From the IMG/VR virus record IMGVR_UViG_3300047510_002509: DNA of 64,000 bases; one strand, given 5' to 3'. A program made the position numbers and the translations under genes. This document shows positions 1 to 64,000 of the stretch, one piece after another. The number at the start of each line of letters is the position of its first letter. Positions within the stretch are counted from its first letter, which is position 1. Source of the DNA: a virus. The notes under the pieces are model-generated. The model did no database searches and had not been told where the DNA came from. It saw only the letters and a list, made by a program, of their open reading frames with translations.

Positions 1-1
1 C

Positions 2-397
2 AGCAAAGAAGAATGGATGCGCCATGCCGAATATGAACTTGATTTGGCTGGGGATGAGCCAGCTCTAAAAGAATTTTATTTAAAAATGGTAGATCTTTTT
101 ACAAACTATCCACACACTGAACACACTTTATATTTTATGCCAGAAGCTTTAGAAAAACTTTTTCGCCATGAAAATCTACGTCATCTAACAGAACACCCTA
201 ATGAATGGGTAAAAGTTGCAGATGATGTTTGGAGAAATAAAAGAAATCCTCGTGCATTTTCAAACGATGGGGGTATGACAACTGTTATGTTCCCAAGATT
301 TCAAGAAAACTCTACAAACAACAACATAAAACTAACTAACACCCCAGAGAATGTGCTTGAGTTGTTTAATAAACTAGGCGAAGTTAAAAACTTTTAA
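2..397 (+). CDS. Hypothetical protein, probably 5'-truncated
   Basis: Reading frame is open back to the window start, upstream of the ATG at 17. Confidence 0.6.
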   Translation, partial: SKEEWMRHAEYELDLAGDEPALKEFYLKMVDLFTNYPHTEHTLYFMPEALEKLFRHENLRHLTEHPNEWVKVADDVWRNKRNPRAFSNDGGMTTVMFPRFQENSTNNNIKLTNTPENVLELFNKLGEVKNF

Positions 398-633
398 TTA
401 GATTTAGAAGGATAGTTTTCAGCATCATCTGCCCAAAGTAGGTCGAAGATGTTTGATGGCATAGAGTCACCCTTTTTCTGGTGCGCCTTGAGATGGTCAA
501 CCATTTCTTGAGTTGATTCTGCTTTATAGAAGCTATCTATCATGTCACCAAAACTACACATAGTGCAGACCACTCCACCCCGAGCATCTGCGTAAACATA
601 AACATCATCGCTAAAAAATCTTGCGTATGCCAT
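394..633 (-). CDS. Hypothetical protein (CxxC...H)
   Basis: ORF with AGGAGA SD; MAYARF..DVYVY start resembles small phage proteins. Confidence 0.65.
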   Translation of the reverse strand: MAYARFFSDDVYVYADARGGVVCTMCSFGDMIDSFYKAESTQEMVDHLKAHQKKGDSMPSNIFDLLWADDAENYPSKSN

Positions 634-642
634 TACTGTCTC

Positions 643-891
643 CTATTTGCTTTTATTCTCTTTTGATTTTGGTTTAAATTTAGTCAGCCAAGATTTGTCA
701 GAGTATTTAACCCACTCATACACAAAGATACACCCAGCGATTAGAAGCCCGAGTGAAAGCGACTGCACGATGTAGTAAGTGCTTGGGTCAATAAGGTATG
801 TGTCCCAAGGGAAGGTATAAGCGACTACTGGAAATGCAATTACATTTCCAAATACAACTGAGATTACGATGCTTTTATATACGTTTGTCAT
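643..891 (-). CDS. Small membrane protein (2 TM)
   Basis: Two hydrophobic segments, basic C-terminus, GAAAGGA SD. Confidence 0.65.
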   Translation of the reverse strand: MTNVYKSIVISVVFGNVIAFPVVAYTFPWDTYLIDPSTYYIVQSLSLGLLIAGCIFVYEWVKYSDKSWLTKFKPKSKENKSK

Positions 892-927
892 TATGTCCTT
901 TCTAATTATTCTTTTATTGTATCGAAT

Positions 928-1713
928 TTAATTATTAGTTTCAACAATCCGAGTGTACTTAATTCCACTGCCACCATTGTCTTTAGCCCAGCCGCTGATA
1001 GAGCGTATTTCGGTTCTATCTCCTGGCTTACCGCCAGCATGAATCATCTCATCGGGGCCTACATAGATTCCAATATGGTAGGCGCTTCCGTAGCTTTTGT
1101 GGTTGAAGGACACTAAGTCGCCAATTTTTGGCTCCGTGACAAACTCACCTGAGATTCTTTGCTTTGTTGCACTATGTTCTAGGTCAATACCGAGGTGGGC
1201 GTATGTCCAGCGAACAAGCCCTGAGCAATCCCAAGACCTTGTAGTGGAGCCAGCAAATACCCAAGGGGTTATGCCAATTTGATTTTTTACTAAGACAAGA
1301 GTCTCGTTTAGGGTTTTAGTGTTTTTGGCTATTTCTTCTAGCCTAGCAATTTCTGCTTCTAGTTCGGCTTGCACTTTTGCAGCCTCTGCCTCGATGGCAG
1401 CTTGCTTACGCTCTGCGTCAGATTTGAGTTTATCTTTTGCAGCTTTTTCCTGAGCCATCCAATCTAAGGAACCAACTAGTGGTGCATCCGAGCTAAATAT
1501 GGGTCCAGCTTGGAGGACTTGTTTTTGTACAGGACCAGAAATAACAGTCTCTCTTTGTACAGGAGAGTTAATAGTTGGAGATAGTTTTGTTACTTGTCCT
1601 GAGATTACTTTGCTGTTAGCTGAGCGATCTACATCCGCTGTGGCCTCCGCGAAAGCAATCGTGGAGCTTGTCGTAATTAATCCAATAGCAATTACTAATA
1701 GAAGCTTTTTCAT
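928..1713 (-). CDS. Secreted NlpC/P60 (C40) peptidoglycan endopeptidase with coiled coil
   Basis: Signal peptide MKKLLLVIAIG; WDCSGLV catalytic Cys; GDLV; HIGIYVG...MIHA. Confidence 0.9.
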   Translation of the reverse strand: MKKLLLVIAIGLITTSSTIAFAEATADVDRSANSKVISGQVTKLSPTINSPVQRETVISGPVQKQVLQAGPIFSSDAPLVGSLDWMAQEKAAKDKLKSDAERKQAAIEAEAAKVQAELEAEIARLEEIAKNTKTLNETLVLVKNQIGITPWVFAGSTTRSWDCSGLVRWTYAHLGIDLEHSATKQRISGEFVTEPKIGDLVSFNHKSYGSAYHIGIYVGPDEMIHAGGKPGDRTEIRSISGWAKDNGGSGIKYTRIVETNN

Positions 1714-1893
1714 TTGGCGACCTACCTTTCCTTGGTAGTTAGTACTCGGTCGTTGAGTGTTGAGCTATATTCAGTTTTATAGTGGAAATTCCATTATAAG
1801 CAATTTATTATTTCTTTTTCATAAAATGAACAATAATTTTCAAATATTGAAAATGTCATTCATCTTTATGTCATTTAAACACTAGCCTAATTA

Positions 1894-2238
1894 CTACATT
1901 TCATCAAGAAAAACCTGAATAAAAGCCCTTTCTTCCTGTGAAAGTAGGTGTTTTAGCTCTAAATACTTCCTGTAATTATGCTCTCGAAAGTATACAGATT
2001 CGCCTTTTGGGGTCAGATTTATCTCTATAAGACCCTTCTGCCATAGGGTATTAGCCGTTTCTCCAACATCAGCTAATTGCATTTTCCATAGTTCTGGAAA
2101 AAGGTGCTCGCAGTCTGAAGTCACTCTATATACAGGTTCCCCTGTCTCCTCGGAAACTCCATATAACTCTATGGCACCCATCTCTAAAAAGAGATTGAAA
2201 AGATAATCTAACCTGTCTTCACTTGGATTTTCTGACAC
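1894..2238 (-). CDS. Hypothetical protein
   Basis: 114-aa ORF abutting the upstream gene. Confidence 0.65.
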   Translation of the reverse strand: MSENPSEDRLDYLFNLFLEMGAIELYGVSEETGEPVYRVTSDCEHLFPELWKMQLADVGETANTLWQKGLIEINLTPKGESVYFREHNYRKYLELKHLLSQEERAFIQVFLDEM

Positions 2239-2240
2239 TT

Positions 2241-2546
2241 TTACTCTTCTTCGTCAGCGTCAAAATCTAAGTCTTCTAGGTCCATCTCCTCTGTATTTTC
2301 GGGGTCTAATTGAAAAACTATGGTGTCTTCTAAAACATCATGTTCGGTAATAATGAGGGCTACCAATCTAATAGCTTGACGGTCTTTAAATCCAGCTTTT
2401 ATAAGTGACTTATAAAGCTCGAACATTTGCATGGCATCTTCGTCCATAGACGAAATACCAAGGTCAACCTCTAGTCTATTGAATAAATCGTTAGACTCTG
2501 ATTCACTCTTTTCCCGAGGTTCTTCGGGAGAGTTTTCCTCACTCAT
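2241..2546 (-). CDS. Acidic hypothetical protein (leaderless)
   Basis: TAAACT -10 box 6 nt before the ATG. Confidence 0.7.
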   Translation of the reverse strand: MSEENSPEEPREKSESESNDLFNRLEVDLGISSMDEDAMQMFELYKSLIKAGFKDRQAIRLVALIITEHDVLEDTIVFQLDPENTEEMDLEDLDFDADEEE

Positions 2547-2571
2547 AAATACAGTTTAGACCTGTACTTGT

Positions 2572-3651
2572 TTATCTATTTTCTCCTACATATTCGTGAG
2601 AATAAGACCAACGATTTGGGTTTAATTGCCACCTCATGTTTGCACGTTCAACAAGACCATCAGAGCGTTTCATATGGTTTTTTGATGTTGGTTTCCACAA
2701 TTTAGAAGTGTCTCTATACTCCCCCAAGCGGGGGTGAGAAGTCTTTGAAAAATATCTTTTTCCTTGATTTATATAATACTCTGCAACTGCTTCTGAAATT
2801 CTTGGACCAAACCCAAGGCCTTGATAATCAGGATGTACAACTAAACGATGCTCACGCCAAGCATTTTGTATAGTGCCAGACGGATAAGTCATTGCTGCTA
2901 CATAACCAACTAACTGTTGTTCCCAGACAGCCACGTAGCTGTGTGAGGCCTTATTGAGCTTTTCGGAGAGATAGTGGTGCGAAGCGAAGTATCCCCAAAC
3001 GCTGTTGTGGGCAGGGTATATGTCGAGTACCAGTTCAGGTCGGTGAAGATACCTTCCCGAGGTCCATTCGCCGCGGTCAGTGTCAATAACCCAATCTGGC
3101 TCAAGGAACTCAAGGATGTCGCGGTGGACAGTTGCCAATACGACTCCTTTTATGTTGTTTCGACGAATGTATTTAGACATTGAAGTTGATGCAGCTTTGG
3201 CAACATTACGGTCTACAACCGAGGTGTACTCGTCAATGACAGCACCACTTTGTAAAGATATTGCTAAGTCAGCGCGAAACTTTTGTCCATTAGATAAAAC
3301 CTGATAAGGCTTTACCCACTCGGGCACCGACATCAGCCCAGCGGCTGAAAGGCGCTCGCTGGCATCTACAGGGTCTTTAAAGTGAGATGCAATTGATTTG
3401 TTGTGGTCCCAAATTGGGACTACAGGATTTCCAAAAGATTGTAGGAGAGTTGACTTGCCTGTCCCAGAGGCACCAACGATTACTCCAATTCCAAAGTCAC
3501 TAGGAAGCTTTGGAAGAACAAACGGGTGAAAGGTTGAAAGACCGTTTGTTTCGTAATCGAAGGGACGAACTAGCTCTCGCGTAAGGCTGTCCATCTCAAC
3601 TGTGGAGGTCAAGGGGGTAGATGACCTATCTAGTTTTTGCCAACTCTCCAT
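2572..3651 (-). CDS. ABC-type ATPase fused to a GNAT acetyltransferase
   Basis: Walker A GASGTGKST, signature LSNGQKFR, Walker B VIDE; C-terminal HHYL and RLVVHPDYQGLGFG acetyl-CoA motif. Confidence 0.85.
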   Translation of the reverse strand: MESWQKLDRSSTPLTSTVEMDSLTRELVRPFDYETNGLSTFHPFVLPKLPSDFGIGVIVGASGTGKSTLLQSFGNPVVPIWDHNKSIASHFKDPVDASERLSAAGLMSVPEWVKPYQVLSNGQKFRADLAISLQSGAVIDEYTSVVDRNVAKAASTSMSKYIRRNNIKGVVLATVHRDILEFLEPDWVIDTDRGEWTSGRYLHRPELVLDIYPAHNSVWGYFASHHYLSEKLNKASHSYVAVWEQQLVGYVAAMTYPSGTIQNAWREHRLVVHPDYQGLGFGPRISEAVAEYYINQGKRYFSKTSHPRLGEYRDTSKLWKPTSKNHMKRSDGLVERANMRWQLNPNRWSYSHEYVGENR

Positions 3652-3689
3652 AGCTCCAGGCTATCAGAGAAAGTTAAAAAAGTCCAGGC

Positions 3690-4922
3690 TTAGAGCAAAT
3701 CTGACCAGCTGATTGCGCCAATTGCAGATTGAGTTCCACCAAGAGAACGAATAGCAAGAGTTAAAGAGTCACTGACAGGGACATCTGCGTTTGTACGTCC
3801 AAGCTGAAGGTCCCAGCGTTGTAGGTTGCCATCCAAAGTTACAGCGGTGTTTGCTTGATTTGATGAAGACATCAATCCTTCTAAAACAGCTATACCTCCA
3901 CTTAGACTGGTTGGAGAGATGTTGTATTCAACATTTCCAGTAGATGGGGTGTGAGATATCCATGTTCCACCAGTAACGGTTGCATTACGAAGAAGTGCCC
4001 ACTCGTAGTTGCCTTGAGCTATAGGAAGGACTGTCAAACCAGTGGGAATAATAACTGAGTCAGTTCTGCCTGTAGCCATTCTAATAGAAACCAATGGATA
4101 GTAAGAAGAGCTTACGTTTACTGTTTCACTTCTGGCAGCACTCCATGATTCAGTGTGTCTTTGGTAGCCACCATTTGAAACTACCGTAGCGCAGATTTGC
4201 TTCATAGAACTAGATGAAGAAGTTGTTCCTGTATTTTCAATTTCATATCGAATAGGTAAAGAAGCAGTTGTTATGTAGACAGAGTCAACTCTGTTTGCGT
4301 GGTTAAATTGATGAGCAACAATAAAAAGACCGTCAACAGCAAAACCTAAACGTACAGACCCCGCCCCAAGCCATTCATACTCTGAAAAAAAGATTTGAGC
4401 TTTAGTAAGGTCAAGAGCAACATCGCTAGGACCCGTGCCATTTAGTTTGTCTACATTCCATTCAGACTGTGGAATGCGAGTTTCTATTACTTCTCCAGTA
4501 ACAAAACTTCTACGAACAAAAGAAACGCTGGTTCCATCTAACTCTAGGTAGTAACCGTTTTGGCGACTAAAATATCCAGCTCTTTGTCGGAGGTTTGCTT
4601 TTGCTGGAGCAAAGACAAAAGTCTGCATAACCTGTAGAGATTTGCCAGGTTGGTAAGGAAAGACGCGTCTTGACTCGCGGGTGACCGCATCCCCAGAAGC
4701 TGTGCCAACAGTCAATATCTCTGTACTTTGGTTTGCATTGTAAGAAATAGAAGCAGTTCCTGTAGTAGTGTCACTATAGTCACCTGATGGTTTATAACGA
4801 TGTTGGGAGTCAAAAAGAGTCACTGGTTCAGAGACTTTTGTGCGTCCAAACATATCCGTGCGAAACGCGTTTATAAGATCACGAGATGGCTTGGATACGT
4901 TATTCAATGGTGACGATGACAT
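3690..4922 (-). CDS. Ser/Thr-rich beta-strand protein, probably virion-associated
   Basis: Composition; DMFGR..VSEP..LFD and YQPGKS motifs recalled from aquatic phage proteins. Confidence 0.5.
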   Translation of the reverse strand: MSSSPLNNVSKPSRDLINAFRTDMFGRTKVSEPVTLFDSQHRYKPSGDYSDTTTGTASISYNANQSTEILTVGTASGDAVTRESRRVFPYQPGKSLQVMQTFVFAPAKANLRQRAGYFSRQNGYYLELDGTSVSFVRRSFVTGEVIETRIPQSEWNVDKLNGTGPSDVALDLTKAQIFFSEYEWLGAGSVRLGFAVDGLFIVAHQFNHANRVDSVYITTASLPIRYEIENTGTTSSSSSMKQICATVVSNGGYQRHTESWSAARSETVNVSSSYYPLVSIRMATGRTDSVIIPTGLTVLPIAQGNYEWALLRNATVTGGTWISHTPSTGNVEYNISPTSLSGGIAVLEGLMSSSNQANTAVTLDGNLQRWDLQLGRTNADVPVSDSLTLAIRSLGGTQSAIGAISWSDLL

Positions 4923-4950
4923 GTATAAATTATCTCAGTAAGAAGCTATA

Positions 4951-4979
4951 TTGACTTTTAGATAGTAAGAAGGTATGAT
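4951..4979 (+). promoter_or_regulatory. Sigma-70/SigA promoter, leaderless transcript
   Basis: TTGACT-17-TATGAT, ATG 6 nt downstream. Confidence 0.8.
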
Positions 4980-4985
4980 ACATAA

Positions 4986-5306
4986 ATGGGCAGAAAGAAA
5001 AAAACGACAGAGCAAGTTGCTGCAGCCCCAAGTCCGACTGCTCACTGGATTACTTCTCAAGAAGTTGTCATTCACGGTAGGCATGTAGTCTCTGGGTCAG
5101 AACTTTCTATCAAAGGTGAGCGAGGCAGATTCAATTTCATCAGACACGTAATCAACCCAAAAACTGGTTCTGAGTGGGTAGATGTAGTGGGTGGTCCGAG
5201 CGGATATAAGACCCTGAGGTCCTTCCACGTTGATAAGATTCGTAGGGTTCACAATAAAGTCAAGACCCGTGCTGGGCGTAAGGCTAAAGGATTGGATGTA
5301 GAATAA
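4986..5306 (+). CDS. Basic hypothetical protein
   Basis: Leaderless ORF behind a consensus promoter. Confidence 0.75.
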   Translation: MGRKKKTTEQVAAAPSPTAHWITSQEVVIHGRHVVSGSELSIKGERGRFNFIRHVINPKTGSEWVDVVGGPSGYKTLRSFHVDKIRRVHNKVKTRAGRKAKGLDVE

Positions 5307-5310
5307 AACT

Positions 5311-5595
5311 ATGAAATGTCTTTGCGGATTTGACCAGATGCCCAACAATGGGCGAGTCTTGGCTAACCATGTCCAAGCATGCATGATTGACGGTCCTTGT
5401 AAGGACATTCTTCCTGTACCTACAGTTGTGTGGCGTGATGGCGGGTTCTCCGTCGTACGGGCCGCTGAAGAGGGCGAACAGACCTATGAAATCGGTCTTG
5501 TCCGTTATAACCCTCCTGTTGAGGAAGAAGAAGAAGAGGCAGTTGTTGTCGTAGAAGAAACACCTGCTGAAAAAGCCCCTGCTTCAGAGGAATAA
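5311..5595 (+). CDS. Hypothetical protein with acidic tail
   Basis: TAGAAT 6 nt before the ATG. Confidence 0.7.
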   Translation: MKCLCGFDQMPNNGRVLANHVQACMIDGPCKDILPVPTVVWRDGGFSVVRAAEEGEQTYEIGLVRYNPPVEEEEEEAVVVVEETPAEKAPASEE

Positions 5596-5620
5596 TTACT
5601 TTCTGCTGTAGGCTTTAGTT

Positions 5621-6007
5621 ATGCCTTTACACAACCATTTACTAGTAAACGGGTGGACACTTAACCCGCCGACAGAAGAAAAAGTCGTTATCGACTGGAT
5701 GCGCTCATTAGTTGAATCCATCGATATGAAGGTCATTCAAGGACCTTATGCCTCCTACGTAACAGCAGAAGGTAACCGCGGTCTAACTGCAGTAGTTATG
5801 ATCGAAACCTCTCACATCGCTATGCACATCTGGGATGAGAATAAACCTTCTAAAGTCCAGTTTGATTTGTATACATGTGGAGAGCTTCCTGTAAAACAGG
5901 TCTTAGATAATCTTGAAAGCAACCTTGGTCTTATTGACTACACCTATGTAGTTCTTGAGAGAACCGATGGATTTACAATCGAAGACTTTACAAAGCCTTC
6001 AAAGTAA
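5621..6007 (+). CDS. speD: S-adenosylmethionine decarboxylase proenzyme
   Basis: HLLV; GLTAVVMIETSHIAMHIWDE (pyruvoyl Ser); FDLYTCG. Confidence 0.85.
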   Translation: MPLHNHLLVNGWTLNPPTEEKVVIDWMRSLVESIDMKVIQGPYASYVTAEGNRGLTAVVMIETSHIAMHIWDENKPSKVQFDLYTCGELPVKQVLDNLESNLGLIDYTYVVLERTDGFTIEDFTKPSK

Positions 6008-6211
6008 TTCAGACTCGTCAACAATATCTAAAGCTTTTTCAAAGAAGACATCTTCTTGTTTCATGTAATGATGCCGACAGAAGAATAAATCCCCTGCTTC
6101 AAAACTAACTCGATAATAAGCTTGATGATTACAAACATCACAACGCTCACGCAGAGTTACATACTCAAGTGGCGTATTGTCTAATTTTATAATTTGAGTA
6201 GTTTCACTCAT
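5999..6211 (-). CDS. Small Cys/His zinc-binding protein of actinobacterial type
   Basis: RCDVC..QAY...LFFCRHH. Confidence 0.7.
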   Translation of the reverse strand: MSETTQIIKLDNTPLEYVTLRERCDVCNHQAYYRVSFEAGDLFFCRHHYMKQEDVFFEKALDIVDESELL

Positions 6212-6440
6212 GGTTCATTTGCTCGTAAATTTCTTTGCACATAGGGCAAACAGGAAATTTTTTAGGGTCTCTAGATGGAACCCAAATTTTTCCACATAGA
6301 GCCATAATTGGAGTCCCGTTTACAAGGGCTTCCATAATTTCATCTTTAGGGGCATAGTGGGCGTAGCGCTCATGGTCACCCTGCTCATAGAGCGTGCGGG
6401 TGTCCTCTTGATGCTGGGTTCCAGAACCGAGTAAGGTCAT
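6204..6440 (-). CDS. DUF3039 family protein
   Basis: HY...I.EA.V.G.P..ALCGKIWVP.RDP...PVCP.CKEIYE. Confidence 0.85.
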   Translation of the reverse strand: MTLLGSGTQHQEDTRTLYEQGDHERYAHYAPKDEIMEALVNGTPIMALCGKIWVPSRDPKKFPVCPMCKEIYEQMNHE

Positions 6441-6449
6441 ATAGAGAGT

Positions 6450-7391
6450 TTAGTACTGGACTGGAACCATCATTTCAAAAACCATGCTCTTTGGTAAAAC
6501 AGCTATATGACTGGACACATCTTCTCTTCCAAAAGATATTAGGAAGTTGTCTTTGTGATCTGTTAGCCCAGCTGCAAACTCAACCCCAGGGCGGAAAAAC
6601 TTAAAACCTTCAGAAACCGCAATAATCATGCCTTGAGAGTCATACTTAACAAAGTAGTGGACATAATCCCTTATTGCAGAAGTACTCTGAGAAAAGGTGT
6701 TGGCTGACCAGTTAGTCATATTCTTAGTGAAAGTTCTATGACAAACTCCCAAATAAGTCCCATCTCCTAAAGCAAACAAATTGCTCCCACCTCTAAGCAA
6801 AGATACCTTTGGATTGTCAGTAAAAATCTGGGTCAATAGATTGTTTTGAACGGTGGCATTTGGCCCGTAAATAAAGTCAAAGTGCTCGCTTGGCTCGTTG
6901 GGGACCATCCAGTTCTTTTCTGGTCGTTGAGCGTCCATTCCTGCCATAATCTTGTAGTCGACAACTTTTGTACATTTTGAGTCAAGCCTTGCTATGCCAA
7001 AACGTGCATATGGAAAGTCTCCCTTTTCCATAACCACAAAGCTAAAATGCCACGCATTATCGCGATAGAAAACTTTTGGGTCTTCTATGCCACGACGGAG
7101 CGCTCCAAGTTTTGATATGTCTATTTGACGCAAGTGTTTGAGCTTAAACTCTTTATCAAGTTCTGCCCACCAAACGTTAGATTTAACTACATCACCAACT
7201 GTTACGTTGAGACCGCCAGTAGCTGTGAGTAAGTAGTTTGAAGAGCGAATCGCAACGACATACTTGTTTTTATGTTTGCCAATAGATGCGTTAGTAGCAG
7301 ACCATTTATTATCTTTAGGGTCTACTAAACGACACAAATCGATTATGTGACCGCCCAAGTCTGTGACAAATGGGAACTTTGATGGGTCCAT
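6450..7391 (-). CDS. Five-bladed beta-propeller glycosidase/phosphorylase-like protein
   Basis: NASI, EDPKVF, EKNW, LRGG, VEFAAGL, ISFGRED motifs. Confidence 0.65.
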   Translation of the reverse strand: MDPSKFPFVTDLGGHIIDLCRLVDPKDNKWSATNASIGKHKNKYVVAIRSSNYLLTATGGLNVTVGDVVKSNVWWAELDKEFKLKHLRQIDISKLGALRRGIEDPKVFYRDNAWHFSFVVMEKGDFPYARFGIARLDSKCTKVVDYKIMAGMDAQRPEKNWMVPNEPSEHFDFIYGPNATVQNNLLTQIFTDNPKVSLLRGGSNLFALGDGTYLGVCHRTFTKNMTNWSANTFSQSTSAIRDYVHYFVKYDSQGMIIAVSEGFKFFRPGVEFAAGLTDHKDNFLISFGREDVSSHIAVLPKSMVFEMMVPVQY

Positions 7392-7739
7392 TTATAGTCC
7401 TGTAAAGTGTTTGACCAAAAAAGTAGTAGCAAGAGCTATCCAAAGAATGTTGAACCAAATAAGAGTTGGCATTGTTTTGATAGTTGCAGACCAAACTAGT
7501 AAAAAACTGGTTACAAGAGCAATAATATAAAGCCACCAAATAGACACACCAAACAACAAACCTGGAATAATGATTACAGCTTTTGTTGTAAAAGCAAGAA
7601 ACTCAACTGTGTTAGGTGCATTCCAATAGGCTTTGGTTCCCATTGTCTTAAGAGCTGTAGCCCACTGGAAGTGTTTACGCCAGTTGCCATCAAAAACTTC
7701 TTTGTTAGTAAAAAAGTTAGGGTCTTTGTAATTTTTCAT
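7392..7739 (-). CDS. Membrane protein
   Basis: Three hydrophobic segments. Confidence 0.7.
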   Translation of the reverse strand: MKNYKDPNFFTNKEVFDGNWRKHFQWATALKTMGTKAYWNAPNTVEFLAFTTKAVIIIPGLLFGVSIWWLYIIALVTSFLLVWSATIKTMPTLIWFNILWIALATTFLVKHFTGL

Positions 7740-9305
7740 CTACTCTTCCCTCATTAGTTTTATAAACTCATTGTGAGTTACTGATTCAGTGTCTGCAACT
7801 ACTTTTATTAAATGTTTAAAGTTGTTATACCTATGCTCCATAAAAGACCTTGTAAAAGTGTAGAACTCGAAAAGCTTACTATTTTCTACAAAATCTTTAT
7901 TTTTTAAGCCTAAGAGAATATATGACCAAGAATCAATTTCAAAGAAGTGGTGATTTAAAAAGTCATTAAGAATAAAAGCTCTTCTTTTATTTATCCCTAA
8001 ATAATGTTTTGCTTTGTCTGGGGCATTTTCCATTGTGTAATGCTCCCAAAACTCCGTGTCAGTTCTACCTCCCATATAATGAGCGTAGACAAAACCTATT
8101 GTTTCTTCTTGATAGTCTCGCCAATAAGCATTAAATTCATCAATAACAGTTTGGTCCTTTAAATACATCAACTCTGAGTTAGCCAACAAATGACTTACCC
8201 AGTTGACAATTGTTGTCCAAATAGAAGTTGCTTCTAGCGGTTCAATAAACCCTGCAGAAAGACCTACCGTATAAACATTCTTTTTCCAAGGCTCTTTTAA
8301 ATAACCAGGAGTCCAAGAGAATGATGTTTCTCTAGGCCATGTTGGTTCATACCCAAGCCATTCAATAATCTCTGCTTTTGCTTGTTCATCGTCAATCATT
8401 CGACTATTAAAGACATAGCCGCAGCCGTATCTACTTTGTAGAGGGATTTTCCACACCCATCCATACTTCATGGCAATAGCTTCCGTGTATGGAGGTATTT
8501 CTTCATCCATGTCTAAGAAAAATGGCATAGCCGCATTTACAGTTAAATGGTTTTCATGAGACACCCACTCTGACTCAAACTTCTTTGCAAAGAAGGAGTT
8601 AAACCCAGAACAGTCGAACACAAAGTCTGTTTCTATAACTTTCCCTGTTTCCATAACTAAAGTATTTACGTAGCCTTCTTCATCAGTTGTGAAGTCTTGA
8701 ACTACTCCTTCAACACGGTTGATTCCTCTTTCTTCTCCTGTTTTAGATAGAAAGGCCGCAAGCTTGCGAGCATCAAAGTGCAAAGAAAAGGAGCCCATCT
8801 TTTCAAACTGATAAATCGGGTCATCATCTGGATACAGCTCATTTGTTTTCTTTTTAAATGAAACTTTTTTAGCTTCCCCGAGTCTGCTCATAAAACACCA
8901 GTCTGCTTGAGAATCTTGTGTTTTTGCAGCCATAGTAAAAATACTTGGAGTTCCAGCTAGAAGTCTTTCAAAACTTAGCTCGGTGGCAGCGCAGTTTCCA
9001 AAAGCAACAAACGGGTGATAGAACCAATCATCTTTTCCTTCATTTCGCCAGTTTGTAAACTTAATAGACTGCTTTAAAGTTACGTCTGCTTCTTTCATCA
9101 ATTCAGAGACTGGGATTTGAAGTACATCTAAAAACTGAATTAACTGAGGAGTAGAGCCTTCTCCAGCACCAAGAATCCCGACTTTGTCGGATTCAATTAA
9201 AGTAATTCTTTTAGTTGGCAGCATGGTCTTTGCGTATAAAGCAGTAAGCCATCCAGCAGTTCCGCCACCTAAAATAGTGACATTCTTTATATCTCTAAGA
9301 TCCAT
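7740..9305 (-). CDS. Tryptophan-halogenase-family flavin-dependent enzyme
   Basis: GGGTAGW, GAGEGS, TLKQSIKF (catalytic Lys position), GWVWKIPL, GFIEPLEATSI. Confidence 0.9.
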   Translation of the reverse strand: MDLRDIKNVTILGGGTAGWLTALYAKTMLPTKRITLIESDKVGILGAGEGSTPQLIQFLDVLQIPVSELMKEADVTLKQSIKFTNWRNEGKDDWFYHPFVAFGNCAATELSFERLLAGTPSIFTMAAKTQDSQADWCFMSRLGEAKKVSFKKKTNELYPDDDPIYQFEKMGSFSLHFDARKLAAFLSKTGEERGINRVEGVVQDFTTDEEGYVNTLVMETGKVIETDFVFDCSGFNSFFAKKFESEWVSHENHLTVNAAMPFFLDMDEEIPPYTEAIAMKYGWVWKIPLQSRYGCGYVFNSRMIDDEQAKAEIIEWLGYEPTWPRETSFSWTPGYLKEPWKKNVYTVGLSAGFIEPLEATSIWTTIVNWVSHLLANSELMYLKDQTVIDEFNAYWRDYQEETIGFVYAHYMGGRTDTEFWEHYTMENAPDKAKHYLGINKRRAFILNDFLNHHFFEIDSWSYILLGLKNKDFVENSKLFEFYTFTRSFMEHRYNNFKHLIKVVADTESVTHNEFIKLMREE

Positions 9306-10009
9306 TAGTTGTACTCTTTCTTGTGCCAGATGTTATTTCGATAGTGACCAAACATTTTGGTCATACCATCCCACATGCGTTTTGAGGCTTTGTCACCTAA
9401 AGTCTCGTCGTACTCTGACTCCCATGCATCTCGTTTGAATGGGAAGATTTGGTAGATAGGAGTTCCTGCTGGAATTACTCCTTCAAAATTATCTTTCATG
9501 TAAAAAGGTAAATGTCCATGAGGCATTATTGCGTCAGAGTCATGAATACCATTCAATGTTGTGAATGGCAGGTCATAGCGATTAAACGGATGAGTAATTA
9601 ATACGCTATAGCCTGGAGGAGTTTGAATAGAAAAGGGTGTTACCCAAGCGTACTGCTGGGGGTTATGCCCTGCTGGTATTGGTAGTAATTCCATACCATG
9701 ATTGCTTCTATCATTAATTGGAGTAGGGTCAACAAGCCAATCTAGTTTTAAACCGTCTGGTCGTCTTGTAACCTGAACATCTTGCCACAATGTGGCTGTA
9801 TAACCTGAAATCATGGTATCAAAGAAGGGGACGCACATTTTCATGCTGATGTTGGAGCGAGCGCCTCTATCGGTATAAATAATAGAAGCTTCTTTGCCAT
9901 CTATAAATCTAGGAGATTTTTTATACCAATCTGGAACTACATTTCTGATAGGTATAGGTGTTTCAGGGTACTCATGACTTTTACCGAATTTGATTAGCTT
10001 TTTTCCCAT
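9305..10009 (-). CDS. Conserved phage protein (DUF6065-like)
   Basis: PDWYK, K.C.PFFD, TPPGYS.L.THP.NR, GTP.YQ..PFKR. Confidence 0.6.
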   Translation of the reverse strand: MGKKLIKFGKSHEYPETPIPIRNVVPDWYKKSPRFIDGKEASIIYTDRGARSNISMKMCVPFFDTMISGYTATLWQDVQVTRRPDGLKLDWLVDPTPINDRSNHGMELLPIPAGHNPQQYAWVTPFSIQTPPGYSVLITHPFNRYDLPFTTLNGIHDSDAIMPHGHLPFYMKDNFEGVIPAGTPIYQIFPFKRDAWESEYDETLGDKASKRMWDGMTKMFGHYRNNIWHKKEYN

Positions 10010-10023
10010 AATGACAGCCTATC

Positions 10024-10206
10024 CTACTTAGTTTCTAAACCATCAAGGACATCCACTTCATTGACAAAAGTAATTACACAATTCCATGAGCAAAAGTGTT
10101 TATCAATGTTTTTGTGGCTCAAAACTATGTAGTTTTGTTTATTGGCGTAAGTATTCTCGGTCCACGTTTCGCAAGATGGGCCGTCGCAGTGTAAGGCTAA
10201 TGACAT
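10024..10206 (-). CDS. Small zinc-finger protein
   Basis: CDGPSC...HFCSWNC. Confidence 0.6.
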   Translation of the reverse strand: MSLALHCDGPSCETWTENTYANKQNYIVLSHKNIDKHFCSWNCVITFVNEVDVLDGLETK

Positions 10207-10243
10207 GTCTTTTGTCTTTCTTGTCGTTTTATTATTTCTTAGT

Positions 10244-10540
10244 TTATAGCTCGCCTATGTCCATGTCAAGAGGTTTGCTGTAGTGAGAGTCGTGAACCCG
10301 CTCCGAACTCACACGCTGAGCCAAAGACTTGATTTTCTCGTAACTAAAGCCAGACCAGACTTCGATGTCTGTTGCGACTATAGGCGCGGTGGTGTACCCC
10401 TGCTCGATAAACTCTTTAGCTTTATCTGGATGGTCTTGTAGGGCTACCTCGGTGAACTCGACGCCTTCTACTCGTAGCATGCGCTTAGTGCTCTCGCACT
10501 GGACGCAATTGGGTAAGGTATAAACGTTTACATTAATCAT
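10244..10540 (-). CDS. nrdH: NrdH-like glutaredoxin
   Basis: VYTLPNCVQC..TKR; GY..APIV; WSGF. Confidence 0.9.
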   Translation of the reverse strand: MINVNVYTLPNCVQCESTKRMLRVEGVEFTEVALQDHPDKAKEFIEQGYTTAPIVATDIEVWSGFSYEKIKSLAQRVSSERVHDSHYSKPLDMDIGEL

Positions 10541-10560
10541 TGTAAAACTATACTCTAGGG

Positions 10561-11343
10561 CTAGGACAGTTTAATAATCTGACCAGCATAAATTTTATTT
10601 GGATCCTTAATGCCGTTCAGCTTTACTAATGCAGCGACAGTTGTTTTGTTTCTTGCTGCAATTCTAGTAAGAGTGTCTCCACGCACAACCGTATAGGTTT
10701 TAGCAGTTGGCGCAGCCGCAGCTGTGGAAGATGGTTTTGCTTTCGCAGGCGCAGTTGCTGATGGCTTCGTGGCTGGAGCTTTCTCGTGCGTCGGTGCTGG
10801 TGCCACAGGTGCATCCTCTGGAGTCGGTAGGGGTGCAGCTGCAACTACCTTCTCGCTCGCAATTACAGACTTGATGAACTCGATTGGCTCCAAAAATCCT
10901 GATCCATCTGCTGACCATCCGTGTTTCTTTCCTTTCCAAAACTCAAGGTGTAAATGTACACCAGTACTCATTCCGCTGGTGCCCATGACACCAATTACTG
11001 TTCCAGCTTCCACCTTCTGACCAGACTTAACTTGAATTGAGCCTTTCTCAAGGTGGGCATAAAGATGGCTAATCCACTGACCATTTACTTGGCTAGTGAT
11101 TTTGACATAATAACCAAATCCGCCTGGCTCGCCGCCATTACCTTTTGCATTCGATGCACCTGCAAAATCTACCTTGCCATCAAAGCAAGCTTCGACATAG
11201 GTCTTCTTACCCTTACCAACAATGTCAGTTCCATTGTGGTGCTTCTTATCTTTTGTAACTGGATGAATTCTCCAGCCCATGTGACTGGTTACCTTCCAGT
11301 CTTTGTTTGGAACTCCATCGATGGGGAATTGTGACTTAGCCAT
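10561..11343 (-). CDS. M23 peptidase with LysM domain (endolysin)
   Basis: HNGTD, YAHL, STGVHLHLE; Ala/Pro linker; YTVVRGDTL..IA...L.KLNGI.DPN.I..GQ. Confidence 0.92.
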   Translation of the reverse strand: MAKSQFPIDGVPNKDWKVTSHMGWRIHPVTKDKKHHNGTDIVGKGKKTYVEACFDGKVDFAGASNAKGNGGEPGGFGYYVKITSQVNGQWISHLYAHLEKGSIQVKSGQKVEAGTVIGVMGTSGMSTGVHLHLEFWKGKKHGWSADGSGFLEPIEFIKSVIASEKVVAAAPLPTPEDAPVAPAPTHEKAPATKPSATAPAKAKPSSTAAAAPTAKTYTVVRGDTLTRIAARNKTTVAALVKLNGIKDPNKIYAGQIIKLS

Positions 11344-11352
11344 TAAAGTGAA

Positions 11353-11400
11353 TCTTTCTAGTTGGGAAGTTATATAAAAATACTAAGCCAACTAGAAAGA
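11353..11400. terminator. Inverted repeat between the M23 genes
   Basis: TCTTTCTAGTTGG...CCAACTAGAAAGA, 13-bp arms. Confidence 0.5.
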
Positions 11401-11430
11401 CACGACTTTAAATTAGAACGCATGTACTAG

Positions 11431-12087
11431 TTACGGTTTTTTCTTAGTGGGCTTTGAATTGAAGCTTGGGACGGGGTTCACAAGCTTTCCTGTTGGTTTC
11501 TTTTTTGCTTTTAAATTACTGGTATCAAAGCTAGGAGGTGTAGTGTTTATGTCTGCATCTTCAGGAGTGATTTCCTGAGCAGAGCTTTTTAACTTTTCAA
11601 ACGCCATAACAGCTTCAACAAAAGCAATAGGACTGACAAAACCTTTTCCGTTTAGGTCCCAGCGGTGGGTTTTTCCTTCAACAATTTCAAAGTGAAGATG
11701 TCTTCCAGCAGAAGCTCCAGTGTTTCCCATGATGCCAAGGATTGTTCCAGCTTCGACTTTTTGACCAGTCTTTACTTTTAATGAACCCTCTGCCATATGA
11801 CCAGAACGAGTTACATACCACTTGCCATCAATCTTTGAGCGGATGTCGACGTAGTACCCAATGCCACCTAGAGAGCCATCAGAGTTTTTTAACTTTGAGG
11901 GTCCTGCATATACCACTGTGCCGTCGTGCCATGCTTCGATGTAAATCTTTGGGTTTGATCCCCAAATGTCGTCACCGTTATGATGCTTTTTTGTTTTTTC
12001 GATGGGATGTATGCGCCATCCAAACGGACTTGTAATTTTCCAAGCCTTGCCTTTTTTCCCGTCAATCGGGTACTGAGTTTTAGCCAA
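11431..12087 (-). CDS. Second M23 peptidase (paralog, no LysM)
   Basis: HHNGDD, GASAGRHLHFE; N-terminus similar to the 10561 gene; TTG start behind AAGGA. Confidence 0.88.
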   Translation of the reverse strand: MAKTQYPIDGKKGKAWKITSPFGWRIHPIEKTKKHHNGDDIWGSNPKIYIEAWHDGTVVYAGPSKLKNSDGSLGGIGYYVDIRSKIDGKWYVTRSGHMAEGSLKVKTGQKVEAGTILGIMGNTGASAGRHLHFEIVEGKTHRWDLNGKGFVSPIAFVEAVMAFEKLKSSAQEITPEDADINTTPPSFDTSNLKAKKKPTGKLVNPVPSFNSKPTKKKP

Positions 12088-12133
12088 TTTGTTCCTTACA
12101 CTAACAAAACAGGGAATATCCCTAATTTCATTA

Positions 12134-12640
12134 TTACAAGGTGTCTGGATAAGTTTTATAGATTAGATGTAAAACTGAGTCGTTTACTGGGGTCTTAGCT
12201 TTGTAAAGTGATTCTGTTTTGACGAATTCTGACTTCTCTAAAACTCTTATACTCTTCTTATTTTCTCGCTGTACATAAGCCTCTAAATAGTTAAGCTTCA
12301 AAGCATCAAATGCGTGCTGTCTCAGTAAACGAGTTGCAGTGGTTGCAATATTTCTATTAGACAGTTGTGAGTCAACCCAGTAGCTAACTAACGCGCTGTT
12401 AGTTGCCTTATCTATTTGAAGAATAATTTGACCACAAGGGTAGTTTTGCCAAGAGATAGTAAAAATTTTTGCTTCAACATCTTCTCTTGGTGCAATCCTA
12501 TATTGCTCAATATAATGAGCGTTTCTGTCGTATGCGTCTTTTATGCTGGCTGAGTCAACGGTAGTAGCCGTAGAAACAGAAACCAGACCCTGCGATAAAC
12601 TCACAAGGTCTGGCTCTATAAATTCTTTGGTGCGTTCCAA
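12134..12640 (-). CDS. RimJ/RimL-type GNAT acetyltransferase
   Basis: SYWVD...NRNIAT; EAYVQREN..SIRVLEK..F. Confidence 0.8.
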   Translation of the reverse strand: MERTKEFIEPDLVSLSQGLVSVSTATTVDSASIKDAYDRNAHYIEQYRIAPREDVEAKIFTISWQNYPCGQIILQIDKATNSALVSYWVDSQLSNRNIATTATRLLRQHAFDALKLNYLEAYVQRENKKSIRVLEKSEFVKTESLYKAKTPVNDSVLHLIYKTYPDTL

Positions 12641-12898
12641 CTACTCGGTTGGTTCAGCGGGTGGTGCTAGTACTTCCGTGACAAAAACATCATCGTAAGT
12701 AGGTGGATGTAGATTCTCTTTTGGTTCCCAGTTTTGAAGACCTGCTTCTTCAAGAGCTGCAAAATATGGAGCCTCTAGGCTTGCCCTATCTGCTTCTACA
12801 GCTGGATTGTCGTGGTCTGTTGCTAGTTCTAGCATCTTTGCACGCAGCCAAGCAATCTTCTCCTTCGGGTCATCGAAGTGAGGAATTTGAACTGCCAT
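12641..12898 (-). CDS. Hypothetical protein
   Basis: AAGGAAGGA SD before MAVQ. Confidence 0.65.
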   Translation of the reverse strand: MAVQIPHFDDPKEKIAWLRAKMLELATDHDNPAVEADRASLEAPYFAALEEAGLQNWEPKENLHPPTYDDVFVTEVLAPPAEPTE

Positions 12899-13196
12899 CG
12901 TGGTCCTTCCTTGTGCTTTGGTATTCAATCATAGCATTACTACGTATATAGAATACTTTTTACTTTTTACCTACACGCCGTCTGATTTGAATTGAAATAG
13001 ACGCCTTCTGAGCTCTATGTTCTCTTTTTGTAAGGCTATGTTCTGTCTCCAGAATATGCCCATAACTGTTAAACAACCTAGTAGTGCAATTATTATCGCG
13101 ATTACATCGCCTTGGGTAAGTGTCATGGGGTAAGTATGTGGGCAAGCCTATTGGCACGTCAATAGGCTCGCCCAACGGAGTATTTCACATTTATGC

Positions 13197-13607
13197 CTAT
13201 TTGATGAGAAAACTCTTGATTTGTCTGCCATCAATAATTATTGGAGCTTTTCCATCATGCCAGACCAAAAAGCCAACTGGCATTTTTAATTGATTTTCGA
13301 GAAAGTGGTCCCAGTGGTGGTGTCTGGTTAGCCCAGCTATGGGATTCACATCGTTGTGCCCAGTTTGGTCAGCTTTAGTGGTTTGAGGCCACCTAACAAA
13401 TCTGCCTCGAAGGGTGGAGGGGCATCCATTTAATGGATACTCGACTCGAAGGATTACGTTGAAAAGAAGCTTTCCAGCTCCTACTGTTGTGAAAGATGTT
13501 TGCTTCTTTGCGCCAAATCTGACAAGAGTCCATTTATCTGGCTCTATTGTTTGCTTATCTTTTCCTGATTCAGTTTTTGCTAACAAGGGTGTTCCTAGGT
13601 ACTGCAA
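13197..13607 (-). CDS. Hypothetical protein
   Basis: 136-aa ORF. Confidence 0.6.
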   Translation of the reverse strand: MQYLGTPLLAKTESGKDKQTIEPDKWTLVRFGAKKQTSFTTVGAGKLLFNVILRVEYPLNGCPSTLRGRFVRWPQTTKADQTGHNDVNPIAGLTRHHHWDHFLENQLKMPVGFLVWHDGKAPIIIDGRQIKSFLIK

Positions 13608-13655
13608 GTAGTAAAAGAATTTCTTTTACTGATTACACTATAGAACAGTAAAGAC

Positions 13656-13826
13656 TTACCTACTTGAGTAAAACCCTTTTGCTTTAAACACGATTGGCGG
13701 GGCAGAGAAAACCCTAGTCATCTCTTCCCCGCACTCCGTGCAAGTCACTTGTTCTTCTTCAGCAGTCATAGAACGAACGACTTCTTTGTAATGTTCTTTA
13801 GAACATTTGTAGTCGTAAGTTGCCAC
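13656..13826 (-). CDS. FmdB-family zinc-ribbon protein (not in ORF track)
   Basis: Hand translation MATYDYKCSKEH...CTECGEEMTRVFSAPPIVFKAKGFYSSR; GTG start overlaps the RNR stop. Confidence 0.85.
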   Translation of the reverse strand: MATYDYKCSKEHYKEVVRSMTAEEEQVTCTECGEEMTRVFSAPPIVFKAKGFYSSR

Positions 13827-15874
13827 TACTTATCCTTTTGATTCTCCACAATAAGCTTAATCTCGCAAGCGTCTGTGGTGCAGTAAGCGTCTCCAATAGC
13901 ATCAGCTGCAAGACCTGCGTACACTCCAGAAAAATCAATTGGGAAGAGCTTCATCAATGAAGCCTCGTACTCTTCTTCGGTGATTTGGGTGTAAGGCATT
14001 TGTGGGTAGGTAAAGTTTCCTGAAGGTAGGAAAGATACAGTCTTAAGCTGTCCGTCGTACATGTGAAGGACTGTGCCTACATGTTGACCTTCTGTCTCAG
14101 GATCAAATGAAACTGTTACAGATACAGAGTTGTCTGACCAATAGTGCTGAGCCATTGCAGCCAATGACATCTTCTCAAAGATAGTAACGTCGCGTTCTGC
14201 ACGTTCTGCATCTGATTTGATTGGGAAGTAAACAACAGAAGTTGTCTCAGGAGATTCAGATGCTGGTTCTACTGTGTAGTTAGCCATCTTGAAAAGTGGA
14301 AGCATTGGGTCATTGTTTCCAAAACGAATTGCTCGCTTGAAGAACTTTCCACCTGGAGTCCAGTGAACTCCTGGAGACTCTCCTGCAAGAATTGAGACAG
14401 TGCCAGAAGGCTTAACGGTTGTGGTCTTAATAGACTCACGGACACCTAGCCACTCTGAGTAAACGGTGTCGTACTTTTTAATAACTGCATAGCCTTCATC
14501 CATCCACTGACGAAGAGTAGGTAGACCAACTCTGTCTGCGAAGTTTGCAACACCTGACATAGATGTTCCGATGCGACGGTTACGCTGCATGATTGCGTTT
14601 GTCTCTTCCCAGTGGGTTGGAAGAAGAGTTACAGTCTTAGCGTAAAGGTATGCGAACTTTAATGTGCGCTTGTAATCTTCGAGTGAGTCGTGACGGTTGA
14701 GGTAAGTTTCAACGAGCGTACACATTTCATATGATTCGAGAGACTGTTCTGCACAAGGGTTGTAACCTGCGATTCGCCAGTCCTTGTTATTGATTGGGTC
14801 TGCCAAGCGTCCGTACTGACGAGACGTGTCCATCCAGATAACACCAGGCTCACCATTGCGGACAATTCCATCAATGATTGGGTTGAAGTCAGTTCCAACT
14901 TCAACTGCGACTGAGTTGTTTGACATCCATGCCCAACCTGGGTTTTCTGCGTCGTATGAGTTGCGCTCAGGGAAACGCTCTGCATTCTTGAGGTTGAGGA
15001 ACTCTTCATCATTGATGTCACCAATGAGGATTTCTGCGCTTCGACGAACATTGCCAGAGACTACACAACGACCAATCAAATTGCCAATATCAGCAATATC
15101 TGTACGAGTTAGTTTTTCACCTGCACGTCCAGTAAACATTTTACGAATAATGTCATGAAGAAGAACTAGTGGGTCTGGACCAGATGCTGTTCCACCAAAG
15201 GTTGCAATAGGTGCGCCGTATGGGCGAATCTCTGAGTAATCAAAAGTTAGCGCCTTCTGTCCTTCTTTAAGGAAAGAGTTAATAAGTGCAACCGTCGACT
15301 CCTGCCAGCCTTCGCGGGTGTCGGGGATGAGATAGAAATCCTCACCTGTTGGCTCATAGATAGTGAAGTCTTTGTCAGCGCCAAGTTGGTCAAAACCAAC
15401 ACCAACACCAAGCATCGATGCTTCCATAAGGAATGCAAAAGGTTTTGCTGGATTTAGCTTTGTCATCTCTGCAGTTGAAACAAATGCACAGTTTTGAAGT
15501 GCAGCAGAGTTTTTCTGCTCATTAACAATTGGAGTTCCCATAACCCAAAGTCCACGTCCTGGTGGAGTCCACTTCAAGTTGAAGAGACGGTCAAAAAATT
15601 CTTTTGCGGATGATTGAGCTTTTGAATCATTCCAAGGGAGACGCTGTGACTTTGCGTAATCCTTCTGAAGTGAGTATGTACCGTTAGTTACGCGCTCGCA
15701 GACATCTGCCCAAGTCTCTTTACTTCCATCTTCTTTCTTACGTGAGTATGTACGTAAGAAGGTGATTTCACCTACGGAGTTACCTGCTGAGTCTGTATAA
15801 CCAAAAGGTGCTTTCTTATCCTTGTACGTTGCAACATAGTCTTTTGACAGGGAAAAAGAGAAAGCAATACTCAC
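13826..15874 (-). CDS. nrdJ: Class II (adenosylcobalamin-dependent) ribonucleotide reductase, monomeric type
   Basis: RTYSR, PPGRGLW, ALQNC, GNVRRSA, NPCAEQ, TTVKPSGTVS, C-terminal CTTDAC. Confidence 0.93.
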   Translation of the reverse strand: MSIAFSFSLSKDYVATYKDKKAPFGYTDSAGNSVGEITFLRTYSRKKEDGSKETWADVCERVTNGTYSLQKDYAKSQRLPWNDSKAQSSAKEFFDRLFNLKWTPPGRGLWVMGTPIVNEQKNSAALQNCAFVSTAEMTKLNPAKPFAFLMEASMLGVGVGFDQLGADKDFTIYEPTGEDFYLIPDTREGWQESTVALINSFLKEGQKALTFDYSEIRPYGAPIATFGGTASGPDPLVLLHDIIRKMFTGRAGEKLTRTDIADIGNLIGRCVVSGNVRRSAEILIGDINDEEFLNLKNAERFPERNSYDAENPGWAWMSNNSVAVEVGTDFNPIIDGIVRNGEPGVIWMDTSRQYGRLADPINNKDWRIAGYNPCAEQSLESYEMCTLVETYLNRHDSLEDYKRTLKFAYLYAKTVTLLPTHWEETNAIMQRNRRIGTSMSGVANFADRVGLPTLRQWMDEGYAVIKKYDTVYSEWLGVRESIKTTTVKPSGTVSILAGESPGVHWTPGGKFFKRAIRFGNNDPMLPLFKMANYTVEPASESPETTSVVYFPIKSDAERAERDVTIFEKMSLAAMAQHYWSDNSVSVTVSFDPETEGQHVGTVLHMYDGQLKTVSFLPSGNFTYPQMPYTQITEEEYEASLMKLFPIDFSGVYAGLAADAIGDAYCTTDACEIKLIVENQKDK

Positions 15875-15944
15875 GGTAATCTCCTTATGAGATGAAAGGT
15901 TGGGGTGTGATTGTATAGTTTAGCGCAGATAAAACAAGATGAAA

Positions 15945-16100
15945 CTAGGACTTAGGTTTATTCCAACCAGAGTGTTGTCCTGCACATCCTTGTCGAGGAC
16001 ATCTTGGACGACCATGACCGTCGTCATACTCTCTAGGACGTCCACAATATGGACACTTGTCGCGCATGTTTTCTGGAAGCTTCTCAGGGGTGGGTCTCAT
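15945..16100 (-). CDS. Small Cys-rich protein (not in ORF track)
   Basis: MRPTPEK...CPYCG...CPRQGC; GAGGAG SD. Confidence 0.6.
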   Translation of the reverse strand: MRPTPEKLPENMRDKCPYCGRPREYDDGHGRPRCPRQGCAGQHSGWNKPKS

Positions 16101-16482
16101 TGTGGCTCCTCTCTAGGCTATTATCTCCTAAAAAGAAAACGTTCATTTCCAATTCTTGAGCAATAGCCAGCTCTAATCGAGCACCAGCAGAATTTTCCCA
16201 ACCGTTAATCATTACTATAGATTCACACTTTAAAAGTGCTTCAATGTCTCGACGCATATAAATCTTGCGTGGGTAGATGTAGTTCTCGTCAAACTCTTCT
16301 GCAGGATTCCATACGGTATATCCCTGTTTTCTGAGGAATTCTGCTGCTTTATTAAACGCTGGACGGTTGTAATCTGGAAGCCCTGTCATCGGACCAGAAA
16401 GATAGTAAATACTCATTGTTGGTTTTAGAGTCTTTTCTTTTTGGTCTTTAGCAAGAAGATGGGCCATTCGTGGTGACAACAT
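16084..16482 (-). CDS. DUF4406 / nucleoside 2-deoxyribosyltransferase-like protein
   Basis: YLSGPMTG.PDYN.PAF; NPA; YMRRD...L..C; W..S.GA.LE. Confidence 0.85.
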   Translation of the reverse strand: MLSPRMAHLLAKDQKEKTLKPTMSIYYLSGPMTGLPDYNRPAFNKAAEFLRKQGYTVWNPAEEFDENYIYPRKIYMRRDIEALLKCESIVMINGWENSAGARLELAIAQELEMNVFFLGDNSLERSHNETHP

Positions 16483-17009
16483 TAGTGCTCGTGGTTAGAG
16501 ACAATCATGTCGTACTTTCCACACTCCCCACACTCGATTCTCTCTATTGGACCTTCAATATCATAATCCAAATACAACTGACCATCAATTTCAGTGTCAT
16601 CTGGGATTCCTGCCTTGTCTACTGCTTCAAGCCACTGACGAACATCTGAGACATATCTTGGATTACCAGTACCTGCATCCATAAAAATAAACAAAGACGC
16701 TGAAGTTGTATTGGTTTTAGTACGACGAATATGCCCATACTCATCTAGGAAAGAGTCTTCTGGATTTTCTTCATCATCGAAGTCATAAAGTCTTTGAGGT
16801 TTTTCCTCTTCTTCTGGGTCTTCGATTGTCATAAGTTGAGCAAGTAGAAAGTCAGTCATATGAGACGCTTGTTCAAGACAAAGTGAATATTGACTATCTG
16901 GTCGAGACAGGTCCCATTCAATAGGGAACTGTTCTGGGTGATCGGGGTCCCATCCACCTTGGCGCATTAGTTCTACAGCCATGTGCTGCTTCAACTCTTC
17001 TACATTCAT
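16482..17009 (-). CDS. Acidic hypothetical protein with C-terminal CxxC
   Basis: Translationally coupled ORF. Confidence 0.7.
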   Translation of the reverse strand: MNVEELKQHMAVELMRQGGWDPDHPEQFPIEWDLSRPDSQYSLCLEQASHMTDFLLAQLMTIEDPEEEEKPQRLYDFDDEENPEDSFLDEYGHIRRTKTNTTSASLFIFMDAGTGNPRYVSDVRQWLEAVDKAGIPDDTEIDGQLYLDYDIEGPIERIECGECGKYDMIVSNHEH

Positions 17010-17362
17010 TAGCCTTGTTTCCTTAAATCTTTACGAACGATAAGTTTTGCTGGCGGTCTACAACAGCCGTCACATCCGTGAATTGCTACATAGATGTCTT
17101 TACTAAGCATAAACTCGTCTGGGTCTGGATGGCCTACGCCATGCGGACAAGTTCTTTCCATAATTCCAAGGTCGCTTCTCCAATACTGTGGGTATGAGCG
17201 CATGTGGTGTTCTGAGCGGTTATGGACAGTGCAAAACGGTCCAATACATTCTTCAGGGTTATGGACATTGTTGATAACAATATCTGTGTGCTCTAGAACA
17301 GCTGAGTCATATGGCAGTTCGTCGTTAAAAAGTTTTGAGTCTTGTTTCTTTTTCCTAGCCAT
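17009..17362 (-). CDS. Cys/His-rich phage protein
   Basis: C..HN.S.H.M; ER.CPHGVGHPDPD; HGCDGCC. Confidence 0.75.
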   Translation of the reverse strand: MARKKKQDSKLFNDELPYDSAVLEHTDIVINNVHNPEECIGPFCTVHNRSEHHMRSYPQYWRSDLGIMERTCPHGVGHPDPDEFMLSKDIYVAIHGCDGCCRPPAKLIVRKDLRKQG

Positions 17363-17409
17363 GAGCGTCCTTTTCTCTTTATGAGTACATCCTACTGTAG
17401 AGTCATTCT

Positions 17410-18066
17410 ATGGTCCCGCATTACAACATTGTGATTGCAACTCCTGCTGGAAGTTTCAAACCAGATTATGTAAAGAGTTTGGTCGAGACAACCAAGTGGA
17501 TGAATAAAAAAGGCTACTCATATCACTTCGTATCGCAGTACTCATCCTTTGTTCCAAACGCTAGGGAAAATACCGCTACAGATTCTGCAGGGGCAGACTG
17601 GGATGCGGTGGACTTTGGCGGTGGCTCATTTACCTGCGAAAAGGTCGTATGGATAGATTCAGACATCTCTTGGTCAGTCGAAGCTTTTGAGACCCTGATT
17701 CAAGGCGATAAAGACATTGTTTCGGGGATGTATGCGGTGGGGAGAGATGGTCGGATTGCCGCTATGCGTTTAGGGGAAAGTGGAGCGCCTATGTCTTTAA
17801 ATGCCATGGATTTCCTAGTTGAGGGAGAGCCTGTGCTAGTTGATGGGGTTGGCTTCGGGTTTGTGGCTATCAAGGCTGAGGTCTTTAGAAAGATGCCTAG
17901 ACCTTGGTTCAAAATCCGAGAGGTTGGGATTGAAGGGGCAGACTTTCCTGTCATGTTAGGGGAAGACTACTCTTGGTGTGTGGGGGCAAAAGAGGCTGGA
18001 TTTAGAATTTGGCTGCACCCTTTGGTGAGGGTTGAACACCATAAATCTGCAATTTTTACTGTTTAA
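17410..18066 (+). CDS. GT-A fold glycosyltransferase-like protein
   Basis: IATP, AR, WIDSD (DxD), DIVSG.Y, GFGF, GEDY.WC, H.K. Confidence 0.8.
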   Translation: MVPHYNIVIATPAGSFKPDYVKSLVETTKWMNKKGYSYHFVSQYSSFVPNARENTATDSAGADWDAVDFGGGSFTCEKVVWIDSDISWSVEAFETLIQGDKDIVSGMYAVGRDGRIAAMRLGESGAPMSLNAMDFLVEGEPVLVDGVGFGFVAIKAEVFRKMPRPWFKIREVGIEGADFPVMLGEDYSWCVGAKEAGFRIWLHPLVRVEHHKSAIFTV

Positions 18067-18405
18067 AGACCTTCCTGCACTTTAGAACGAAACTAGTGTA
18101 TAGTGTTAGGTGTATATTCTTACTATGCCGAAAAATAAAAAAACTTAGAAAAAAACTTGATAGTACTGTTTTTTGCAGGAAAATCGCTACTATCATGGAA
18201 AATTCAAAAACTTTTTAAAAATCTTGATAGTAAGAATAAAAACTATACTTAATATTTTAATATTCAACCTATTTCCTATACGTGTATGAAAAAAACATTC
18301 CACCCCCCAAGAAAATGGGTTGAGAATTAGAATATTAAGAACTAGTGTATAGTCTTTAGTGTATAGTGTATACTCTTAGAAAAGATCAAAAAGAGGGAGA
18401 TTAGG
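18067..18405. other. AT-rich intergenic region with TAGTGTATAG repeats (candidate origin or control region)
   Basis: Long A/T tracts; repeats near 18094, 18344 and 18357. Confidence 0.45.
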
Positions 18406-18441
18406 TTGACAAGTTCTCTAGTGTTAGGTAATAATACTTTT

Positions 18442-18633
18442 ATGAATGACAAAATGACAGTGACTCCTGAGAGAGTCAAATATGTGATTGCTGGTCGTTT
18501 GATGAAAGATTGGTTTCCAACAAGGATTCCAGTTGATGCAGACGAGTGGTTAAAAATAGCAACTAGAGATGCTGAGTCTGTGGTTGATGAATTAATGGCT
18601 CATGGACTTTTGAAAGTTGAAGGTGCCAAATGA
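18442..18633 (+). CDS. Hypothetical protein (leaderless)
   Basis: TTGACA(18406)-18-AATAAT, then 6 nt to the ATG. Confidence 0.65.
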   Translation: MNDKMTVTPERVKYVIAGRLMKDWFPTRIPVDADEWLKIATRDAESVVDELMAHGLLKVEGAK

Positions 18634-18860
18634 GTTGGGAACAAGTAGCAGTTCTTGCTTTAGTTAATTTTCTAAGTGTGTTCATGGCGATGTTTATTAT
18701 TTCTGCCATAAACGCATACAGAGAAGCACGACGAAAGAATGAGTTTCTAGAAACTATGTTTGGGAACTTAATTCAAAAAGCTGAAACAGATGTCCAGTTC
18801 AGGAACATCATGGGCTGGAACTTTATGAGAGACGAAAGAGACAACAATGACGGACGCTAG
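18630..18860 (+). CDS. Small membrane protein
   Basis: N-terminal TM segment; ATGA overlap. Confidence 0.65.
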   Translation: MSWEQVAVLALVNFLSVFMAMFIISAINAYREARRKNEFLETMFGNLIQKAETDVQFRNIMGWNFMRDERDNNDGR

Positions 18861-19326
18861 AAACGCACTAGCCCTACTGGGTATAAGTGCCGAAGAAGCA
18901 GTCGAGACAGATGAAAAGCTGACTCGCAAACCAAGTCGTGACAAACGGATTTGCCTTTGTGGTCACGCAGTAAACAAACACTCGACTGATGCAGGTCTTG
19001 TGATATGTGTACCAAGCCGATACAACTGCCCATGTAAAAATATTCGAGCAGTTGTACAAGCTGAAGACACCAGACTGTTCTTGAGAAAGACCAGTGGTCC
19101 TGGAGCAGAACACGCTCTAACTCGTGGACTAGCCGCTTCCTTTAGTGCAGACAAAGGGGTCGAATGGATAGAAACTCCTAAGTGTGACAAATGTGGGATT
19201 GAAGCAACTCCAGCAGGTGACGTGAGAATTAGTCCTGTTGCTGTCACTGAATATAAAACAGTTTCTAATGAAGCCACTGGATACGATGCTCTTCTATGTG
19301 ATACTTGCCTTGAGGAGATACGATGA
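18847..19326 (+). CDS. Cys-rich zinc-binding protein
   Basis: CLCGH...H, CPC, CDKC, CDTC. Confidence 0.7.
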   Translation: MTDARNALALLGISAEEAVETDEKLTRKPSRDKRICLCGHAVNKHSTDAGLVICVPSRYNCPCKNIRAVVQAEDTRLFLRKTSGPGAEHALTRGLAASFSADKGVEWIETPKCDKCGIEATPAGDVRISPVAVTEYKTVSNEATGYDALLCDTCLEEIR

Positions 19327-19613
19327 AAGAAGACATTAGAAGAGTTCTTCTGAACTATGTGATAAACCAAAAACTAAACGAACAAGTCATGCTTGAACTT
19401 GACGTTGCCCTTAAACAAATCATTGACAACTGGATGGAGTCTAAAACAGACAAACTCCAAGAAATGATAAAAACTTGGGAAGACTCCATTGGGAGTGAGG
19501 ATGGCAGTCTCTACAGTTTGGGGTTAAGACGAGCAGTTGACATCATCACTGACACTGACGTCTTTGCCCAATTACCTGTTTTAGAGAAGCCAGACACTCC
19601 TGATGAAGCCTAG
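19323..19613 (+). CDS. Hypothetical protein
   Basis: GAGGAG SD, ATGA overlap. Confidence 0.7.
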   Translation: MKEDIRRVLLNYVINQKLNEQVMLELDVALKQIIDNWMESKTDKLQEMIKTWEDSIGSEDGSLYSLGLRRAVDIITDTDVFAQLPVLEKPDTPDEA

Positions 19614-19914
19614 CTGCCCTAACTGTCAAAACGGTAGTTGCTACCACATCGAAGACAGTAAAAAACTTGCCAAACAAGAAATCACCTATGACGGTGACGT
19701 TCAATTTAACATCCGACAAGTTCACTACTTGGAGGAGTTTTCCCACTGGGAGGGTGAGCTTTTGGTCAAAGGTGAAGTCTTCTGTGAGGGCACTGCTCCA
19801 ACCTTCTGGGGAGTTCATGACATCTTGACCGAGTACATTTTCGATCAAACGGTTAAAGACGACCATCCAGTTCTAGACCACAATTGGTTCAAAGAAGACG
19901 CTAATGCCAATTGA
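19603..19914 (+). CDS. Hypothetical protein
   Basis: Overlapping operon ORF. Confidence 0.6.
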   Translation: MKPSCPNCQNGSCYHIEDSKKLAKQEITYDGDVQFNIRQVHYLEEFSHWEGELLVKGEVFCEGTAPTFWGVHDILTEYIFDQTVKDDHPVLDHNWFKEDANAN

Positions 19915-20128
19915 AATTTGGTCTTGGATTCTGGCAATCATCGGTGTAGCAGGAATATACTTTGTCGGTAAGAGAACCCTTTGGGGATGGTTCGTCCTTC
20001 TTTTGAATGAGGTCCTTTGGACAATTTATGCCATCCTCACCGACCAGTATGGGTTTATTTTTTCAGCAATCGCTTACGCTGTTGTCTACATCAAGTCTTG
20101 GCACTCATGGCGAAAAGAAGACGTTTGA
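19904..20128 (+). CDS. Short PnuC-like 3-TM membrane protein
   Basis: WSWIL..IG..G.Y..G....WGW......LW..YA...QYG. Confidence 0.6.
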   Translation: MPIEIWSWILAIIGVAGIYFVGKRTLWGWFVLLLNEVLWTIYAILTDQYGFIFSAIAYAVVYIKSWHSWRKEDV

Positions 20129-20347
20129 CCCTTAGACACGCCGAGTGAAATCACTTTTTATTTAGACCCCTCACGCTTAACTTCAAAACCAAAAACCCTA
20201 ATAACTCACGCTTATTTTTGACAATTGACCCGACAATTTGTTTATAAAGGGTGTGTTTCTCACACCATTTTTGAAAAAAACTTTTTGACTAGTCGTGCTA
20301 TTTTGTATTCCAAGTAGAAACTAAAAAACCCTACTTGGAAAGATAAC

Positions 20348-20656
20348 GTGATGAACAAAGCAGCAATCGAGTCCTACCTCCGCAACCTTGCGGGTCAGGT
20401 CATCGGCGCAGTAATGATTGTCAGCCAGACCAGCGGTGTGGGCTCCCCACTCGACTTCTCTGGTTCAGAATGGCTCCTTGTAGCCAACGCACTTTGGGCC
20501 TCTATCATCCCAACCGCACTTCGCTGGTTGAACAAGAAGGACCCAGCCTTCGGACGTATCGCAGCAGTTGCGGCAGCCGAAGTAACCAAGAAGCTAGCCG
20601 CCGAAGCTGAGAAGGCGAAAGCCCCAGCCAAGAAGGCTCCAGCCAAGAAGAAGTAA
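20348..20656 (+). CDS. Holin-like membrane protein with Lys/Ala tail
   Basis: SYLR..., P.ALRWLN.KDPAFG, AKKAPAKKK tail. Confidence 0.55.
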   Translation: MMNKAAIESYLRNLAGQVIGAVMIVSQTSGVGSPLDFSGSEWLLVANALWASIIPTALRWLNKKDPAFGRIAAVAAAEVTKKLAAEAEKAKAPAKKAPAKKK

Positions 20657-20659
20657 ATT

Positions 20660-20842
20660 ATGCCAATGACACCAGAGGAACTAGAAGCTCACGTAGCAAC
20701 AGAGCTTGAACTTAAAGCCGAGATTGAGGCTTTGGTGGAACGGCTGCGTAACTCGGAGTACCGAACCAAAACTGAAAAAGCGTACTACGCAGACCTATTG
20801 GCTTCCAAGCGTCAGGAGCTCAGGGTTCACTTGGGCTTGTAG
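20660..20842 (+). CDS. Small coiled-coil protein
   Basis: ORF in the same frame as the next gene. Confidence 0.6.
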   Translation: MPMTPEELEAHVATELELKAEIEALVERLRNSEYRTKTEKAYYADLLASKRQELRVHLGL

Positions 20843-20932
20843 GGGGTAAAAATTTCAGACAACGACCTCCAGCTTTTCAACGGCAAAAGCGAAGAAGAAC
20901 CAAACGAACCGCTTATCGACACTCCTGTCGAC

Positions 20933-21847
20933 ATGCGGCCCGACCTGTCCGAATATGGTCTTATAGAACATGACCGCGGCATCGTCGAAGATACCTATGA
21001 GAACCGCTCCCTCTTGCGAGCGCACTCTTTCCAGTGGGTACCCGTCTATACAGAGAACGGACATCCAACTGGGTTAATCGAGGCCCGCTCCCTTGAGCAG
21101 ATGAAGGAACGGCGACTGATGTCGCTGTCCAGCAAAAGGGCCCTTCTCACTGAGCCACTTCAGAATAACTCCGACTACTTGACGGGTCTGGATCTGGTTG
21201 TAGATTCCGAGGCCTGCAAACTTGTACCTCCTTGGGTACTCGGCGCGACCCGCGCCTATATAAAAGAGCAGGAAGATGGTGGCCCGCTAACGGCTCGGCG
21301 AGCGCCGAAAGCTCTACCCGCCCGCTGCCGTGCGTATACCTCTGAGGGTATCCGCTGTATGTTGTGGTCATCTGGACGTCTGAAAGATGACGGCTTGTGT
21401 CGCCTACACCTCGGCGCGAACAAGAAGACGGGCGCGGACATTGAACGGGCTCGCAAGAAGCTAATGCAATCCGCACCTTACGCTGTGGACAAACTTGAAG
21501 AACTTATGGAGAACGCTGTTTCTGAGCCAGTCAAGCTCAAGGCGGCAACGGAGATTCTCGACCGTGCTGGTATTCGTGCTGGTATGGAAATTGATATCGG
21601 CGTGGAGCTTAAGGATGCTCGTACCCCCGCTGAGATTATCGCTGAACGGCTTGAGCGTCTGAAAGCTGGAGCGGTTGTGATTCAAGGCGAGCTCGTTGAT
21701 CGAACTTCCACACAAGATGCGGAAGTTGTTCTGGAGCTGGATCAGGATCCCCCTAAAATTTTTACCCCCCAGGCTGAAGCGGCCTCGACATCGGAACAAC
21801 TTGAAACACCAGCCATATCGGCGGAGGAGCTAGAGGAGCTACAGTGA
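20933..21847 (+). CDS. Terminase small subunit-like protein
   Basis: C.A....G.RC......GLC.LH.G zinc motif, then A...L..L.....E.V.LKAA.EILDRAG; frame is open upstream to 20843. Confidence 0.55.
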   Translation: MRPDLSEYGLIEHDRGIVEDTYENRSLLRAHSFQWVPVYTENGHPTGLIEARSLEQMKERRLMSLSSKRALLTEPLQNNSDYLTGLDLVVDSEACKLVPPWVLGATRAYIKEQEDGGPLTARRAPKALPARCRAYTSEGIRCMLWSSGRLKDDGLCRLHLGANKKTGADIERARKKLMQSAPYAVDKLEELMENAVSEPVKLKAATEILDRAGIRAGMEIDIGVELKDARTPAEIIAERLERLKAGAVVIQGELVDRTSTQDAEVVLELDQDPPKIFTPQAEAASTSEQLETPAISAEELEELQ

Positions 21848-22044
21848 CAAACGAACAACTTCTTGAATTGGCGCAGCGGCACGCAGAGCGTCTGGAAAAT
21901 GACATCAAGCTGGCCCGCACAAGAGATGAACATATCCGTGTAACGGCACGGGCTAATGAAGCCGCTGAGATGGTAAACGGCTTGCTGGGAATTAAAGACG
22001 GTGAGCCTGACCGCAATAGTCGCGGCATGGGATTTATAGATTAA
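21844..22044 (+). CDS. Hypothetical protein
   Basis: GAGGAG SD, GTGA overlap. Confidence 0.6.
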   Translation: MTNEQLLELAQRHAERLENDIKLARTRDEHIRVTARANEAAEMVNGLLGIKDGEPDRNSRGMGFID

Positions 22045-22085
22045 TTACTAAACTATGCTAGGTGCTAGCATAGTTAGTAATTAAT
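22040..22085. repeat. Near-perfect 46-bp AT-rich palindrome
   Basis: ATTAATTACTAAACTATGCTAG-GTG-CTAGCATAGTTAGTAATTAAT, 21-bp arms with one bulge. Confidence 0.9.
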
Positions 22086-22107
22086 AGTTTGTCAAGAGGA
22101 GAACGGC

Positions 22108-22185
22108 ATGGCTTACGCAGACGGTGACTGTACGAGAGAGCCTATGCCAAAAGACGGCGTGTCAGATATGGATGACCTGCTATGA
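22108..22185 (+). CDS. 25-aa microprotein
   Basis: GAGGAG SD; MAYADGDCTREPMPKDGVSDMDDLL. Confidence 0.45.
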   Translation: MAYADGDCTREPMPKDGVSDMDDLL

Positions 22186-22530
22186 CAACGGATTGCTTCT
22201 GGTGCGGCGAGGAAGTTAATCGGGACGGCGTGTGCAAAAGCTGCGCAGCAGCCCCATTGCCCGATGCCACCACTTCCGAATAACGGCTCGCCCTACAACG
22301 AGGTATGCACCCACACTTCCTGTGAAAGCGGCGAGCAACGGCAAGAGATGATGCAGACCCCAGTCACCTGACGGGTCGGCATGCGCAAGAATTGAAATCA
22401 TTCTTTAATACTAACGGTATGCACGTAGAACTTAGCCCGTAAGTACAACGGTATGTCGTGTAGTAATTTACACCTAAATTACAACGGTAATACTGCAGGA
22501 AGGTTTAGCTGCAGCTTAAGATCCGATCCC

Positions 22531-22955
22531 AACTTCCAAATAACTTTGCCAAGCTAGCGGCCTGGCGTTTTCGCATGAACGCACGAAAAAAGTGCAGGAA
22601 AATGTAACCGCTCGGTGACAACAGCAGGTGTACGTACACTCAACATCCAAATAACTTTTATGCAGCCGCAGCGGATCAGAGCTGTAGGGGGTAAAAATTT
22701 CTGATCCATCGGGCCCGAAGCTGTTGAACTTCCAAATAACTTTGGGTAACGGCCCGCCGCCAGATCAGATTTTTTTACCCCTGAAGCTGCAGCAGCTCCA
22801 GATCAGATTCAACATCCAAATAACTCAGTGCACAAAAAATCCGCTGTTCAAAAATCCTTGACAAGACTTGACAAGGGGTAGTAGGCTAGGTTTCGCAACG
22901 CGGGCGCCGCGAAACTAAAAAGGGCCCGATCAGATCTAACTTCCAAATAACTTTT
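22531..22955 (+). repeat. Array of five direct repeats AACWTCCAAATAACT(TT)
   Basis: Copies start at 22531, 22642, 22727, 22811 and 22938. Confidence 0.9.
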
Positions 22956-23024
22956 ACCATCTCAAGCTGCAGCACCAGGTGCACGCCACTTGCGCAGATA
23001 AAAAATTTATAATAGAGTTGCGGC

Positions 23025-23321
23025 ATGATAGAGACGCTCATACTGTGGAAGCTTTGGAACATAGAAGACAAAATTGAAGGCGAGCCTTCTGGGGAAGATG
23101 GGTATCTCTGGATGGTGATGCTCGGTTCTTTGCTCTGGCCTGTTGGTATCTACTTTGTTGTACGTGAATACTTTGGCAGGTCTAAGTGGCTCGCTCTTTT
23201 TGCGGCGGCAGGGATTGGGTTGCTTACCATCCTTGTGCTACCCGTGTATTTACTCATCTCTTTGATTCTGGTTATTTACGGATTTTCTTTTCTAGATAAG
23301 CTTGACAAAGATGTCAGGTAG
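23025..23321 (+). CDS. Membrane protein (leaderless)
   Basis: TTGCGC-17-TAGAGT-6-ATG; hydrophobic segments. Confidence 0.7.
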   Translation: MIETLILWKLWNIEDKIEGEPSGEDGYLWMVMLGSLLWPVGIYFVVREYFGRSKWLALFAAAGIGLLTILVLPVYLLISLILVIYGFSFLDKLDKDVR

Positions 23322-23331
23322 GTAATAGAAT
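23302..23331 (+). promoter_or_regulatory. Early-type promoter with TGTCAGG spacer box
   Basis: TTGACA-18-TAGAAT. Confidence 0.8.
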
Positions 23332-23376
23332 AACTAACGGAACAAGAGTTCCATACAAAACGATGAAAGGACACCC

Positions 23377-23679
23377 ATGTCAACGATTACAAAAGTAGCG
23401 GCTTTACCCCAGTGTGATTTCTGCACAGAGAAGGCCCGCTTTGACGGCATGACTATTTACGGCCCGTGGGGCAATATGTGTGAACCACACTTTGATACAT
23501 ACGGCGTCGGACTTGGACTCGGCAAGGGCCAGCGGCTCGTCGAAGAAGGAGAAGATGTTGTGATGTCGTGGGGCGAGCTCGCGGATCTCAATCACGGCAA
23601 GCAGGTAGAACTGTTTGGGTTTTGCACCTGTGAAGACGGCCCGTCTGTGTATGAGGACTGCAACGGAGGGAGGGACTAA
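23377..23679 (+). CDS. Cys-rich hypothetical protein
   Basis: CDFC...D..T..GPW..MC..HF...G.GLG.GKGQ; ACGATGAAAGGA leader. Confidence 0.8.
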   Translation: MSTITKVAALPQCDFCTEKARFDGMTIYGPWGNMCEPHFDTYGVGLGLGKGQRLVEEGEDVVMSWGELADLNHGKQVELFGFCTCEDGPSVYEDCNGGRD

Positions 23680-23813
23680 TGCGCGGATACGTTGAATGGC
23701 TTGAGAGCCAAGAGCGAGACGGCTTGGGAACAAGCCACGAAGATTGGATTGACTCGCACCTAGAGAAAGCGGATGCGGCACGGGATAGGGAGACGGATGA
23801 GACTACCGAATAA
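23679..23813 (+). CDS. 44-aa acidic protein (not in ORF track)
   Basis: GGAGG SD, TAATG coupling. Confidence 0.55.
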   Translation: MRGYVEWLESQERDGLGTSHEDWIDSHLEKADAARDRETDETTE

Positions 23814-24213
23814 GTTGTACCACGCCGCACCTGAGTGCGTGCTCATAAATATTCAAACGGAGGGATTGAAATCTAACTTCGGAGAAATCTATGCGGCAAG
23901 CACTCCAGCGGATGCAATGAACTTTATGTGGTTCAGACTTCTTGACCACCCGCACTACCAGTTCGAGAACGGCAAGGTAGTCGGCATGGAACTAGAACGG
24001 CATGACCGTATCTACGTATTTGAAATTTCAACTAACCGCACAAACAAAGAACGTTGGGAAGTTGGGACGGATCACAGCTCAAAATTTTTTGGCGGCGCGG
24101 AGAGTTGGGTGTACGGAGGTAAAAATATCGAACGGCGTGCCATAAGCGACATCACATACTTCTCACGAGAGATGATTGAAACGGCAAGCAGATCCGCTGC
24201 AGCGTCGAACTAA
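23797..24213 (+). CDS. ADP-ribosyltransferase-fold-like protein
   Basis: LYHAA...I..EGL...IYAA..A...W.Y...I pattern. Confidence 0.45.
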   Translation: MRLPNKLYHAAPECVLINIQTEGLKSNFGEIYAASTPADAMNFMWFRLLDHPHYQFENGKVVGMELERHDRIYVFEISTNRTNKERWEVGTDHSSKFFGGAESWVYGGKNIERRAISDITYFSREMIETASRSAAASN

Positions 24214-24276
24214 CATTCAAATAACTACGGTAAGCCCGTGGAGCTCACATTGAGCCCACGGGTTTATTATTTTGTC

Positions 24277-24468
24277 ATGGGTAAAAAAGAACGGGATGAA
24301 CTCAAGCGTCGCATCAAAGGCGTGCCTGGGAACTACGTGCAGAACCAGAAGGCACAGGTCTTTGAAGACCGCCGCACAAAGCGGCTTCGTACCCGTGGGG
24401 TAAAAAACGATAACGCAATTCAAGAATCGTTGATGTCTGATCGCGATCCGCGTCCAACTTCTGAATAA
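24277..24468 (+). CDS. Small basic protein (leaderless)
   Basis: TATTAT-6-ATG; DRRTKRLRTR motif. Confidence 0.65.
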   Translation: MGKKERDELKRRIKGVPGNYVQNQKAQVFEDRRTKRLRTRGVKNDNAIQESLMSDRDPRPTSE

Positions 24469-24568
24469 CTTGGCAATGCCGCCAGGGCCCTCCAGGTTGA
24501 TGGAACTTCCAAATAACTTTCGCTTTTCAAATCTCGCATTTGCTGACTGAACGACACGCCCAAAAAGT

Positions 24569-24608
24569 TTGACAAAGAACTTGACAAAGTGCAGGAAAAT
24601 AATAGAAT
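24569..24608 (+). promoter_or_regulatory. Early promoter with tandem TTGACA and TGCAGGAA box
   Basis: TTGACA-aagTGCAGGAAaataa-TAGAAT; GACACGCC upstream. Confidence 0.8.
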
Positions 24609-24655
24609 GTATTTTGTCTAGGGTTTCCTAGAAAAGTAGAGTAAGGAAAATAAAA

Positions 24656-24898
24656 ATGGCGACAGTTCAAGACCTAATCAAGATGCTTCAAAAAGAATAC
24701 GACCCAACTCAGGCAATCGTCTTTCAATACTTCACAGCAGAGCACGCTGGACTGGAGGAAGAAGAGTTTGTAGAAGTTGCAGACTATCTAATGGATAACG
24801 ACTCATTCGGAGAAGAAACTTCAGAGATGTTTAGTGGCTGGATTACCGAAGCCCAAGATGTTCTAGCAACAGTAGAAGATGAAGAAGAGGAGGATTAA
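24656..24898 (+). CDS. Acidic hypothetical protein
   Basis: AAGGA SD. Confidence 0.75.
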   Translation: MATVQDLIKMLQKEYDPTQAIVFQYFTAEHAGLEEEEFVEVADYLMDNDSFGEETSEMFSGWITEAQDVLATVEDEEEED

Positions 24899-24900
24899 AA

Positions 24901-25071
24901 ATGACAAATTACAAAATCTATGCGACCCTCACCAGAGAGTATGTGGTTGAGGTAGGCGAAGCACAGAGCGAAGATGACGCTATCAACAAACTTGATGACT
25001 GGATTTCAGATGACTTCGAGGATTATGAAATCACAGCCAAGTGGGACTTTGTTGCTGTTCCCTCTGAATAA
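24901..25071 (+). CDS. 56-aa acidic protein (not in ORF track)
   Basis: GAGGAGG SD; MTNYKIYATLTREYVVEV..AQSEDDA. Confidence 0.7.
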   Translation: MTNYKIYATLTREYVVEVGEAQSEDDAINKLDDWISDDFEDYEITAKWDFVAVPSE

Positions 25072-25148
25072 CACTTGACAAATAGTCATAAATAAGTAAT
25101 AATAGTTTCATCCCGAAAGGGATTTCCAAAACGACGAAAAGAGGAAAA

Positions 25149-25871
25149 ATGCCAAACTGGGTATTCAATACTATGTCTATCACAGGAAAAGAAGAAGACC
25201 TCAAGAAGTTTGTTGAGAAGGCGAAGAAGCCTCACAACACTTATTGGGAAGACTGGAAAACAAAAGAAATCAAAGAAGAAATCGACGACAGAGTTATTTC
25301 TTTTTGGAACTTCATCAAACCAGAAAACGAGCAACTTTATTTTGGGGCGAGCGATTACAAGCCAGAGGGTTATGACCAACTGACTGATGCCGAGAAGATG
25401 GCTCTTTCAATGTCATTCAAATCAGATGGTTGGTATGACTGGAACATCCGCAACTGGGGAACTAAGTGGGATACAAGCGACCCATACCTTGAAGACAACA
25501 GCAAGAAGGGCGAGGTTCAATACCAGTTCTCTACGGCTTGGAGTCCTGCCGAAGGTGCTTACCGAGCAATGGTTGAGCAACACCCAGAACTGACTTTTGA
25601 TTTCCACTGTGAAGAAGAGCAAGGCTGGGGCGTGAAGTATGCTGGCGAGAGTGGCGAGTTGGTTGTAGTTGAAGAGTGGGACATCCCGAACAGCCACGCC
25701 GACTACAAAGAGCGTGATAACGAGGACGGATGTGTCTGCTCTTGGGATGCCGACGACCCCGAGAACTGGTATGACGACTGCCCAAACAAGGCGGAGCAGG
25801 TAGCCAAGTTAGTTGAAGGCACGGAGGAAGTTGTTGCTAAGTTTGAAGACATCAGCGAGATGATTGTCTAA
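25149..25871 (+). CDS. DUF1281/YubB ferredoxin-like domain protein
   Basis: MPNW..N; WYDWNI.NWGTKWD; F.TAWSP. Confidence 0.8.
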   Translation: MPNWVFNTMSITGKEEDLKKFVEKAKKPHNTYWEDWKTKEIKEEIDDRVISFWNFIKPENEQLYFGASDYKPEGYDQLTDAEKMALSMSFKSDGWYDWNIRNWGTKWDTSDPYLEDNSKKGEVQYQFSTAWSPAEGAYRAMVEQHPELTFDFHCEEEQGWGVKYAGESGELVVVEEWDIPNSHADYKERDNEDGCVCSWDADDPENWYDDCPNKAEQVAKLVEGTEEVVAKFEDISEMIV

Positions 25872-25962
25872 AGACGGCACGGCGTGGGGTGGGGTAAAAA
25901 GCCCCACCCTCTGCCGACGGCAGGGTAGGATTGGATTTACAAACGGAAGGGTAAAAAACGGC

Positions 25963-26304
25963 ATGTCTAAAGAAGAAAACATTGTTGATGCGGAGCTCGT
26001 CGCAGGCGAGGATTTCGAGGTAAAAATTATCGATCCGCAGCCTATCGAGCGTAGCTTGCACTACTTCGCGCTTGACGGGAACTACGGTAACGCGAGTGGC
26101 ATGCTCGTGCTAGAGACTACGTACTGGAGAGATGTCGACTGGGAGATTCTGGAGTCAGCATCTGATGACCAGCGCGCCAATGTCGCACGGTTGATTACTG
26201 AGTCATACGAGAAGCCTGAAGACATGACGGTGCTGTATGACAAGTTCGAGCAGTACGGTATTGACCTTGATGATTTTATGCCGCGAGACCAGCTTGACAG
26301 CTAG
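25963..26304 (+). CDS. Acidic hypothetical protein
   Basis: Start reassigned to MSKEEN behind GGAAGGG. Confidence 0.7.
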   Translation: MSKEENIVDAELVAGEDFEVKIIDPQPIERSLHYFALDGNYGNASGMLVLETTYWRDVDWEILESASDDQRANVARLITESYEKPEDMTVLYDKFEQYGIDLDDFMPRDQLDS

Positions 26305-26468
26305 GCCTCACGTAGGGTAAAAATATAGAACTGCCGCGGGTTTCTTCGTCGTTATCCCGTGTGCCACACCTGAGCATGTGTAAAAACTGCTCACTATCCT
26401 TTTCTGGCGAGCGCCGATGTCCCCCAAAGAGGGGACAGGAAATAAATCAAAAAGTTATTGCGTTCTAC

Positions 26469-26497
26469 TTGACACGATTGCAGGAAGATGCAATAAT
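26469..26497 (+). promoter_or_regulatory. Early promoter with TGCAGGAA box
   Basis: TTGACA-17-AATAAT. Confidence 0.75.
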
Positions 26498-26536
26498 TAT
26501 CTCAATGCGAAAGCAGAAACGACGAAAGGAAAAATT

Positions 26537-27025
26537 ATGGGATACACCCACTACTATAAAAGAAGTCTTGATAGCAACGACCCAGAACTTTACGACAAGG
26601 TTCGTAAAGGTTTCACAGAGTTAGTAAAAAATGCCGAACTCAATGGCATTACAGTTGCAGATGCTTTTGGAGAAAAAGCTGGCGCATGGCAAGCAGATGG
26701 CGAGCGCATCGCTTTCAATGGTCTTGGAGAAGAGAGTTGCGAAACTTTTTCTTTCTCTCAGATTGTTCCACCTCAACCTCATTGGCGCGAAAACGAAAAA
26801 ACTTTTTTCGATTTCACAAAGACTAATTATCGTCCATACGATGCTCTAGTCTGCGCGACCCTAATCCTTATCAAAGAGGTTTATGGTTCACAGGTTGAGA
26901 TTTCCTCAGATGGTGGTTGGGACGATTGGGCAGATGGCTATGAACTTTACTTCTCAACCTTTAGAAACCCAATGACACCTGAAAAACTTTTTGCCGAAGA
27001 ACTTGCTTTTTTGGCAGGAAAGTAG
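26537..27025 (+). CDS. Conserved phage protein (MGYTHY family)
   Basis: MGYTHY...I.FNG...ETF...F.KT...PYD..V...L...SSDG; ACGACGAAAGGA leader. Confidence 0.8.
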   Translation: MGYTHYYKRSLDSNDPELYDKVRKGFTELVKNAELNGITVADAFGEKAGAWQADGERIAFNGLGEESCETFSFSQIVPPQPHWRENEKTFFDFTKTNYRPYDALVCATLILIKEVYGSQVEISSDGGWDDWADGYELYFSTFRNPMTPEKLFAEELAFLAGK

Positions 27026-27066
27026 TAGATTAGTTTTCACTAGCACCAACGACGAAAGGACACCCA

Positions 27067-27525
27067 ATGCTAGATAACACGAAAGATGTTCAGGGCGTAG
27101 GCGTTTACGCCGAGTTCCGTAAGCCCGGAGCAACAATGCAAATCATTGTCACACCTGATGGATACACAACTGATGGGAAAGATGTTCCTGCCAATTTGTT
27201 CCGTCGAGTAGTGACACCAGCATCACCTAAGAAACAATGGCGCAACAATGCAATTCCTAATCACGCGATTACAGAATTGAGTGGAGTGGCACTTGGTGAT
27301 GAAAAGAAAGAGGCTTTTGCTTCCCAGCGTTTGTTTTTTGCGATTGACTTGTTTGATGCAATAAACAATGGTGGGTGGGAAATTGTCAAAGACGCTTTTC
27401 TTGTTGAAGTTTCCAAAAAAGATTTGGAAGATGTTCGGACAGGAAAGACACCCAACAAACTTCTCTATCGCATTGGTTTGGTTAGAGAAGCCAACGAGTT
27501 CCCACAAGAACTAATACCAGCGTAA
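27067..27525 (+). CDS. Hypothetical protein
   Basis: ACGACGAAAGGA leader; promoter TTGCTT-17-TAGATT at 27003. Confidence 0.8.
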   Translation: MLDNTKDVQGVGVYAEFRKPGATMQIIVTPDGYTTDGKDVPANLFRRVVTPASPKKQWRNNAIPNHAITELSGVALGDEKKEAFASQRLFFAIDLFDAINNGGWEIVKDAFLVEVSKKDLEDVRTGKTPNKLLYRIGLVREANEFPQELIPA

Positions 27526-27550
27526 AGACGACGAAAGGACATAGGGAAAA

Positions 27551-28594
27551 ATGGAAAACACAAATCTTAGAGAGAGATACAACTCTCTCGGTGGTAGTAA
27601 AACTTTGTGGCAGATGGTTGAAGAAGTTGTTGCTCAGGCAGTATCTGAAACTTCAACAACAAATCTATCTGCACAAGTTGTATCTGCGGGGCGTTATGTT
27701 GCTCGCGCTAGTGGCTCAGATAGAGCGCCACGAAAGTCAAAGCAAGTAATTTCCGTAGATAGCATGGAAGGTGAAGAGTCTTACGAAAGACCAAATGGCG
27801 AAATGTATTTTGGTCGCATGTGGGGCGAACACTCAGATGTGATGGCACTTCGCAAAGCGAGAGAAATGACTATGAAGTCTTTCTCAGGTGAAGGTGGCTC
27901 TCCAATGTTTGCACTTATCTATGGCGCTCCGGGTTGCGGTAAAACTGCGATGGTTGAAGCCGCTTTTGGTGATGATGTTGTCACACTCATTGGAACAGGT
28001 GACACCGAAGTTGCTGACATGGTTGGTGGTTATGTTCAAACTCCAAGTGGTGGTTTCGATTGGGTTGATGGTGGTTTAGTAGATGCCGCCGTCAATGGCA
28101 AAGTTTATTTCATTGACGAAATTGGTTTGATTGACCCAAAGGTTTTGTCACTTGCTTATGGTTTGATGGACGGACGACGCGAGTTAGTTGTCACCGCAAA
28201 TCCAGAGCGTGGCACTATCAAGGCTCACCCAAACTTCTATGTAGTTGCCGCGACTAACCCAAATGCTCCGGGAGTTCGTTTGTCTGAGGCGTTGCTATCT
28301 CGTTTCACTCTTCAAGTTGAAATGACAACAGATTGGGCGCTCGCAAAAAAGCTCGGAGTTCCAACTGCGATAGTTACTGCATCACAGAACCTTGCTAAGA
28401 AGCAAGTGTCTAATGAAGTTTCATGGTCTCCACAATTCCGTGAGTTGCTTGCTTTCCGAGATGTTGCGAAAACTTTTGGCAATACTTTCGCTATCTCGAA
28501 CCTACTTGCCTCTGCCCCCGAAATAGACAGACCTGTCGTTGCCGATGTGCTGACAAGGGCTTATGGGGAAGAGGTAAAGCCAGCGAAAATCTAA
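27551..28594 (+). CDS. MoxR/CbbQ/CobS-type AAA+ ATPase
   Basis: GAPGCGKT, WVDG.L..A, FIDEI, ATNP, LSEALLSRF. Confidence 0.9.
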   Translation: MENTNLRERYNSLGGSKTLWQMVEEVVAQAVSETSTTNLSAQVVSAGRYVARASGSDRAPRKSKQVISVDSMEGEESYERPNGEMYFGRMWGEHSDVMALRKAREMTMKSFSGEGGSPMFALIYGAPGCGKTAMVEAAFGDDVVTLIGTGDTEVADMVGGYVQTPSGGFDWVDGGLVDAAVNGKVYFIDEIGLIDPKVLSLAYGLMDGRRELVVTANPERGTIKAHPNFYVVAATNPNAPGVRLSEALLSRFTLQVEMTTDWALAKKLGVPTAIVTASQNLAKKQVSNEVSWSPQFRELLAFRDVAKTFGNTFAISNLLASAPEIDRPVVADVLTRAYGEEVKPAKI

Positions 28595-28740
28595 CCCCTA
28601 TGTCGGATTTTCGCTGAGGGGTAGGGGGCGCTTCATGGGTGTCGCGCCCCCCACTTCCCTACTTGACACCCAAAGATGTTTTATTGTATTATTTTCATGT
28701 CGAGGACAACGACATAAAGACAAATGGAAGGAACGACGAA

Positions 28741-30510
28741 ATGGCACACATAAAGGTTTCTGCAACTAGAGCAGAGTCCACTCCCCCTGAGTGGTTAGCA
28801 ACAGGCGCACAGATAGGCGAACTTGTAAACACTTGGTCTGGAAGGTCAGACATAATCGCTTATGTAGGTGAAGGTGCAGGTGGTATCGCACCAGCATGTT
28901 TCAACCCACCATTAGCAGAGGTTGAAGTAAATACAAAGGTCGCGTTTGGTGGCGCAACAACTCCAGCGATGGTTGGAGATTTGAGAGAGCGCAAACAACA
29001 GTTTGAGTTTCCAAAAGCGATAGGTGCAATTTTGCACGAAGCCTTTCACGCAAAGTTTTCTATCTTTGACATGGAAAGTGCATACAAGGCGCTCGCAAAA
29101 GATGAATACGAAGCCTTGATACTTTTGGAAGAGGGTCGTATTGAAACTCAGGGTCTATGGCACATGCCTGAGTCTTTGAACTTTCTACGCGCTTGCGCGA
29201 TGGAACTTGTTATCGCAGATGCAAAAGAAATGGAAGCCAGCACTTCAACAACTCAAACTTGCGCCAGCGCAGTTGGATTGGTCTTGGCTCGCGTTGATGC
29301 GGGGATTGTAGATGCTCATGAAGTTGCAAATGTTGAAAAAGAAGTTTCAGCTTTTTTAGGTGAAGAAGTTATTTCAAAGTTGCGAGAGATTTCTAAAAAC
29401 TTTCGCGAAACTATTATTGACTTTCCAACTCAGGCAGAGACTCACCTTTACCCATTAGCAAAAGAGTGGGCAAAGATTATTCGTGATGTGAAAGAAGAGA
29501 AGGGCGAGAAAGATGAGCAGATGGCTCAGGCTTTCGCGCAGATGATGATGGAAGCGATTAGCGAAGCATCAGAGGAAATGGAAGTTTCAACAGGTATGGC
29601 GCTCGCAGACCAGCAGATGTCAGAAGAGATGGCAGAGGAAGCAAAGTCAAAAGCCAACCAAGCCAAAGAAGAAAACGAAAACAAAGATGTATCAGAAAAA
29701 GTTTTCTCAAAATCCACAACAGAAACAGGTGGAAGCACAAACTCGACTCTAGTAGAAGTTCGTAAGCCAACCAGCGCAGAGCGCATCGCGGCAGTTACGA
29801 TTTCTAAGATGTTAGAAAAAGCAAAGTATCGTGACAGAGATGCGATTGAAATTAGTTCAATTATTCCTCCCGGAAGATTGCGCTCTCGCGCTATTGTTCA
29901 AAATGCCGCGATGAAGTCACGCGGGATTGTCCAGCAGACAGAAGCATGGCGTCGCACAGTTCGTAAGCAGACAGATGAAACAAGTCTTACAGTTGGTGTG
30001 ATGGTGGACATTTCAGGTTCAATGGGAAGTGCCATGAAACCAATGGCGACAACTGCGTGGGTAATGTCAGAAGCAGTTCGCAGAGTGCAGGGTCGTTGCG
30101 CGATGGTTTACTACGGCTCAGATGTTTTTCCAACTTTGAAGGCAGGGCAACACCTTGAAGAGGTTCGAGTCTATTCAGCGATGGATAATACTGAAAAGTT
30201 TGACAAAGCCTTTAGAGCCTTAGATGGCGCACTAAATCTGCTCAATGGTAGTGGCGCTCGATTGCTTGTCATTGTGTCCGATGGACAATACACAGGTGAA
30301 GAGCGTGGCAAGGCTCGCCATTGGACAAAGCGTTGCGCCGAGTCAGGTGTTGCGGTTTTGTGGCTTCCGTTCGACTCAGGGCATTACGCCAAATCACTAC
30401 TAGAAAGTAGCGCGGGTGTAGTAATGTCAGGAGTGCTTGACCCTGTATCGGCTTCCGTCGAGATTGGAAAAACGGCAGAGCGAGTCCTAACAAATGTGGG
30501 CATGCGGTAG
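28741..30510 (+). CDS. vWA-domain protein with N-terminal HExxH metallopeptidase-like domain (CobT-like partner)
   Basis: LHEAFH...LEEGRIE; MIDAS VDISGSM; VSDG. Confidence 0.88.
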   Translation: MAHIKVSATRAESTPPEWLATGAQIGELVNTWSGRSDIIAYVGEGAGGIAPACFNPPLAEVEVNTKVAFGGATTPAMVGDLRERKQQFEFPKAIGAILHEAFHAKFSIFDMESAYKALAKDEYEALILLEEGRIETQGLWHMPESLNFLRACAMELVIADAKEMEASTSTTQTCASAVGLVLARVDAGIVDAHEVANVEKEVSAFLGEEVISKLREISKNFRETIIDFPTQAETHLYPLAKEWAKIIRDVKEEKGEKDEQMAQAFAQMMMEAISEASEEMEVSTGMALADQQMSEEMAEEAKSKANQAKEENENKDVSEKVFSKSTTETGGSTNSTLVEVRKPTSAERIAAVTISKMLEKAKYRDRDAIEISSIIPPGRLRSRAIVQNAAMKSRGIVQQTEAWRRTVRKQTDETSLTVGVMVDISGSMGSAMKPMATTAWVMSEAVRRVQGRCAMVYYGSDVFPTLKAGQHLEEVRVYSAMDNTEKFDKAFRALDGALNLLNGSGARLLVIVSDGQYTGEERGKARHWTKRCAESGVAVLWLPFDSGHYAKSLLESSAGVVMSGVLDPVSASVEIGKTAERVLTNVGMR

Positions 30511-30599
30511 CGCGGTAGCGAAACCCATGAACTCAATAGCCCCCGAAACAAGTGCGTCCTTCCAGCGCGTTGTCCAACTTGTGGCAGGGGCAAAAATTG

Positions 30600-30633
30600 G
30601 AAGCCCCGTCTGAAACCAAGAGGCGGGGCTTTC
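30600..30633 (+). terminator. Intrinsic terminator
   Basis: AAGCCCCGTC...GGCGGGGCTTT. Confidence 0.65.
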
Positions 30634-30667
30634 AACCTAAAAACAAAACGACGAAAGGCGGGTAAAA

Positions 30668-31117
30668 ATGGACGGCATACAACCACTTCTTGACCATGTA
30701 GGTGCAGAGGTCGAGTGGGATAGCGGATTACCGATGCACGAAGATAAACGCGATGCGATGTTTTATTGCGATGGCGGTTCGTCACGATTTGTGGCGAGGG
30801 TAAAAATAGCTGAGTTTGCGGTTGATGTTTATTGCGATGGCATCACCGATGTGCGGGACAGAACAAATGGCGAGCGCTACCGATACGGCGGTGACTTGAT
30901 AATGAACAACTACACAACGGACGAGTTGCTAAATCAGGCAACCGAAAGCGGAGACCTTGATGTTGTCAATAACAGTTGGTTCGATTTGTATTGCGAAGGC
31001 GAACACCTTGATACGGTAAGCCACGATGTGTGGGACGCGCTAAGAGATGCAATTACTTTTCTTCAAACGGAAAAGCAAAACGCTCAGGCGATTGAAAACG
31101 TCGGCGTGGATTTCTAA
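30668..31117 (+). CDS. Acidic hypothetical protein
   Basis: ACGACGAAAGG and GGGTAAAA before the ATG. Confidence 0.75.
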   Translation: MDGIQPLLDHVGAEVEWDSGLPMHEDKRDAMFYCDGGSSRFVARVKIAEFAVDVYCDGITDVRDRTNGERYRYGGDLIMNNYTTDELLNQATESGDLDVVNNSWFDLYCEGEHLDTVSHDVWDALRDAITFLQTEKQNAQAIENVGVDF

Positions 31118-31127
31118 GGGGTAAAAA

Positions 31128-31613
31128 ATGTCGAGAGTTATTCAGTTGATGTTGGTGGAAGCAGAAACAGCAGAAGAAGCGGCGAACCATGTGTCAGGCC
31201 TTCTTGATAATGAAACCCCTACACCCCATTGGTCGGACTACCATGACCTTGTTGATGAGTTTGATGGTAAGAGTGCGGTTGCGTATTCAGAAACCATTGG
31301 TCAGATAAAACTCAAAGAGTTCCTCGCTTATCGCGAAGCTGATCTGAAAAGATACTATGACAGGGTAAAAAATTTCGATCTTGCCAAAGCAGTTGAGAAT
31401 TACGATCCGTTCCGAGCAGGGCATAGTTTTACGGAAGACGATTTCCGAACTTATGAACTACGCAAACTTGCAGGTATCTTGGAAGACAGTTGGACTATGG
31501 ACACAGGCGTCTATGATTTGGAAACTTGGTCAGCAAATCTCAAAGCCTTCAGAGAGCGTTGCCAACTCGCCCCTGAGATGCAATTCCTAGTTGCGGTGAG
31601 TTTCCACCACTAG
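31128..31613 (+). CDS. Hypothetical protein
   Basis: ORF behind GGGGTAAAA. Confidence 0.75.
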   Translation: MSRVIQLMLVEAETAEEAANHVSGLLDNETPTPHWSDYHDLVDEFDGKSAVAYSETIGQIKLKEFLAYREADLKRYYDRVKNFDLAKAVENYDPFRAGHSFTEDDFRTYELRKLAGILEDSWTMDTGVYDLETWSANLKAFRERCQLAPEMQFLVAVSFHH

Positions 31614-31690
31614 GCGACACGCCCAGCAAAATGTCTTTGACAAGATGTCAGGAAAATGCAAGAATACTTTCAACGACGAAAGGAGCAGAA

Positions 31691-31798
31691 ATGCCAAAGA
31701 AGCCAGTAATGATTTACATACATTGTTGGAGATGCGGTGCGCCGTTCTCTATCAAGGAAAGTGATTACACCCATCACGCGGGGTGCGGAAAGTGCTAA
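31691..31798 (+). CDS. 35-aa zinc-ribbon microprotein (not in ORF track)
   Basis: Promoter at 31637, ACGACGAAAGGAG leader; CWRCG...CGKC. Confidence 0.65.
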   Translation: MPKKPVMIYIHCWRCGAPFSIKESDYTHHAGCGKC

Positions 31799-31905
31799 TG
31801 ACTATCTGCGCCAGATGCGGTTGGGCTATCCATCAGGATTTTGGGTGGGTAGATGGGTATGGCTATTTAGATTGCGGTGGCAAGCCCCATGTGCCATCAA
31901 AAGTT

Positions 31906-31971
31906 GTTACCAATTCGTTATCAAAAAGTGCTTGACTTGACTTGACAGATGTCAGGAAGGTCGTGTAATGT
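31906..31971 (+). promoter_or_regulatory. Promoter with upstream GTTAC-N6-GTTAT box and TGTCAGGAA spacer box
   Basis: Box 31906-31921; TTGACA at 31942. Confidence 0.75.
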
Positions 31972-32049
31972 TTTATCTATCAGGGAAACCTGAGAACCTC
32001 TCTGAGGGAGTCTCCGAGAGAAATGACATAAAGATAAGGAGTCTTAGTT

Positions 32050-32412
32050 ATGTCTAAGGCATCAGTTACAAAAGCAGTATCAACCCCAGCAGTTGTTGAG
32101 GTTGTAACCACAGCAGAGGTAAAGGCAGACGCCGTTTATCTCGACAAGGCAACACAGATTGTCATTGACGACTTCATCGCGACTCGCGACATGATTACGA
32201 AGTTGGAAAAGACAAAGAAGGAACTAGAGGCAAAAATCAAGGATTATCTTGGTGAGGCTACTAAGGGACTTCTCCCAGACGGAACTCTCCGTATCGAGGC
32301 GTCAAATCGCGAGCGTCGCGGAATTGACACCGAAGCCCTAAAGACAGCCTTCCCAGAGGCATACGAGGCAACACAGACTCTTAGCAAGTATGTTGTCTTG
32401 GTCGCTAAGTAA
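32050..32412 (+). CDS. Coiled-coil phage protein, possibly DNA-binding or recombination-related
   Basis: K..LE..IK..LG; R..ID...LK..FPE.Y. Confidence 0.7.
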   Translation: MSKASVTKAVSTPAVVEVVTTAEVKADAVYLDKATQIVIDDFIATRDMITKLEKTKKELEAKIKDYLGEATKGLLPDGTLRIEASNRERRGIDTEALKTAFPEAYEATQTLSKYVVLVAK

Positions 32413-32503
32413 GACCTAATCCCCCCATTAGGAGCAAGCCCCTCACCCCTCAGGGGTGGGGGGTTTCTTAGTGGAAAAAAATAAAAGACGAAGAGAGGTA
32501 AAA

Positions 32504-32680
32504 ATGACGAAGAGGTATGTTGTTCAGTATTCAGGTTGGGCAGTTGTAGAAGCCAAAGATGAGAAACAGGCTTCCTATGATGTTGGAACTCTACTTGCCG
32601 ATAGTGGCTTACCGAACGATGGTGGCGAAGGTGAGTGGCTAATTGACGAAGTCGAACTTGAAGAAGAGGACGAAGAGTAG
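32504..32680 (+). CDS. Small acidic protein
   Basis: GAGG SD; V.A.DE..A motif. Confidence 0.7.
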   Translation: MTKRYVVQYSGWAVVEAKDEKQASYDVGTLLADSGLPNDGGEGEWLIDEVELEEEDEE

Positions 32681-32689
32681 TAAGAAGAA

Positions 32690-32727
32690 AAAAAAGCCCC
32701 CGCGAAGATGCGGGGGTTTTCTTTTTG
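32690..32727 (+). terminator. Intrinsic terminator
   Basis: CCCCGC-GAAGAT-GCGGGG followed by a T tract. Confidence 0.8.
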
Positions 32728-32843
32728 CTTAGATGCGGGGTAAAAATTCCAGGAGCTGCGGCAGCAACAGCAAATACCTGCACCAGGTGCAAATAACTTT
32801 TCAATGATGCGCCGCTATTTGGTGACATGAACGAACTAGATGC

Positions 32844-32872
32844 TTGACAAAGATGCAGGAAAGTAGTAGATT
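32844..32872 (+). promoter_or_regulatory. Early promoter with TGCAGGAA box
   Basis: TTGACA-17-TAGATT. Confidence 0.8.
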
Positions 32873-32904
32873 AGTTTTTGTCAGAAGGACGAAAGGACAA
32901 ACAA

Positions 32905-33288
32905 ATGCAAACTCTCGACAAGCAAGTAGTAGAACTCGACTCCAGTTGTGTATGCGCCGAAGAAGATGGCACATGGACAGAGTGTTGGGGTTGTTGGGAC
33001 GACTCGAAGGAACTCTATGCAGAAATGCTAGAGGCTTGGAAGCGTGCCATTAGTTTCGATGAAGGCAAACAAGTAGTGCGGATAGATGGCAGGGCTATGA
33101 CTTGGCTACGCCGTGATGGGTATGCCGTAGTTGAGGCAGACAAGGTTTTAGATGCCTTGCAGATAAATGGCGACTTCCGCTTGGTATTCACACTTGAAGA
33201 AACAGAACTGAAGTGCGTGCGGTATTCACATGATGAGCCAGTAGGTGCGTCGTTTACTTTCTCTGCGATGGAACAGCAAGAAGACTAA
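32905..33288 (+). CDS. Hypothetical protein
   Basis: GACGAAAGGA leader; C.C...C.GCW; SHDEP.G. Confidence 0.75.
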   Translation: MQTLDKQVVELDSSCVCAEEDGTWTECWGCWDDSKELYAEMLEAWKRAISFDEGKQVVRIDGRAMTWLRRDGYAVVEADKVLDALQINGDFRLVFTLEETELKCVRYSHDEPVGASFTFSAMEQQED

Positions 33289-33302
33289 GCACAAACTCCA
33301 GA

Positions 33303-33340
33303 AGACTCCCGTATCGCAAGATGCGGGAGTTTTTCTTTTG
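33303..33340 (+). terminator. Intrinsic terminator, paralog of the one at 32690
   Basis: ACTCCCGTATC-GCAA-GATGCGGGAGT followed by a T tract. Confidence 0.85.
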
Positions 33341-33439
33341 TTGAAGATGCAGCGGATCGCGATCAGTTTTGAGCTAGGGGTAAAAATTTTGTCCTGGCGG
33401 GCCAGGCGCGGATCGTAGATGCAAATAACTTTTCGATCA

Positions 33440-33482
33440 GACCCTGCGGACCTTGTGGTCCCTGCGGACCTTGTGGTCCCTG
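33440..33482. repeat. Tandem repeat with 18-bp unit (9-bp sub-period)
   Basis: (CCCTGCGGACCTTGTGGT) twice plus a partial copy. Confidence 0.85.
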
Positions 33483-33547
33483 TTGCGCTCGCCGACACGC
33501 CAGAAAAATAAACTTGACAAAGTTGCAGGAAGGTGAAATGATTCTTT

Positions 33548-33625
33548 TACACACGGAGTCCAGCAGTGGTCACCTGAACGACTTGAACTCTAGAGGGTCG
33601 GAAACAAGATGTTGCTCCGTGTGTA
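33548..33625 (+). ncRNA. Candidate structured RNA or 5' leader
   Basis: 11-bp closing stem TACACACGGAG/CTCCGTGTGTA starting just after the promoter at 33514-33542. Confidence 0.45.
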
Positions 33626-33646
33626 TCTAAAATGACGAAAGGACAA

Positions 33647-33892
33647 ATGATGGCACAAATGGAAATTACAGAAAAAGAAGCAGAACTATCTGCGATGGGT
33701 ATGGCTATGTTGCTTACCTTTATGCAAGAACAAATCAACAAGCACAAGAACCACAAAGATTATTCAATGGACAAGTTGTTTGCGTTGATGGAGATGTATG
33801 CAACGATTGGTGATTTATGGGTGCGGTATCAAATGATTACTGGACTTACAAGAGAAGAAATTGCAGAGTATCTGCAAGAGCAGGAAGGATAA
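33647..33892 (+). CDS. Hypothetical protein
   Basis: GACGAAAGGA leader. Confidence 0.7.
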   Translation: MMAQMEITEKEAELSAMGMAMLLTFMQEQINKHKNHKDYSMDKLFALMEMYATIGDLWVRYQMITGLTREEIAEYLQEQEG

Positions 33893-33894
33893 AA

Positions 33895-34026
33895 ATGGAC
33901 GACATACTAAGAACTGTTTTGCAAGAGGCGAACCAAATTTGTATTGAGTGCGGAAGAAAGTTTGACTTGTTTGATGAGGAACAAGCAGCAGAGTGGCACG
34001 CTGGACACGATTGTGAGGTGGAGTAA
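33895..34026 (+). CDS. Small zinc-binding protein
   Basis: CIECG..F.L..E..A.EW..GHDCE. Confidence 0.7.
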   Translation: MDDILRTVLQEANQICIECGRKFDLFDEEQAAEWHAGHDCEVE

Positions 34027-34028
34027 AA

Positions 34029-34268
34029 ATGGCAGAGCAGGAGAAGCGCGAGTATCACTTCGTAGTTCGCTACGACGCGGACACAGATGAGTTTGACATG
34101 GACTACGACACTTTGATGGCAAAGTTTCATGACAGTCCTATCTATGACCCTGAAACAGGAGAGTGGATTAGATTGAAGGACACAGACTGGGAGAACGAGG
34201 GAACTAATTACAACAACGCGGGTGACGCAATTTGGGACGCGGTAAAAAATCTGAAGTTAAGGAGTTGA
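34029..34268 (+). CDS. Acidic hypothetical protein
   Basis: Operon ORF with SD. Confidence 0.7.
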   Translation: MAEQEKREYHFVVRYDADTDEFDMDYDTLMAKFHDSPIYDPETGEWIRLKDTDWENEGTNYNNAGDAIWDAVKNLKLRS

Positions 34269-34269
34269 G

Positions 34270-34488
34270 ATGGAAGAAGCGATTGACGAGATAAATCTTT
34301 CTCGAACAGTTTTGTTTGTTGGTGACTACTTCTCAATGATGACAACAGTTGTCCTCGCCGAAGAAAAGCGCGAGAAAGATGAAGATGACGATGAGTTTGC
34401 CATTAGGTTGGCAAAGCAGTTTATGCAGGAGTATTACGGCTGGGACTTAGAAGCAGTATCAAATGAAATAGGGATTGTTGAGGAGTAG
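34270..34488 (+). CDS. Acidic hypothetical protein
   Basis: AGGAG SD. Confidence 0.7.
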   Translation: MEEAIDEINLSRTVLFVGDYFSMMTTVVLAEEKREKDEDDDEFAIRLAKQFMQEYYGWDLEAVSNEIGIVEE

Positions 34489-34688
34489 CGGCGCTCGCAG
34501 CAGTAAATAGAGGGTAAAAATCTGGCTTATTCTAGAACTCCAGCGTCGCGTAGTTGGAGCCTAGCTCGCACGCCGCTGATGAGGCGGGATTGCTACCCCC
34601 TGCCGCACCCTCCTTTGCACCCCCTAGCAGGGGAGGAGTGTCGAGTCCTTCCACATCATCTGCCTGTATGAGGTTTAGTATTGATGGT

Positions 34689-34934
34689 ATGGCTGAGATT
34701 GAAATCCTTGACTCCTCTGTTCACCCAAACCCTGAAGGGGAGAAGTTTGTTGCGGCGTTGATTGATGACGCTAATGATGGTCGAGTCAAGTTGGTAATTA
34801 TGTTTGAGGAAGAAGGCTACACGGCTGTTCTTGACTTGGACTCACTAATTGAAGAAGAAGACATCTCTGCAAAAAAGCACACACATCTAGGCGGCAGATA
34901 CGACGCACTCCTGCGTGACCTGCTCTGGGAGTAA
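34689..34934 (+). CDS. Acidic hypothetical protein
   Basis: Start reassigned to MAEIE. Confidence 0.6.
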   Translation: MAEIEILDSSVHPNPEGEKFVAALIDDANDGRVKLVIMFEEEGYTAVLDLDSLIEEEDISAKKHTHLGGRYDALLRDLLWE

Positions 34935-34937
34935 AAA

Positions 34938-35519
34938 TTGACAACGATGGTTGCGGTTCAAGGACCGACATGGGCTGTTGTTGGCTGCGATAGCCAAGTT
35001 ACTGAAGATAATCGCATTTTTGTTCTTCCAAAAGATAATCCAAAGATTGTGAAGAACGGTCCTTTCTTGTTTGGCGCTGCGGGTGACATGAGAGCAATAA
35101 ATCTTCTTGCTTATCAGTTCAAGCCACCTGCGCCGCCTGTAAGTTGTTCAGTCAGCAGATTAGATAAGTTCATCTCCACAAAGTTCATACCTGAGTTGAA
35201 AACCCTGTTTGATGAAGTTCAGTATGGAGAAAAGGGGACGCAAGATTCAGAAATTCTCTGCGTTGTTCATGGACACATCTACGAAATTGGGTCTGGATAC
35301 GATTGGTGTCGCGATCAGACTGGGATTTACGCGTTCGGATCTGGTGGTCAATACGCGTTGGGATCGCTCTACAACCAGCTAGAGGGTAAAAAATTGTCCA
35401 TCACTGCCGCCCGTGCCGCTGTGCGGCGCTCGCTAGAGGTCGCAACAACCTTAGACCCCAACACAGGTGGGTCGTTCCTCATCACAGTTCAACAAGATGA
35501 GTGCCGTCAGCCCAGGTAA
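34938..35519 (+). CDS. Proteasome-beta/HslV-like Ntn hydrolase
   Basis: N-terminal MTT; DSQVT; K; GAAG; GSG..YALG; D.NTGG. Confidence 0.8.
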   Translation: MTTMVAVQGPTWAVVGCDSQVTEDNRIFVLPKDNPKIVKNGPFLFGAAGDMRAINLLAYQFKPPAPPVSCSVSRLDKFISTKFIPELKTLFDEVQYGEKGTQDSEILCVVHGHIYEIGSGYDWCRDQTGIYAFGSGGQYALGSLYNQLEGKKLSITAARAAVRRSLEVATTLDPNTGGSFLITVQQDECRQPR

Positions 35520-35683
35520 CTTTCGTTCCTGCTCTTCTAAACAACTTTTCTAAGTTCCTGCTGGTGCGTCCCCCATTTGTGATGTTTATCAAATTGTTAC
35601 ATTTTCCTGCATTTTGGACTTGACTTTCCTGCATTTCTGAGTATTGTTATCTATGTAAGGAAAAAACGACGAAAGGAAAGACA

Positions 35684-35857
35684 ATGCGAGGATTACCAGA
35701 TAGTGCGGTGTATGGCACATACAAGCGCATAGCAGGTGGCGGTCGCCGTAAGCCAAAGGCTCAGGTCAGTTTGCTTGAGGTCATTATTGAGTGGCTTGAT
35801 GGCTACGAGGCTCGCGTAAGAGAAGAAGCAAAACTAAGAAAAATTAGAGGCTACTAA
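35684..35857 (+). CDS. 57-aa basic protein (not in ORF track)
   Basis: Promoter at 35620 and ACGACGAAAGGA leader. Confidence 0.65.
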   Translation: MRGLPDSAVYGTYKRIAGGGRRKPKAQVSLLEVIIEWLDGYEARVREEAKLRKIRGY

Positions 35858-35860
35858 GAC

Positions 35861-35890
35861 TTGACAAAGTGCAGGAAGATGTAATAAACT
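35861..35890 (+). promoter_or_regulatory. Early promoter with TGCAGGAA box
   Basis: TTGACA-18-TAAACT. Confidence 0.8.
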
Positions 35891-35924
35891 TATCCAGTAA
35901 GACAAAATGACGAAAGGAAACAAA

Positions 35925-36140
35925 ATGTTTGACAAAGCGATTGAGTTCGTAGGACTAGCAGACACTTCCAAGTGGAAGCAAGAGCGTAAGTATGTAGTTC
36001 GCCGTAATGTGGTGTTCTCTGTCGCGCTCGCGGTTGTGCTATTTGCGGTGTGGCAAGTGTCCACTAATTTGTGGTGGACAGAAAATGGCTACTGCTGGGG
36101 AGATTTGATTTCCTGCAACTTCCCTGAAGAAGGGAAGTGA
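35925..36140 (+). CDS. Small membrane protein
   Basis: One TM segment; LWW...GYCWG...C. Confidence 0.7.
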   Translation: MFDKAIEFVGLADTSKWKQERKYVVRRNVVFSVALAVVLFAVWQVSTNLWWTENGYCWGDLISCNFPEEGK

Positions 36141-36141
36141 T

Positions 36142-36633
36142 GTGGCAAAGGGTAAAAAAGCTGGAACAACAGCGCCGACATGGGACGAATTTGTTGAGTG
36201 CACGCCGATGGTTGATGGGAAGCCACGACCTGAGTTGTTGCAGGAAGGCGAGACCATGTGGCAGAACAGGTTTTATGTTGTTTTTAGAACTTACCTAATA
36301 CCTCATCAGGGACATGATGGACCTATCCATCTAAGCATTAGGCATCAGCAACGCAAGGCGATTAGGGACTGGCGTCATTTCCAGCGCATCAAAAACGAAC
36401 TTGCGGGAGCACAAAGAGAAGCAATAGAGATTTTCCCACCAGAAGCCTTGCTGGTTGATGGTGCGAATCAGTATCACCTCTTCGTTTTGTCGATGGGAGA
36501 TACAACCCCCTTCACTTGGAAATCAGGTCGTGCGGTTTCAGGAGAAGAAGGTGGAGAAGAGTTAGAAAGAAAAATGCGCGACATGGGTTTTGACCCAAAG
36601 CAAACAGTTCAAAGACCAAGAGACGAAGGGTAA
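36142..36633 (+). CDS. Conserved phage protein
   Basis: HLSIR....DWR.FQRIKNEL.G...EA.EI.P....LVD.AN.YHL. Confidence 0.75.
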   Translation: MAKGKKAGTTAPTWDEFVECTPMVDGKPRPELLQEGETMWQNRFYVVFRTYLIPHQGHDGPIHLSIRHQQRKAIRDWRHFQRIKNELAGAQREAIEIFPPEALLVDGANQYHLFVLSMGDTTPFTWKSGRAVSGEEGGEELERKMRDMGFDPKQTVQRPRDEG

Positions 36634-36635
36634 AA

Positions 36636-36833
36636 ATGAAGAGTCAGCGCATCGCTGAAGAAGCAGCAAAGTTGTATGTAGATGGTTTGGCAGTTGAGGC
36701 AGTAGCCCAGAAGTTGGGCGTTGCCTACAGAACAGCACGCAAAGCCATAAAAGCAAGTGGGATTGAGTTTAGAGACCCGTCCCAGCGTTTGGTGGGCAGA
36801 ACCCGCCCAGATAGGAGTATTACCAATGCCTAA
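36636..36833 (+). CDS. Helix-turn-helix DNA-binding protein
   Basis: LY..G..VE.VA.KLGV.Y.T.RK.I...G. Confidence 0.8.
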   Translation: MKSQRIAEEAAKLYVDGLAVEAVAQKLGVAYRTARKAIKASGIEFRDPSQRLVGRTRPDRSITNA

Positions 36834-36972
36834 GAACATTGTTTGGACAGCGCTGATTTCGGCGCTCGCAGGGGCAGGTGCAGTCATCTCTGCATTTGTA
36901 GGAGCATCAGATTTCGTGATGGCGTTTGGTGCAGTAGCAATTTCGTCTGCCATCTTGAGTGGAAGAGAGTAA
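36826..36972 (+). CDS. Small 2-TM protein
   Basis: AGGAG SD; hydrophobic. Confidence 0.6.
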   Translation: MPKNIVWTALISALAGAGAVISAFVGASDFVMAFGAVAISSAILSGRE

Positions 36973-36979
36973 CTATTAG

Positions 36980-37375
36980 ATGTGGCTATTTACTGATACA
37001 GGTTTTGTTAGTGCGGTCGTCTCGAAGGAGAACAGAGAGTTGATTTCTGTTCGTGCTCGCGACAAGAAGTCCCTTGAGTCATTTGTGAAGATGTTCAAGG
37101 TAAAAATCGTGGAACTCCAGAACAGGGACTACGAGTATCGTGTCTACATCACTAAAGAGCAATTGACCAAGTGGATTTCCACCCGCGTTGAGGAGTTGAA
37201 CTACGATAACTTCAAGACGCAGGTGACAAAGACCCGTGGCTATGAGTTTGCCGAGCCTCTGCACGGAGTCTGGTATGAGATGCTCGAGGTGTCCGATAAG
37301 CGTAAAAAGACCAAAAAGGGGAGCAGTTTAGGCTCACGCTGGTATGAAGAAGAGCACAGTCTTCCTTACGCGTAG
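36980..37375 (+). CDS. Conserved phage protein
   Basis: MWLFT..GFVSAV...VRAR...DY.YR...Y.NFK. Confidence 0.75.
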   Translation: MWLFTDTGFVSAVVSKENRELISVRARDKKSLESFVKMFKVKIVELQNRDYEYRVYITKEQLTKWISTRVEELNYDNFKTQVTKTRGYEFAEPLHGVWYEMLEVSDKRKKTKKGSSLGSRWYEEEHSLPYA

Positions 37376-37523
37376 TCGGAGTGTCGAGGTTTGACACCCT
37401 TTCTGACCCCTGTGCTATGGTTTTACAGATGAAACGACACATTAGACAAAACGAAGGGCGTCCTAGCCCATTGGTTGCGAGTAACTAGCAACCTGCCCAT
37501 GTCCCCTAACAAAGGAGAAGCAA

Positions 37524-38177
37524 ATGCGAAACCCTTTATTTCGCCATGCCGAAACCACAGTGTTTGGTGTGATAGCAGCAGTGCTAGCAGGAGCAGTCGT
37601 GTGGAGCGCGGCAGCAAGTGCAGAAACTAATCGAGTAGATGCAGTAGAAGCAGCAGCCCCCGTTGTTGTTGTTAATGAAGAAGTGCGGCTATTCAAAGTA
37701 GTTGCGGCGAAGATTGACAGAGCTGCGACAGAAGAGAAGAAGCTGCAAGAGGTAAAAAATCTGAAAGCCGAGATACAGCTTGAGCTGTTTGAGGAACGAA
37801 AAGTCCCTCTAGCTGAGATAGAACTAAAGAACTTACTGAAGTTGGTAGGTTTTGAAGGTCAATCCCTCAAGGCAGCTTGGGCTATCGTGATGACTGAATC
37901 CAATGGTCGTCCAAAAGCACATAATGGGAACGCCTCAACAGGCGATAACTCATACGGACTATTCCAAATAAACATGATTGGTTCTCTTGGAGAGGCTCGT
38001 AGAGCCAAGTATGAACTCAAGTCCAATGATGATTTGTTTGACCCAGTAACTAACGCAACCATCGCATACAAGATGAGTGCGGGTGGAACTGACTTCTCAG
38101 CGTGGAAGGTTAGAGGGTATAATCAAGGTAGTGAGAGATTTAGAACATTTCTCGCTGAATACCCATCAGATAAATAA
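37524..38177 (+). CDS. Secreted lytic transglycosylase (SLT/lysozyme-like)
   Basis: Signal or TM segment; AIVMTES.G catalytic Glu; SYGLFQIN; DP..NA; F.AW. Confidence 0.88.
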   Translation: MRNPLFRHAETTVFGVIAAVLAGAVVWSAAASAETNRVDAVEAAAPVVVVNEEVRLFKVVAAKIDRAATEEKKLQEVKNLKAEIQLELFEERKVPLAEIELKNLLKLVGFEGQSLKAAWAIVMTESNGRPKAHNGNASTGDNSYGLFQINMIGSLGEARRAKYELKSNDDLFDPVTNATIAYKMSAGGTDFSAWKVRGYNQGSERFRTFLAEYPSDK

Positions 38178-38186
38178 AGGATAACC

Positions 38187-38843
38187 ATGAGCGATGAGAA
38201 AAACCTAAACGAGGGCACTCATCACCCTGACATTTTGGACCAGGGTGGCGTCAATGTCCCACAAGGTTTCAACCCAGATGCAACCGATGGTGATGGTGAT
38301 GGGTTCGTGCAAGATGGTACCGAGTGGGAGCGTCCCGTTGATGGGTTCAATCCAGATGCCAAAGATGGCGATGGAGATGGATTTGTTCAAGACGCAACCA
38401 AATGGGAACGCCCTGCGGAGCCTGTTGCTGTTGCGGTAGAGCCAGAAACTATTCCAGTAGTGATGGCAGCAGCTGTTGAAGAAGCAGCTCCAGTTGTAGA
38501 AGCAGCTCCAGCTGCACCTGCAAAGAGAAACAAGGGTAAAAAATCCAGCACATCAGCTGTGATCCCAACGGAAATCGAAGAAGGATCTGTTGTTCTTCTT
38601 TCTAAACTCGTATTTCAGTCAAACACTGAGCAGAACAGCAACTCCGTTCGTGTACTTCAGGCTCGTTTGATGGAGCATGGCTACATCACTGCTGGTGATG
38701 ACAAGCCAGGCTGGGTAAGTACGGGAACTGTTGAAGCCCTAGAAGACTACAAGAAAGATAATGGAATCGAAGCAGATAGTATTTACGCCGAGGACGTCAT
38801 CAAGTCCTTGTTTGTAGGCACATCAGTTCAAGTTCTTCCATAG
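38187..38843 (+). CDS. Protein with two DGDGDG repeats and a C-terminal peptidoglycan-binding-like domain
   Basis: GFNPDA.DGDGDGFVQD.T.WERP twice; V..LQ.RL...GY...G.....T..AL..Y. Confidence 0.7.
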   Translation: MSDEKNLNEGTHHPDILDQGGVNVPQGFNPDATDGDGDGFVQDGTEWERPVDGFNPDAKDGDGDGFVQDATKWERPAEPVAVAVEPETIPVVMAAAVEEAAPVVEAAPAAPAKRNKGKKSSTSAVIPTEIEEGSVVLLSKLVFQSNTEQNSNSVRVLQARLMEHGYITAGDDKPGWVSTGTVEALEDYKKDNGIEADSIYAEDVIKSLFVGTSVQVLP

Positions 38844-38945
38844 TTTTACAAGTATCAACGCCCAGTATCTCTGAGAAAATCGGAGTGCTGGGCGTTGGTG
38901 TTTTAACGCCAACGCATGGGTACGGACTATGGAAGGGCGGTTCTC

Positions 38946-39215
38946 ATGTCAGCATACAAAATGAGTAAGAAAACCTCTGGGATTATGAAAAGAATCCTTG
39001 CGGTGTTCTCTGCATCTGGGTTGTCTGTGATTGGTGCTGGTGCTATTGCTGGTGTCGAACTATGGCAAGCAGTCTTGATGGCAGGTATTGGTGGTGTAGC
39101 AACAGTGGTTGAAGCCCTGAGTCGCGCATACCTTACCGATGGCAAGCTCACTGAAGATGAAATTAATGACATCTTCGTTGAGGCTGAAGCAAAAACATCT
39201 AAGAAAGCAAAGTAA
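38946..39215 (+). CDS. Holin-like membrane protein
   Basis: Hydrophobic segments; DGKLT..EI; start uncertain. Confidence 0.55.
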   Translation: MSAYKMSKKTSGIMKRILAVFSASGLSVIGAGAIAGVELWQAVLMAGIGGVATVVEALSRAYLTDGKLTEDEINDIFVEAEAKTSKKAK

Positions 39216-39282
39216 TTCAGATGTTGGAGGGCCTGGTGATCGGAATTTTTACCCTCCCAGGCCCTCTACTCCCATAGCAAAA

Positions 39283-39316
39283 GAAAAACCCCGCCGAAGC
39301 GGGGTTCTCTTTTTTA
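39283..39316. terminator. Bidirectional terminator
   Basis: AAAAACCCCGC-CGAA-GCGGGGTTCTCTTTTT between convergent genes. Confidence 0.85.
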
Positions 39317-39320
39317 GGTT

Positions 39321-39554
39321 CTATTCGACATTTCTTTCAATGTCGCGGGTTGCCCCACAAGTTGGACAAGCCCACTCGTAATACTCCATGTCGTGATACA
39401 ACTCAATGTCTACATCTGCCTCGACATCTTCAACCTCGAACATCTTACACTCTTCGTTGTAGCAAGCCTCTGCACGGACATCACTCCACTCCCTCTGAGC
39501 CCCTGCGATTTGGTATTCGTTTCCTGTAACACCTGCTGGGTAGTAGCCTGACAT
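39321..39554 (-). CDS. Zinc-ribbon protein
   Basis: YPAGVTG.E..IAG; C...C; CPTC; ACGACGAAAGGA leader and own promoter. Confidence 0.8.
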   Translation of the reverse strand: MSGYYPAGVTGNEYQIAGAQREWSDVRAEACYNEECKMFEVEDVEADVDIELYHDMEYYEWACPTCGATRDIERNVE

Positions 39555-39700
39555 TTGTTTTCCTTTCGTCGTTTGCCTCTATACGGATAACTGTAGCACC
39601 TTCCTGCACTTTTGCAAGTAGACACGCCGTTTATTACATCACATTTAGGTAACAAAAAACCCTCCCCAAGAAGGGAGGGAGGGTCTTTCGTTTGAGTTAT

Positions 39701-40030
39701 TTAGGAGGCAACTAATAACTCACGGACTCGTTGTGCGGTGTCTGTAGCCAGAGCAAGGGTCTGACCCTCATCATCTGTGCCACCCGTTAGGACGACATCA
39801 CCAACGACGAAATCTGAACCCACCCAGAAAGTCTTATCCCAGAGTTTCTGTGCGGCTTGGTTGTGCGGTAGCCCTATGAGTTTGCCCTCTTCATTGAGCC
39901 ACATTGTCAAGTCTGGTGCTAGGTCTACGGCTTGCACCCACCCACCAACTGCGGTCTGTAATTCTTGAAGCCCCACTTTATCTAGGGTTTCCATTGTGCC
40001 GTCTGCCTTGAGAACTAGTGCGGTAGTCAT
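39701..40030 (-). CDS. DUF3846-like protein
   Basis: L.ELQ..VGG.V; NEEGKL.GLP.N; D.VVG.VV..G. Confidence 0.8.
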   Translation of the reverse strand: MTTALVLKADGTMETLDKVGLQELQTAVGGWVQAVDLAPDLTMWLNEEGKLIGLPHNQAAQKLWDKTFWVGSDFVVGDVVLTGGTDDEGQTLALATDTAQRVRELLVAS

Positions 40031-40242
40031 TAGGAAGCTCTCCCCCAGATAATGTCTTGCACTTCTTCTGCGGGCATCTCCCTGTGAGCGACACACCCGT
40101 CATTGGTGCGGGACTCTTCAGTCACCTGAAAGTCAGTCACATACCGTGACCCCGAGAACAACTCTCGAACATCTTTGATACGGTCTACATGGAAGTGATA
40201 CTTTGTTCCACCTGCGGTGATTGCTACACCATAAGTTTTCAT
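40030..40242 (-). CDS. Hypothetical protein
   Basis: GACGAAAGAGG leader; promoter 40290-40317. Confidence 0.7.
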   Translation of the reverse strand: MKTYGVAITAGGTKYHFHVDRIKDVRELFSGSRYVTDFQVTEESRTNDGCVAHREMPAEEVQDIIWGRAS

Positions 40243-40289
40243 CTTTGCCTCTTTCGTCATTTATGCGGTGAGCCTCTCACCACTCCTCT

Positions 40290-40353
40290 AATCTAGCACC
40301 TTCCTGCATAATGTCAAGCCCAACCTCAGTGAATTAGATAACAGTTTGGTAAC
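40290..40353 (-). promoter_or_regulatory. Leftward promoter with TGCAGGAA box and GTTAC-N6-GTTAT box
   Basis: Reverse strand reads TTGACA-16-TAGATT; box lies 20 nt upstream of -35. Confidence 0.75.
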
Positions 40354-40359
40354 AAGTTT

Positions 40360-40930
40360 TTAGCACTCTAAGCCTAGAGTGCTAATCCCAACATCACAAT
40401 AACTCAGCCCCAGCCAGTAGCCCAGCCAGACTTAGCCAGGCACACATGTACCAGGTCAGACATTTGTAAGTTGTTTGTATCTGTCAGCACAACATTTGCT
40501 ACTCGTCAGTAGCCACCACCTGACCCACCACCTGACCCACCACCTCCACCTGTCTAGTCATTGACCTAAGCACAAGTCTTGACCACTAGCACTAGACATT
40601 AGACATCAAGCCCACCTTGACAAGACATTGACTAGAAACTTTAGACAAGAACTAGTCATTGACTAGACACATTGACAACAAAAGAACAACCTCCAGATTT
40701 ACAACCTGCACAAAAAATAAAAAACATCTTTATTTGACACCCCCCCTCCCCCCTGCAGAATAAAAACAACATGCATTGACAAGCAGCAGCACATTTTTTG
40801 ATTGACAGAAAAAAGCTCGACGACATCAAAAAAAGCCCGGAACGATTTGGAGAAAGGCTCCTAGCATGCAGAGCCGTCTCACAGGCCAAAACAAAAAAAC
40901 GTTAAGGTTCATAAAAACGCTGCTGCCGTA
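40360..40930. repeat. A/C-skewed non-coding region with many TWGAC words and CCACCTGACCCA repeats
   Basis: Nine TTGAC between 40561 and 40806; tandem repeat 40513-40551. Confidence 0.7.
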
Positions 40931-40979
40931 CAAAGATTTAGCTCCGTACGGCTCCTCTAAAAGCCTGTACACTAAGTAA

Positions 40980-41474
40980 GTGGATATCCCAACCTTGCCT
41001 GCAGATGAAGTAACCTTCATCAAATCTTTGCCACGCCCACAAGCTGAGGCCCGTATGCGAGCCCTCTGGGAGGTTGGCTGGTCCCTACAATCAATCGGGT
41101 CCTCTCTCGTTCCTCAACGCCCTAAAACCACAATCCACTTCTGGGTCAAGCGAGCCACCCCTGAGGAGCAACATAGGCAGGTACCTTCACCGCCTCCACG
41201 CTCTCTGACAACCAGCGTTCCGACAAGGACTGCTCCTCGAGTTAGAACGATTTCTCCGGGCGTCCCCGAGCATCTAAAAAGCGAGATTAAGCAGTTATCT
41301 CTACAAGCAAGACTCTACCGAGCAAAAACGCCGATGGGTCATCCTGTAGCCCTTGCTAACGATCAATTAACTACAATGGTTAAAACCCTCTACACAATGG
41401 GCGTTCCTGCACAAGCATTAGCCGATGCCGCTGGAGTTTCTTACAGAGCAATGATTCGAAGGATAACAAAATGA
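40980..41474 (+). CDS. Double helix-turn-helix regulator (leaderless)
   Basis: GWSLQSIG...KTTIHFWV and GVP...LADAAGVSY..M; TACACT-6-GTG. Confidence 0.7.
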   Translation: MDIPTLPADEVTFIKSLPRPQAEARMRALWEVGWSLQSIGSSLVPQRPKTTIHFWVKRATPEEQHRQVPSPPPRSLTTSVPTRTAPRVRTISPGVPEHLKSEIKQLSLQARLYRAKTPMGHPVALANDQLTTMVKTLYTMGVPAQALADAAGVSYRAMIRRITK

Positions 41475-41632
41475 CCCGTCTTAGATTCACTCGCTACAAC
41501 AACAGTGGCAGCTTGGGCAACACCTACGTCTTCGGGTTTAATATCTACAGAGATGACCGACGTTTATTTACCATTGACCTAATTATCGGCAAACGAGTCT
41601 TTGTTTTCTACCTTGAGCGGAGAGACTCGTGA
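41471..41632 (+). CDS. 53-aa protein (not in ORF track)
   Basis: AAGGA SD; overlaps both neighbours by 4 nt. Confidence 0.55.
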   Translation: MTRLRFTRYNNSGSLGNTYVFGFNIYRDDRRLFTIDLIIGKRVFVFYLERRDS

Positions 41633-41952
41633 ACACCGTCTTTAAGAACAAGACTGGTTCCTACGCCCCCACCGAGCTGTCCATTGTTGTGTGGTCTAAC
41701 CAAAAAGGCAGGGGTAGAGCCCTTGAGACTATGACTACCGACGATTCCACTATGCCAATCGTTTTCCCCACTGCCTATCTTAAGAAAAGGCGCGAGTGGG
41801 GCCTTGCCACATTTGTGTCCACACAGCAAGAGGTTTTTGACCTTCTACCTAAGAGCACCAAAAGAAGTCCTCTAATAATCCCAATGCCGATTGCCAAATC
41901 AGCCTTGGGCTGGGACAACTTCTATATCCCAACTGAATACGTAGAGGAATAA
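41629..41952 (+). CDS. Hypothetical protein
   Basis: Coupled ORF. Confidence 0.65.
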   Translation: MNTVFKNKTGSYAPTELSIVVWSNQKGRGRALETMTTDDSTMPIVFPTAYLKKRREWGLATFVSTQQEVFDLLPKSTKRSPLIIPMPIAKSALGWDNFYIPTEYVEE

Positions 41953-42323
41953 TGAGAAAACAACTAGATGTCTTTCCAGCAATCGTAAAAGTCATTTCTC
42001 CGGGCTCCCTTTCCGACCTAAGCCTCGCTAACGTCAAAGGGGATATGCCACAAGGGACAAGGAAGTTGGACCGTTGTAGGGTTGTGGTGCTTGGCGACAC
42101 GATTGTGATTGCCGTTGACTCTCCTGAGGGGCCTCAGCTAGTCTTCCGCGAGCGGGTTGTTGAAATGCTCAATGAGAAGGGCTTAGACAGGGTAAAAACC
42201 GAATCAGGCAAAATGCTGGCTTTTATCAAGGACAATAACTGCGGGTGTGGGTCTCGGCTTCGTAGTTGGAACCCTTTTGGAAACATCGTCTCATCTACGG
42301 AGGACCCAAGTGGAATTATTTGA
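41952..42323 (+). CDS. Hypothetical protein with CGCGS motif
   Basis: Coupled ORF upstream of DUF1360 and portal. Confidence 0.7.
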   Translation: MRKQLDVFPAIVKVISPGSLSDLSLANVKGDMPQGTRKLDRCRVVVLGDTIVIAVDSPEGPQLVFRERVVEMLNEKGLDRVKTESGKMLAFIKDNNCGCGSRLRSWNPFGNIVSSTEDPSGII

Positions 42324-42594
42324 GTTTGTAATACTCGCCCTTGCAACCTTTCGTATCACCAGACTAATAACGCGAGACGTTATTACCGAACCAATAAGGA
42401 GTAGAGTCTGGAAAAAGCTACCCCCAGAGTCTTCCAAGATTGGCTACCTATTCACTTGCGAGTGGTGTATGTCGATTTGGGTAGCATCACTTGTCTACGT
42501 ATGCTTTATCATTACATCAGTAACTGTTATCCTTTTAGTGCCATTCGCACTATCAGCCGTAGCAGGACTGTTGACTGCGTATGAGGACAAATAG
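42310..42594 (+). CDS. DUF1360-family membrane protein
   Basis: LA..R.TRL.T.D.I..P.R; L..C.WC.S.W. Confidence 0.8.
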   Translation: MELFEFVILALATFRITRLITRDVITEPIRSRVWKKLPPESSKIGYLFTCEWCMSIWVASLVYVCFIITSVTVILLVPFALSAVAGLLTAYEDK

Positions 42595-42626
42595 CTCATG
42601 CTCCGTAACAAAGTGAAGGGTTAACA

Positions 42627-44396
42627 ATGGCGGTATTCAAAAAAGAAGAGCCAGTACAAGAGCCAGTTGTTTCTGAAACCAAGAAACCACGTCCTCGTCG
42701 CCGTACTCGTACTAACCGCTCTACTCAAATTATTGAGAGAACAGTAGCTCCTCAGCCTTCTGGCATTCTTTCAGTTTTCACTTCACCAAACTCACCAGCT
42801 CCGCTTTCTTACAACACTCCTCGTTCTATGACTGCAGCAGCAGTTCAAGTCAAAGTAAATGACAAAGGCGAGTTCGAACAGTTTAAGCAACGTCGTAGCG
42901 CATCCTCATCTGCATGGCAGGCCGAAGCTTGGGAGTATTACGACGCAATTGGTGAAATTAAATACGCATTTAATCTTGTTGCATCTGTTGTCTCACGTAT
43001 TCGTATATACGCAGCTGCAATTGATGACCCATCACAGGCTCCAGTTTCAGTACACGAGTCTCGAGTAATTGACCAACGTCTTGCATCAGCAGCAGAGCGT
43101 GCTCTTGACCGTCTTAACTCTGCATATGGAGGCCAAGCAGGTCTTCTTAAAGATGCAGCTCTTAATCTTTCAGTTGCTGGTGAATGTTATCTAGTACAAA
43201 TGCCAGCTCGTCCAGGTTCAGGAATTCCTGAATCTTGGGACGTCCGTTCCGTTGACGAAGTTGTAACAGATGCACGTGGTGGATTTAATGTTATTGGTCG
43301 CCGTGAGCAGGGTGCAGGTCAAGGTGGCGGTGCATCAATGGGAGTTAACAAACTTAATAAAGGTTCCTTTGTAGGACGTATCTGGCGTTCACATCCACGT
43401 TTCTCTGATGAAGCAGATTCTTCTCTACGCGGTCTTCTAGATCTTTGCGCAGAACTACTTCTCCTCAACAGAACATTCCGTGCAACTGCACGCTCTCGCC
43501 TCAACGCAGGAGCACTTTATCTTCCAGACGGACTTTCTGTTGCTGCACAAGCAGACCCTAACTATCCATACGATTCTGAAGACGGAATGGGAGCGGGCTT
43601 TACTGCAGAAGAAGCAGAAGACGAATTTGAAGAGCAACTCATCGATGCGATGACAACTCCGATTCGTGATGAAGAATCTGCGAGCGCTGTTGTTCCTCTT
43701 ATCATTCGCGGTCCTGCAGAACTTGGTGACCGCATCAAGCAATTTAAGTTTGAGCGTTCTTTCGACCCAGCACTTGCTGAGCGTTCAGACCGTGTACTAG
43801 AGCGCATTCTTCAAGGTCTTGATGTTCCAAAGGACATCGTCACAGGTCTTGCAAATGTTAAGTACTCCAACGCGATGCAAATCGACGAGTCTCTGTACAA
43901 GGCACACATCGAACCATTGATGCTTCTCATCTCAGACGCTCTTACAGTTGTCTACCTACGCCCATATCTAATGGCAAATGGTTTCACCGAGTCTGAAGTA
44001 AATAGAATTGTTGTTTGGTACGACCCATCAGCAGTCTCAACACGTAACGACCGTGCTGCAGATGCAGATGCAGGTTACGACCGCATGGCAGTTTCTGCTG
44101 ACACATGGCGTCGTGCTCACGGCTTCTCAGACCAAGATGCTCCTACTCCAACAGAAGTTGCTCTACGACTTCTACAAGAGCGTGGCGCAATCACACCAGA
44201 ACTTACAGAGGCAATGCTTAAAGCTGTTGCACCAGATGTGATGCAAGCAGTTCAGCAAGTAAGCCAAGAAAGTTCTGTTGCTCCAATGTCACCAGAGTTG
44301 CAAACTCTTCTTGACGGTGCAATTGGCGAAGCTCCAGCAGAGACTCCAACCGAGGAACCAGCAACACCTGCACCAACTGAGGAGGCTCAGCAGTAA
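42627..44396 (+). CDS. Portal protein
   Basis: Size and position at the start of the head operon; WQ.EAW..YD.IGE, L.VAGE, RIWR.HP, RL..AG, GLD.P motifs of actinophage portals. Confidence 0.8.
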   Translation: MAVFKKEEPVQEPVVSETKKPRPRRRTRTNRSTQIIERTVAPQPSGILSVFTSPNSPAPLSYNTPRSMTAAAVQVKVNDKGEFEQFKQRRSASSSAWQAEAWEYYDAIGEIKYAFNLVASVVSRIRIYAAAIDDPSQAPVSVHESRVIDQRLASAAERALDRLNSAYGGQAGLLKDAALNLSVAGECYLVQMPARPGSGIPESWDVRSVDEVVTDARGGFNVIGRREQGAGQGGGASMGVNKLNKGSFVGRIWRSHPRFSDEADSSLRGLLDLCAELLLLNRTFRATARSRLNAGALYLPDGLSVAAQADPNYPYDSEDGMGAGFTAEEAEDEFEEQLIDAMTTPIRDEESASAVVPLIIRGPAELGDRIKQFKFERSFDPALAERSDRVLERILQGLDVPKDIVTGLANVKYSNAMQIDESLYKAHIEPLMLLISDALTVVYLRPYLMANGFTESEVNRIVVWYDPSAVSTRNDRAADADAGYDRMAVSADTWRRAHGFSDQDAPTPTEVALRLLQERGAITPELTEAMLKAVAPDVMQAVQQVSQESSVAPMSPELQTLLDGAIGEAPAETPTEEPATPAPTEEAQQ

Positions 44397-45740
44397 ATGG
44401 CTGAAGAGACTTGCCCTCCAGCAACTCAAGATGTTGCTTTGAATCTAAAAAATCGCAAGAACGCGATTGACACTGCAATGTATGGACCACTCAATCCTGC
44501 AGAGCCAAACGAAGAGTATTGGACTGCACTTGGAAGCGAGTGGGGCGTAGATGCAGAAACTGCTAAAAAGCAGACTTGTGGCAATTGCGCTGTCTTTATT
44601 AAAACACCAGAGATGCTTTCATGCATTGAAAGCGGTTTGACCGACAACTCAGATGAGTTCGATTCAATTGATGCAGCTGGTGAACTAGGATATTGCGAAG
44701 CGTTTGATTTCAAATGTGCATCTGCACGTACATGTCGCGCTTGGGTTGCAGGTGGTCCTGTGACAGCTGCTGCTAAAAAGAAGATTGCACAAACCCCTGC
44801 CCCTAAAAAAGATCGCGTCAAAGGCTCTGACAAAAATACAAAGGGCTCAGCTGCAGGCGGTAAGAAAATCACTTTTACTCCTGCGATTGAAGCTTCTCTT
44901 CGAAAGAAGGCACAGGAGCACAACGAGAAGGCACCTAAGGGTCGCAAGACTTCCGTCTCAACGCTCAAGGCGGTCTACCGCCGTGGTGCAGGAGCCTATT
45001 CAGTATCTCATCGACCTGGGATGACTCGTAACCAGTGGGCTATGGGTCGCGTTAACGCTTTCCTTCGTCTACTTAAGTCTGGTAAGCCAAAGAACTCTGC
45101 GTACAAAGCAGATAATGACCTTCTACCAGCATCACACCCTAAGTCTTCAAAAAAGAACGCATCTTCAAAAGCAATTACAGCTTCTGCGTTGATTCCTGAA
45201 GAGCAGGCACTAGCAGACGCTCTTGTTTCAATCACAGAGAAATATGGCAAGTTTGACCAAGACGGTGATGGAGTTTGGGCTGGCTACACACCTGCTTCTG
45301 AGAACGAAGTAAAAGATATCGGCGTTAAGTGCTCCAACTGCGTCTTCTACCAAGCAGGAGATGTATGTCGAATTATTTCTCTTCCAATTGAAGATGATGG
45401 TAAGTGCCGTTTTGCTGTAATTCCAGAAGGCGTTGTAGATGTTTCGCAGGTTCCAGTTCGTGATGAAGAAGACCTAGAACTTCTTCTTGCATCTGCAGAG
45501 GCAGAAGCAGACCTAACCGTGGAGTTGAAGTCTGAAGAAGAGTACGAAACTCCAGAGTACGCAATTTTTGCCATGACAGAATATTCTGGACTTGGCTACG
45601 AAGCAGAGCCAGCTTTCCGTGCTGCTTGGCTTCGTGCAGTTCGCAACAATGAAAACCCATTTAAGCGAGCAGCAGTTCTTGCAGTAATGACATACGACAG
45701 CATGGATTCAGACCTTCTGCCGAAAAGGAAGAACAAGTAA
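44397..45740 (+). CDS. Multidomain head-associated protein
   Basis: Two Cys-rich domains (CGNC..F...GYC...C...C; CSNC.FY...C...C) flank LKAVYRRGAGAY...QWA.GRVN.F. Confidence 0.7.
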   Translation: MAEETCPPATQDVALNLKNRKNAIDTAMYGPLNPAEPNEEYWTALGSEWGVDAETAKKQTCGNCAVFIKTPEMLSCIESGLTDNSDEFDSIDAAGELGYCEAFDFKCASARTCRAWVAGGPVTAAAKKKIAQTPAPKKDRVKGSDKNTKGSAAGGKKITFTPAIEASLRKKAQEHNEKAPKGRKTSVSTLKAVYRRGAGAYSVSHRPGMTRNQWAMGRVNAFLRLLKSGKPKNSAYKADNDLLPASHPKSSKKNASSKAITASALIPEEQALADALVSITEKYGKFDQDGDGVWAGYTPASENEVKDIGVKCSNCVFYQAGDVCRIISLPIEDDGKCRFAVIPEGVVDVSQVPVRDEEDLELLLASAEAEADLTVELKSEEEYETPEYAIFAMTEYSGLGYEAEPAFRAAWLRAVRNNENPFKRAAVLAVMTYDSMDSDLLPKRKNK

Positions 45741-48700
45741 TGGCTGCCAAGAGCAAAATACAAGTACCAGTTATTTCTTATGAAGCGCAGAACCAGCGAA
45801 TTATTGATGCTGGTCTTGAGCTAGTTAAAGAAGCAAACTCTAAGTTTTCTGGTTCTCGCATTGTTACTCGTAGAGCTGCTCTTGCTGTTCTAAACCGTTC
45901 TTTGACAAAGTATGAAGGTGAGTCTTACTCTCTTCGTCGTATTCGCTCCATCAAAGAGTTAAACAACTACATCCAACTTGCTCAATACAACAAAGTTTTC
46001 TTTGGAACTGTAGATAACACAGACCTACTTCCAATCTCCCACCCACGTTCTACTCGCAAGCATGAGTTGAGCACTGCTGACCTTATGCGCCACCGCGCTC
46101 GCTGGATTGTTGACGACCCAAAGATTCAAGACGATGAGATTCGCTCTGTTCTAGCTTCTGCTCTAACTGCACACCCAGCTACCGCTGAGTACGAGTATTC
46201 AATCGCTCGCTTGCAGTCACTGCCACAGGGCACAGTCCCTTCTTACGCACTTCTAGCAGCTCTAGGTGATGGAAACTCATCTGCTGCACGTCGCGCTCGT
46301 GCTTTGCTACAGCGTCGTGACCGTAAGGGTCGCTTTGCGTTCATGGGCGGTTCACTTCGTGCTTTGATTCGTAAAGCAAATGGTGTTGTTCAATCTCTAA
46401 CTGGTAAGACTGTTGCTGCCGATGAGAACAGCGATACTTTTGACATTGAGTTGCCAAATGGTGACCTTGTTCGTGTCCCAGCCAAGTCTGCAGAAGGTGT
46501 CAAGGCAGTTCTTAAGTCTGCTCAAAATCCAGATGGATATAGCAAGACTCCTGCAAAGGTAAAAACTGGTGACCCAGTTGTTGATGAAAAAGATTTAATT
46601 AAGCTCGATGCTCCTGCAGGATTTAGCAAGGATGAAAGCTGGTCTCCAAGCGAAGACGACCAGAAGTACTACGGAACCAAGATTGACCTTGGAACCAAGT
46701 ACACAGATGATGCATACGACGTTATTAAAGTTTCTAGCCCTAACGCATTTGCTAAAGACCAATTCGAAGCAGCACAACAGCGCGAAGGAGAAGGTCAGAA
46801 CGTTGTTACAGAAGGACTTGGAAAGAATGGCTCACTAGACCCAAATCTTCCTGTCTACTTTGTATCTCGCCGTGGAGAGAACGAGAAGTTCCCGTTTGCT
46901 GCTGTACAGCGTTGGTCTGATGTTCAGGACTACATTGCACAGGATGAACCAAAGTTTGAGAAGAACGAACTACCAGACCCATCAAAGATGCTTGATGAAG
47001 GTCAAGAAGCTTCTGAGCCACAAGCCCCAGAGGCAACACCTGCTGAAGGTCTTGAAGGCAAGTTAGTTCCTAAATCTTCAAAGAAGAATTTGAAGAAAGA
47101 CCAGAAGAAGTATCAAAAGGCTCTTAAGGATTATGAGAAGAGTGGTGGAACATTCCCACTCGACCCGACCAAAGACCACATGCTTCTTCCAGATGGCACA
47201 GTTGTTGACGCTGAGACTGGTGAGGTTGTTCGTAATGCAGATGGAACCTCTGCAAAAATTAAGCCTGGAACTGAAGCATCTGAAGTTCCTGCTGGCGCAT
47301 ACAAGATGGACGATGCTCCATACACACCACAGGGAGCCGATGCAGATGTAGAGTCTGCTGACTACACAGATGACCCTGCTGAAATCGCACAAAAGTTTGA
47401 TACTCCAGAAATTACTGATGCTTTGGAAAAAGCTGTTGATGGAGACGGAACTTCTCAGCTTCCATTTGAAGCAGGAGATGAGTCTGTACCTGCTGAGGCT
47501 CTAAGAGATGCTCTTGATGAAAAGGGCGAAGACTCTAAAAGCATTCTTGCAAAAATTTACGACAAGATTAAAAACAAGCTTTCAGGTAAGAAAGAAGAAG
47601 CTACACCTGAAGTTCCTCAAGATGTTGTAGATGAATTAGGCAAAGACTTACCAGAGTCTCCAATGCCATCTGCTGATGCAGACCCAGCAAAATTGCCTGC
47701 ACTGCTTGATGGATTGTCTGATGCAGAAAAAGACGAGTATGCCAAAACTGGCGATTACGCCAAGCATCTTCCAAAAAATAAAGATGATTTTGATTTGCCA
47801 GAAGGTTACGGCTTCCTAGACGCAGAGCCTTTTAACAAAGACCTATTCACACTTCCAGAGGATGCTCCAGAAGGATTTAATTTCGACCCAATCGATATTG
47901 CAAATAACTACGACACTGAAGCACTTAAGAAGGAGTTGCGTCGCGCTGTGGAACCAGGCGGCGATGGTTATGGAATTCTTTCTCAAGAGACTGATACTGG
48001 CGAAGATTACAATGGGTACGTTCCAGCAGAAGCGATTCGCGATGCGCTTCAACTACAAGGTGAAGACACTAATTCTCTTCTTAATGACATTTACGAAGAA
48101 GGTATCGCTGGTCAAGAAGACCTAACCCCTGTAGAAATCAGTGACGCTCTGGAAGGAGAAGAACCTGAAACATCCGAAGGAACACCAACCCCTGAGCAAG
48201 AAGCGCCTGCCGAAGCCCCGCAACAAGTTGCGACGGATGAAGCGGGACCCGAAACCGTTGCCAATATTGGAGAACCAAGCGGACCTGCAATCGTTGAATC
48301 AAAAGCAGGAGATCTCAAACCAGGAGATATAACTGTTGGTGACAACTTTACGATTGAAAACGTATTTTCTGATGAAGAGTCTGAGGCACTAAAACCGGGT
48401 TCAGTTTGGGTTGAGGGTTACTATCCAGGTCACGTCACACAAAAGACTAAATTGTGGAACGCAGACACAAACATTTCTGTTTTCCGTAACGTCGAGCCTC
48501 CTGCAAAGGGAGACTTGCCAGAGCTGTCTAAGCCAAAGCCAAAAGAGTTTGACCCTGAAGGCAAGATTTACAAGGACAAGGTCCTTGGTGTTTTTGTTCC
48601 AAAAGATGGAGAAGCTCGCAGCAAGTTCCTCGATGCTCTAGACCAATACAACGCTCAGATGGCAGAGGCTAAAGCTAAGTGGCAAGAGCCAGAAGGTCTA

Positions 48701-51700
48701 GACAAGTGGCACAGTAAAGAAGACACTGTTTCTTCTGTTCCTGTTTCTAACCCTGTTGCCATTGTTGAAGTTCCTGCAGCTGAAGTAAAAGCTGGAGACA
48801 TAACTTTCAAGAAAGAGAAAGACGCTCCAAACTACGAATTTTTTGTTGTTGAAGAGAACCTCGGCATTGACCCAGAAACAGGTCAGGCAAAACTAAAGGG
48901 ATTCTATCCAGGACACGTCTCTCAGGAGAAGGCTTGGAACGCAGGAACTCTTATCAAAGTTATGCGTGGAACTCAGGACTTGCCTTCACCTGGCGACAAG
49001 CCAGCTCTAGAGCGTCCAAAGTATGCAGACCCAGATTACAACTCTAAGAAGGCTGCTTTTGATAAAGCTAAAGCAGAGTCTGGTGCAGCTTTCACACCTC
49101 CAATTGACCCAGAAACAACCACAGCTGCAGTTCCTCCAAAGCCATCTCGCCCTGTTTACCCAATCTTTGGTGGCGGCGAGAAGCTCAAGTCGATTCTTGC
49201 TGAAGCTAATGGAGACCCAGCAAAGCTCAAGGAACTTCTTAATAATGAAGTTATTGTCAGCTTTGATTTTGAAACTGCTGCAAACAAGACAAAAGTATTT
49301 AACGAGCAAAAGCCAATTCAAGTTGCAGTTACAAAGACTAAGAATGGCGAGCTTGTAGAAGAGCCTCTAGTTCTTTGGATGAATCCTGAAGTACCTCTAG
49401 GCGATTTCTACAAGAAGGCTGACTCAGAAGGTATTCTCAAGGACACTGAAGGAAACCCAATCTCTGATGAGTGGCTCGCTAAGCAGCAATCTATTAGTGA
49501 AGCTTTTGCCAAGATTAAGGAATACCTTGGTGACGAGCCTGTAATTCTCATGGGCCATAACATCAGTGACTTTGATATCCCAATTCTTCAGCGCCACATG
49601 GAAGAAATCGGTGAGACTGTAAATATTGGTGGAACTATTGACACACTTCCACTTGCAAAGAAGTTAAAGTTCCTTGGAGATGGAAACAAGCTTGCTGAAG
49701 TTTACGCAAAGTATTTCCCTGAGAAGGGAGACCTCAACTGGCACGACGCTGCAACTGATGTTTCAGTTCTTCCAGACATTCTCAACGCAATGCTTGATGA
49801 AACTGCGTTAACTAAGAATCCTCTAGTTTTAGAAGATTTCGACATTGATGCAGCAAAGGCTAAGTACGATGCAGCTGTAGCAGACTACCTTGCTAGTAAG
49901 GCTAAGAAGTCTAAGGTTGAAACAGACCAGATTATGGCTGAGACTGTTGCTAAGGGCGGCGAAGGGGAGACTGTTGACTCTCTTATCGAGAAGGTCCCAG
50001 CTGAGCTTCCAACAAAAGATGACCTAACTTCTGCAACTATCTCTGAAGTCGTTACAACAGAGCCAGACATCGAGTCTGTCCTTGGTGGATTTGTTTCCAA
50101 CAACTATGTAAATGACCCAGAAAACGTTACCTACCTAGGTGCAGTTCCTGTTGAAGAGTGGAAAGCAGGAGACTTTATTGCTGCACCAAACGGCGGATAC
50201 TGGGAAGTCCTCTCAATTGAGCCAGACCCAGAAAACGATAAAAAAGTTTTTGTTAATCGACGTCTGCTTGCAAACGGTAACGTTTACAGCGCCGAGAACG
50301 GAAAAATTAACAGCTGGGTTAAGTATGCGAAGTACGGTTTGTGGAGACGTAACTCTGCTACTACTGAAGTAGAACCAGAGCCAGAGCTAGAACAACCACA
50401 ACTTGAAACCGATGAGGCCCCAAAGAAGGAGGAGTCCGCTGGTACTTGGGAGGGTTACAAGATTTCTCAAGGCACCGACGGTGTTTACTATGCCGAAAAC
50501 ATTAAGTCTGAGGATGTACAGAAACTAAAGAGTGGTGAGCTAACACCTCCACAAACTCCATTCTTTGCACCACTTGGCGGCGGAAATGATCAAGAGACTG
50601 GAGAAGGCTACTTCTTCACCACAGATGGCAAGCGCTTCTGGGGTAAGTATGGTGCCGCTGGTGCTTTGGTACGTCGCAAGAATGCAGATGGAGAGTACGA
50701 GTACTTCTTAGCAAAGCGTTCTTCAAGCCTATCCCAAGGTGGTGGCAAGTGGGGCATCCCAGGTGGTGCTCACAAAGACCAACTTATGGCGAAGACTCCA
50801 CAAGCAACTTCCAAAGAAGAGTTTATGGAAGAAGTTGGTGGTGACCTCACTAACCTCACACCTATCTACACCGACATTAACAAGGTTGGGGCAGAGTGGG
50901 GCTACGAGACAGATGTTTATGAAGTAGGACCAAACCAATTCAAAGACCTTTCCAGCAAGGATGGAGAGAACACTGCAGTTGGTTGGTTCACCGCTGACCA
51001 AATTACCAAGATGGCAGATGAAGGAAAACTTCACTCAGACTTTGCTGACTCATTCCCAGGAATTATTGACTCTGTAAATCTTGATGCTCCTACCTCTGGT
51101 AAGCCAACTACCACTGAAACCGTATTTGCTGAAGATGTTTCAACAACATTCGACACCAGCAAGTGGGTCAAGTCAGGTGGACAAGGTGGTTCTAACCAAG
51201 GTGCTTTCTACACTGACCCACAAACTGGTCAGCAGTACTACGTAAAGAAGCCAAAGTCTGACAAGCACGCTGCGAATGAAGTTCTTGGCGGTGCATTATA
51301 CGAAGCTGCAGGTGTTAAGTTCGGTCGTGCTTATCTAGGTGTAGACAAGAGTGGAAAAACTGTTTTAGTTTCTCCAGTTATTGACGGTTCAAAAGCTGAT
51401 CTTGCTAGCAAGAAGAATGATGAAACAGTGAAAAAGAATGCTCAAGCAGATTTCGCTGTTGATGCATGGCTTGCTAACTACGATGCAGTAGGTCTTGAGT
51501 ATGACAACATGCTTACCGACGGCGAAGGAAATGTCACCCGTGTTGATGCAGGTGGTTCACTTCTATTCCGTGCACAGGGTAAAAACAAAGAAAACTTTGG
51601 AGAAGAAGTAACTGAACTTGACAGCATGCTTGATTCTGATACGAATCCACAAGCTGCCGATATTTTCTCGGGTATGACTCCAGACGAACTCGCTGAATCT

Positions 51701-54700
51701 GGTAAGAAGGTTGCTGCCGTCACTCCAGAAAAGATTGACGAACTGGTTGATGCAGCGTTCCCTGAAGACCCTGAGACCGCAGAAATGCTTAAGAGCCTTC
51801 TAAAGGCACGTCGTACAAACCTTATGCAAAAACTTGGTGTTGAAGAAGTTGCAGCAGACGCACCTGAAGCTGTCTCAACTACGCAGAAAGTTCGTAAGCT
51901 TTCAACTGCCGATGACATGCAGGCTCAAATTGAAGATGCAATTGCTAACGGCGACATGATTTTATTTAGCTATAACGGAAAAGACCGTTTAGTAAAGCCA
52001 CAGGAAATCAAAGAAGGCAAAAACGGAAACGTCAACGTTATTACTGTAGACAACACAGGTGTCATCAAGGCATTCACCATTGGAAAGATGGAAGATGCAG
52101 AAGGTGATGGAACAAACGTTCCAGAAAGTTCTGTAACAAAACCAGCACCAGAAGCAGAAATCTTAGAAACACCAGGAACACCAGTTGAAAAACCAACTGA
52201 ACTTCCTGCTGCAGAAAAGCAAAAAGTTTTAGATGACTTGTCAGATGTTGTTGATGGTGTGTTTGGTAAAGCCAACACCACCGATGAGCTAAAAGAAACT
52301 CTTGAAGGTCTAAAAGAAGGTTCACAGAATCCAGACCTAGTTGATTCTTTACTCTCTTCGGTTGATGCACCAGAAGAGTTAGAAACTGCTGAAGAAAAAC
52401 TAGCTGCAGACATTACAGACCTTACTCCAGAAGACCCAGAGCTTGCTTCAACCCCACTTACGGTTGAACAGGCTGAAAAGGTTATGTCTGATCCATCTCT
52501 TACTGACCCAGAACTTATTTGGAAGTCAGTAAAGGAAGACTACAACGGCAGTGTTCTTGAAAATGGACACATTGTTGTCCATTCTGTAATGCATGGAGAG
52601 GACCGCTACGACGTTGTGGTTCGCAGAAACGAGAGCAACAGCTTCGAGGTATATCACCGAATTACTTTTGCAAACGGCACAAGTAAGGTTTACTTCCTAT
52701 CAAAGAAGAACCACTCAAGTGAGGCTCTTAAGAACTCTATTGCAGACCAGATTTACAATGCTAATAGCAAACCTAAATATCTAAAGAGCAAGACCAAACC
52801 CGAGACGGACAAATCTCTACTACCGACTTCCGAGGAATCAGTCCCTACTAAAAAAGAAGCTCACATTGCTGCTGATGGAACTGTTCTTGAGGAAGGTATG
52901 ACTGTTAAAATTGTCAACCCTTCTCACTCTAAATTTGGTCAAACTGCCGTTATTAAAAAGAAGCGTTTGTATTGGAAGGTCGGAAAGTATGTGTACACCG
53001 ACTACCTAAACGTTGTGTATGAAGATGGCGAAAAGAATAAAATTCGCTCTCTAAGCGTTACTCCAATCGATAGCGAGTGGAAGTGGGGCGACCCAACCCC
53101 AAAAACTGACTCAACTCCTGATTCAGCAACCCCTGCCACTCCTACAACTGCACCAGCAGAAGTCCCAGCAACACCAGAAGCTTCTTCTGCACCTACAGGA
53201 GAAAGTTCTAGCCCGTACTTCACTGGACAATCAATTAGCGGAGCAAAAACTCTCAAAGATGTTTTGAAGAAAGCTCAAGAAAAAAACTCTGTCGAGCATT
53301 ACACATATTTCGGTGCGCAGAGTCAATCTGACTACAAGAATGTATTTAAGCCTGCTGGCATGTTCCTTAAAGACCCAGAGTCTAAGAATATGTTTCCTGG
53401 TTTGATTGCATCTAACGCAAGTCCAGCTGCTGGAGACCAAGACCTTGCTAGCCACGGTGTAATCACTAACTTGAATCCATCAGATAACACCGTTGAGATT
53501 TCATATTTTGATGGACCGCTCGCAGGTGAAAGCAAGACTTTGCCAAACGACAAAGTATGGAGCCGTGAAAAGTTCCTAACCATCGAGCAGGCAAAAGAAC
53601 TTGACATTGATGTTGACCCTTCTTATCTAAAAAAAGCTCTTCAAGTAGCTAAGGATAAAGCTGAAGCTTACGAAAAAGAACTTCTTAAGAAAAAGAAGCA
53701 AGCCGAAATCGAAGCACAGGAGAAGGCTCTTAAAGCAGAGTTCGAGGTTGAAGGTGGTGGATTTGAGCAAGCACCCGCTGAAAACAAACCAGCAGATTGG
53801 AGCAGCTCATCTTCTGATGCTGTACCCTCACTAGCTTCCGCTGTATCTCAAGTAAAAGAAGGTAATGCAGTAGTTGCAACTAATGGCGTATCTGCTTTGG
53901 TTGACGCCGATGAAATTGAAGACTTAGAAGTTAAAGTTCAAAAGGTAAAAGTAAAAGGCAATAAAGAAAATATTCGCGTTACTTTTAAACTCACCCCGTG
54001 GGCAGGAAATGGTGTAGCTGCCGCTTTGTCTAATAATCCTGAAGCAACAAAGTCAGATGCTATTCAGATGACAATGTGGGAAACAGACCCCGAAAGCGGT
54101 CTTCTTAAGCAAGGAAAGTTTTTCAAGACTGGCGGTGAAGACTCGAAGCGTCGTACCGTAGATAAATATGAAAAAGGTACGACTATTACAGGTAAAGCAG
54201 GAAAAGGTGTTTTTAACTTCATTCGTGCCACTAAAGATATCGATGATAGTGAAGTTGATTTTACAAAACACTATTCATACAGCAACTACACAGTTGGTTT
54301 ACACAACCGCGTAGAACTACTTCTTCCTGCAGACGCTACTGAAAAAGATATTGCTGATGCTATGTCTGTTTTCGGTGTTCAATCTGTAAAACCAGCAAGC
54401 CCAGAGGATGTGAAAGGTGTTGTAGAGAACAAACTTATTTGGCTACTTGGAAAACACACCACGGGTAAGAAAAACTACAAGGGTATTCTACGTGAACAGA
54501 AGCTACAGCAGATCGAGCAAGAGTGGGGCGTAACTGCAGATGATGTCGAAGTAAAGCTCGACACAACTGGAACAGTCGAGTACCTACTTCCAGAAAGTGT
54601 TGGAAAAAAGATTTCTGATTTTACTGGAATTAAATATTTCTACCACAAAACTACTGGGAAAGATTTTCCATCCGATTCAGATGGTCAGGCAGAAGCTTTG

Positions 54701-55153
54701 TACAAAATGATTCTTCGAGGTGGAATTTTGGCAACAGGCCAGAGATGGGACAACGGTCTAAACATGGGAGGTATGTCCTCCAGCGAAGACTTGCGTGCTA
54801 ACGGTGGGAACTATGTTTTCACCTACGGGTCACACTCCAGCAAATCAAATGGTTCTAACAGCGGGAGTCCAACATGGAATTTTGATGCTGCCAAGCTTTT
54901 CCGCAAATTAGGGTACTACTCGACGGGCGGAGACCAGTATGGGCAACTTAAGGGGGAAAACTTCGACGTAATGGATAACATGAAGAATAACGCTTCACAG
55001 ATTATGTTTAAGAAGAACCTATCTTGGGCTGACCTTGCAGTGGTGAACATGAGCCCAGCGGTGAGAAAAAAGCTTATTGAAAAGTTGACCCAGGGAAATA
55101 ATGAAATTGTTAGTGGAGTAAATGTCGTTGACATTCTGAAGGAGGACAGCTAA
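45740..55153 (+). CDS. Giant polyvalent head protein (DEDDh exonuclease, Nudix, HipA/PI3K-like kinase, WYL-like, ART-like)
   Basis: DFET/HN..FD/DTL/HDA..D; W..PGG...EE..EEVG; GSN.G..YVK..NE..DAWLAN.D..DN..D.G; YHKT..IL.GG.L..YVF. Confidence 0.8.
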   Translation: MAAKSKIQVPVISYEAQNQRIIDAGLELVKEANSKFSGSRIVTRRAALAVLNRSLTKYEGESYSLRRIRSIKELNNYIQLAQYNKVFFGTVDNTDLLPISHPRSTRKHELSTADLMRHRARWIVDDPKIQDDEIRSVLASALTAHPATAEYEYSIARLQSLPQGTVPSYALLAALGDGNSSAARRARALLQRRDRKGRFAFMGGSLRALIRKANGVVQSLTGKTVAADENSDTFDIELPNGDLVRVPAKSAEGVKAVLKSAQNPDGYSKTPAKVKTGDPVVDEKDLIKLDAPAGFSKDESWSPSEDDQKYYGTKIDLGTKYTDDAYDVIKVSSPNAFAKDQFEAAQQREGEGQNVVTEGLGKNGSLDPNLPVYFVSRRGENEKFPFAAVQRWSDVQDYIAQDEPKFEKNELPDPSKMLDEGQEASEPQAPEATPAEGLEGKLVPKSSKKNLKKDQKKYQKALKDYEKSGGTFPLDPTKDHMLLPDGTVVDAETGEVVRNADGTSAKIKPGTEASEVPAGAYKMDDAPYTPQGADADVESADYTDDPAEIAQKFDTPEITDALEKAVDGDGTSQLPFEAGDESVPAEALRDALDEKGEDSKSILAKIYDKIKNKLSGKKEEATPEVPQDVVDELGKDLPESPMPSADADPAKLPALLDGLSDAEKDEYAKTGDYAKHLPKNKDDFDLPEGYGFLDAEPFNKDLFTLPEDAPEGFNFDPIDIANNYDTEALKKELRRAVEPGGDGYGILSQETDTGEDYNGYVPAEAIRDALQLQGEDTNSLLNDIYEEGIAGQEDLTPVEISDALEGEEPETSEGTPTPEQEAPAEAPQQVATDEAGPETVANIGEPSGPAIVESKAGDLKPGDITVGDNFTIENVFSDEESEALKPGSVWVEGYYPGHVTQKTKLWNADTNISVFRNVEPPAKGDLPELSKPKPKEFDPEGKIYKDKVLGVFVPKDGEARSKFLDALDQYNAQMAEAKAKWQEPEGLDKWHSKEDTVSSVPVSNPVAIVEVPAAEVKAGDITFKKEKDAPNYEFFVVEENLGIDPETGQAKLKGFYPGHVSQEKAWNAGTLIKVMRGTQDLPSPGDKPALERPKYADPDYNSKKAAFDKAKAESGAAFTPPIDPETTTAAVPPKPSRPVYPIFGGGEKLKSILAEANGDPAKLKELLNNEVIVSFDFETAANKTKVFNEQKPIQVAVTKTKNGELVEEPLVLWMNPEVPLGDFYKKADSEGILKDTEGNPISDEWLAKQQSISEAFAKIKEYLGDEPVILMGHNISDFDIPILQRHMEEIGETVNIGGTIDTLPLAKKLKFLGDGNKLAEVYAKYFPEKGDLNWHDAATDVSVLPDILNAMLDETALTKNPLVLEDFDIDAAKAKYDAAVADYLASKAKKSKVETDQIMAETVAKGGEGETVDSLIEKVPAELPTKDDLTSATISEVVTTEPDIESVLGGFVSNNYVNDPENVTYLGAVPVEEWKAGDFIAAPNGGYWEVLSIEPDPENDKKVFVNRRLLANGNVYSAENGKINSWVKYAKYGLWRRNSATTEVEPEPELEQPQLETDEAPKKEESAGTWEGYKISQGTDGVYYAENIKSEDVQKLKSGELTPPQTPFFAPLGGGNDQETGEGYFFTTDGKRFWGKYGAAGALVRRKNADGEYEYFLAKRSSSLSQGGGKWGIPGGAHKDQLMAKTPQATSKEEFMEEVGGDLTNLTPIYTDINKVGAEWGYETDVYEVGPNQFKDLSSKDGENTAVGWFTADQITKMADEGKLHSDFADSFPGIIDSVNLDAPTSGKPTTTETVFAEDVSTTFDTSKWVKSGGQGGSNQGAFYTDPQTGQQYYVKKPKSDKHAANEVLGGALYEAAGVKFGRAYLGVDKSGKTVLVSPVIDGSKADLASKKNDETVKKNAQADFAVDAWLANYDAVGLEYDNMLTDGEGNVTRVDAGGSLLFRAQGKNKENFGEEVTELDSMLDSDTNPQAADIFSGMTPDELAESGKKVAAVTPEKIDELVDAAFPEDPETAEMLKSLLKARRTNLMQKLGVEEVAADAPEAVSTTQKVRKLSTADDMQAQIEDAIANGDMILFSYNGKDRLVKPQEIKEGKNGNVNVITVDNTGVIKAFTIGKMEDAEGDGTNVPESSVTKPAPEAEILETPGTPVEKPTELPAAEKQKVLDDLSDVVDGVFGKANTTDELKETLEGLKEGSQNPDLVDSLLSSVDAPEELETAEEKLAADITDLTPEDPELASTPLTVEQAEKVMSDPSLTDPELIWKSVKEDYNGSVLENGHIVVHSVMHGEDRYDVVVRRNESNSFEVYHRITFANGTSKVYFLSKKNHSSEALKNSIADQIYNANSKPKYLKSKTKPETDKSLLPTSEESVPTKKEAHIAADGTVLEEGMTVKIVNPSHSKFGQTAVIKKKRLYWKVGKYVYTDYLNVVYEDGEKNKIRSLSVTPIDSEWKWGDPTPKTDSTPDSATPATPTTAPAEVPATPEASSAPTGESSSPYFTGQSISGAKTLKDVLKKAQEKNSVEHYTYFGAQSQSDYKNVFKPAGMFLKDPESKNMFPGLIASNASPAAGDQDLASHGVITNLNPSDNTVEISYFDGPLAGESKTLPNDKVWSREKFLTIEQAKELDIDVDPSYLKKALQVAKDKAEAYEKELLKKKKQAEIEAQEKALKAEFEVEGGGFEQAPAENKPADWSSSSSDAVPSLASAVSQVKEGNAVVATNGVSALVDADEIEDLEVKVQKVKVKGNKENIRVTFKLTPWAGNGVAAALSNNPEATKSDAIQMTMWETDPESGLLKQGKFFKTGGEDSKRRTVDKYEKGTTITGKAGKGVFNFIRATKDIDDSEVDFTKHYSYSNYTVGLHNRVELLLPADATEKDIADAMSVFGVQSVKPASPEDVKGVVENKLIWLLGKHTTGKKNYKGILREQKLQQIEQEWGVTADDVEVKLDTTGTVEYLLPESVGKKISDFTGIKYFYHKTTGKDFPSDSDGQAEALYKMILRGGILATGQRWDNGLNMGGMSSSEDLRANGGNYVFTYGSHSSKSNGSNSGSPTWNFDAAKLFRKLGYYSTGGDQYGQLKGENFDVMDNMKNNASQIMFKKNLSWADLAVVNMSPAVRKKLIEKLTQGNNEIVSGVNVVDILKEDS

Positions 55154-55155
55154 TC

Positions 55156-55473
55156 ATGTCTTTTGTAGAAGATAAGATAATTTTCGACACTCCAGGCATG
55201 TTGGAGCGACTTACCCAGCCAGAGCCATATAAACTCCCTTATCAATCAGTCCTCTATAAAACATACGATGGCGATGAAGTAGACCAAAGCGGTCTTCTTG
55301 TAGACGACAAGATGTTTTTTGTGCCTGAAAATGAGCTAATCATTAATAATGAGGCGCGTACAATTGAGTTTGAGGCATACGAAAACAGATACATAGTTCG
55401 CCCCTACTCTGCGGAAGAGTTAGATGAAATCGCAAGGAACGAGCAGGAAGAGGAGACAGAAGCCGATGAGTAA
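55156..55473 (+). CDS. Small acidic protein
   Basis: GGAGGA SD, directly after the giant gene. Confidence 0.75.
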   Translation: MSFVEDKIIFDTPGMLERLTQPEPYKLPYQSVLYKTYDGDEVDQSGLLVDDKMFFVPENELIINNEARTIEFEAYENRYIVRPYSAEELDEIARNEQEEETEADE

Positions 55474-55729
55474 CGGAATTCAAACTCTAGAGGTTTTGCT
55501 CGACCCTAAAACTAGAGAAATTAAGTACTTTACCTACCTTGTAGAAGGTCTAGGTGATTTCCGCCGCGAAGGTTCAAAGTGGGTTCCTAATTACGAAGAA
55601 ACTGACGGTCAATTTGAAGAGCTAGTTGTTTTTGAACTAGATGCTACAAAGTCCCGTGAGCTAGTCGACAAATGGGACACCAACACTCTAACTGAATCGG
55701 ACCTAGCAGAATACGTGATAGAGGAATAA
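55466..55729 (+). CDS. Small acidic protein
   Basis: Start reassigned to MSNG behind GAGGAG. Confidence 0.75.
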   Translation: MSNGIQTLEVLLDPKTREIKYFTYLVEGLGDFRREGSKWVPNYEETDGQFEELVVFELDATKSRELVDKWDTNTLTESDLAEYVIEE

Positions 55730-55731
55730 TC

Positions 55732-58700
55732 ATGAAATATCTAGGCAGAACTGACAGTTATGTTCTCTTCTCCAATGAAGAGTTGGCAGCTATTGTTGAT
55801 GAGTCAACCAATACAGTTGTTCAGGTAGACAAGACAGCTGTTTTACTTGCATCTGCAGAGTGGAGCACCTCGGCTGGAAGTCCATCAGCTCCTTCTTTAG
55901 AGCTAGCGAGCGCAGCTGTAACTGACTTAGATATTAAAGTTTTAAGTAATGGCGATAGCAGTAACATGTACACAATTCCTGATGCTGTTATTGCTGAGGC
56001 TAAGAGAGGTCTTGCTTGGAGACGCGAGGAAAAACGTGGTGGCACACCTGTTGGCCTGAATACTGCACGCACTCTAGCGCAGGGTGGTCAGATTGGTATC
56101 CAAAAGATTCGTCATATCGCAAAATATTTTCCACGCCACGAAGTGGACAAAAAAGGCAAGGGCTACAAGCCAGGTCAACAAAACTACCCAAGTAATGGTC
56201 GCATCGCATGGGCACTTTGGGGTGGAGATGCTGCTAAGCGCTGGGCATCTGCAATTGTCGAACGCGATAACAAGAAGCGTGCAGATAACTCAGTGGTTGC
56301 ATCAATTGATGAGTTTATGCCTGTACAAAGAATTGACTACACCGCATTTACTCCGTCAGATTACGAACCCGATTTCTACATTCGTATTCGTTTAGATGGA
56401 TCAGGTATTGACCGTCTATACAAAGTAGATATGGAAGGTTACTGCACCGTTTGGGATGACGGTAGCTGGGAAGACCTTGGTCATATAGACCACGACTTTA
56501 TTACCTACGACAAGTCACTTGACGACCCTTACGACCAAGTGCAAAAAATTCACACCCCTGTGGACCGTGAATCTGCAGTAAAAATTTCTGCAATGCTAGA
56601 CAACAGTCCTTTCAGTCCAGTTTCTGTGCAGATGATTGATTTTGATGAATCACACTTAATTGAGAAAGCAATTCCTGAAATTGATTGGAATTTCTTAGAC
56701 CAGCTATCAGAAGACGACGTCTATGAGGTTGATGAGTGGGATGATGGCCTCATTGCTGTAGGTGCTCCTACAGACCAAGATGGCAACTACACTCCTGAAG
56801 AGCGCTCCGAGAAGGCAAAGGGTCAAGTTCGCGACCAGCTAGGAAAATTTGCTAAAGCTGGAAGCACAGTTGTTGTTGGAAATGATCCTAAGTACACAGG
56901 AAAAATTCTTTCCATTAATGCTCAAACTCAGGAAGCAAATGTTGAGTTCCCAAGTGGACAAGTTGTTGCAGTTCCTGCAAATCAGACTCAGTTGGCGGAA
57001 GATTACAAGCCAATTTCAAATCAAGGTTTTGTTGACTTCGAGCTAGACACATCTGGCATTCTTGGTGAGCCTCGTGCTCCAATTGATAGCCCAATTGCAA
57101 ACCTTCCTGGTCGTCTTCCTCCACTAAACCCAGACAGTTTGCAAGTAATGATGAATGACTGGACTACTTGGGTTTCAGACCAAAGACTTACTCCTGAGTA
57201 CACAGGTCAACCTGTTTCTGCAACTAACCCAAGCCCAAGTTCTGCTGGAACAACTCCAGTAAACACAAACATTGATATCAACAGCGTTTTGGGTAAGTAC
57301 TACACAGGGTCATTTAATCCAGATGGAACTCCAAAGCCAGGTTGGAATCCTGCTACAACAGAAAATGTTTACAACAACCCACTCTTGCGTGACTGGCTAG
57401 ATAAGAAAAACAAAAACACTACAAGCCCAGAAACTGCTTACCACCGAGACGGCTGGTATAGACCAAGTCGTACTTATGGTGATCTTGGACCAAAGGTAGA
57501 AGATAAAAAATCTGCTAAGGATGTAAAAAAGGTCAGCGCAAAAGATTACATGAAGAAGTTTGACCCAGACCTTGAGATGTCAATTATTTCTTCAGCTGAG
57601 GGTAAAAAGCCTAACTATGAGATTACCCCTGAAAAAACAGACGTTGCTCCTATGTACATTGCAATTGTCGCCGAGGATGACCCTGCTGCAGTCATGGAAT
57701 TAGTTGCTGTAGTTCCTGCTGGAATTGACACAAATCAACCATCAACTTTCAAGCGCCGTAATCGTAAGTGGGAGCGCGACGAAGGGATTATGGCTGACCT
57801 TAAGAGCCCAACTCCACCACCAACAATTGTTTTGAGCAACGAGCAATTAGCAGACGTTGTTTCACAAATTGATGGCGGAATTGTTGCTTCTCTAAGTTTT
57901 AACGTTGGAATGGCACTAAGCCTTAATGCAATTACTGCAGCAGGTGGTGCTGACAGGAACCGCGGTAATGCTGAGAAATTACGACGCTACTGGACAGTTG
58001 GTAAGGGTGGATTAAAAATTCGCTGGAACTCTCCAGGAGACTGGACCCGCTGCGACCGCTACCTATCTAAATATCTTGGCCCTCGCTCGAAAGGCTACTG
58101 CGCTCTTCGTCATAAAGAGATGACTGGTATGTGGCCAGGAGATAAGCGCAATCCAGGTATGAAAAAGAAGTCTTTAGTGTCAAGTATTGAAGCACTTCGT
58201 TCTGAAGAGCAAATTATTGATACTTTCACTTTGAATGCCCGTGCTGAAGCCGCAAAAGCCAAGTTTGCTGGGCGAGAAGGTGCGAAGCCAACAGAGCATG
58301 GTGCAAAGTTTGTGATTCCTTTGGTTATCCCTGAGGGCAAAGAATCTGGCGATGGTCGCATCTTTGATAAAGGTGTAATAGTTATGCGTGACCTACCTTT
58401 GCCGCTACTTTGGCAGATTAAGACAGGTCAAGGACATGACGGCTCCGTGGTTGTAGGTCAAATTACCCACATGGAGCGTGTCGAAGATGGAATTGGAAAT
58501 GCCGTTGGTGTTTTCGATACAGGTGAGTATGGAAAAGAAGCCGAAAGGCTAGTTCGTCATGGGTTTATCCGTGGAGTCTCCGCTGACATGGATATGTTTG
58601 AAGCTGATGAAGAAGAGGCTTCAGAGGACTCAGAGAAGATAGAGGCGGGTAGAATAGTAATCAAGAATGCTCGGATTATGGCAGTCACGATTGTGCCAAA

Positions 58701-59928
58701 ACCAGCGTTTCAAGAGTGTTATATCCAAATCGTTGATGATGACAACGAGTTAGAGGAGGATGCCGTGGCAGTTCCAGATGGTATTTATGTAGATGGGGTG
58801 AACCCGCTTGATGCTTCAGCACTTGTTGCTTGCGGCATGGTTGCTGGTGCTATCCCTGTAGAACCTCCTGCAGAATGGTTTGAGAATCAGAAACTTGATA
58901 AAGCGACTCCACTCACCATCACAGATGAGGGTCGCGTATTCGGTCACATTGCTGCTTGGCATGTAGACCACATCGGAATGGCATTTGGAACTCGTCCTCC
59001 ACGTAGCCGCTCTAAGTATTCATATTTCCACACTGGTGTAATTCGTACCGCTGAAGGTAAGGATGTTCCAGTTGGTCAACTAACTTTGGCTGGCGGTCAC
59101 GCTGGTCTAGAAGCTTCTGCTGAAGAAGCAGTACGTCACTATGACGACACTGCATCAGCATTCGCAGACGTGCACGCAGGTGAAGATGCTTACGGAATCT
59201 GGGTTTCAGGCGCACTACGTCCTGGCACAACCCCCGAGCAAATCAGAGCCGCTCGTGCATCAGCTCCATCAGGTGACTGGCGACCAATCAAGGGACACCT
59301 TGAGTTGGTTGCTGTTTGCCAAGTAAACGTTCCAGGATTCCCAATTGCTCGTGCTCGTGTTGCATCAGGTCAGGTAATGGCTTTGGTTGCAGCAGGTGCG
59401 AACGTTCTTGCTCAAATGAAGTACGACCCAATTGCTGAAATAAATTCAAAAATTGACGCACTAGAAAACATTCACAAGCAGTCTCAGGCGTCAGCTCTCT
59501 CCGAGAAGATGGCAGAGCTTTCTTCCCGTGTGGCAAGCATTAAAGCAGAAGAGGATGCTGCTTCAGAGTACATGCTTCAGATGTTTGACGACAACCCTGA
59601 AGCAGAAATGGCTGTTATTACTCGCCGTGAGCGAAAGAAGCTTGCAGAAGAGGGTAAGGCTTTGCCAGATGGTTCGTTCCCAATCCGCAACCCAGGTGAT
59701 TTGAAGAACGCAATTCAAGCTTATGGTCGTGCAAAGGCTGGTAAGCGTGGTCTTGTTCGCAAGCACATCATGAAGCGTGCTCGTGCTCTAAAGCGAGAGA
59801 ATCTAATCCCAGAGAAGTGGGGAGCAGCTGCAGTAGATGACTCTGTAGTTGCCTCAATGCGGGAGCGTGCCCTAGCCGCTGCTGCAGTGCTTGAATCGAA
59901 AGAGTCAACTGAATCTAAAAAGGACTAA
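55732..59928 (+). CDS. Capsid maturation protease polyprotein
   Basis: EG..SGDGR; PL.WQ...GH..S.VVG.I; GVS.D; T.V..PAF; second protease-like domain (GRVFGH, SGDWR, LELVAV..VN.PGFP); accessory head domains. Confidence 0.8.
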   Translation: MKYLGRTDSYVLFSNEELAAIVDESTNTVVQVDKTAVLLASAEWSTSAGSPSAPSLELASAAVTDLDIKVLSNGDSSNMYTIPDAVIAEAKRGLAWRREEKRGGTPVGLNTARTLAQGGQIGIQKIRHIAKYFPRHEVDKKGKGYKPGQQNYPSNGRIAWALWGGDAAKRWASAIVERDNKKRADNSVVASIDEFMPVQRIDYTAFTPSDYEPDFYIRIRLDGSGIDRLYKVDMEGYCTVWDDGSWEDLGHIDHDFITYDKSLDDPYDQVQKIHTPVDRESAVKISAMLDNSPFSPVSVQMIDFDESHLIEKAIPEIDWNFLDQLSEDDVYEVDEWDDGLIAVGAPTDQDGNYTPEERSEKAKGQVRDQLGKFAKAGSTVVVGNDPKYTGKILSINAQTQEANVEFPSGQVVAVPANQTQLAEDYKPISNQGFVDFELDTSGILGEPRAPIDSPIANLPGRLPPLNPDSLQVMMNDWTTWVSDQRLTPEYTGQPVSATNPSPSSAGTTPVNTNIDINSVLGKYYTGSFNPDGTPKPGWNPATTENVYNNPLLRDWLDKKNKNTTSPETAYHRDGWYRPSRTYGDLGPKVEDKKSAKDVKKVSAKDYMKKFDPDLEMSIISSAEGKKPNYEITPEKTDVAPMYIAIVAEDDPAAVMELVAVVPAGIDTNQPSTFKRRNRKWERDEGIMADLKSPTPPPTIVLSNEQLADVVSQIDGGIVASLSFNVGMALSLNAITAAGGADRNRGNAEKLRRYWTVGKGGLKIRWNSPGDWTRCDRYLSKYLGPRSKGYCALRHKEMTGMWPGDKRNPGMKKKSLVSSIEALRSEEQIIDTFTLNARAEAAKAKFAGREGAKPTEHGAKFVIPLVIPEGKESGDGRIFDKGVIVMRDLPLPLLWQIKTGQGHDGSVVVGQITHMERVEDGIGNAVGVFDTGEYGKEAERLVRHGFIRGVSADMDMFEADEEEASEDSEKIEAGRIVIKNARIMAVTIVPKPAFQECYIQIVDDDNELEEDAVAVPDGIYVDGVNPLDASALVACGMVAGAIPVEPPAEWFENQKLDKATPLTITDEGRVFGHIAAWHVDHIGMAFGTRPPRSRSKYSYFHTGVIRTAEGKDVPVGQLTLAGGHAGLEASAEEAVRHYDDTASAFADVHAGEDAYGIWVSGALRPGTTPEQIRAARASAPSGDWRPIKGHLELVAVCQVNVPGFPIARARVASGQVMALVAAGANVLAQMKYDPIAEINSKIDALENIHKQSQASALSEKMAELSSRVASIKAEEDAASEYMLQMFDDNPEAEMAVITRRERKKLAEEGKALPDGSFPIRNPGDLKNAIQAYGRAKAGKRGLVRKHIMKRARALKRENLIPEKWGAAAVDDSVVASMRERALAAAAVLESKESTESKKD

Positions 59929-59930
59929 TA

Positions 59931-60653
59931 GTGACTACAAACACTGAAGACACAGCTTTTAGAATGCGCGAGGCTATTTCTGCTGCTCAGGCTATGTTGG
60001 CTGCAGGAGAGATAAAAAGTGATATTTCTGAAAAATCAGAAGCACTTTTTGCTATAGACCCAGAATTAGAGGGTTTGACTGAAGAAGAGATTGAAGCCTT
60101 AAAGCTAGAAAAAGTTAAACAAGATAAGGCGGGGGAAGAGCGTGGCAAGTACACCCCTAAAACTCAACCTCGTGATGCTGCAGGAAAGTTCCGTCAAGTC
60201 CTTGCTCGTTTAAAGTCTGACCTTGGGACTGCTGGTCTTGACCGAGTAATTGCCAAGGTTGAAGAGGCCGAAAACTTAGACAATGCTGGTGACTACGGTA
60301 ATGCGGCTAAAGCAGCAGACGATTTAATTGGAATTATTGACCGATTGGACGCAAAAGCCCTTAATCCTGAAGCTTTAGAGAACGTTCGAGCCAGTTCTGC
60401 AGAACTCGGCAAGGTTATTGCTAACCTCCCATTTGCCTTTGGAGAGCAAGCAGAAAAGATTCGATTCTCTGATGTACCCCCAGCCCTACAAAAACTTATG
60501 AAAGACATGATTACTCGGGTTGAGGAAAAGATTGGCGATGAGGATGCAGATATTGCAACCGCCGAGCTAAAAAAGTTTATGTCTGGCAGTGAACTCTACA
60601 ATCAATCAGAGATTTCTGGTCAGATGGCGAAGCTATTAAGACTTCTAACATAA
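59931..60653 (+). CDS. Helical head-associated protein
   Basis: QPRDAAGKF motif; lies between protease and capsid genes. Confidence 0.7.
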   Translation: MTTNTEDTAFRMREAISAAQAMLAAGEIKSDISEKSEALFAIDPELEGLTEEEIEALKLEKVKQDKAGEERGKYTPKTQPRDAAGKFRQVLARLKSDLGTAGLDRVIAKVEEAENLDNAGDYGNAAKAADDLIGIIDRLDAKALNPEALENVRASSAELGKVIANLPFAFGEQAEKIRFSDVPPALQKLMKDMITRVEEKIGDEDADIATAELKKFMSGSELYNQSEISGQMAKLLRLLT

Positions 60654-60818
60654 AGGACAGAAACACGGCGTTTTCCGTCCAATCACCTGTTTTAGATGCT
60701 AGTACCATTTATAACAGGTGGAGTGCCTCCCCGCATTATGCGCGTCTCGGAGTCCCTCGGCCTCGACTAATCAGCGATAGAACTATTTCCGTTCTACACA
60801 ACTGCCCAAGGAGGGACA

Positions 60819-62939
60819 GTGGACCGAATCAAAGAAATGATGGATCAGCTTGCTGACCTTGACGACTCTTCAGTCGCCGAGCTTCAGAAGTCGATTATCA
60901 GCGAATTCGAATCGGTTGAGAAAGAAGAGCCCACTCCTGCGACAGTTGACGCTATGACGTCGCTTGCCGACATGCTTGATTCTGTTAAGTCAGAACTTAA
61001 GCAGCGCGAAGCCGCAGTTCAGGAGCTCGCCCAGCGGGCCGCTGAGGCAGCGTCCCGTGTGTATGGCGACGACATGAAGAAGGAAGATGGCGAAATGCCA
61101 GAAACAGATGAAGCTAAGGATGACTCTACCGAAGAGGAAAAGTCTGAGATGGCAGCACCTGTGATGGAAGAGGAGAAGAAGGAAGAAGCCCCAGCACCTG
61201 TTGCTGAGGAAGCTCCTGAAGCTCCTGCCGATTCCGCACCTGCAGCTGAAGAAGCACCTGTTGCTGAAACAGATGCAGACAAAGAAAAGGAAGAGGAGAA
61301 AAAGGCCATGTCTGAAGCGTCAACCGAAGCGGATAAAACCGTTGAGCTCTCAACTGACACAACCGAGACAGCTGAGGTAGCACCTGCTACTGAGGCACCT
61401 GTTGCTGAAGTAGCTTCCGCTACTGAGGTACCAGTAACCGCATCTGGAGATGAAGAAGCTGTTGCAGCTGAATCAACCGATGCACCTGCAGAAGCAGATG
61501 CTTCTGCTGATTCAGATGTTGCAGATGCAGTTTCCGATGAAACTGACGACGCAGCTGCCGATGTCGCCGACGGCGCAGAGGCATCAATTAAAGAAACCCA
61601 ACCAATTGAACCAGTAGTGGTTCAGGAAACAATGGAGGCACCCGTGACCGCCGCTGCAAATGCAGATGACCTCACCCCAGAGGTCCCAGCGGACCGCCGT
61701 CCTGTTGCTCAGGTCTCAGCCGCTCCCGTGGCAATCACGGCAGGTGCTGATATCCCTGGTCTAACAGCTGGCAGCCCGCTTTCAAGCATGTCAGATGTTG
61801 CTGAAGCTTTCGCTAAGCGCATCCATGCTCTACGCCGTGTAAACGGCGGAGATGGAGAACAACACATCGTTGCATCCGTCTCTACCTCTTTCTCAGAAGA
61901 GCGCACCCTTACTCAGGATGCAGAATCTAACTGGGCAAAGATCCAGGCTGTAACTTCCCCAGAGGCGATTGTCGCTGCTGGTGGACACGTTGCACCTTTC
62001 GAGGTCCGCTACGACATCTTCGGGCTAGGAACTACTGCACGTCCAGTACGTGACGCACTTCCTCGTTTCCAAGCTGACCGTGGTGGTATCCGCTACATCG
62101 TTCCACCAGTTCTAACTGACTATGCAAACGCTGTCGGTGTATGGACTGCAGCAAACGATGCAGCTACTACTCCAGACCCAGCAACTAAGACAAGTCTTAC
62201 TGTTGCAGCAGCATCTGAGACAACCGTCGCAACTGACGCTGTCACTCTTCAGATGCAGTTTGGTAACCTCGCCACCCGTGCATACCCAGAACTAATTGCT
62301 CGTCACAACGAGCTTGGTCTGATTCAGCACGCTCGTGAGGCAGAGCAGTACCTACTTAGCAAGATTGCAGCTGGTTCAACCGCTGTAACTACTTCTTCGC
62401 TAATCGGGTTCGGTCGTGACTTCCTAGTACAGGTTGCTCGCGCTGCTTCTGCTTACCGTTCACGTCACCGCCTTGAGGCTGATGCACCACTTCGCGTCAT
62501 TATCCCTTCATGGGTTAAGGATGCAATGGCTGCAGACCTCGCCTTGTCAATGCCTGGCGACAGCACCCTCAATGCATATGCTGAAATCGATGGCTACCTC
62601 GCAGCTCGCGGTGTAGTTGTTAGCTTCAGCCTTGACCAGAACGTCTATGGCGCACAGTCCACAGGCGCTCTAAATGAGTTCGCAGATTCCTTCACTTGGT
62701 ATCTGTTCTCCGAGGGAACATTCTTGTTCCTTGACGGTGGAACTCTTGATCTCGGAATCATCCGTGACAGCTCCCTAGTTGGAACCAACGACTACAAGAT
62801 GTTCGTTGAGACCTTCGAAGGTGTTGCAAAGGTTGGTATCGAGGGTCTTGCAGTGACCTCAACTATCAGTGTTAACGGTGTAGCAGCTGCTCTCCGTGAC
62901 ACAACTGGTGGCGCAACCGCTGCTGCAATCGAATACTAA
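60819..62939 (+). CDS. Major capsid protein with fused acidic scaffold
   Basis: Long Glu/Ala-rich N-terminus; IVAAGG, LP.FQA.RGGI, FGN...RAYPE, LDLG.IRDS.L...NDY..F.E.FE. Confidence 0.85.
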   Translation: MDRIKEMMDQLADLDDSSVAELQKSIISEFESVEKEEPTPATVDAMTSLADMLDSVKSELKQREAAVQELAQRAAEAASRVYGDDMKKEDGEMPETDEAKDDSTEEEKSEMAAPVMEEEKKEEAPAPVAEEAPEAPADSAPAAEEAPVAETDADKEKEEEKKAMSEASTEADKTVELSTDTTETAEVAPATEAPVAEVASATEVPVTASGDEEAVAAESTDAPAEADASADSDVADAVSDETDDAAADVADGAEASIKETQPIEPVVVQETMEAPVTAAANADDLTPEVPADRRPVAQVSAAPVAITAGADIPGLTAGSPLSSMSDVAEAFAKRIHALRRVNGGDGEQHIVASVSTSFSEERTLTQDAESNWAKIQAVTSPEAIVAAGGHVAPFEVRYDIFGLGTTARPVRDALPRFQADRGGIRYIVPPVLTDYANAVGVWTAANDAATTPDPATKTSLTVAAASETTVATDAVTLQMQFGNLATRAYPELIARHNELGLIQHAREAEQYLLSKIAAGSTAVTTSSLIGFGRDFLVQVARAASAYRSRHRLEADAPLRVIIPSWVKDAMAADLALSMPGDSTLNAYAEIDGYLAARGVVVSFSLDQNVYGAQSTGALNEFADSFTWYLFSEGTFLFLDGGTLDLGIIRDSSLVGTNDYKMFVETFEGVAKVGIEGLAVTSTISVNGVAAALRDTTGGATAAAIEY

Positions 62940-62988
62940 AATTCGATAAATAATACGTAGGCAACGCTTAGGAATCGAGGAGTAAGAA

Positions 62989-63879
62989 ATGGCAACATTC
63001 AGAGGAGTATTTCCAGCGAATGAGCTGCTTCCTGCCCCATGCGGTCTCCTAAGCGTTGCCCGTGTTATGAAACACACGGGTCGCGAAGGGGACGAGCGTT
63101 GGGTTCGTCATATCTCTCAGGAGTTTGACACACTACCTTCATATCTTCGTCTTTTAACAGTTAACGATGCGTCTGTAACTAACGGAACTCTAACCGATAA
63201 CGCTGGGTTCACAACTTATCTTGATTACGTCCCATTTATTGTTGACGTAGAACTATTTGATTCAACATTTAGCCTTCCTGGTGAAGACCGCTTCGCGCAA
63301 GTAACTCGTGCGCTTGAGGCAGCAACACAGAAGGCAGTAGAAAGAGAATTCTGGGAAGGAGCAGCAGCTCAAGCTGAATCATCTGCCAATGGCAACATGT
63401 ATCTCAGCAAGGCTAATCATGCACTTGTTCCAGTTTCTGGAGCTAAAAAGCCAGAGAACGCACTAATGATTCTAGAACAAGCAATTGCAGACTCACCTAC
63501 TGGTGAGAATGCAGTCATTCATATGACTCGCGATGTGGCTTCAATTCTAGGTTCCCGTCTTATTTATAAGAAGGGAGATGACGAGAATTCTGGTCGTGCT
63601 ATGACACGTCTTGGAACTCACGTTGTCATTGGTTCGGGTTATACAGGTAACGGTCCAATTGGAGATACAAACGCTGCGGCGTCTGCTACTAACAAGTGGA
63701 TTTATGCAACTGGAGCAGTTGATGTTCACCTCGGTAAAATCGAGATTGTGAATGAAAACTTAGCTCAAGGTGCAGATGTTACAATTAATAACATGCGGAT
63801 TAAGGCATTTCGCCCTGCAGCTGCGTATGCAGATCCGTCGATTCATTACGCAATGCGAGTGACACTTCCTAGCGACTAA
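62989..63879 (+). CDS. Virion structural protein (minor capsid or head-associated)
   Basis: Follows the MCP; GLLSVA, AVERE.W.G, T.LGT..V.G.GY, W.YATG. Confidence 0.65.
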   Translation: MATFRGVFPANELLPAPCGLLSVARVMKHTGREGDERWVRHISQEFDTLPSYLRLLTVNDASVTNGTLTDNAGFTTYLDYVPFIVDVELFDSTFSLPGEDRFAQVTRALEAATQKAVEREFWEGAAAQAESSANGNMYLSKANHALVPVSGAKKPENALMILEQAIADSPTGENAVIHMTRDVASILGSRLIYKKGDDENSGRAMTRLGTHVVIGSGYTGNGPIGDTNAAASATNKWIYATGAVDVHLGKIEIVNENLAQGADVTINNMRIKAFRPAAAYADPSIHYAMRVTLPSD

Positions 63880-63914
63880 AAGCAACAACAACATAGAATA
63901 AGGAGCACACTGGA

Positions 63915-64000
63915 ATGGCTACACAGGACTACGCGGCTAGCGTCCAAGGTGTGGCGATCCGAGTCACTCGACTGGACGCCGCTGGTAACCTGCTTAATGG
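63915..64000 (+). CDS. Probable major tail protein, 5' end only
   Basis: AGGAG SD; MATQDYAASVQGVAIRVTRLDAAG. Confidence 0.5.
   Translation, partial: MATQDYAASVQGVAIRVTRLDAAGNLLN

Follow-up and report, generated by a model that had tools for sequence, protein, structure and literature searches.

The window analysed here is the whole 64,000-nt stretch of one virus record (IMG/VR IMGVR_UViG_3300047510_002509). Judged by homology, its region from about 20,791 to 40,871 is a direct terminal repeat of ~20.1 kb. The phage that carries it is a freshwater actinophage from a clade without a cultured member, and its relatives include Microbacterium phages such as Pumpernickel; the reading as a terminal repeat that enters the cell first is very probable. 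Both repeat ends map to sequenced termini of cultured relatives. At the left end, a gene resembling the terminase small subunit (TerS) is gene 1 in 11 cultured records, with 35-39% identity, and it occurs twice in each of them; in Pumpernickel, Cece and A3Wally the distance between the end and its start is 61-62 nt. At the right end, 40,831-40,911 aligns over the sequenced right ends of the same three phages. The right terminus of cultured relatives is 15-20 kb from gene 1, and here the distance is 20.1 kb; the repeat of Pumpernickel has 19,963 bp. No close DNA match was found among cultured phages. The presence of WhiB genes suggests that the host is an actinobacterium. One relative was found inside a Ca. 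Limnocylindrus MAG, which was not accepted as a host. The features of the repeat are as follows.

20791..40871, no strand: putative long direct terminal repeat, ~20.1 kb, from homology with the termini of cultured relatives
20791..24500, no strand: inner section of the repeat without purging, where GATC and GGCC reach 4.6/kb (unique DNA: 0.6-0.7/kb)
20844..39254, plus strand: array of 25 RGGTAAAAAW sites, in the repeat only
20844..20853, plus strand: first RGGTAAAAAW copy, on the TerS-like start codon, ~55 nt inside the predicted left end
20852..21847, plus strand: TerS-like gene, probable ATT start, with a conserved reverse motif copy at 21,758-21,767
22530..24520, plus strand: block of seven ACWTYCAAATAACT repeats and an inverted motif pair (22,689 and 22,771)
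24500..40871, no strand: palindrome desert with early-type genes and sigma-70-like promoters
36636..36833, plus strand: possible reader of the motif, a 65-aa helix-turn-helix protein whose tail is basic
39227..39266: hairpin with the last (reverse) motif copy at its tip, directly left of a convergent terminator
40831..40911, plus strand: conserved right-end signature, predicted cut after ~40,871

The outer 16.4 kb of the repeat are a palindrome desert like that of T5, which stops at the predicted genome end. Nearly all restriction-type words are purged from it, save within ~55 bp of the motif. In 15 loci the desert ends at the predicted right end, with purged words at 5-10/kb inside and 11-53/kb outside, and restriction-site avoidance is limited to the terminal repeat. 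The original prediction had noticed the depletion around the motif and missed the repeat; the depletion would be there because the field is a long terminal repeat. By analogy with T5, the desert part probably enters the cell first. Entry with the right end first fits best to both desert edges, at the inner one of which the last ACWTYCAAATAACT repeat is positioned, and entry with the left end first is the alternative.

What signal is spread over this repeat? The word GGTAAAAA occurs 24 times on the plus strand and three times on the minus strand within 20.8-39.3 kb, and five more times elsewhere in the window, just as had been reported; 0.84 plus-strand copies are expected from an order-2 Markov model. 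The effective site is the one-directional 10-mer RGGTAAAAAW, found 25 times in the repeat (22 plus, 3 minus) and 0 times in the other 44 kb of the window, and no consensus extends past 10 bp. A relative of 118 kb has its array restricted to 18.8 kb. Copies of GGTAAAAA are aligned with transcription in 24 of 27 cases, the three reverse copies being the exceptions. The claim that many are inside genes in different frames was borne out, with 12 of 24 plus copies and 1 of 3 minus copies intragenic; five copies overlap a start codon, one more is 13 nt upstream of a start, and several are placed after terminators or across gene starts. The TerS start carries the motif or a close variant in all motif lineages examined. 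The exact 10-mer in the repeat is under purifying selection: 145 of 156 synonymous positions within the motif are conserved in relatives (93%) against 4231 of 7341 in the background (58%), so that the loss at such positions, raised earlier as a possibility, was not seen. In five lineages, whose stems are unrelated in sequence, the hairpin around the last copy has z-scores of -2.8 to -4.5. Rfam gave no match, and no paper with this motif was found in the literature.

The original prediction held that restriction-type palindromes are gathered around the motif, and this co-localisation is well beyond chance. All 14 GATC in 24.5-40.87 kb, which it had listed for 24.5-40.3 kb, are within 75 bp of a GGTAAAAA copy (circular-shift mean 2.3, maximum 10, p<=0.0004), and the GATC-free gaps are present as described. 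The similar behaviour claimed for other words holds for AGCT (21/28 near the motif) and GGCC (5/5; both p<=0.0004), but only partly for CCWGG (6/11, p=0.015); GCWGC, overlooked before, is also near the motif in 13 of 23 cases (p=0.007). Non-palindromic control words show no difference between near and far. The effect is local, as was said, but it is full out to ~50-55 bp and has faded by 75-100 bp, rather than reaching ~70 bp. The eight GATC reported in 22,520-22,940 all exist, but four of them are 150-170 bp from any copy. Five islands are given here.

31337..31407, no strand: coding island with AGCT and three GATC around the 31,363 copy
33349..33438: intergenic island between a terminator and a promoter, with four GATC, AGCT, GGCC, two CCWGG and GCWGC around 33,378
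35313..35393, no strand: coding island in an HslV-like gene, motif retained in 9/9 orthologs (55-86% protein identity)
37721..37814, no strand: coding AGCT island around 37,750, in a transglycosylase-like gene
38466..38587, no strand: coding island (AGCT, GCWGC, GATC) around 38,534

Are the words packed near the motif, as had been proposed, or are they simply not purged? Mostly the latter. Within ~55 bp, GATC and AGCT, and also CCWGG, GCWGC and GGCC, range from neutral up to ~1.6 times the neutral density, and the relieved words are found in intragenic islands too, which rejects the view that islands are no more than gaps between genes. GATC in coding islands is codon-neutral (8-9 seen, 7-10 expected). 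Codon-aware counts of AGCT in coding sequence only are 63/29 near the motif versus 35/267 far from it, with flat controls; together with the non-palindromic words these reject an artefact of coding or composition. AGCT in islands is at ~1.3-1.65 times its rate outside the repeat and at 1.3-2.2 times expectation, by choice of baseline. It exceeds neutrality (x-Ala pairs 23% vs 14%, p=0.002, from lineages that are not independent). Because the pooled lineages are related, pooled p-values overstate significance; the shift test within the window is free of this problem. Offsets of AGCT and GATC from the motif are broad, save that GATC peaks at +13, and they change from relative to relative; an extended motif with fixed offsets was rejected on these broad offsets and on the 10-bp consensus.

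The islands depend on the exact signal. AGCT is at 10.6-11.4/kb at the exact 10-mer versus 0-2.9/kb at single-base variants and plain A-tracts, which rejects any A-tract as the signal, and at 10.2/kb in orthologs with the motif versus 1.4/kb in those without it. A ribosome-binding junction as the sole explanation would cover 5-6 copies, and islands are weaker there (4.8 vs 11.9 AGCT/kb). A host BAAAA methylation motif of marine Acidimicrobiia was set aside, since BAAAA also occurs outside the motif. In other lineages, islands track variant motifs and relieve other words; taken across lineages, relief extends to many different words, CCGG, TCGA, TGCA and TTAA among them. In L139-L150, where the motif is present and AGCT is unpurged, AGCT does not cluster. 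In the present lineage ACGT, GTAC, TTAA, TATA, ATAT and CCGG are purged equally hard and do not return near the motif. Thus of the proposed protein that shields the DNA around the motif, a motif-specific factor that alters selection stands, but a general shield is not supported because half of the purged words remain purged inside islands; the notion of bait is weakened by the codon-neutral GATC and the modest level of AGCT. The selective purging and the dependence on exact or variant signals point to the enzyme-selective footprint of a DNA-binding protein, rather than a blanket shield or bait, and this reading is likely.

There is a further question, how such a footprint could arise. We propose that, as in T5, delivery and expression begin with the purged part. 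A protein that recognises a specific sequence, most likely one encoded by the phage, would be made after entry, sit on the 10-mer and ~110 bp around it, and remain on the repeat during replication and packaging, where it probably insulates or shuts off early transcription units. Bound late in infection, it would bar host methylases from nearby AGCT, GATC, CCWGG and GCWGC. Elsewhere in the first-entering DNA these words would be methylated and then cleaved in the next host by methyl-directed nucleases, which may be why they are purged outside islands. Where ordinary type II enzymes attack naked DNA as it comes in, the words that they cut would gain no benefit from the protein and may for this reason be purged everywhere. 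The islands would then be by-products, an evolutionary footprint. GATC left unmethylated by a bound protein has a known precedent (PMC4856963), and an actinobacterial type IV enzyme is reported to cleave methylated DNA (PMC3009677). Against this explanation, methylated motifs were not found in seven lake Actinobacteria draft genomes (PMC6329791); also, AGCT above neutrality is not predicted by pure tolerance, and the three reverse copies are off the transcribed sense strand. Methylase exclusion as the chemistry takes rather less than half of the weight of a protein footprint, and the best explanation as a whole, with first-entry repeat, protein footprint and methylase exclusion, falls a little short of an even chance.

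Could the protein instead act at entry? A virion-borne or host protein on the 10-mer might directly block some restriction enzymes, as a site-directed, cis-acting counterpart of P1 Dar. The footprint-like width and symmetry of the islands, the many words relieved across lineages, and the 3137-aa multi-domain and 1398-aa proteins encoded in the head operon agree with such a steric shield. Yet it is unlikely, given the six words still purged inside islands, the 0 of 14 island GATC that form 6-bp palindromes (3.5 expected), and the ~15% of the desert covered, which would be little gain for a system meant to protect. Word selectivity would be accounted for equally well if the factor admitted or recruited a host methylase, so that sites in islands carry methylation when packaged and withstand the cognate enzyme, with methylation elsewhere blocked by the phage; T5-like phages do suppress host methylation genome-wide (PMC10644984), and AGCT is mildly in excess. 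This is quite improbable, as methylase recruitment has no precedent found in the literature and the three main methyltransferase families PF01555, PF00145 and PF02086 are absent from five incomplete related contigs, one of them 90% complete, where no methylase of the phage's own from these families was found.

The primary job of the motif may be to handle the repeat, in its duplication, the cutting of its ends, packaging or ejection in stages; TerS or a partner would then read the motif, and the islands would come from DNA wrapped on that reader. The array begins on the TerS start, ~55 nt in from the left end, where Pumpernickel has GTAAAA, several lineages have inward-pointing copies at both array ends, and the terminal copy sits on the conserved hairpin. 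However, cultured relatives share the repeat layout without the array, and motifs of other lineages do not start at TerS; we consider this job distinctly unlikely as the primary one, and it is compatible with the footprint step of the best explanation. Positive selection of AGCT and GATC, whether as bait, as a sensor of methylation, as sites for a second protein beside the motif, or as targets of a host-degrading phage nuclease masked near the motif, would suit the AGCT excess, the inner 3.7 kb rich in GATC and GGCC relative to the rest of the genome, and the self-avoidance proposed for T5 A1 (10.1101/866236). It is very unlikely in view of the neutral island GATC, the broad and shifting offsets, the unclustered AGCT of L139-L150 and the word set that varies by lineage; no nuclease was found among the repeat genes scanned, and only 2 of 31 GATC fit the Gbn consensus. 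Highly improbable as the main explanation is a signal in RNA, the motif being an mRNA target of an antisense loop or a ribonuclease with polarity following the transcript. It is favoured by the bias to the sense strand, by the copies that sit on start codons and by the reverse copy at the array's end, which is displayed in a 3' hairpin loop and can pair with the sense copies, but it leaves the double-strand palindrome islands unexplained, several copies are beyond terminators, and plus copies are in hairpins at 3% against 2% in the control. The same word may, in addition, act at the RNA level.

Which protein might read the motif under the footprint reading? As possible counterparts of a gp71-type repressor, only the 65-aa helix-turn-helix protein and a 164-aa helix-turn-helix-like protein were noted; the former has one helix common to lineages with several motif variants, which counts against it. 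For TerS the model was poor (pTM 0.28) and gave no fold match, and its likeness across lineages with unrelated motifs counts against it. The conserved protein at 27,067-27,525 folds well in a model, with weak WGR-like matches (Z 4.1-4.7). Further candidates are 40,980-41,474 and the domains of 45,740-55,153. Among the families matched by the repeat genes scanned, none was of the A1/A2 type.

Like the first-step-transfer DNA of T5 and BF23, the region is a long direct repeat of small early-type genes whose first-exposed part avoids restriction sites (PMC10644984), with a repeat-rich non-coding block at its inner edge that resembles the T5 injection-stop region (10.1101/866236). Unlike there, the repeat is twice as long, the host is probably actinobacterial and nearly all 4-bp palindromes are purged; for T5, the literature examined describes no polar signal scattered along the DNA with tolerant islands. 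The repeats of Pumpernickel, Cece and A3Wally (15.5-20.0 kb) have homologous gene 1 and right-end sequence, but neither a broad desert (AATT and TTAA alone are low) nor the motif array. To our knowledge, neither P1 DarA/DarB nor phage polyvalent proteins have a recognition motif or local footprint. They are reported to be virion proteins that guard DNA against restriction (PMC12810830, PMC5512222), and a giant multi-domain protein is encoded in the head operon here. Stoperators of cluster A mycobacteriophages, bound by the L5 gp71-type repressor, are likewise more than 20 asymmetric, transcription-aligned actinophage sites (PMC9283540); however, they are 13-mers over a whole temperate genome, located in promoters and short gaps between genes, and their known repressor has 183 aa, whereas here a 10-mer is confined to the terminal repeat with half of its copies intragenic. 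At opvAB, GATC beside bound OxyR is unmethylated (PMC4856963), as is proposed here, but at single bacterial regulatory loci, as opposed to ~25 phage sites seen as long-term sequence evolution. No paper describing such footprints was found.

Protection, staged delivery and rebuilding of long terminal repeats are still open even for T5 (10.64898/2026.04.02.716235; PMC10644984). For many uncultured relatives, repeat ends can be set from sequence alone. The exact 10-mer, the apparent footprint width, the mismatch series and the lineage variants are ready bait and controls for finding the factor. Somewhat doubtful, and offered tentatively, is the wider scenario of a phage system so far undescribed, in which the factor marks ~25 polar sites on the first-delivered repeat and decides whether the ~110 bp at each are methylated or cleaved. 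Site, reader and tolerated words would have diverged together throughout a large family of freshwater actinophages. If the footprint reading is true, the genome itself would record the footprint and binding preference of the factor without an experiment, the pattern would split host enzymes into those blocked and those not blocked by it, and restriction-site evolution would be readable as a natural footprint.

Do the restriction-type words in this DNA really follow the polar motif? Its shorter 8-mer form, GGTAAAAA, is distributed as originally predicted, with 24 copies on the plus strand and three on the minus strand within 20.8-39.3 kb and five in the remaining window, and it is the region's most over-represented 8-mer (24 seen, 0.84 expected). 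All 25 copies of the full 10-mer, RGGTAAAAAW, lie in 20,844-39,254, with none in the other 44 kb. Word closeness was tested by circular shift of the motif positions through 24.5-40.87 kb. The predicted clustering was borne out for GATC (14 of 14 within 75 bp), AGCT (21 of 28 close) and GGCC (5 of 5), and was never reproduced by the shifts; CCWGG, predicted to behave likewise, does cluster but more weakly (6 of 11), as does GCWGC (13 of 23). ACGT, GTAC, TTAA and TATA show no association in the same test. In ten related loci pooled, AGCT density falls from 11/kb within 50 bp of the motif to 3.4 at 50-75 bp, and past 100 bp it is about 0.5, in a zone roughly symmetric about the motif. With amino acids fixed, coding DNA holds 63 AGCT for 29 expected near the motif and 35 for 267 far from it, while the control words AGCA, AGCC, AGCG, ATCA, AATC and GATA show no such difference. 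Gaps between genes therefore do not account for the islands in this DNA. AGCT density is 10.6-11.4/kb around exact 10-mers, 0-2.9 around single-base variants and 0.6 around plain A-tracts; orthologous windows carry 10.2/kb with the motif versus 1.4/kb without. Islands are motif-dependent; around lineage-specific copies they are weak (3.2/kb), as though they accumulate over time.

Judged from its conservation, the motif is a DNA site under selection. Of 156 comparisons at synonymous third positions within the motif, 145 show conservation, versus 4231 of 7341 outside; for an HslV-like gene, 9 of 9 orthologs, at 55-86% identity, retain the motif. The 19 copies in a 118-kb relative are confined to 18.8 kb. 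Half of the plus-strand copies lie within genes; some of the rest overlap a start codon or lie behind a terminator. The terminase small subunit (TerS) gene has a copy, or a close variant, across its start in each motif lineage examined. In most lineages the array ends in a reverse copy, 1.6-2.8 kb short of the right end; this copy caps a hairpin, and the hairpin's stem sequence varies among lineages. Other elements are as follows.

39,227-39,266: 3' hairpin; its tip shows the reverse motif's T-run, which is complementary to the sense copies
22,530-24,520, 32,785-32,800 and 33,417-33,432: second repeat, CAAATAACT, upstream of several sigma-70-like promoters
27,067-30,510: family-wide gene trio (152-aa protein, MoxR-type AAA ATPase, vWA protein)
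45,740-55,153: 3137-aa multi-domain protein of the head operon, an exonuclease domain being the only one detected
55,732-59,928: 1398-aa multi-domain protein of the head operon

Hairpins like the first occur at six related loci (L128, L137, L142, L149, L154, L156), with stems unrelated per lineage; a similar one at 28,580-28,615 has a loop matching the ribosome-binding region of the AAA gene. The sigma-70-like promoters share GACACGCC ahead of the -35 and TGCAGGAA within the spacer. The longest motif-free gap spans the trio, whose 152-aa protein is predicted to have a weakly WGR-like fold. The two head-operon proteins are likely ejected polyvalent proteins.

Where does the array lie in the phage genome? 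The source phage is large and has relatives in DSL-LC01 and in Microbacterium and Arthrobacter phages of roughly 190 kb; three close relatives have WhiB genes, suggesting an actinobacterial host. The repeat region of one relative (L120) falls in a MAG assigned to Ca. Limnocylindrus (Chloroflexota), which may reflect either the host or a binning error. The ORF at 20,933 has homologues in eleven cultured records as their gene 1, which is present twice per record and in one is annotated as terminase small subunit.

20,852-21,847: TerS-like gene, start apparently ATT at 20,852, in register with the ATG or TTG of relatives

In relatives this ATG or TTG sits directly behind the motif. Pumpernickel, Cece and A3Wally have direct repeats of 19,963, 18,079 and 15,503 bp, respectively, with gene 1 starting 61-62 nt from the left end. 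Since the start is probably ATT 20,852, this spacing gives a left end near 20,791. The right end is placed near 40,871 because 40,831-40,911, well conserved in 15 related loci, aligns across the sequenced right ends of cultured relatives. From these two ends we infer by homology that the motif field fills a terminal repeat of about 20.1 kb. The stretch 40,380-40,830, which lies immediately within the right end, is non-coding and C-rich, with short degenerate repeats in a style resembling the Pumpernickel terminus.

Palindromes follow three regimes. In unique DNA the words mainly avoided are GATC, CCGG and GGCC. Purging is absent from the inner 3.7 kb of the repeat, which spans the TerS-like gene and the repeat block and carries GATC and GGCC at 4.6/kb versus 0.6-0.7 in unique DNA. 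A desert occupies the outer 16.4 kb (ATAT 1 seen for 34 expected, TTAA 5/44, ACGT 4/34, GTAC 6/45). Of the ten 4-mers most depleted there, nine are palindromic, and therefore selection is on double-stranded DNA. The desert halts at the inferred right end, where GGCC, ACGT, TTAA, GTAC and ATAT return at 40,884-40,984, and this step is repeated across 15 loci. Deserts with sharp inner edges occur in many of 48 related loci and were not found in cultured soil relatives. Right-end-first entry with a pause near 24.5 kb would be the simplest account of both edges. ATAT and TATA are purged from 24,600-40,400, and we know of no restriction enzyme for either, so host specificities not yet described may exist. 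ATAT and TTAA are wholly missing over 49 kb of DSL-LC01 (L098, 10,000-59,000), GATC and CCGG throughout the 117 kb examined of one relative's genome (G001, L102-L117), and CGCG from L012 and L016.

Variant-motif lineages have islands around their own variants.

L169: AGCT, CCGG and GCNGC
L182-L206: GCWGC
L188/L195: TCGA, TGCA and TTAA
L156/L160/L164, a separate group: AGCT, GATC, CCWGG and GCWGC

In L139-L150, where AGCT is unpurged, it does not cluster. A variant element, TATATAAAGGGGAAAAA (L163, L167, L158, L177), lies between terminators and promoters, often with a partial inverted half-site ahead, and one copy is about 25 nt before the right-end signature. More distant desert lineages (L030, L035, L040, L046; L044, L055; L059, L063; L017; L061) carry other repeated motifs, GTATTTATTTTT, GTATCCACTTTT, GTATTCATTTTT, TGCTATCAAGG and TTAGTAGCA; CGCG clusters at GTATTTATTTTT in L035 and L046. 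Gordonia phage Forza (L100, 1-12,000) has about 15 copies of a TGTAGC-based repeat containing AGCT in its left 12 kb, every one on the same strand.

Are the sites packed into islands, or only tolerated there? The clustering in the original prediction stands, but the islands are tolerance more than packing: coding islands hold 8-9 GATC for 7-10 expected, versus 0-1 for 27-31 far from the motif and 14 for 76 in unique genes. Asp codons before a C-starting codon give GATC in 11/24 pairs near, 0/97 far and 28/276 outside. Glu/Gln/Lys-Leu pairs give AGCT in 51% near, 3% far and 40% outside (p=0.16), and x-Ala pairs in 23%, 1.4% and 14% (p=0.002, non-independent). A uniform shield around the motif, as first proposed, would not leave many words purged inside islands. 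It is not supported, because ACGT, GTAC, TTAA, TATA, ATAT, AATT, CATG, GGATG and CCGG remain low beside the motif in the window's clade, and GATC is missing even there in L007-L012 and L016.

The data point to a sequence-specific factor that would occupy about 110 bp at the motif and lift the cost of a subset of words. Timing of enzyme action would be the simplest way to divide purged from tolerated words. Enzymes cutting naked DNA at entry would act ahead of any phage protein, so their words would stay purged. If a protein is instead made later and remains on the repeat through replication, it could keep host methylases off in the manner of OxyR, which keeps them off nearby sites at opvAB (PMC4856963), and the unmethylated patches would be spared methyl-directed cutting in the next host. 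Against methylase exclusion, lake Actinobacteria draft genomes showed no methylation. The primary job of such a protein may be shut-off or insulation of strong early units, by analogy with the stoperator repressor (PMC9283540), or alternatively repeat handling in duplication and packaging. The array shares its layout with stoperator arrays, but differs from that system in site length and distribution. A further point against the mechanism is that no reader was found among the candidates examined. In the motif clade the HTH at 36,636 is present in every case that could be checked, in a search that itself required its helix, and that helix is identical alongside several motif variants; TerS varies little between lineages with unrelated motifs.

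The literature searched contained no description of the motif or of motif-linked islands, which as far as we found are undescribed. T5-like phages are restricted if sites fall within the first-transferred DNA (PMC10644984; PMC12455610); the desert follows this pattern of site avoidance, and by analogy the repeat may work like the T5 first-step region. The desert is an extreme case of an already known rule, and the motif/island pattern is real, conserved and tracks lineages.

Follow-up and report, generated by a model that had tools for sequence, protein, structure and literature searches.

A conserved array of directly repeated boxes between a small-terminase-like gene and the early genes of an uncultured actinobacteriophage, tentatively read as an early-transcription control platform

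Results

Gene Neighborhood of the Untranslated Stretch

The DNA analyzed here is a stretch of 64,000 nucleotides from IMG/VR virus record IMGVR_UViG_3300047510_002509 (hereafter the window). Its source is a large tailed phage, uncultured, of freshwater Actinobacteria, and looks lytic; the portal protein shares 74% identity with that of the metagenome-assembled Actinomycetia phage DSL-LC01 and 57%–62% with those of 190-kb Microbacterium phages. The gene at 20933–21847 is small-terminase-like (TerS-like), a call supported by the match of a profile of 16 of its homologues to PDB 7JOQ (E = 0.0015), a small terminase from the PaP3 study (PMC7672466), by a weak match to PHROG 2538, and by a homologue in phage Cece that is annotated as TerS. 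The TerS-like protein retains 58%–88% identity and an invariant Cys/His cluster across lineages whose repeated boxes, described below, are unrelated. A neighboring ORF at 21844–22044 encodes a conserved protein of 66 aa.

Two mini-ORFs (22108–22185 and 22182–22283) lie between the TerS-like gene cluster and the non-coding stretch, so that the untranslated region runs from 22284 to 23024, and the array region within it holds no + strand ORF of at least 60 aa. To the 3′ side of the array, small genes served by strong sigma-70-type promoters form a block that reaches to ∼39 kb. The array is thereby placed at the junction between a small-terminase-like/lysis module and a rightward block of small early genes of the host-takeover type. 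The neighboring ORFs contain no recognizable DNA-binding domain and match no Rep, helicase, primase, or initiator family. A giant ORF of 3137 aa adjoins the portal gene; a polymerase module was sought in it and rejected, as exonuclease and Nudix domains were the only ones found and the last 1358 residues were blank in the Atlas search. A search of five relatives with PF00940 (T7-type RNA polymerase) returned nothing, as did its positive control, and is hence uninformative.

A Sharply Bounded 16-bp Box Is Repeated on One Strand

The array consists of five copies of a 16-bp box with the consensus AAC(W)TCCAAATAACTT, all on the + strand, the first of which starts 684 bp past the stop codon of the TerS-like gene, with start-to-start spacings of 111, 85, 84, and 127 bp (Table 1). 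A weight matrix derived from three relatives together with the window shows an abrupt fall in information content at both edges of the box, which are therefore sharp, and finds eight strong sites (>20 bits) in the whole window, every one of them on the + strand and within 22531–24519. At two mismatches or fewer, the window contains 13 matches against 0.43 expected, a number reached in 0 of 100 shuffles. The box is G-free and asymmetric (AAC(W)T-CCAAAT-AACTT) and sits between GC-rich segments; it can be read as two AACTT pentamers 11 bp apart, or one helical turn, and a degenerate unit in a close relative (L123) follows a like logic, with GAACAACTT occurring twice at an 11-nt period. Four of the eight strong boxes have GATC at most 17 nt upstream, and three of the eight are at ORF ends or stop codons. 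Box 6 (24212) has a strong terminator hairpin on its 3′ side (z = −8), and a GATC doublet (24439/24445) lies upstream of box 7.

Table 1. Features of the array and of the first early genes (window coordinates)
Feature	Coordinates	Strand	Sequence and score	Context
Box 1	22531–22546	+	AACTTCCAAATAACTT; 28 bits	GATC doublet 22520–22528 ahead
Box 2	22642–22657	+	AACATCCAAATAACTT; 27 bits	
GGGGTAAAAATTTCTGATC element, forward	22688–22706	+		In the 85-bp unit
Box 3	22727–22742	+	Weight-matrix site	Between two inverted GGGGTAAAAA arms
Inverted GGGGTAAAAA(W)TCTGATC element	22763–22781	−	GGGGTAAAAA at 22772–22781	In the 84-bp unit
Box 4	22811–22826	+	AACATCCAAATAACTC; 25 bits	CCAGATCAGATT ahead
Putative promoter P1	22858–22887	+	Doubled TTGACA (22858, 22868); −10 TAGGCT (22882–22887)	Read from the sequence
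Dyad	22889–22916		GGTTTCGC-N12-GCGAAACT	At the predicted P1 start site
Box 5	22938–22953	+	AACTTCCAAATAACTT; 28 bits	Between P1 and P2, after GATC doublet 22928–22936; last box of the array
−10 element of putative promoter P2	23008–23013	+	TATAAT	11 nt before the ATG of ORF 23025–23321
Box 6	24212–24227	+	AACATTCAAATAACTA	Starts inside the stop codon of ORF 23773–24213
Box 7	24456–24471	+	AACTTCTGAATAACTT	Its TAA is the stop codon of a small ORF ending at 24468
Box 8	24504–24519	+	Exact copy	∼50 bp upstream of a doubled-TTGACA promoter, 24569–24609

GATC, Palindromes, and Promoters within the Array

GATC occurs 60 times in the window against ∼217 expected, a ∼3.6-fold depletion that is shared by CCGG and GGCC, and yet the 491-bp array region alone has 8 against 0.46 expected. 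Most GATC sites of the region are in GATCNGATC doublets directly upstream of boxes, also as CAGATCAGAT, and the other GATC clusters of the window accompany composites of GGTAAAAA and a box. Six-base palindromes are also concentrated, with 13 in the 491 bp compared to a mean of 4.3 for windows of equal length (∼3-fold, top 0.3%), and A-tracts are present. In all close relatives, the GGGGTAAAAATTTCTGATC element is followed by GGGCCCGAAGCTGT and then by a box. The two GGGGTAAAAA arms, of 19 nt each, are 89% complementary; a cruciform formed by them around box 3 was considered and rejected, as the order of the arms and their distance differ in relatives. Likewise, an inverted pair that brackets the array (22508–22522 and 22959–22973) was rejected as terminal inverted repeats because it is not kept in relatives.

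The array encloses the predicted promoter P1 and ends at the predicted promoter P2, and a further possible promoter is located upstream, at 22467–22510. P1 is present in seven distinct relatives as TTGACA-N17-TAGGAT. The dyad at its predicted start site shows covariation among seven sequences, with 10 pairs, 3 of which have compensatory double changes, and 0 broken cells. The dyad is a candidate operator, or else a 5′ stem-loop; because the predicted start site falls inside its left arm, an operator appears preferable to an RNA hairpin. The P2 context, cttgcgcagataaaaaat.tataat, is kept in two of the relatives (L123 and L127). No −35/−10 pair is found in the box itself, and the distance from box to promoter varies from 20 to 50 bp and more, so that a fixed activator geometry is unlikely.

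Much of this layout had been noticed in a preliminary description of the same DNA. The five same-strand repeats and their spacings are present as it gave them, far above chance, and its placing of the array ∼0.7 kb after a TerS-like gene agrees with the measured distance and with the support now found for that gene. Its view of the region as non-coding fits with the missing + strand ORFs and with the shuffling of units among relatives shown below, and the richness in palindromes and GATC is borne out by the counts. The central motif that it saw once in each 84- to 85-bp unit corresponds to GGGGTAAAAA, forward at 22688 and inverted at 22772–22781. Its idea that the array may be the master copy of an island element holds in part, in that composites of GGTAAAAA, GATC, and a box recur in the early block.

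Close Relatives Keep the Boxes and Shuffle the Units

Using the TerS-like protein, we collected 35 loci from IMG/VR and 80 from metagenomes. Every close relative whose downstream sequence is long enough (L123/L168, L125, L127/L172, L166/L167, L169, and L170; seven distinct sequences, 74%–89% protein identity) has four to five boxes, in a span of 0.4–0.5 kb that lies 0.6–1.1 kb after the TerS-like gene, with spacings between boxes of 58–192 bp. The repeats are thus kept where the preliminary description had allowed that relatives might lack them. Where the contigs of relatives reach far enough, a further two to three boxes are found at 1.9–2.75 kb, at the boundaries of the first early genes. 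Orthologous boxes are retained although their flanks diverge. A 110.9-kb sister contig, which covers the rest of the genome and stops at window-equivalent 22503, contains zero boxes. The stretch is a real, conserved, cis-acting control platform, given that relatives keep the array at the same place.

The order of units differs between the window and L123, L125, and L127, and blocks of homology with relatives start at 22727 or end at 22742–22745, i.e., at box 3, which makes the boxes recombination junctions. L125 is without ORF 23025–23321, and an endolysin gene occupies the place of the array in relatives. These comparisons show the boxes to be selected, position-specific, confined to one part of the genome, and used as junctions for homologous recombination.

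Relatives also carry one perfect inverted box after an HslV-like gene, antisense to its neighbors, and the window has a degenerate forward copy of the box at that site. The inverted, antisense copy counts against the transcription-control reading discussed below.

In IMG/VR, a pattern of two boxes retrieved only known relatives. Its single match among 185k bacterial genomes, a Neobacillus soli tandem repeat in which one chance 16-mer is present twice, was set aside. A scan of IMG/VR with a single box gave mostly single chance matches, and a DNA search of a phage collection with the array region gave no match.

Distant Lineages Have Different Boxes at the Same Place

More distant lineages (55%–63% identity) have different boxes at the same place, clustered from ∼−0.25 to +5 kb around the TerS-like gene. 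One of them (L137) has ten copies of GGGAAATTATAATTT in 1.4 kb of non-coding DNA, another (L135) has two related box types, and a third (L142) has six exact copies of AACTTTTAACGAA against 0.04 expected; in L142 and its kin, AACTTTTAACGAA usually has GATC ahead. Four of the six exact L142 boxes are inside coding sequence, in two different frames, and the boxes are dispersed over 2.4 kb; in this lineage, most boxes lie not near promoters but within genes, among them the TerS-like and endolysin genes. Boxes inside coding sequence fit a roadblock and not promoter control, and they fit genome-end or packaging functions equally well. The L149 contig has no boxes in its other 98 kb. In every lineage, a box or a weak box is found within the 3′ end of the TerS-like gene or shortly past it.

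The lineages have sigma-70-type promoters in common but not the boxes, an observation that indicates a phage-specific reader and argues against host RNA polymerase or another host factor, as long as the lineages do not infect very different hosts. As the reader, the TerS-like protein is weakly disfavored, since it is conserved between lineages with unrelated boxes. For the site of the TerS-like protein, a better candidate than the boxes is offered by the ACGG(C/T) repeats that occur across lineages just upstream of the array.

Record Starts and Contig Ends Cluster near the TerS-like Gene

In 11 cultured relatives, the TerS-like homologue is gene 1, 50–143 bp from the start of the record. A record start set by a terminase-first naming convention is unlikely, given that 10 of the 11 records call the homologue no more than hypothetical. 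Among the uncultured genomes, several metagenome contigs from the 57%–63% lineages start within 40–100 nt of one conserved non-coding feature, located 240–320 bp upstream of the TerS-like gene. The ends of five contigs of 99–125 kb fall 128–2127 bp after this gene; three contig ends are within 30 nt of a box, and for one contig (L126) the end is at window-equivalent 22503. The two clusters of contig ends are located where conserved sequence gives way to variable or repeated sequence, and assembly breaks therefore explain them as well as physical ends would.

A long terminal repeat containing the TerS-like gene was considered as the cause of the clustered ends. It is not supported, because the records of Big4 and Racecar, the two that were checked, share no terminal repeat between their ends and because the contig starts are spread over 40–100 nt where conserved sequence borders on variable sequence, as expected of assembly breaks. 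The balance of this evidence places the physical end, if there is a defined one, upstream of the TerS-like gene rather than at the array.

Discussion

Comparison with Known Repeat Systems

In several respects the boxes resemble the stoperators of cluster A phages, the 13-bp sites of the L5 gp71 repressor, which number ∼24–36 and are distributed over the whole genome of temperate mycobacteriophages with an identified repressor (PMC9283540, PMC6550527). Both are short, asymmetric elements of actinobacteriophages, present in many copies and lineage-specific in sequence, and in most cases they sit at gene boundaries, frequently overlapping a stop codon, and face the same way as transcription; indeed, 8 of 8 strong boxes are on the + strand, 3 of them at ORF ends or stops. 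Unlike stoperators, however, the strong 16-bp boxes (∼8) are concentrated in ∼2 kb, where five make up an array free of genes, with none in 110 kb of the genome, and no cognate repressor of the stoperator type was recognized among the neighboring ORFs. The PeSL cassettes of T4-type phages, in which an early promoter is fused to a stem-loop (PMC2839356, PMC4122927), are likewise regulatory sequences that recur between the small early genes of a hyperplastic region, where they act as junctions for shuffling and deletion. Unlike PeSL, the box is neither promoter nor stem-loop, the promoters of the array are separate from it, and its copy number is constant.

The iss of phage T5, which is part of a 10-kb terminal repeat and contains 8 DnaA boxes (bioRxiv 10.1101/866236), is similar to the array in being a large untranslated stretch, rich in repeats, inverted repeats, and palindromes, near the first-expressed genes. 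The T5 iss-like proximity of the array to a genome end derives solely from the records of cultured relatives. In contrast to iss, the array is without DnaA boxes, and the Big4 and Racecar records are without a terminal repeat. The array thus fails to show one defining feature each of stoperators, PeSL, and the T5 iss.

The pac site of phage P1 is 162 bp long, lies inside pacA, and has seven TGATCA/G hexamers that are read in a Dam-dependent manner. The array shares with P1 pac, P1 oriR, and E. coli oriC a cluster of GATC together with repeated protein-binding sites, which in the array are putative, and, as in this comparison set, its repeats are close to a packaging gene. Unlike these systems, the array has irregular spacing (58–192 bp) and no P1-type TGATCA hexamer despite its 8 GATC, and neither Dam-type (PF02086) nor N6/N4 (PF01555) methylases were found in the genomes of five near-complete relatives, in searches with positive controls. 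On these grounds, the P1-like pac controlled by methylation that the preliminary description had proposed is not upheld. In lambda cosB, the R sites for gpNu1 lie between the cut site and terS and take up ∼0.2 kb. Both cosB and the array have several 16-bp sites near terS (putative binding sites in the array); unlike cosB, the array is 0.7 kb downstream of the TerS-like gene and has more copies among the early genes.

A Possible Platform for Control of Early Transcription

The box is best read as a candidate duplex-DNA binding site for a phage-encoded reader protein. Our preferred explanation, which we hold tentatively and with less than even confidence, is that the stretch acts at the level of DNA as a multi-site platform, through which a lineage-specific phage protein controls or insulates early transcription. 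We commit to early transcription because the array encloses P1 and P2 and because further boxes are at early-gene boundaries. A sequence-specific DNA-binding protein, differing between lineages, would recognize the box, and its molecules would probably be arranged head to tail along a single face of the helix. By occupying the co-oriented sites cooperatively, they could then set or shut off early transcription, and the bound array may insulate the early block from transcription leaving the upstream module, presumably acting, like the mycobacteriophage stoperators, as a roadblock or regulator that depends on orientation. In such a platform, the array boxes, the GATC doublets, and the GGGGTAAAAA(W)TCTGATC elements would surround P1, with its dyad as operator, and P2; the three further boxes would mark the ends of the first early genes, and recombination at boxes would shuffle the units and the neighboring small genes.

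The neighboring ORFs yield no candidate for the reader protein, an observation that speaks against transcription control. No role within the model accounts for the GATC doublets. The linkage to the TerS-like gene in every lineage goes beyond what transcription control alone would involve.

Packaging and Genome-End Functions

The boxes could instead serve packaging or the genome ends, a reading that we consider rather unlikely but that comes not far behind the preferred one. They would then be sites for the terminase small subunit or for another end-acting protein, in an extended pac- or cosB-like signal or in a T5 iss-like site at which DNA entry is paused or organized, a few kb from the physical left end. 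Such a function is consistent with the distribution of the boxes, which are co-oriented with the TerS-like gene, lie from ∼−0.25 to ∼+5 kb around it, and do not occur in the other 98–110 kb, as well as with the box or weak box that every lineage has at the 3′ end of this gene and with the tolerance of boxes inside coding sequence. It is also consistent with the ends of the five 99- to 125-kb contigs past the gene, with the three ends close to a box, and with the starts of the cultured records, which place the array ∼2 kb from an end. Furthermore, the T5 iss is also large, untranslated, and full of repeats, inverted repeats, and palindromes (bioRxiv 10.1101/866236).

The layout of the array argues against this reading, as does the TerS-like protein, which is well conserved next to unrelated boxes and for which the ACGG(C/T) repeats offer a better candidate site. 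The sites of known small terminases (lambda cosB, SPP1, P22, and P1 pac) lie inside terS or between it and the cut, extend over no more than 0.3 kb, and have no copies at early-gene boundaries or 13 kb away, and the array is unlike them in this. In addition, repeats and strain-level shuffling would explain the contig breaks equally well, the DnaA boxes of the T5 iss have no equivalent here, and a Dam-type methylase is absent from the five relatives.

A more radical form of this idea, which we regard as unlikely, is that the boxes form a new kind of genome-end organizer. A polar, lineage-specific array over 0.5–5 kb beside the terminase gene would be read by a phage protein for DNA entry, end protection, or packaging, possibly gated by host GATC methylation, and would be the actinophage counterpart of the T5 iss.

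RNA-Level, Origin, and Other Explanations

It is distinctly unlikely that the box acts in RNA, as an unstructured protein-binding or processing site in early transcripts, be it for nut/boxA-like antitermination, for an RNase, or for a translational repressor, in a long leader and in 3′ UTRs. Such a role would agree with the orientation of 8 of 8 strong boxes along transcription, three of them at gene ends and one in the P1 leader, with the G-free box being set between GC-rich segments, and with the possible promoter at 22467–22510, which could transcribe boxes 1–4; the L142-type box would also share a UUUAAC core with rrn boxA. However, the hairpins adjoining boxes are not consistent (mean z −0.8 downstream and −0.4 upstream), and a module of box plus hairpin, as in a terminator or a nut-like site, holds for the 24212 site only. 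RNA folding of the array is weak, with z = −1.8 on the + strand and −2.6 on the − strand. An Rfam search of 21.5–23.8 kb (E up to 1) gave no match, a tRNA scan gave nothing, and no antisense partner of the box was found among early leaders. We favor a DNA-level over an RNA-level element because there is no consistent hairpin, the weak fold is better on the minus strand, no antisense partner exists among those leaders, and one orthologous site is inverted with respect to relatives. The spacing of the AACTT pentamers by 11 bp is a feature of the helical turn of DNA, and host RNA factors do not explain lineage-specific boxes.

As a replication origin, for which we see a small chance, the array would present the boxes as iterons for a phage initiator, with promoters that activate or prime as in the origins of T7 and T4. 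The multiple co-oriented 16-bp repeats, the cluster of GATC as in oriC and P1 oriR, the promoters and A-tracts inside the array, and the second cluster of boxes 1.3 kb away, which is reminiscent of P1 incC/incA, suit an origin. Iteron origins, though, have tandem direct repeats of 17–22 bp with a regular, helically phased spacing (∼22 bp), and the spacing of the boxes is irregular and far from such phasing. DnaA boxes are not enriched and none is in the array, and no recognizable initiator, helicase, or primase gene adjoins it. Within the window, cumulative GC skew changes course at ∼17 and ∼39 kb, together with the direction of transcription, and shows no turn at 22.5 kb. Iteron origins also have an AT-rich unwinding element, and the GC content of 22–23 kb is 0.49. 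The L142 boxes, moreover, are spread over 2.4 kb of coding DNA. The iteron origin named in the preliminary description is not supported by the spacing, the DnaA boxes, the adjoining genes, or the skew within the window. Its broader notion of a nucleoprotein platform is supported by the sharp box edges, the conserved place, the copy number, and the confinement of the boxes to a few kb beside the TerS-like gene.

We give even less credence to the view that the boxes are scars, that is, emptied intergenic cassettes stacked by recombination at short shared sequences and without collective function. It draws on the variable order of units in the window, L123, L125, and L127, on the breaks of homology at boxes, on the presence or absence of a neighboring ORF, on the endolysin gene found there in relatives, and on the precedent of PeSL in T4-type phages (PMC2839356, PMC4122927). 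Scars would be hard to reconcile with four to five copies in the same 0.4- to 0.5-kb span in seven distinct relatives, with a conservation of the box far above that of its surroundings, and with the analogous multi-copy arrays of other boxes in other lineages, even inside genes; PeSL, moreover, differs from a box that is itself neither promoter nor stem-loop. Finally, immediate-early promoters for an unrecognized phage RNA polymerase or sigma factor (N4-like) in the first-entering part of the genome would account for lineage-specific boxes that are co-oriented with early genes in one region and possible inside coding sequence, and a 3137-aa ORF does adjoin the portal gene, but they are highly improbable, as this ORF shows exonuclease and Nudix domains only, Sigma70_r2 matches nothing in five relatives, strong sigma-70-type promoters already serve the early genes, and no conserved start-site mark is found downstream of the box.

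Implications

Large lytic phages of freshwater Actinobacteria are abundant and uncultured. In one such lineage, the array is a selected, lineage-specific multi-site element at the hinge between packaging/lysis genes and host-takeover genes. The concentration of the otherwise avoided GATC in its elements suggests a link between restriction avoidance and regulation. The array explains why assemblies break there in this phage group and how the small early genes are shuffled, and in metagenomic contigs it can mark where the early region begins. It also provides a concrete DNA bait for its reader protein.

Orientation and Reading Frame of the Box

At the intergenic site lying 3′ of the HslV-like peptidase gene, the window carries a degenerate forward copy of the 16-bp repeated box (35532), whereas the same site in two relatives carries a perfect inverted copy (G002 at 45553 and G007 at 39964), indicating that a box at an orthologous position can switch its orientation. 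Read in one frame, the box spells T-S-K-stop, and it provides the stop codon of the ORF ending at 24468. The second of two overlapping mini-ORFs downstream of the TerS-like (small-terminase-like) gene encodes a 33-aa zinc-ribbon-like peptide with a CxxC...CxxC arrangement, and its terminus, T-S-E-stop, falls within a degenerate box.

Features outside the box array
Feature	Window coordinates	Description
Promoter/terminator region	20129-20347	AT-rich
46-bp palindrome	22040-22085	AT-rich; 21-bp arms, 3-nt loop
Two overlapping mini-ORFs	22108-22185 and 22182-22283	Preceded by a good Shine-Dalgarno sequence
Three direct repeats, (A)ACAACGGTAT	22404-22494	~36-nt spacing
3137-aa ORF	45740-55153	Adjoins the portal gene

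Distribution of Short Motifs

On the + strand, GGTAAAAA occurs 24 times within 18 kb (20845-38535) versus four times in the other 46 kb. Several of these copies amount to no more than a Shine-Dalgarno sequence with its spacer and the ATG (GGGGTAAAAAATG), while others fall within ORFs in differing frames; one copy is located 85-90 bp upstream of the start of the TerS-like gene in every lineage examined. Across the whole window GATC, CCGG, and GGCC are strongly avoided (60 seen against ~217 expected, 8 against 82-167, and 52 against 122-167, respectively). The leftover GATC sites cluster in composites of GGTAAAAA and box at 22.5, 24.4, 31.3, 33.4, 35.3, 38.6, and 39.2 kb.

Right Ends of Cultured Relatives and a Giant ORF

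Within the last 650 bp of Microbacterium phage Big4 (ON637770.1), the non-coding right end contains five G-run repeats, AGAGGGGGGGTC-like, as well as CATGATCATG palindromes; both abut the record end, which adjoins the TerS-like gene 1. In the last 400 bp of Arthrobacter phage Racecar (MN234206.2), the non-coding right end includes TGTTTCACGTGAAACA, a perfect parS-like palindrome. A ParB-like nuclease-domain gene, gene 5 of the L252 sequence, is located 2 kb from the left end, and the half-sites of the window's P1 dyad, a candidate operator (GTTTCGC/GCGAAAC), resemble parS halves.

Apart from a DnaQ-like exonuclease at roughly residues 1168-1390 and, at residues 1620-1772, a Nudix domain that matches PDB 6UUF (E=1e-9), no part of the 3137-aa ORF is recognisable. 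Its product may be a giant protein that is ejected or forms part of the virion.

The TerS-like Module

Homology to all close relatives starts at 20131-20193, inside the AT-rich promoter/terminator region, and the DNA to the left of this region varies among relatives. The region is a mosaic boundary heading the holin-like/TerS-like module. Downstream of the TerS-like gene is a 66-aa ORF, directly 3′ of which lies the 46-bp palindrome, with ~89% identity in close relatives; possible roles for this palindrome are bidirectional terminator, cruciform, and dimeric-protein site. Repeats of the ACGG(C/T) type recur downstream of the TerS-like gene in all lineages, whereas the boxes do not, and these repeats are candidates for the site of the conserved TerS-like protein.
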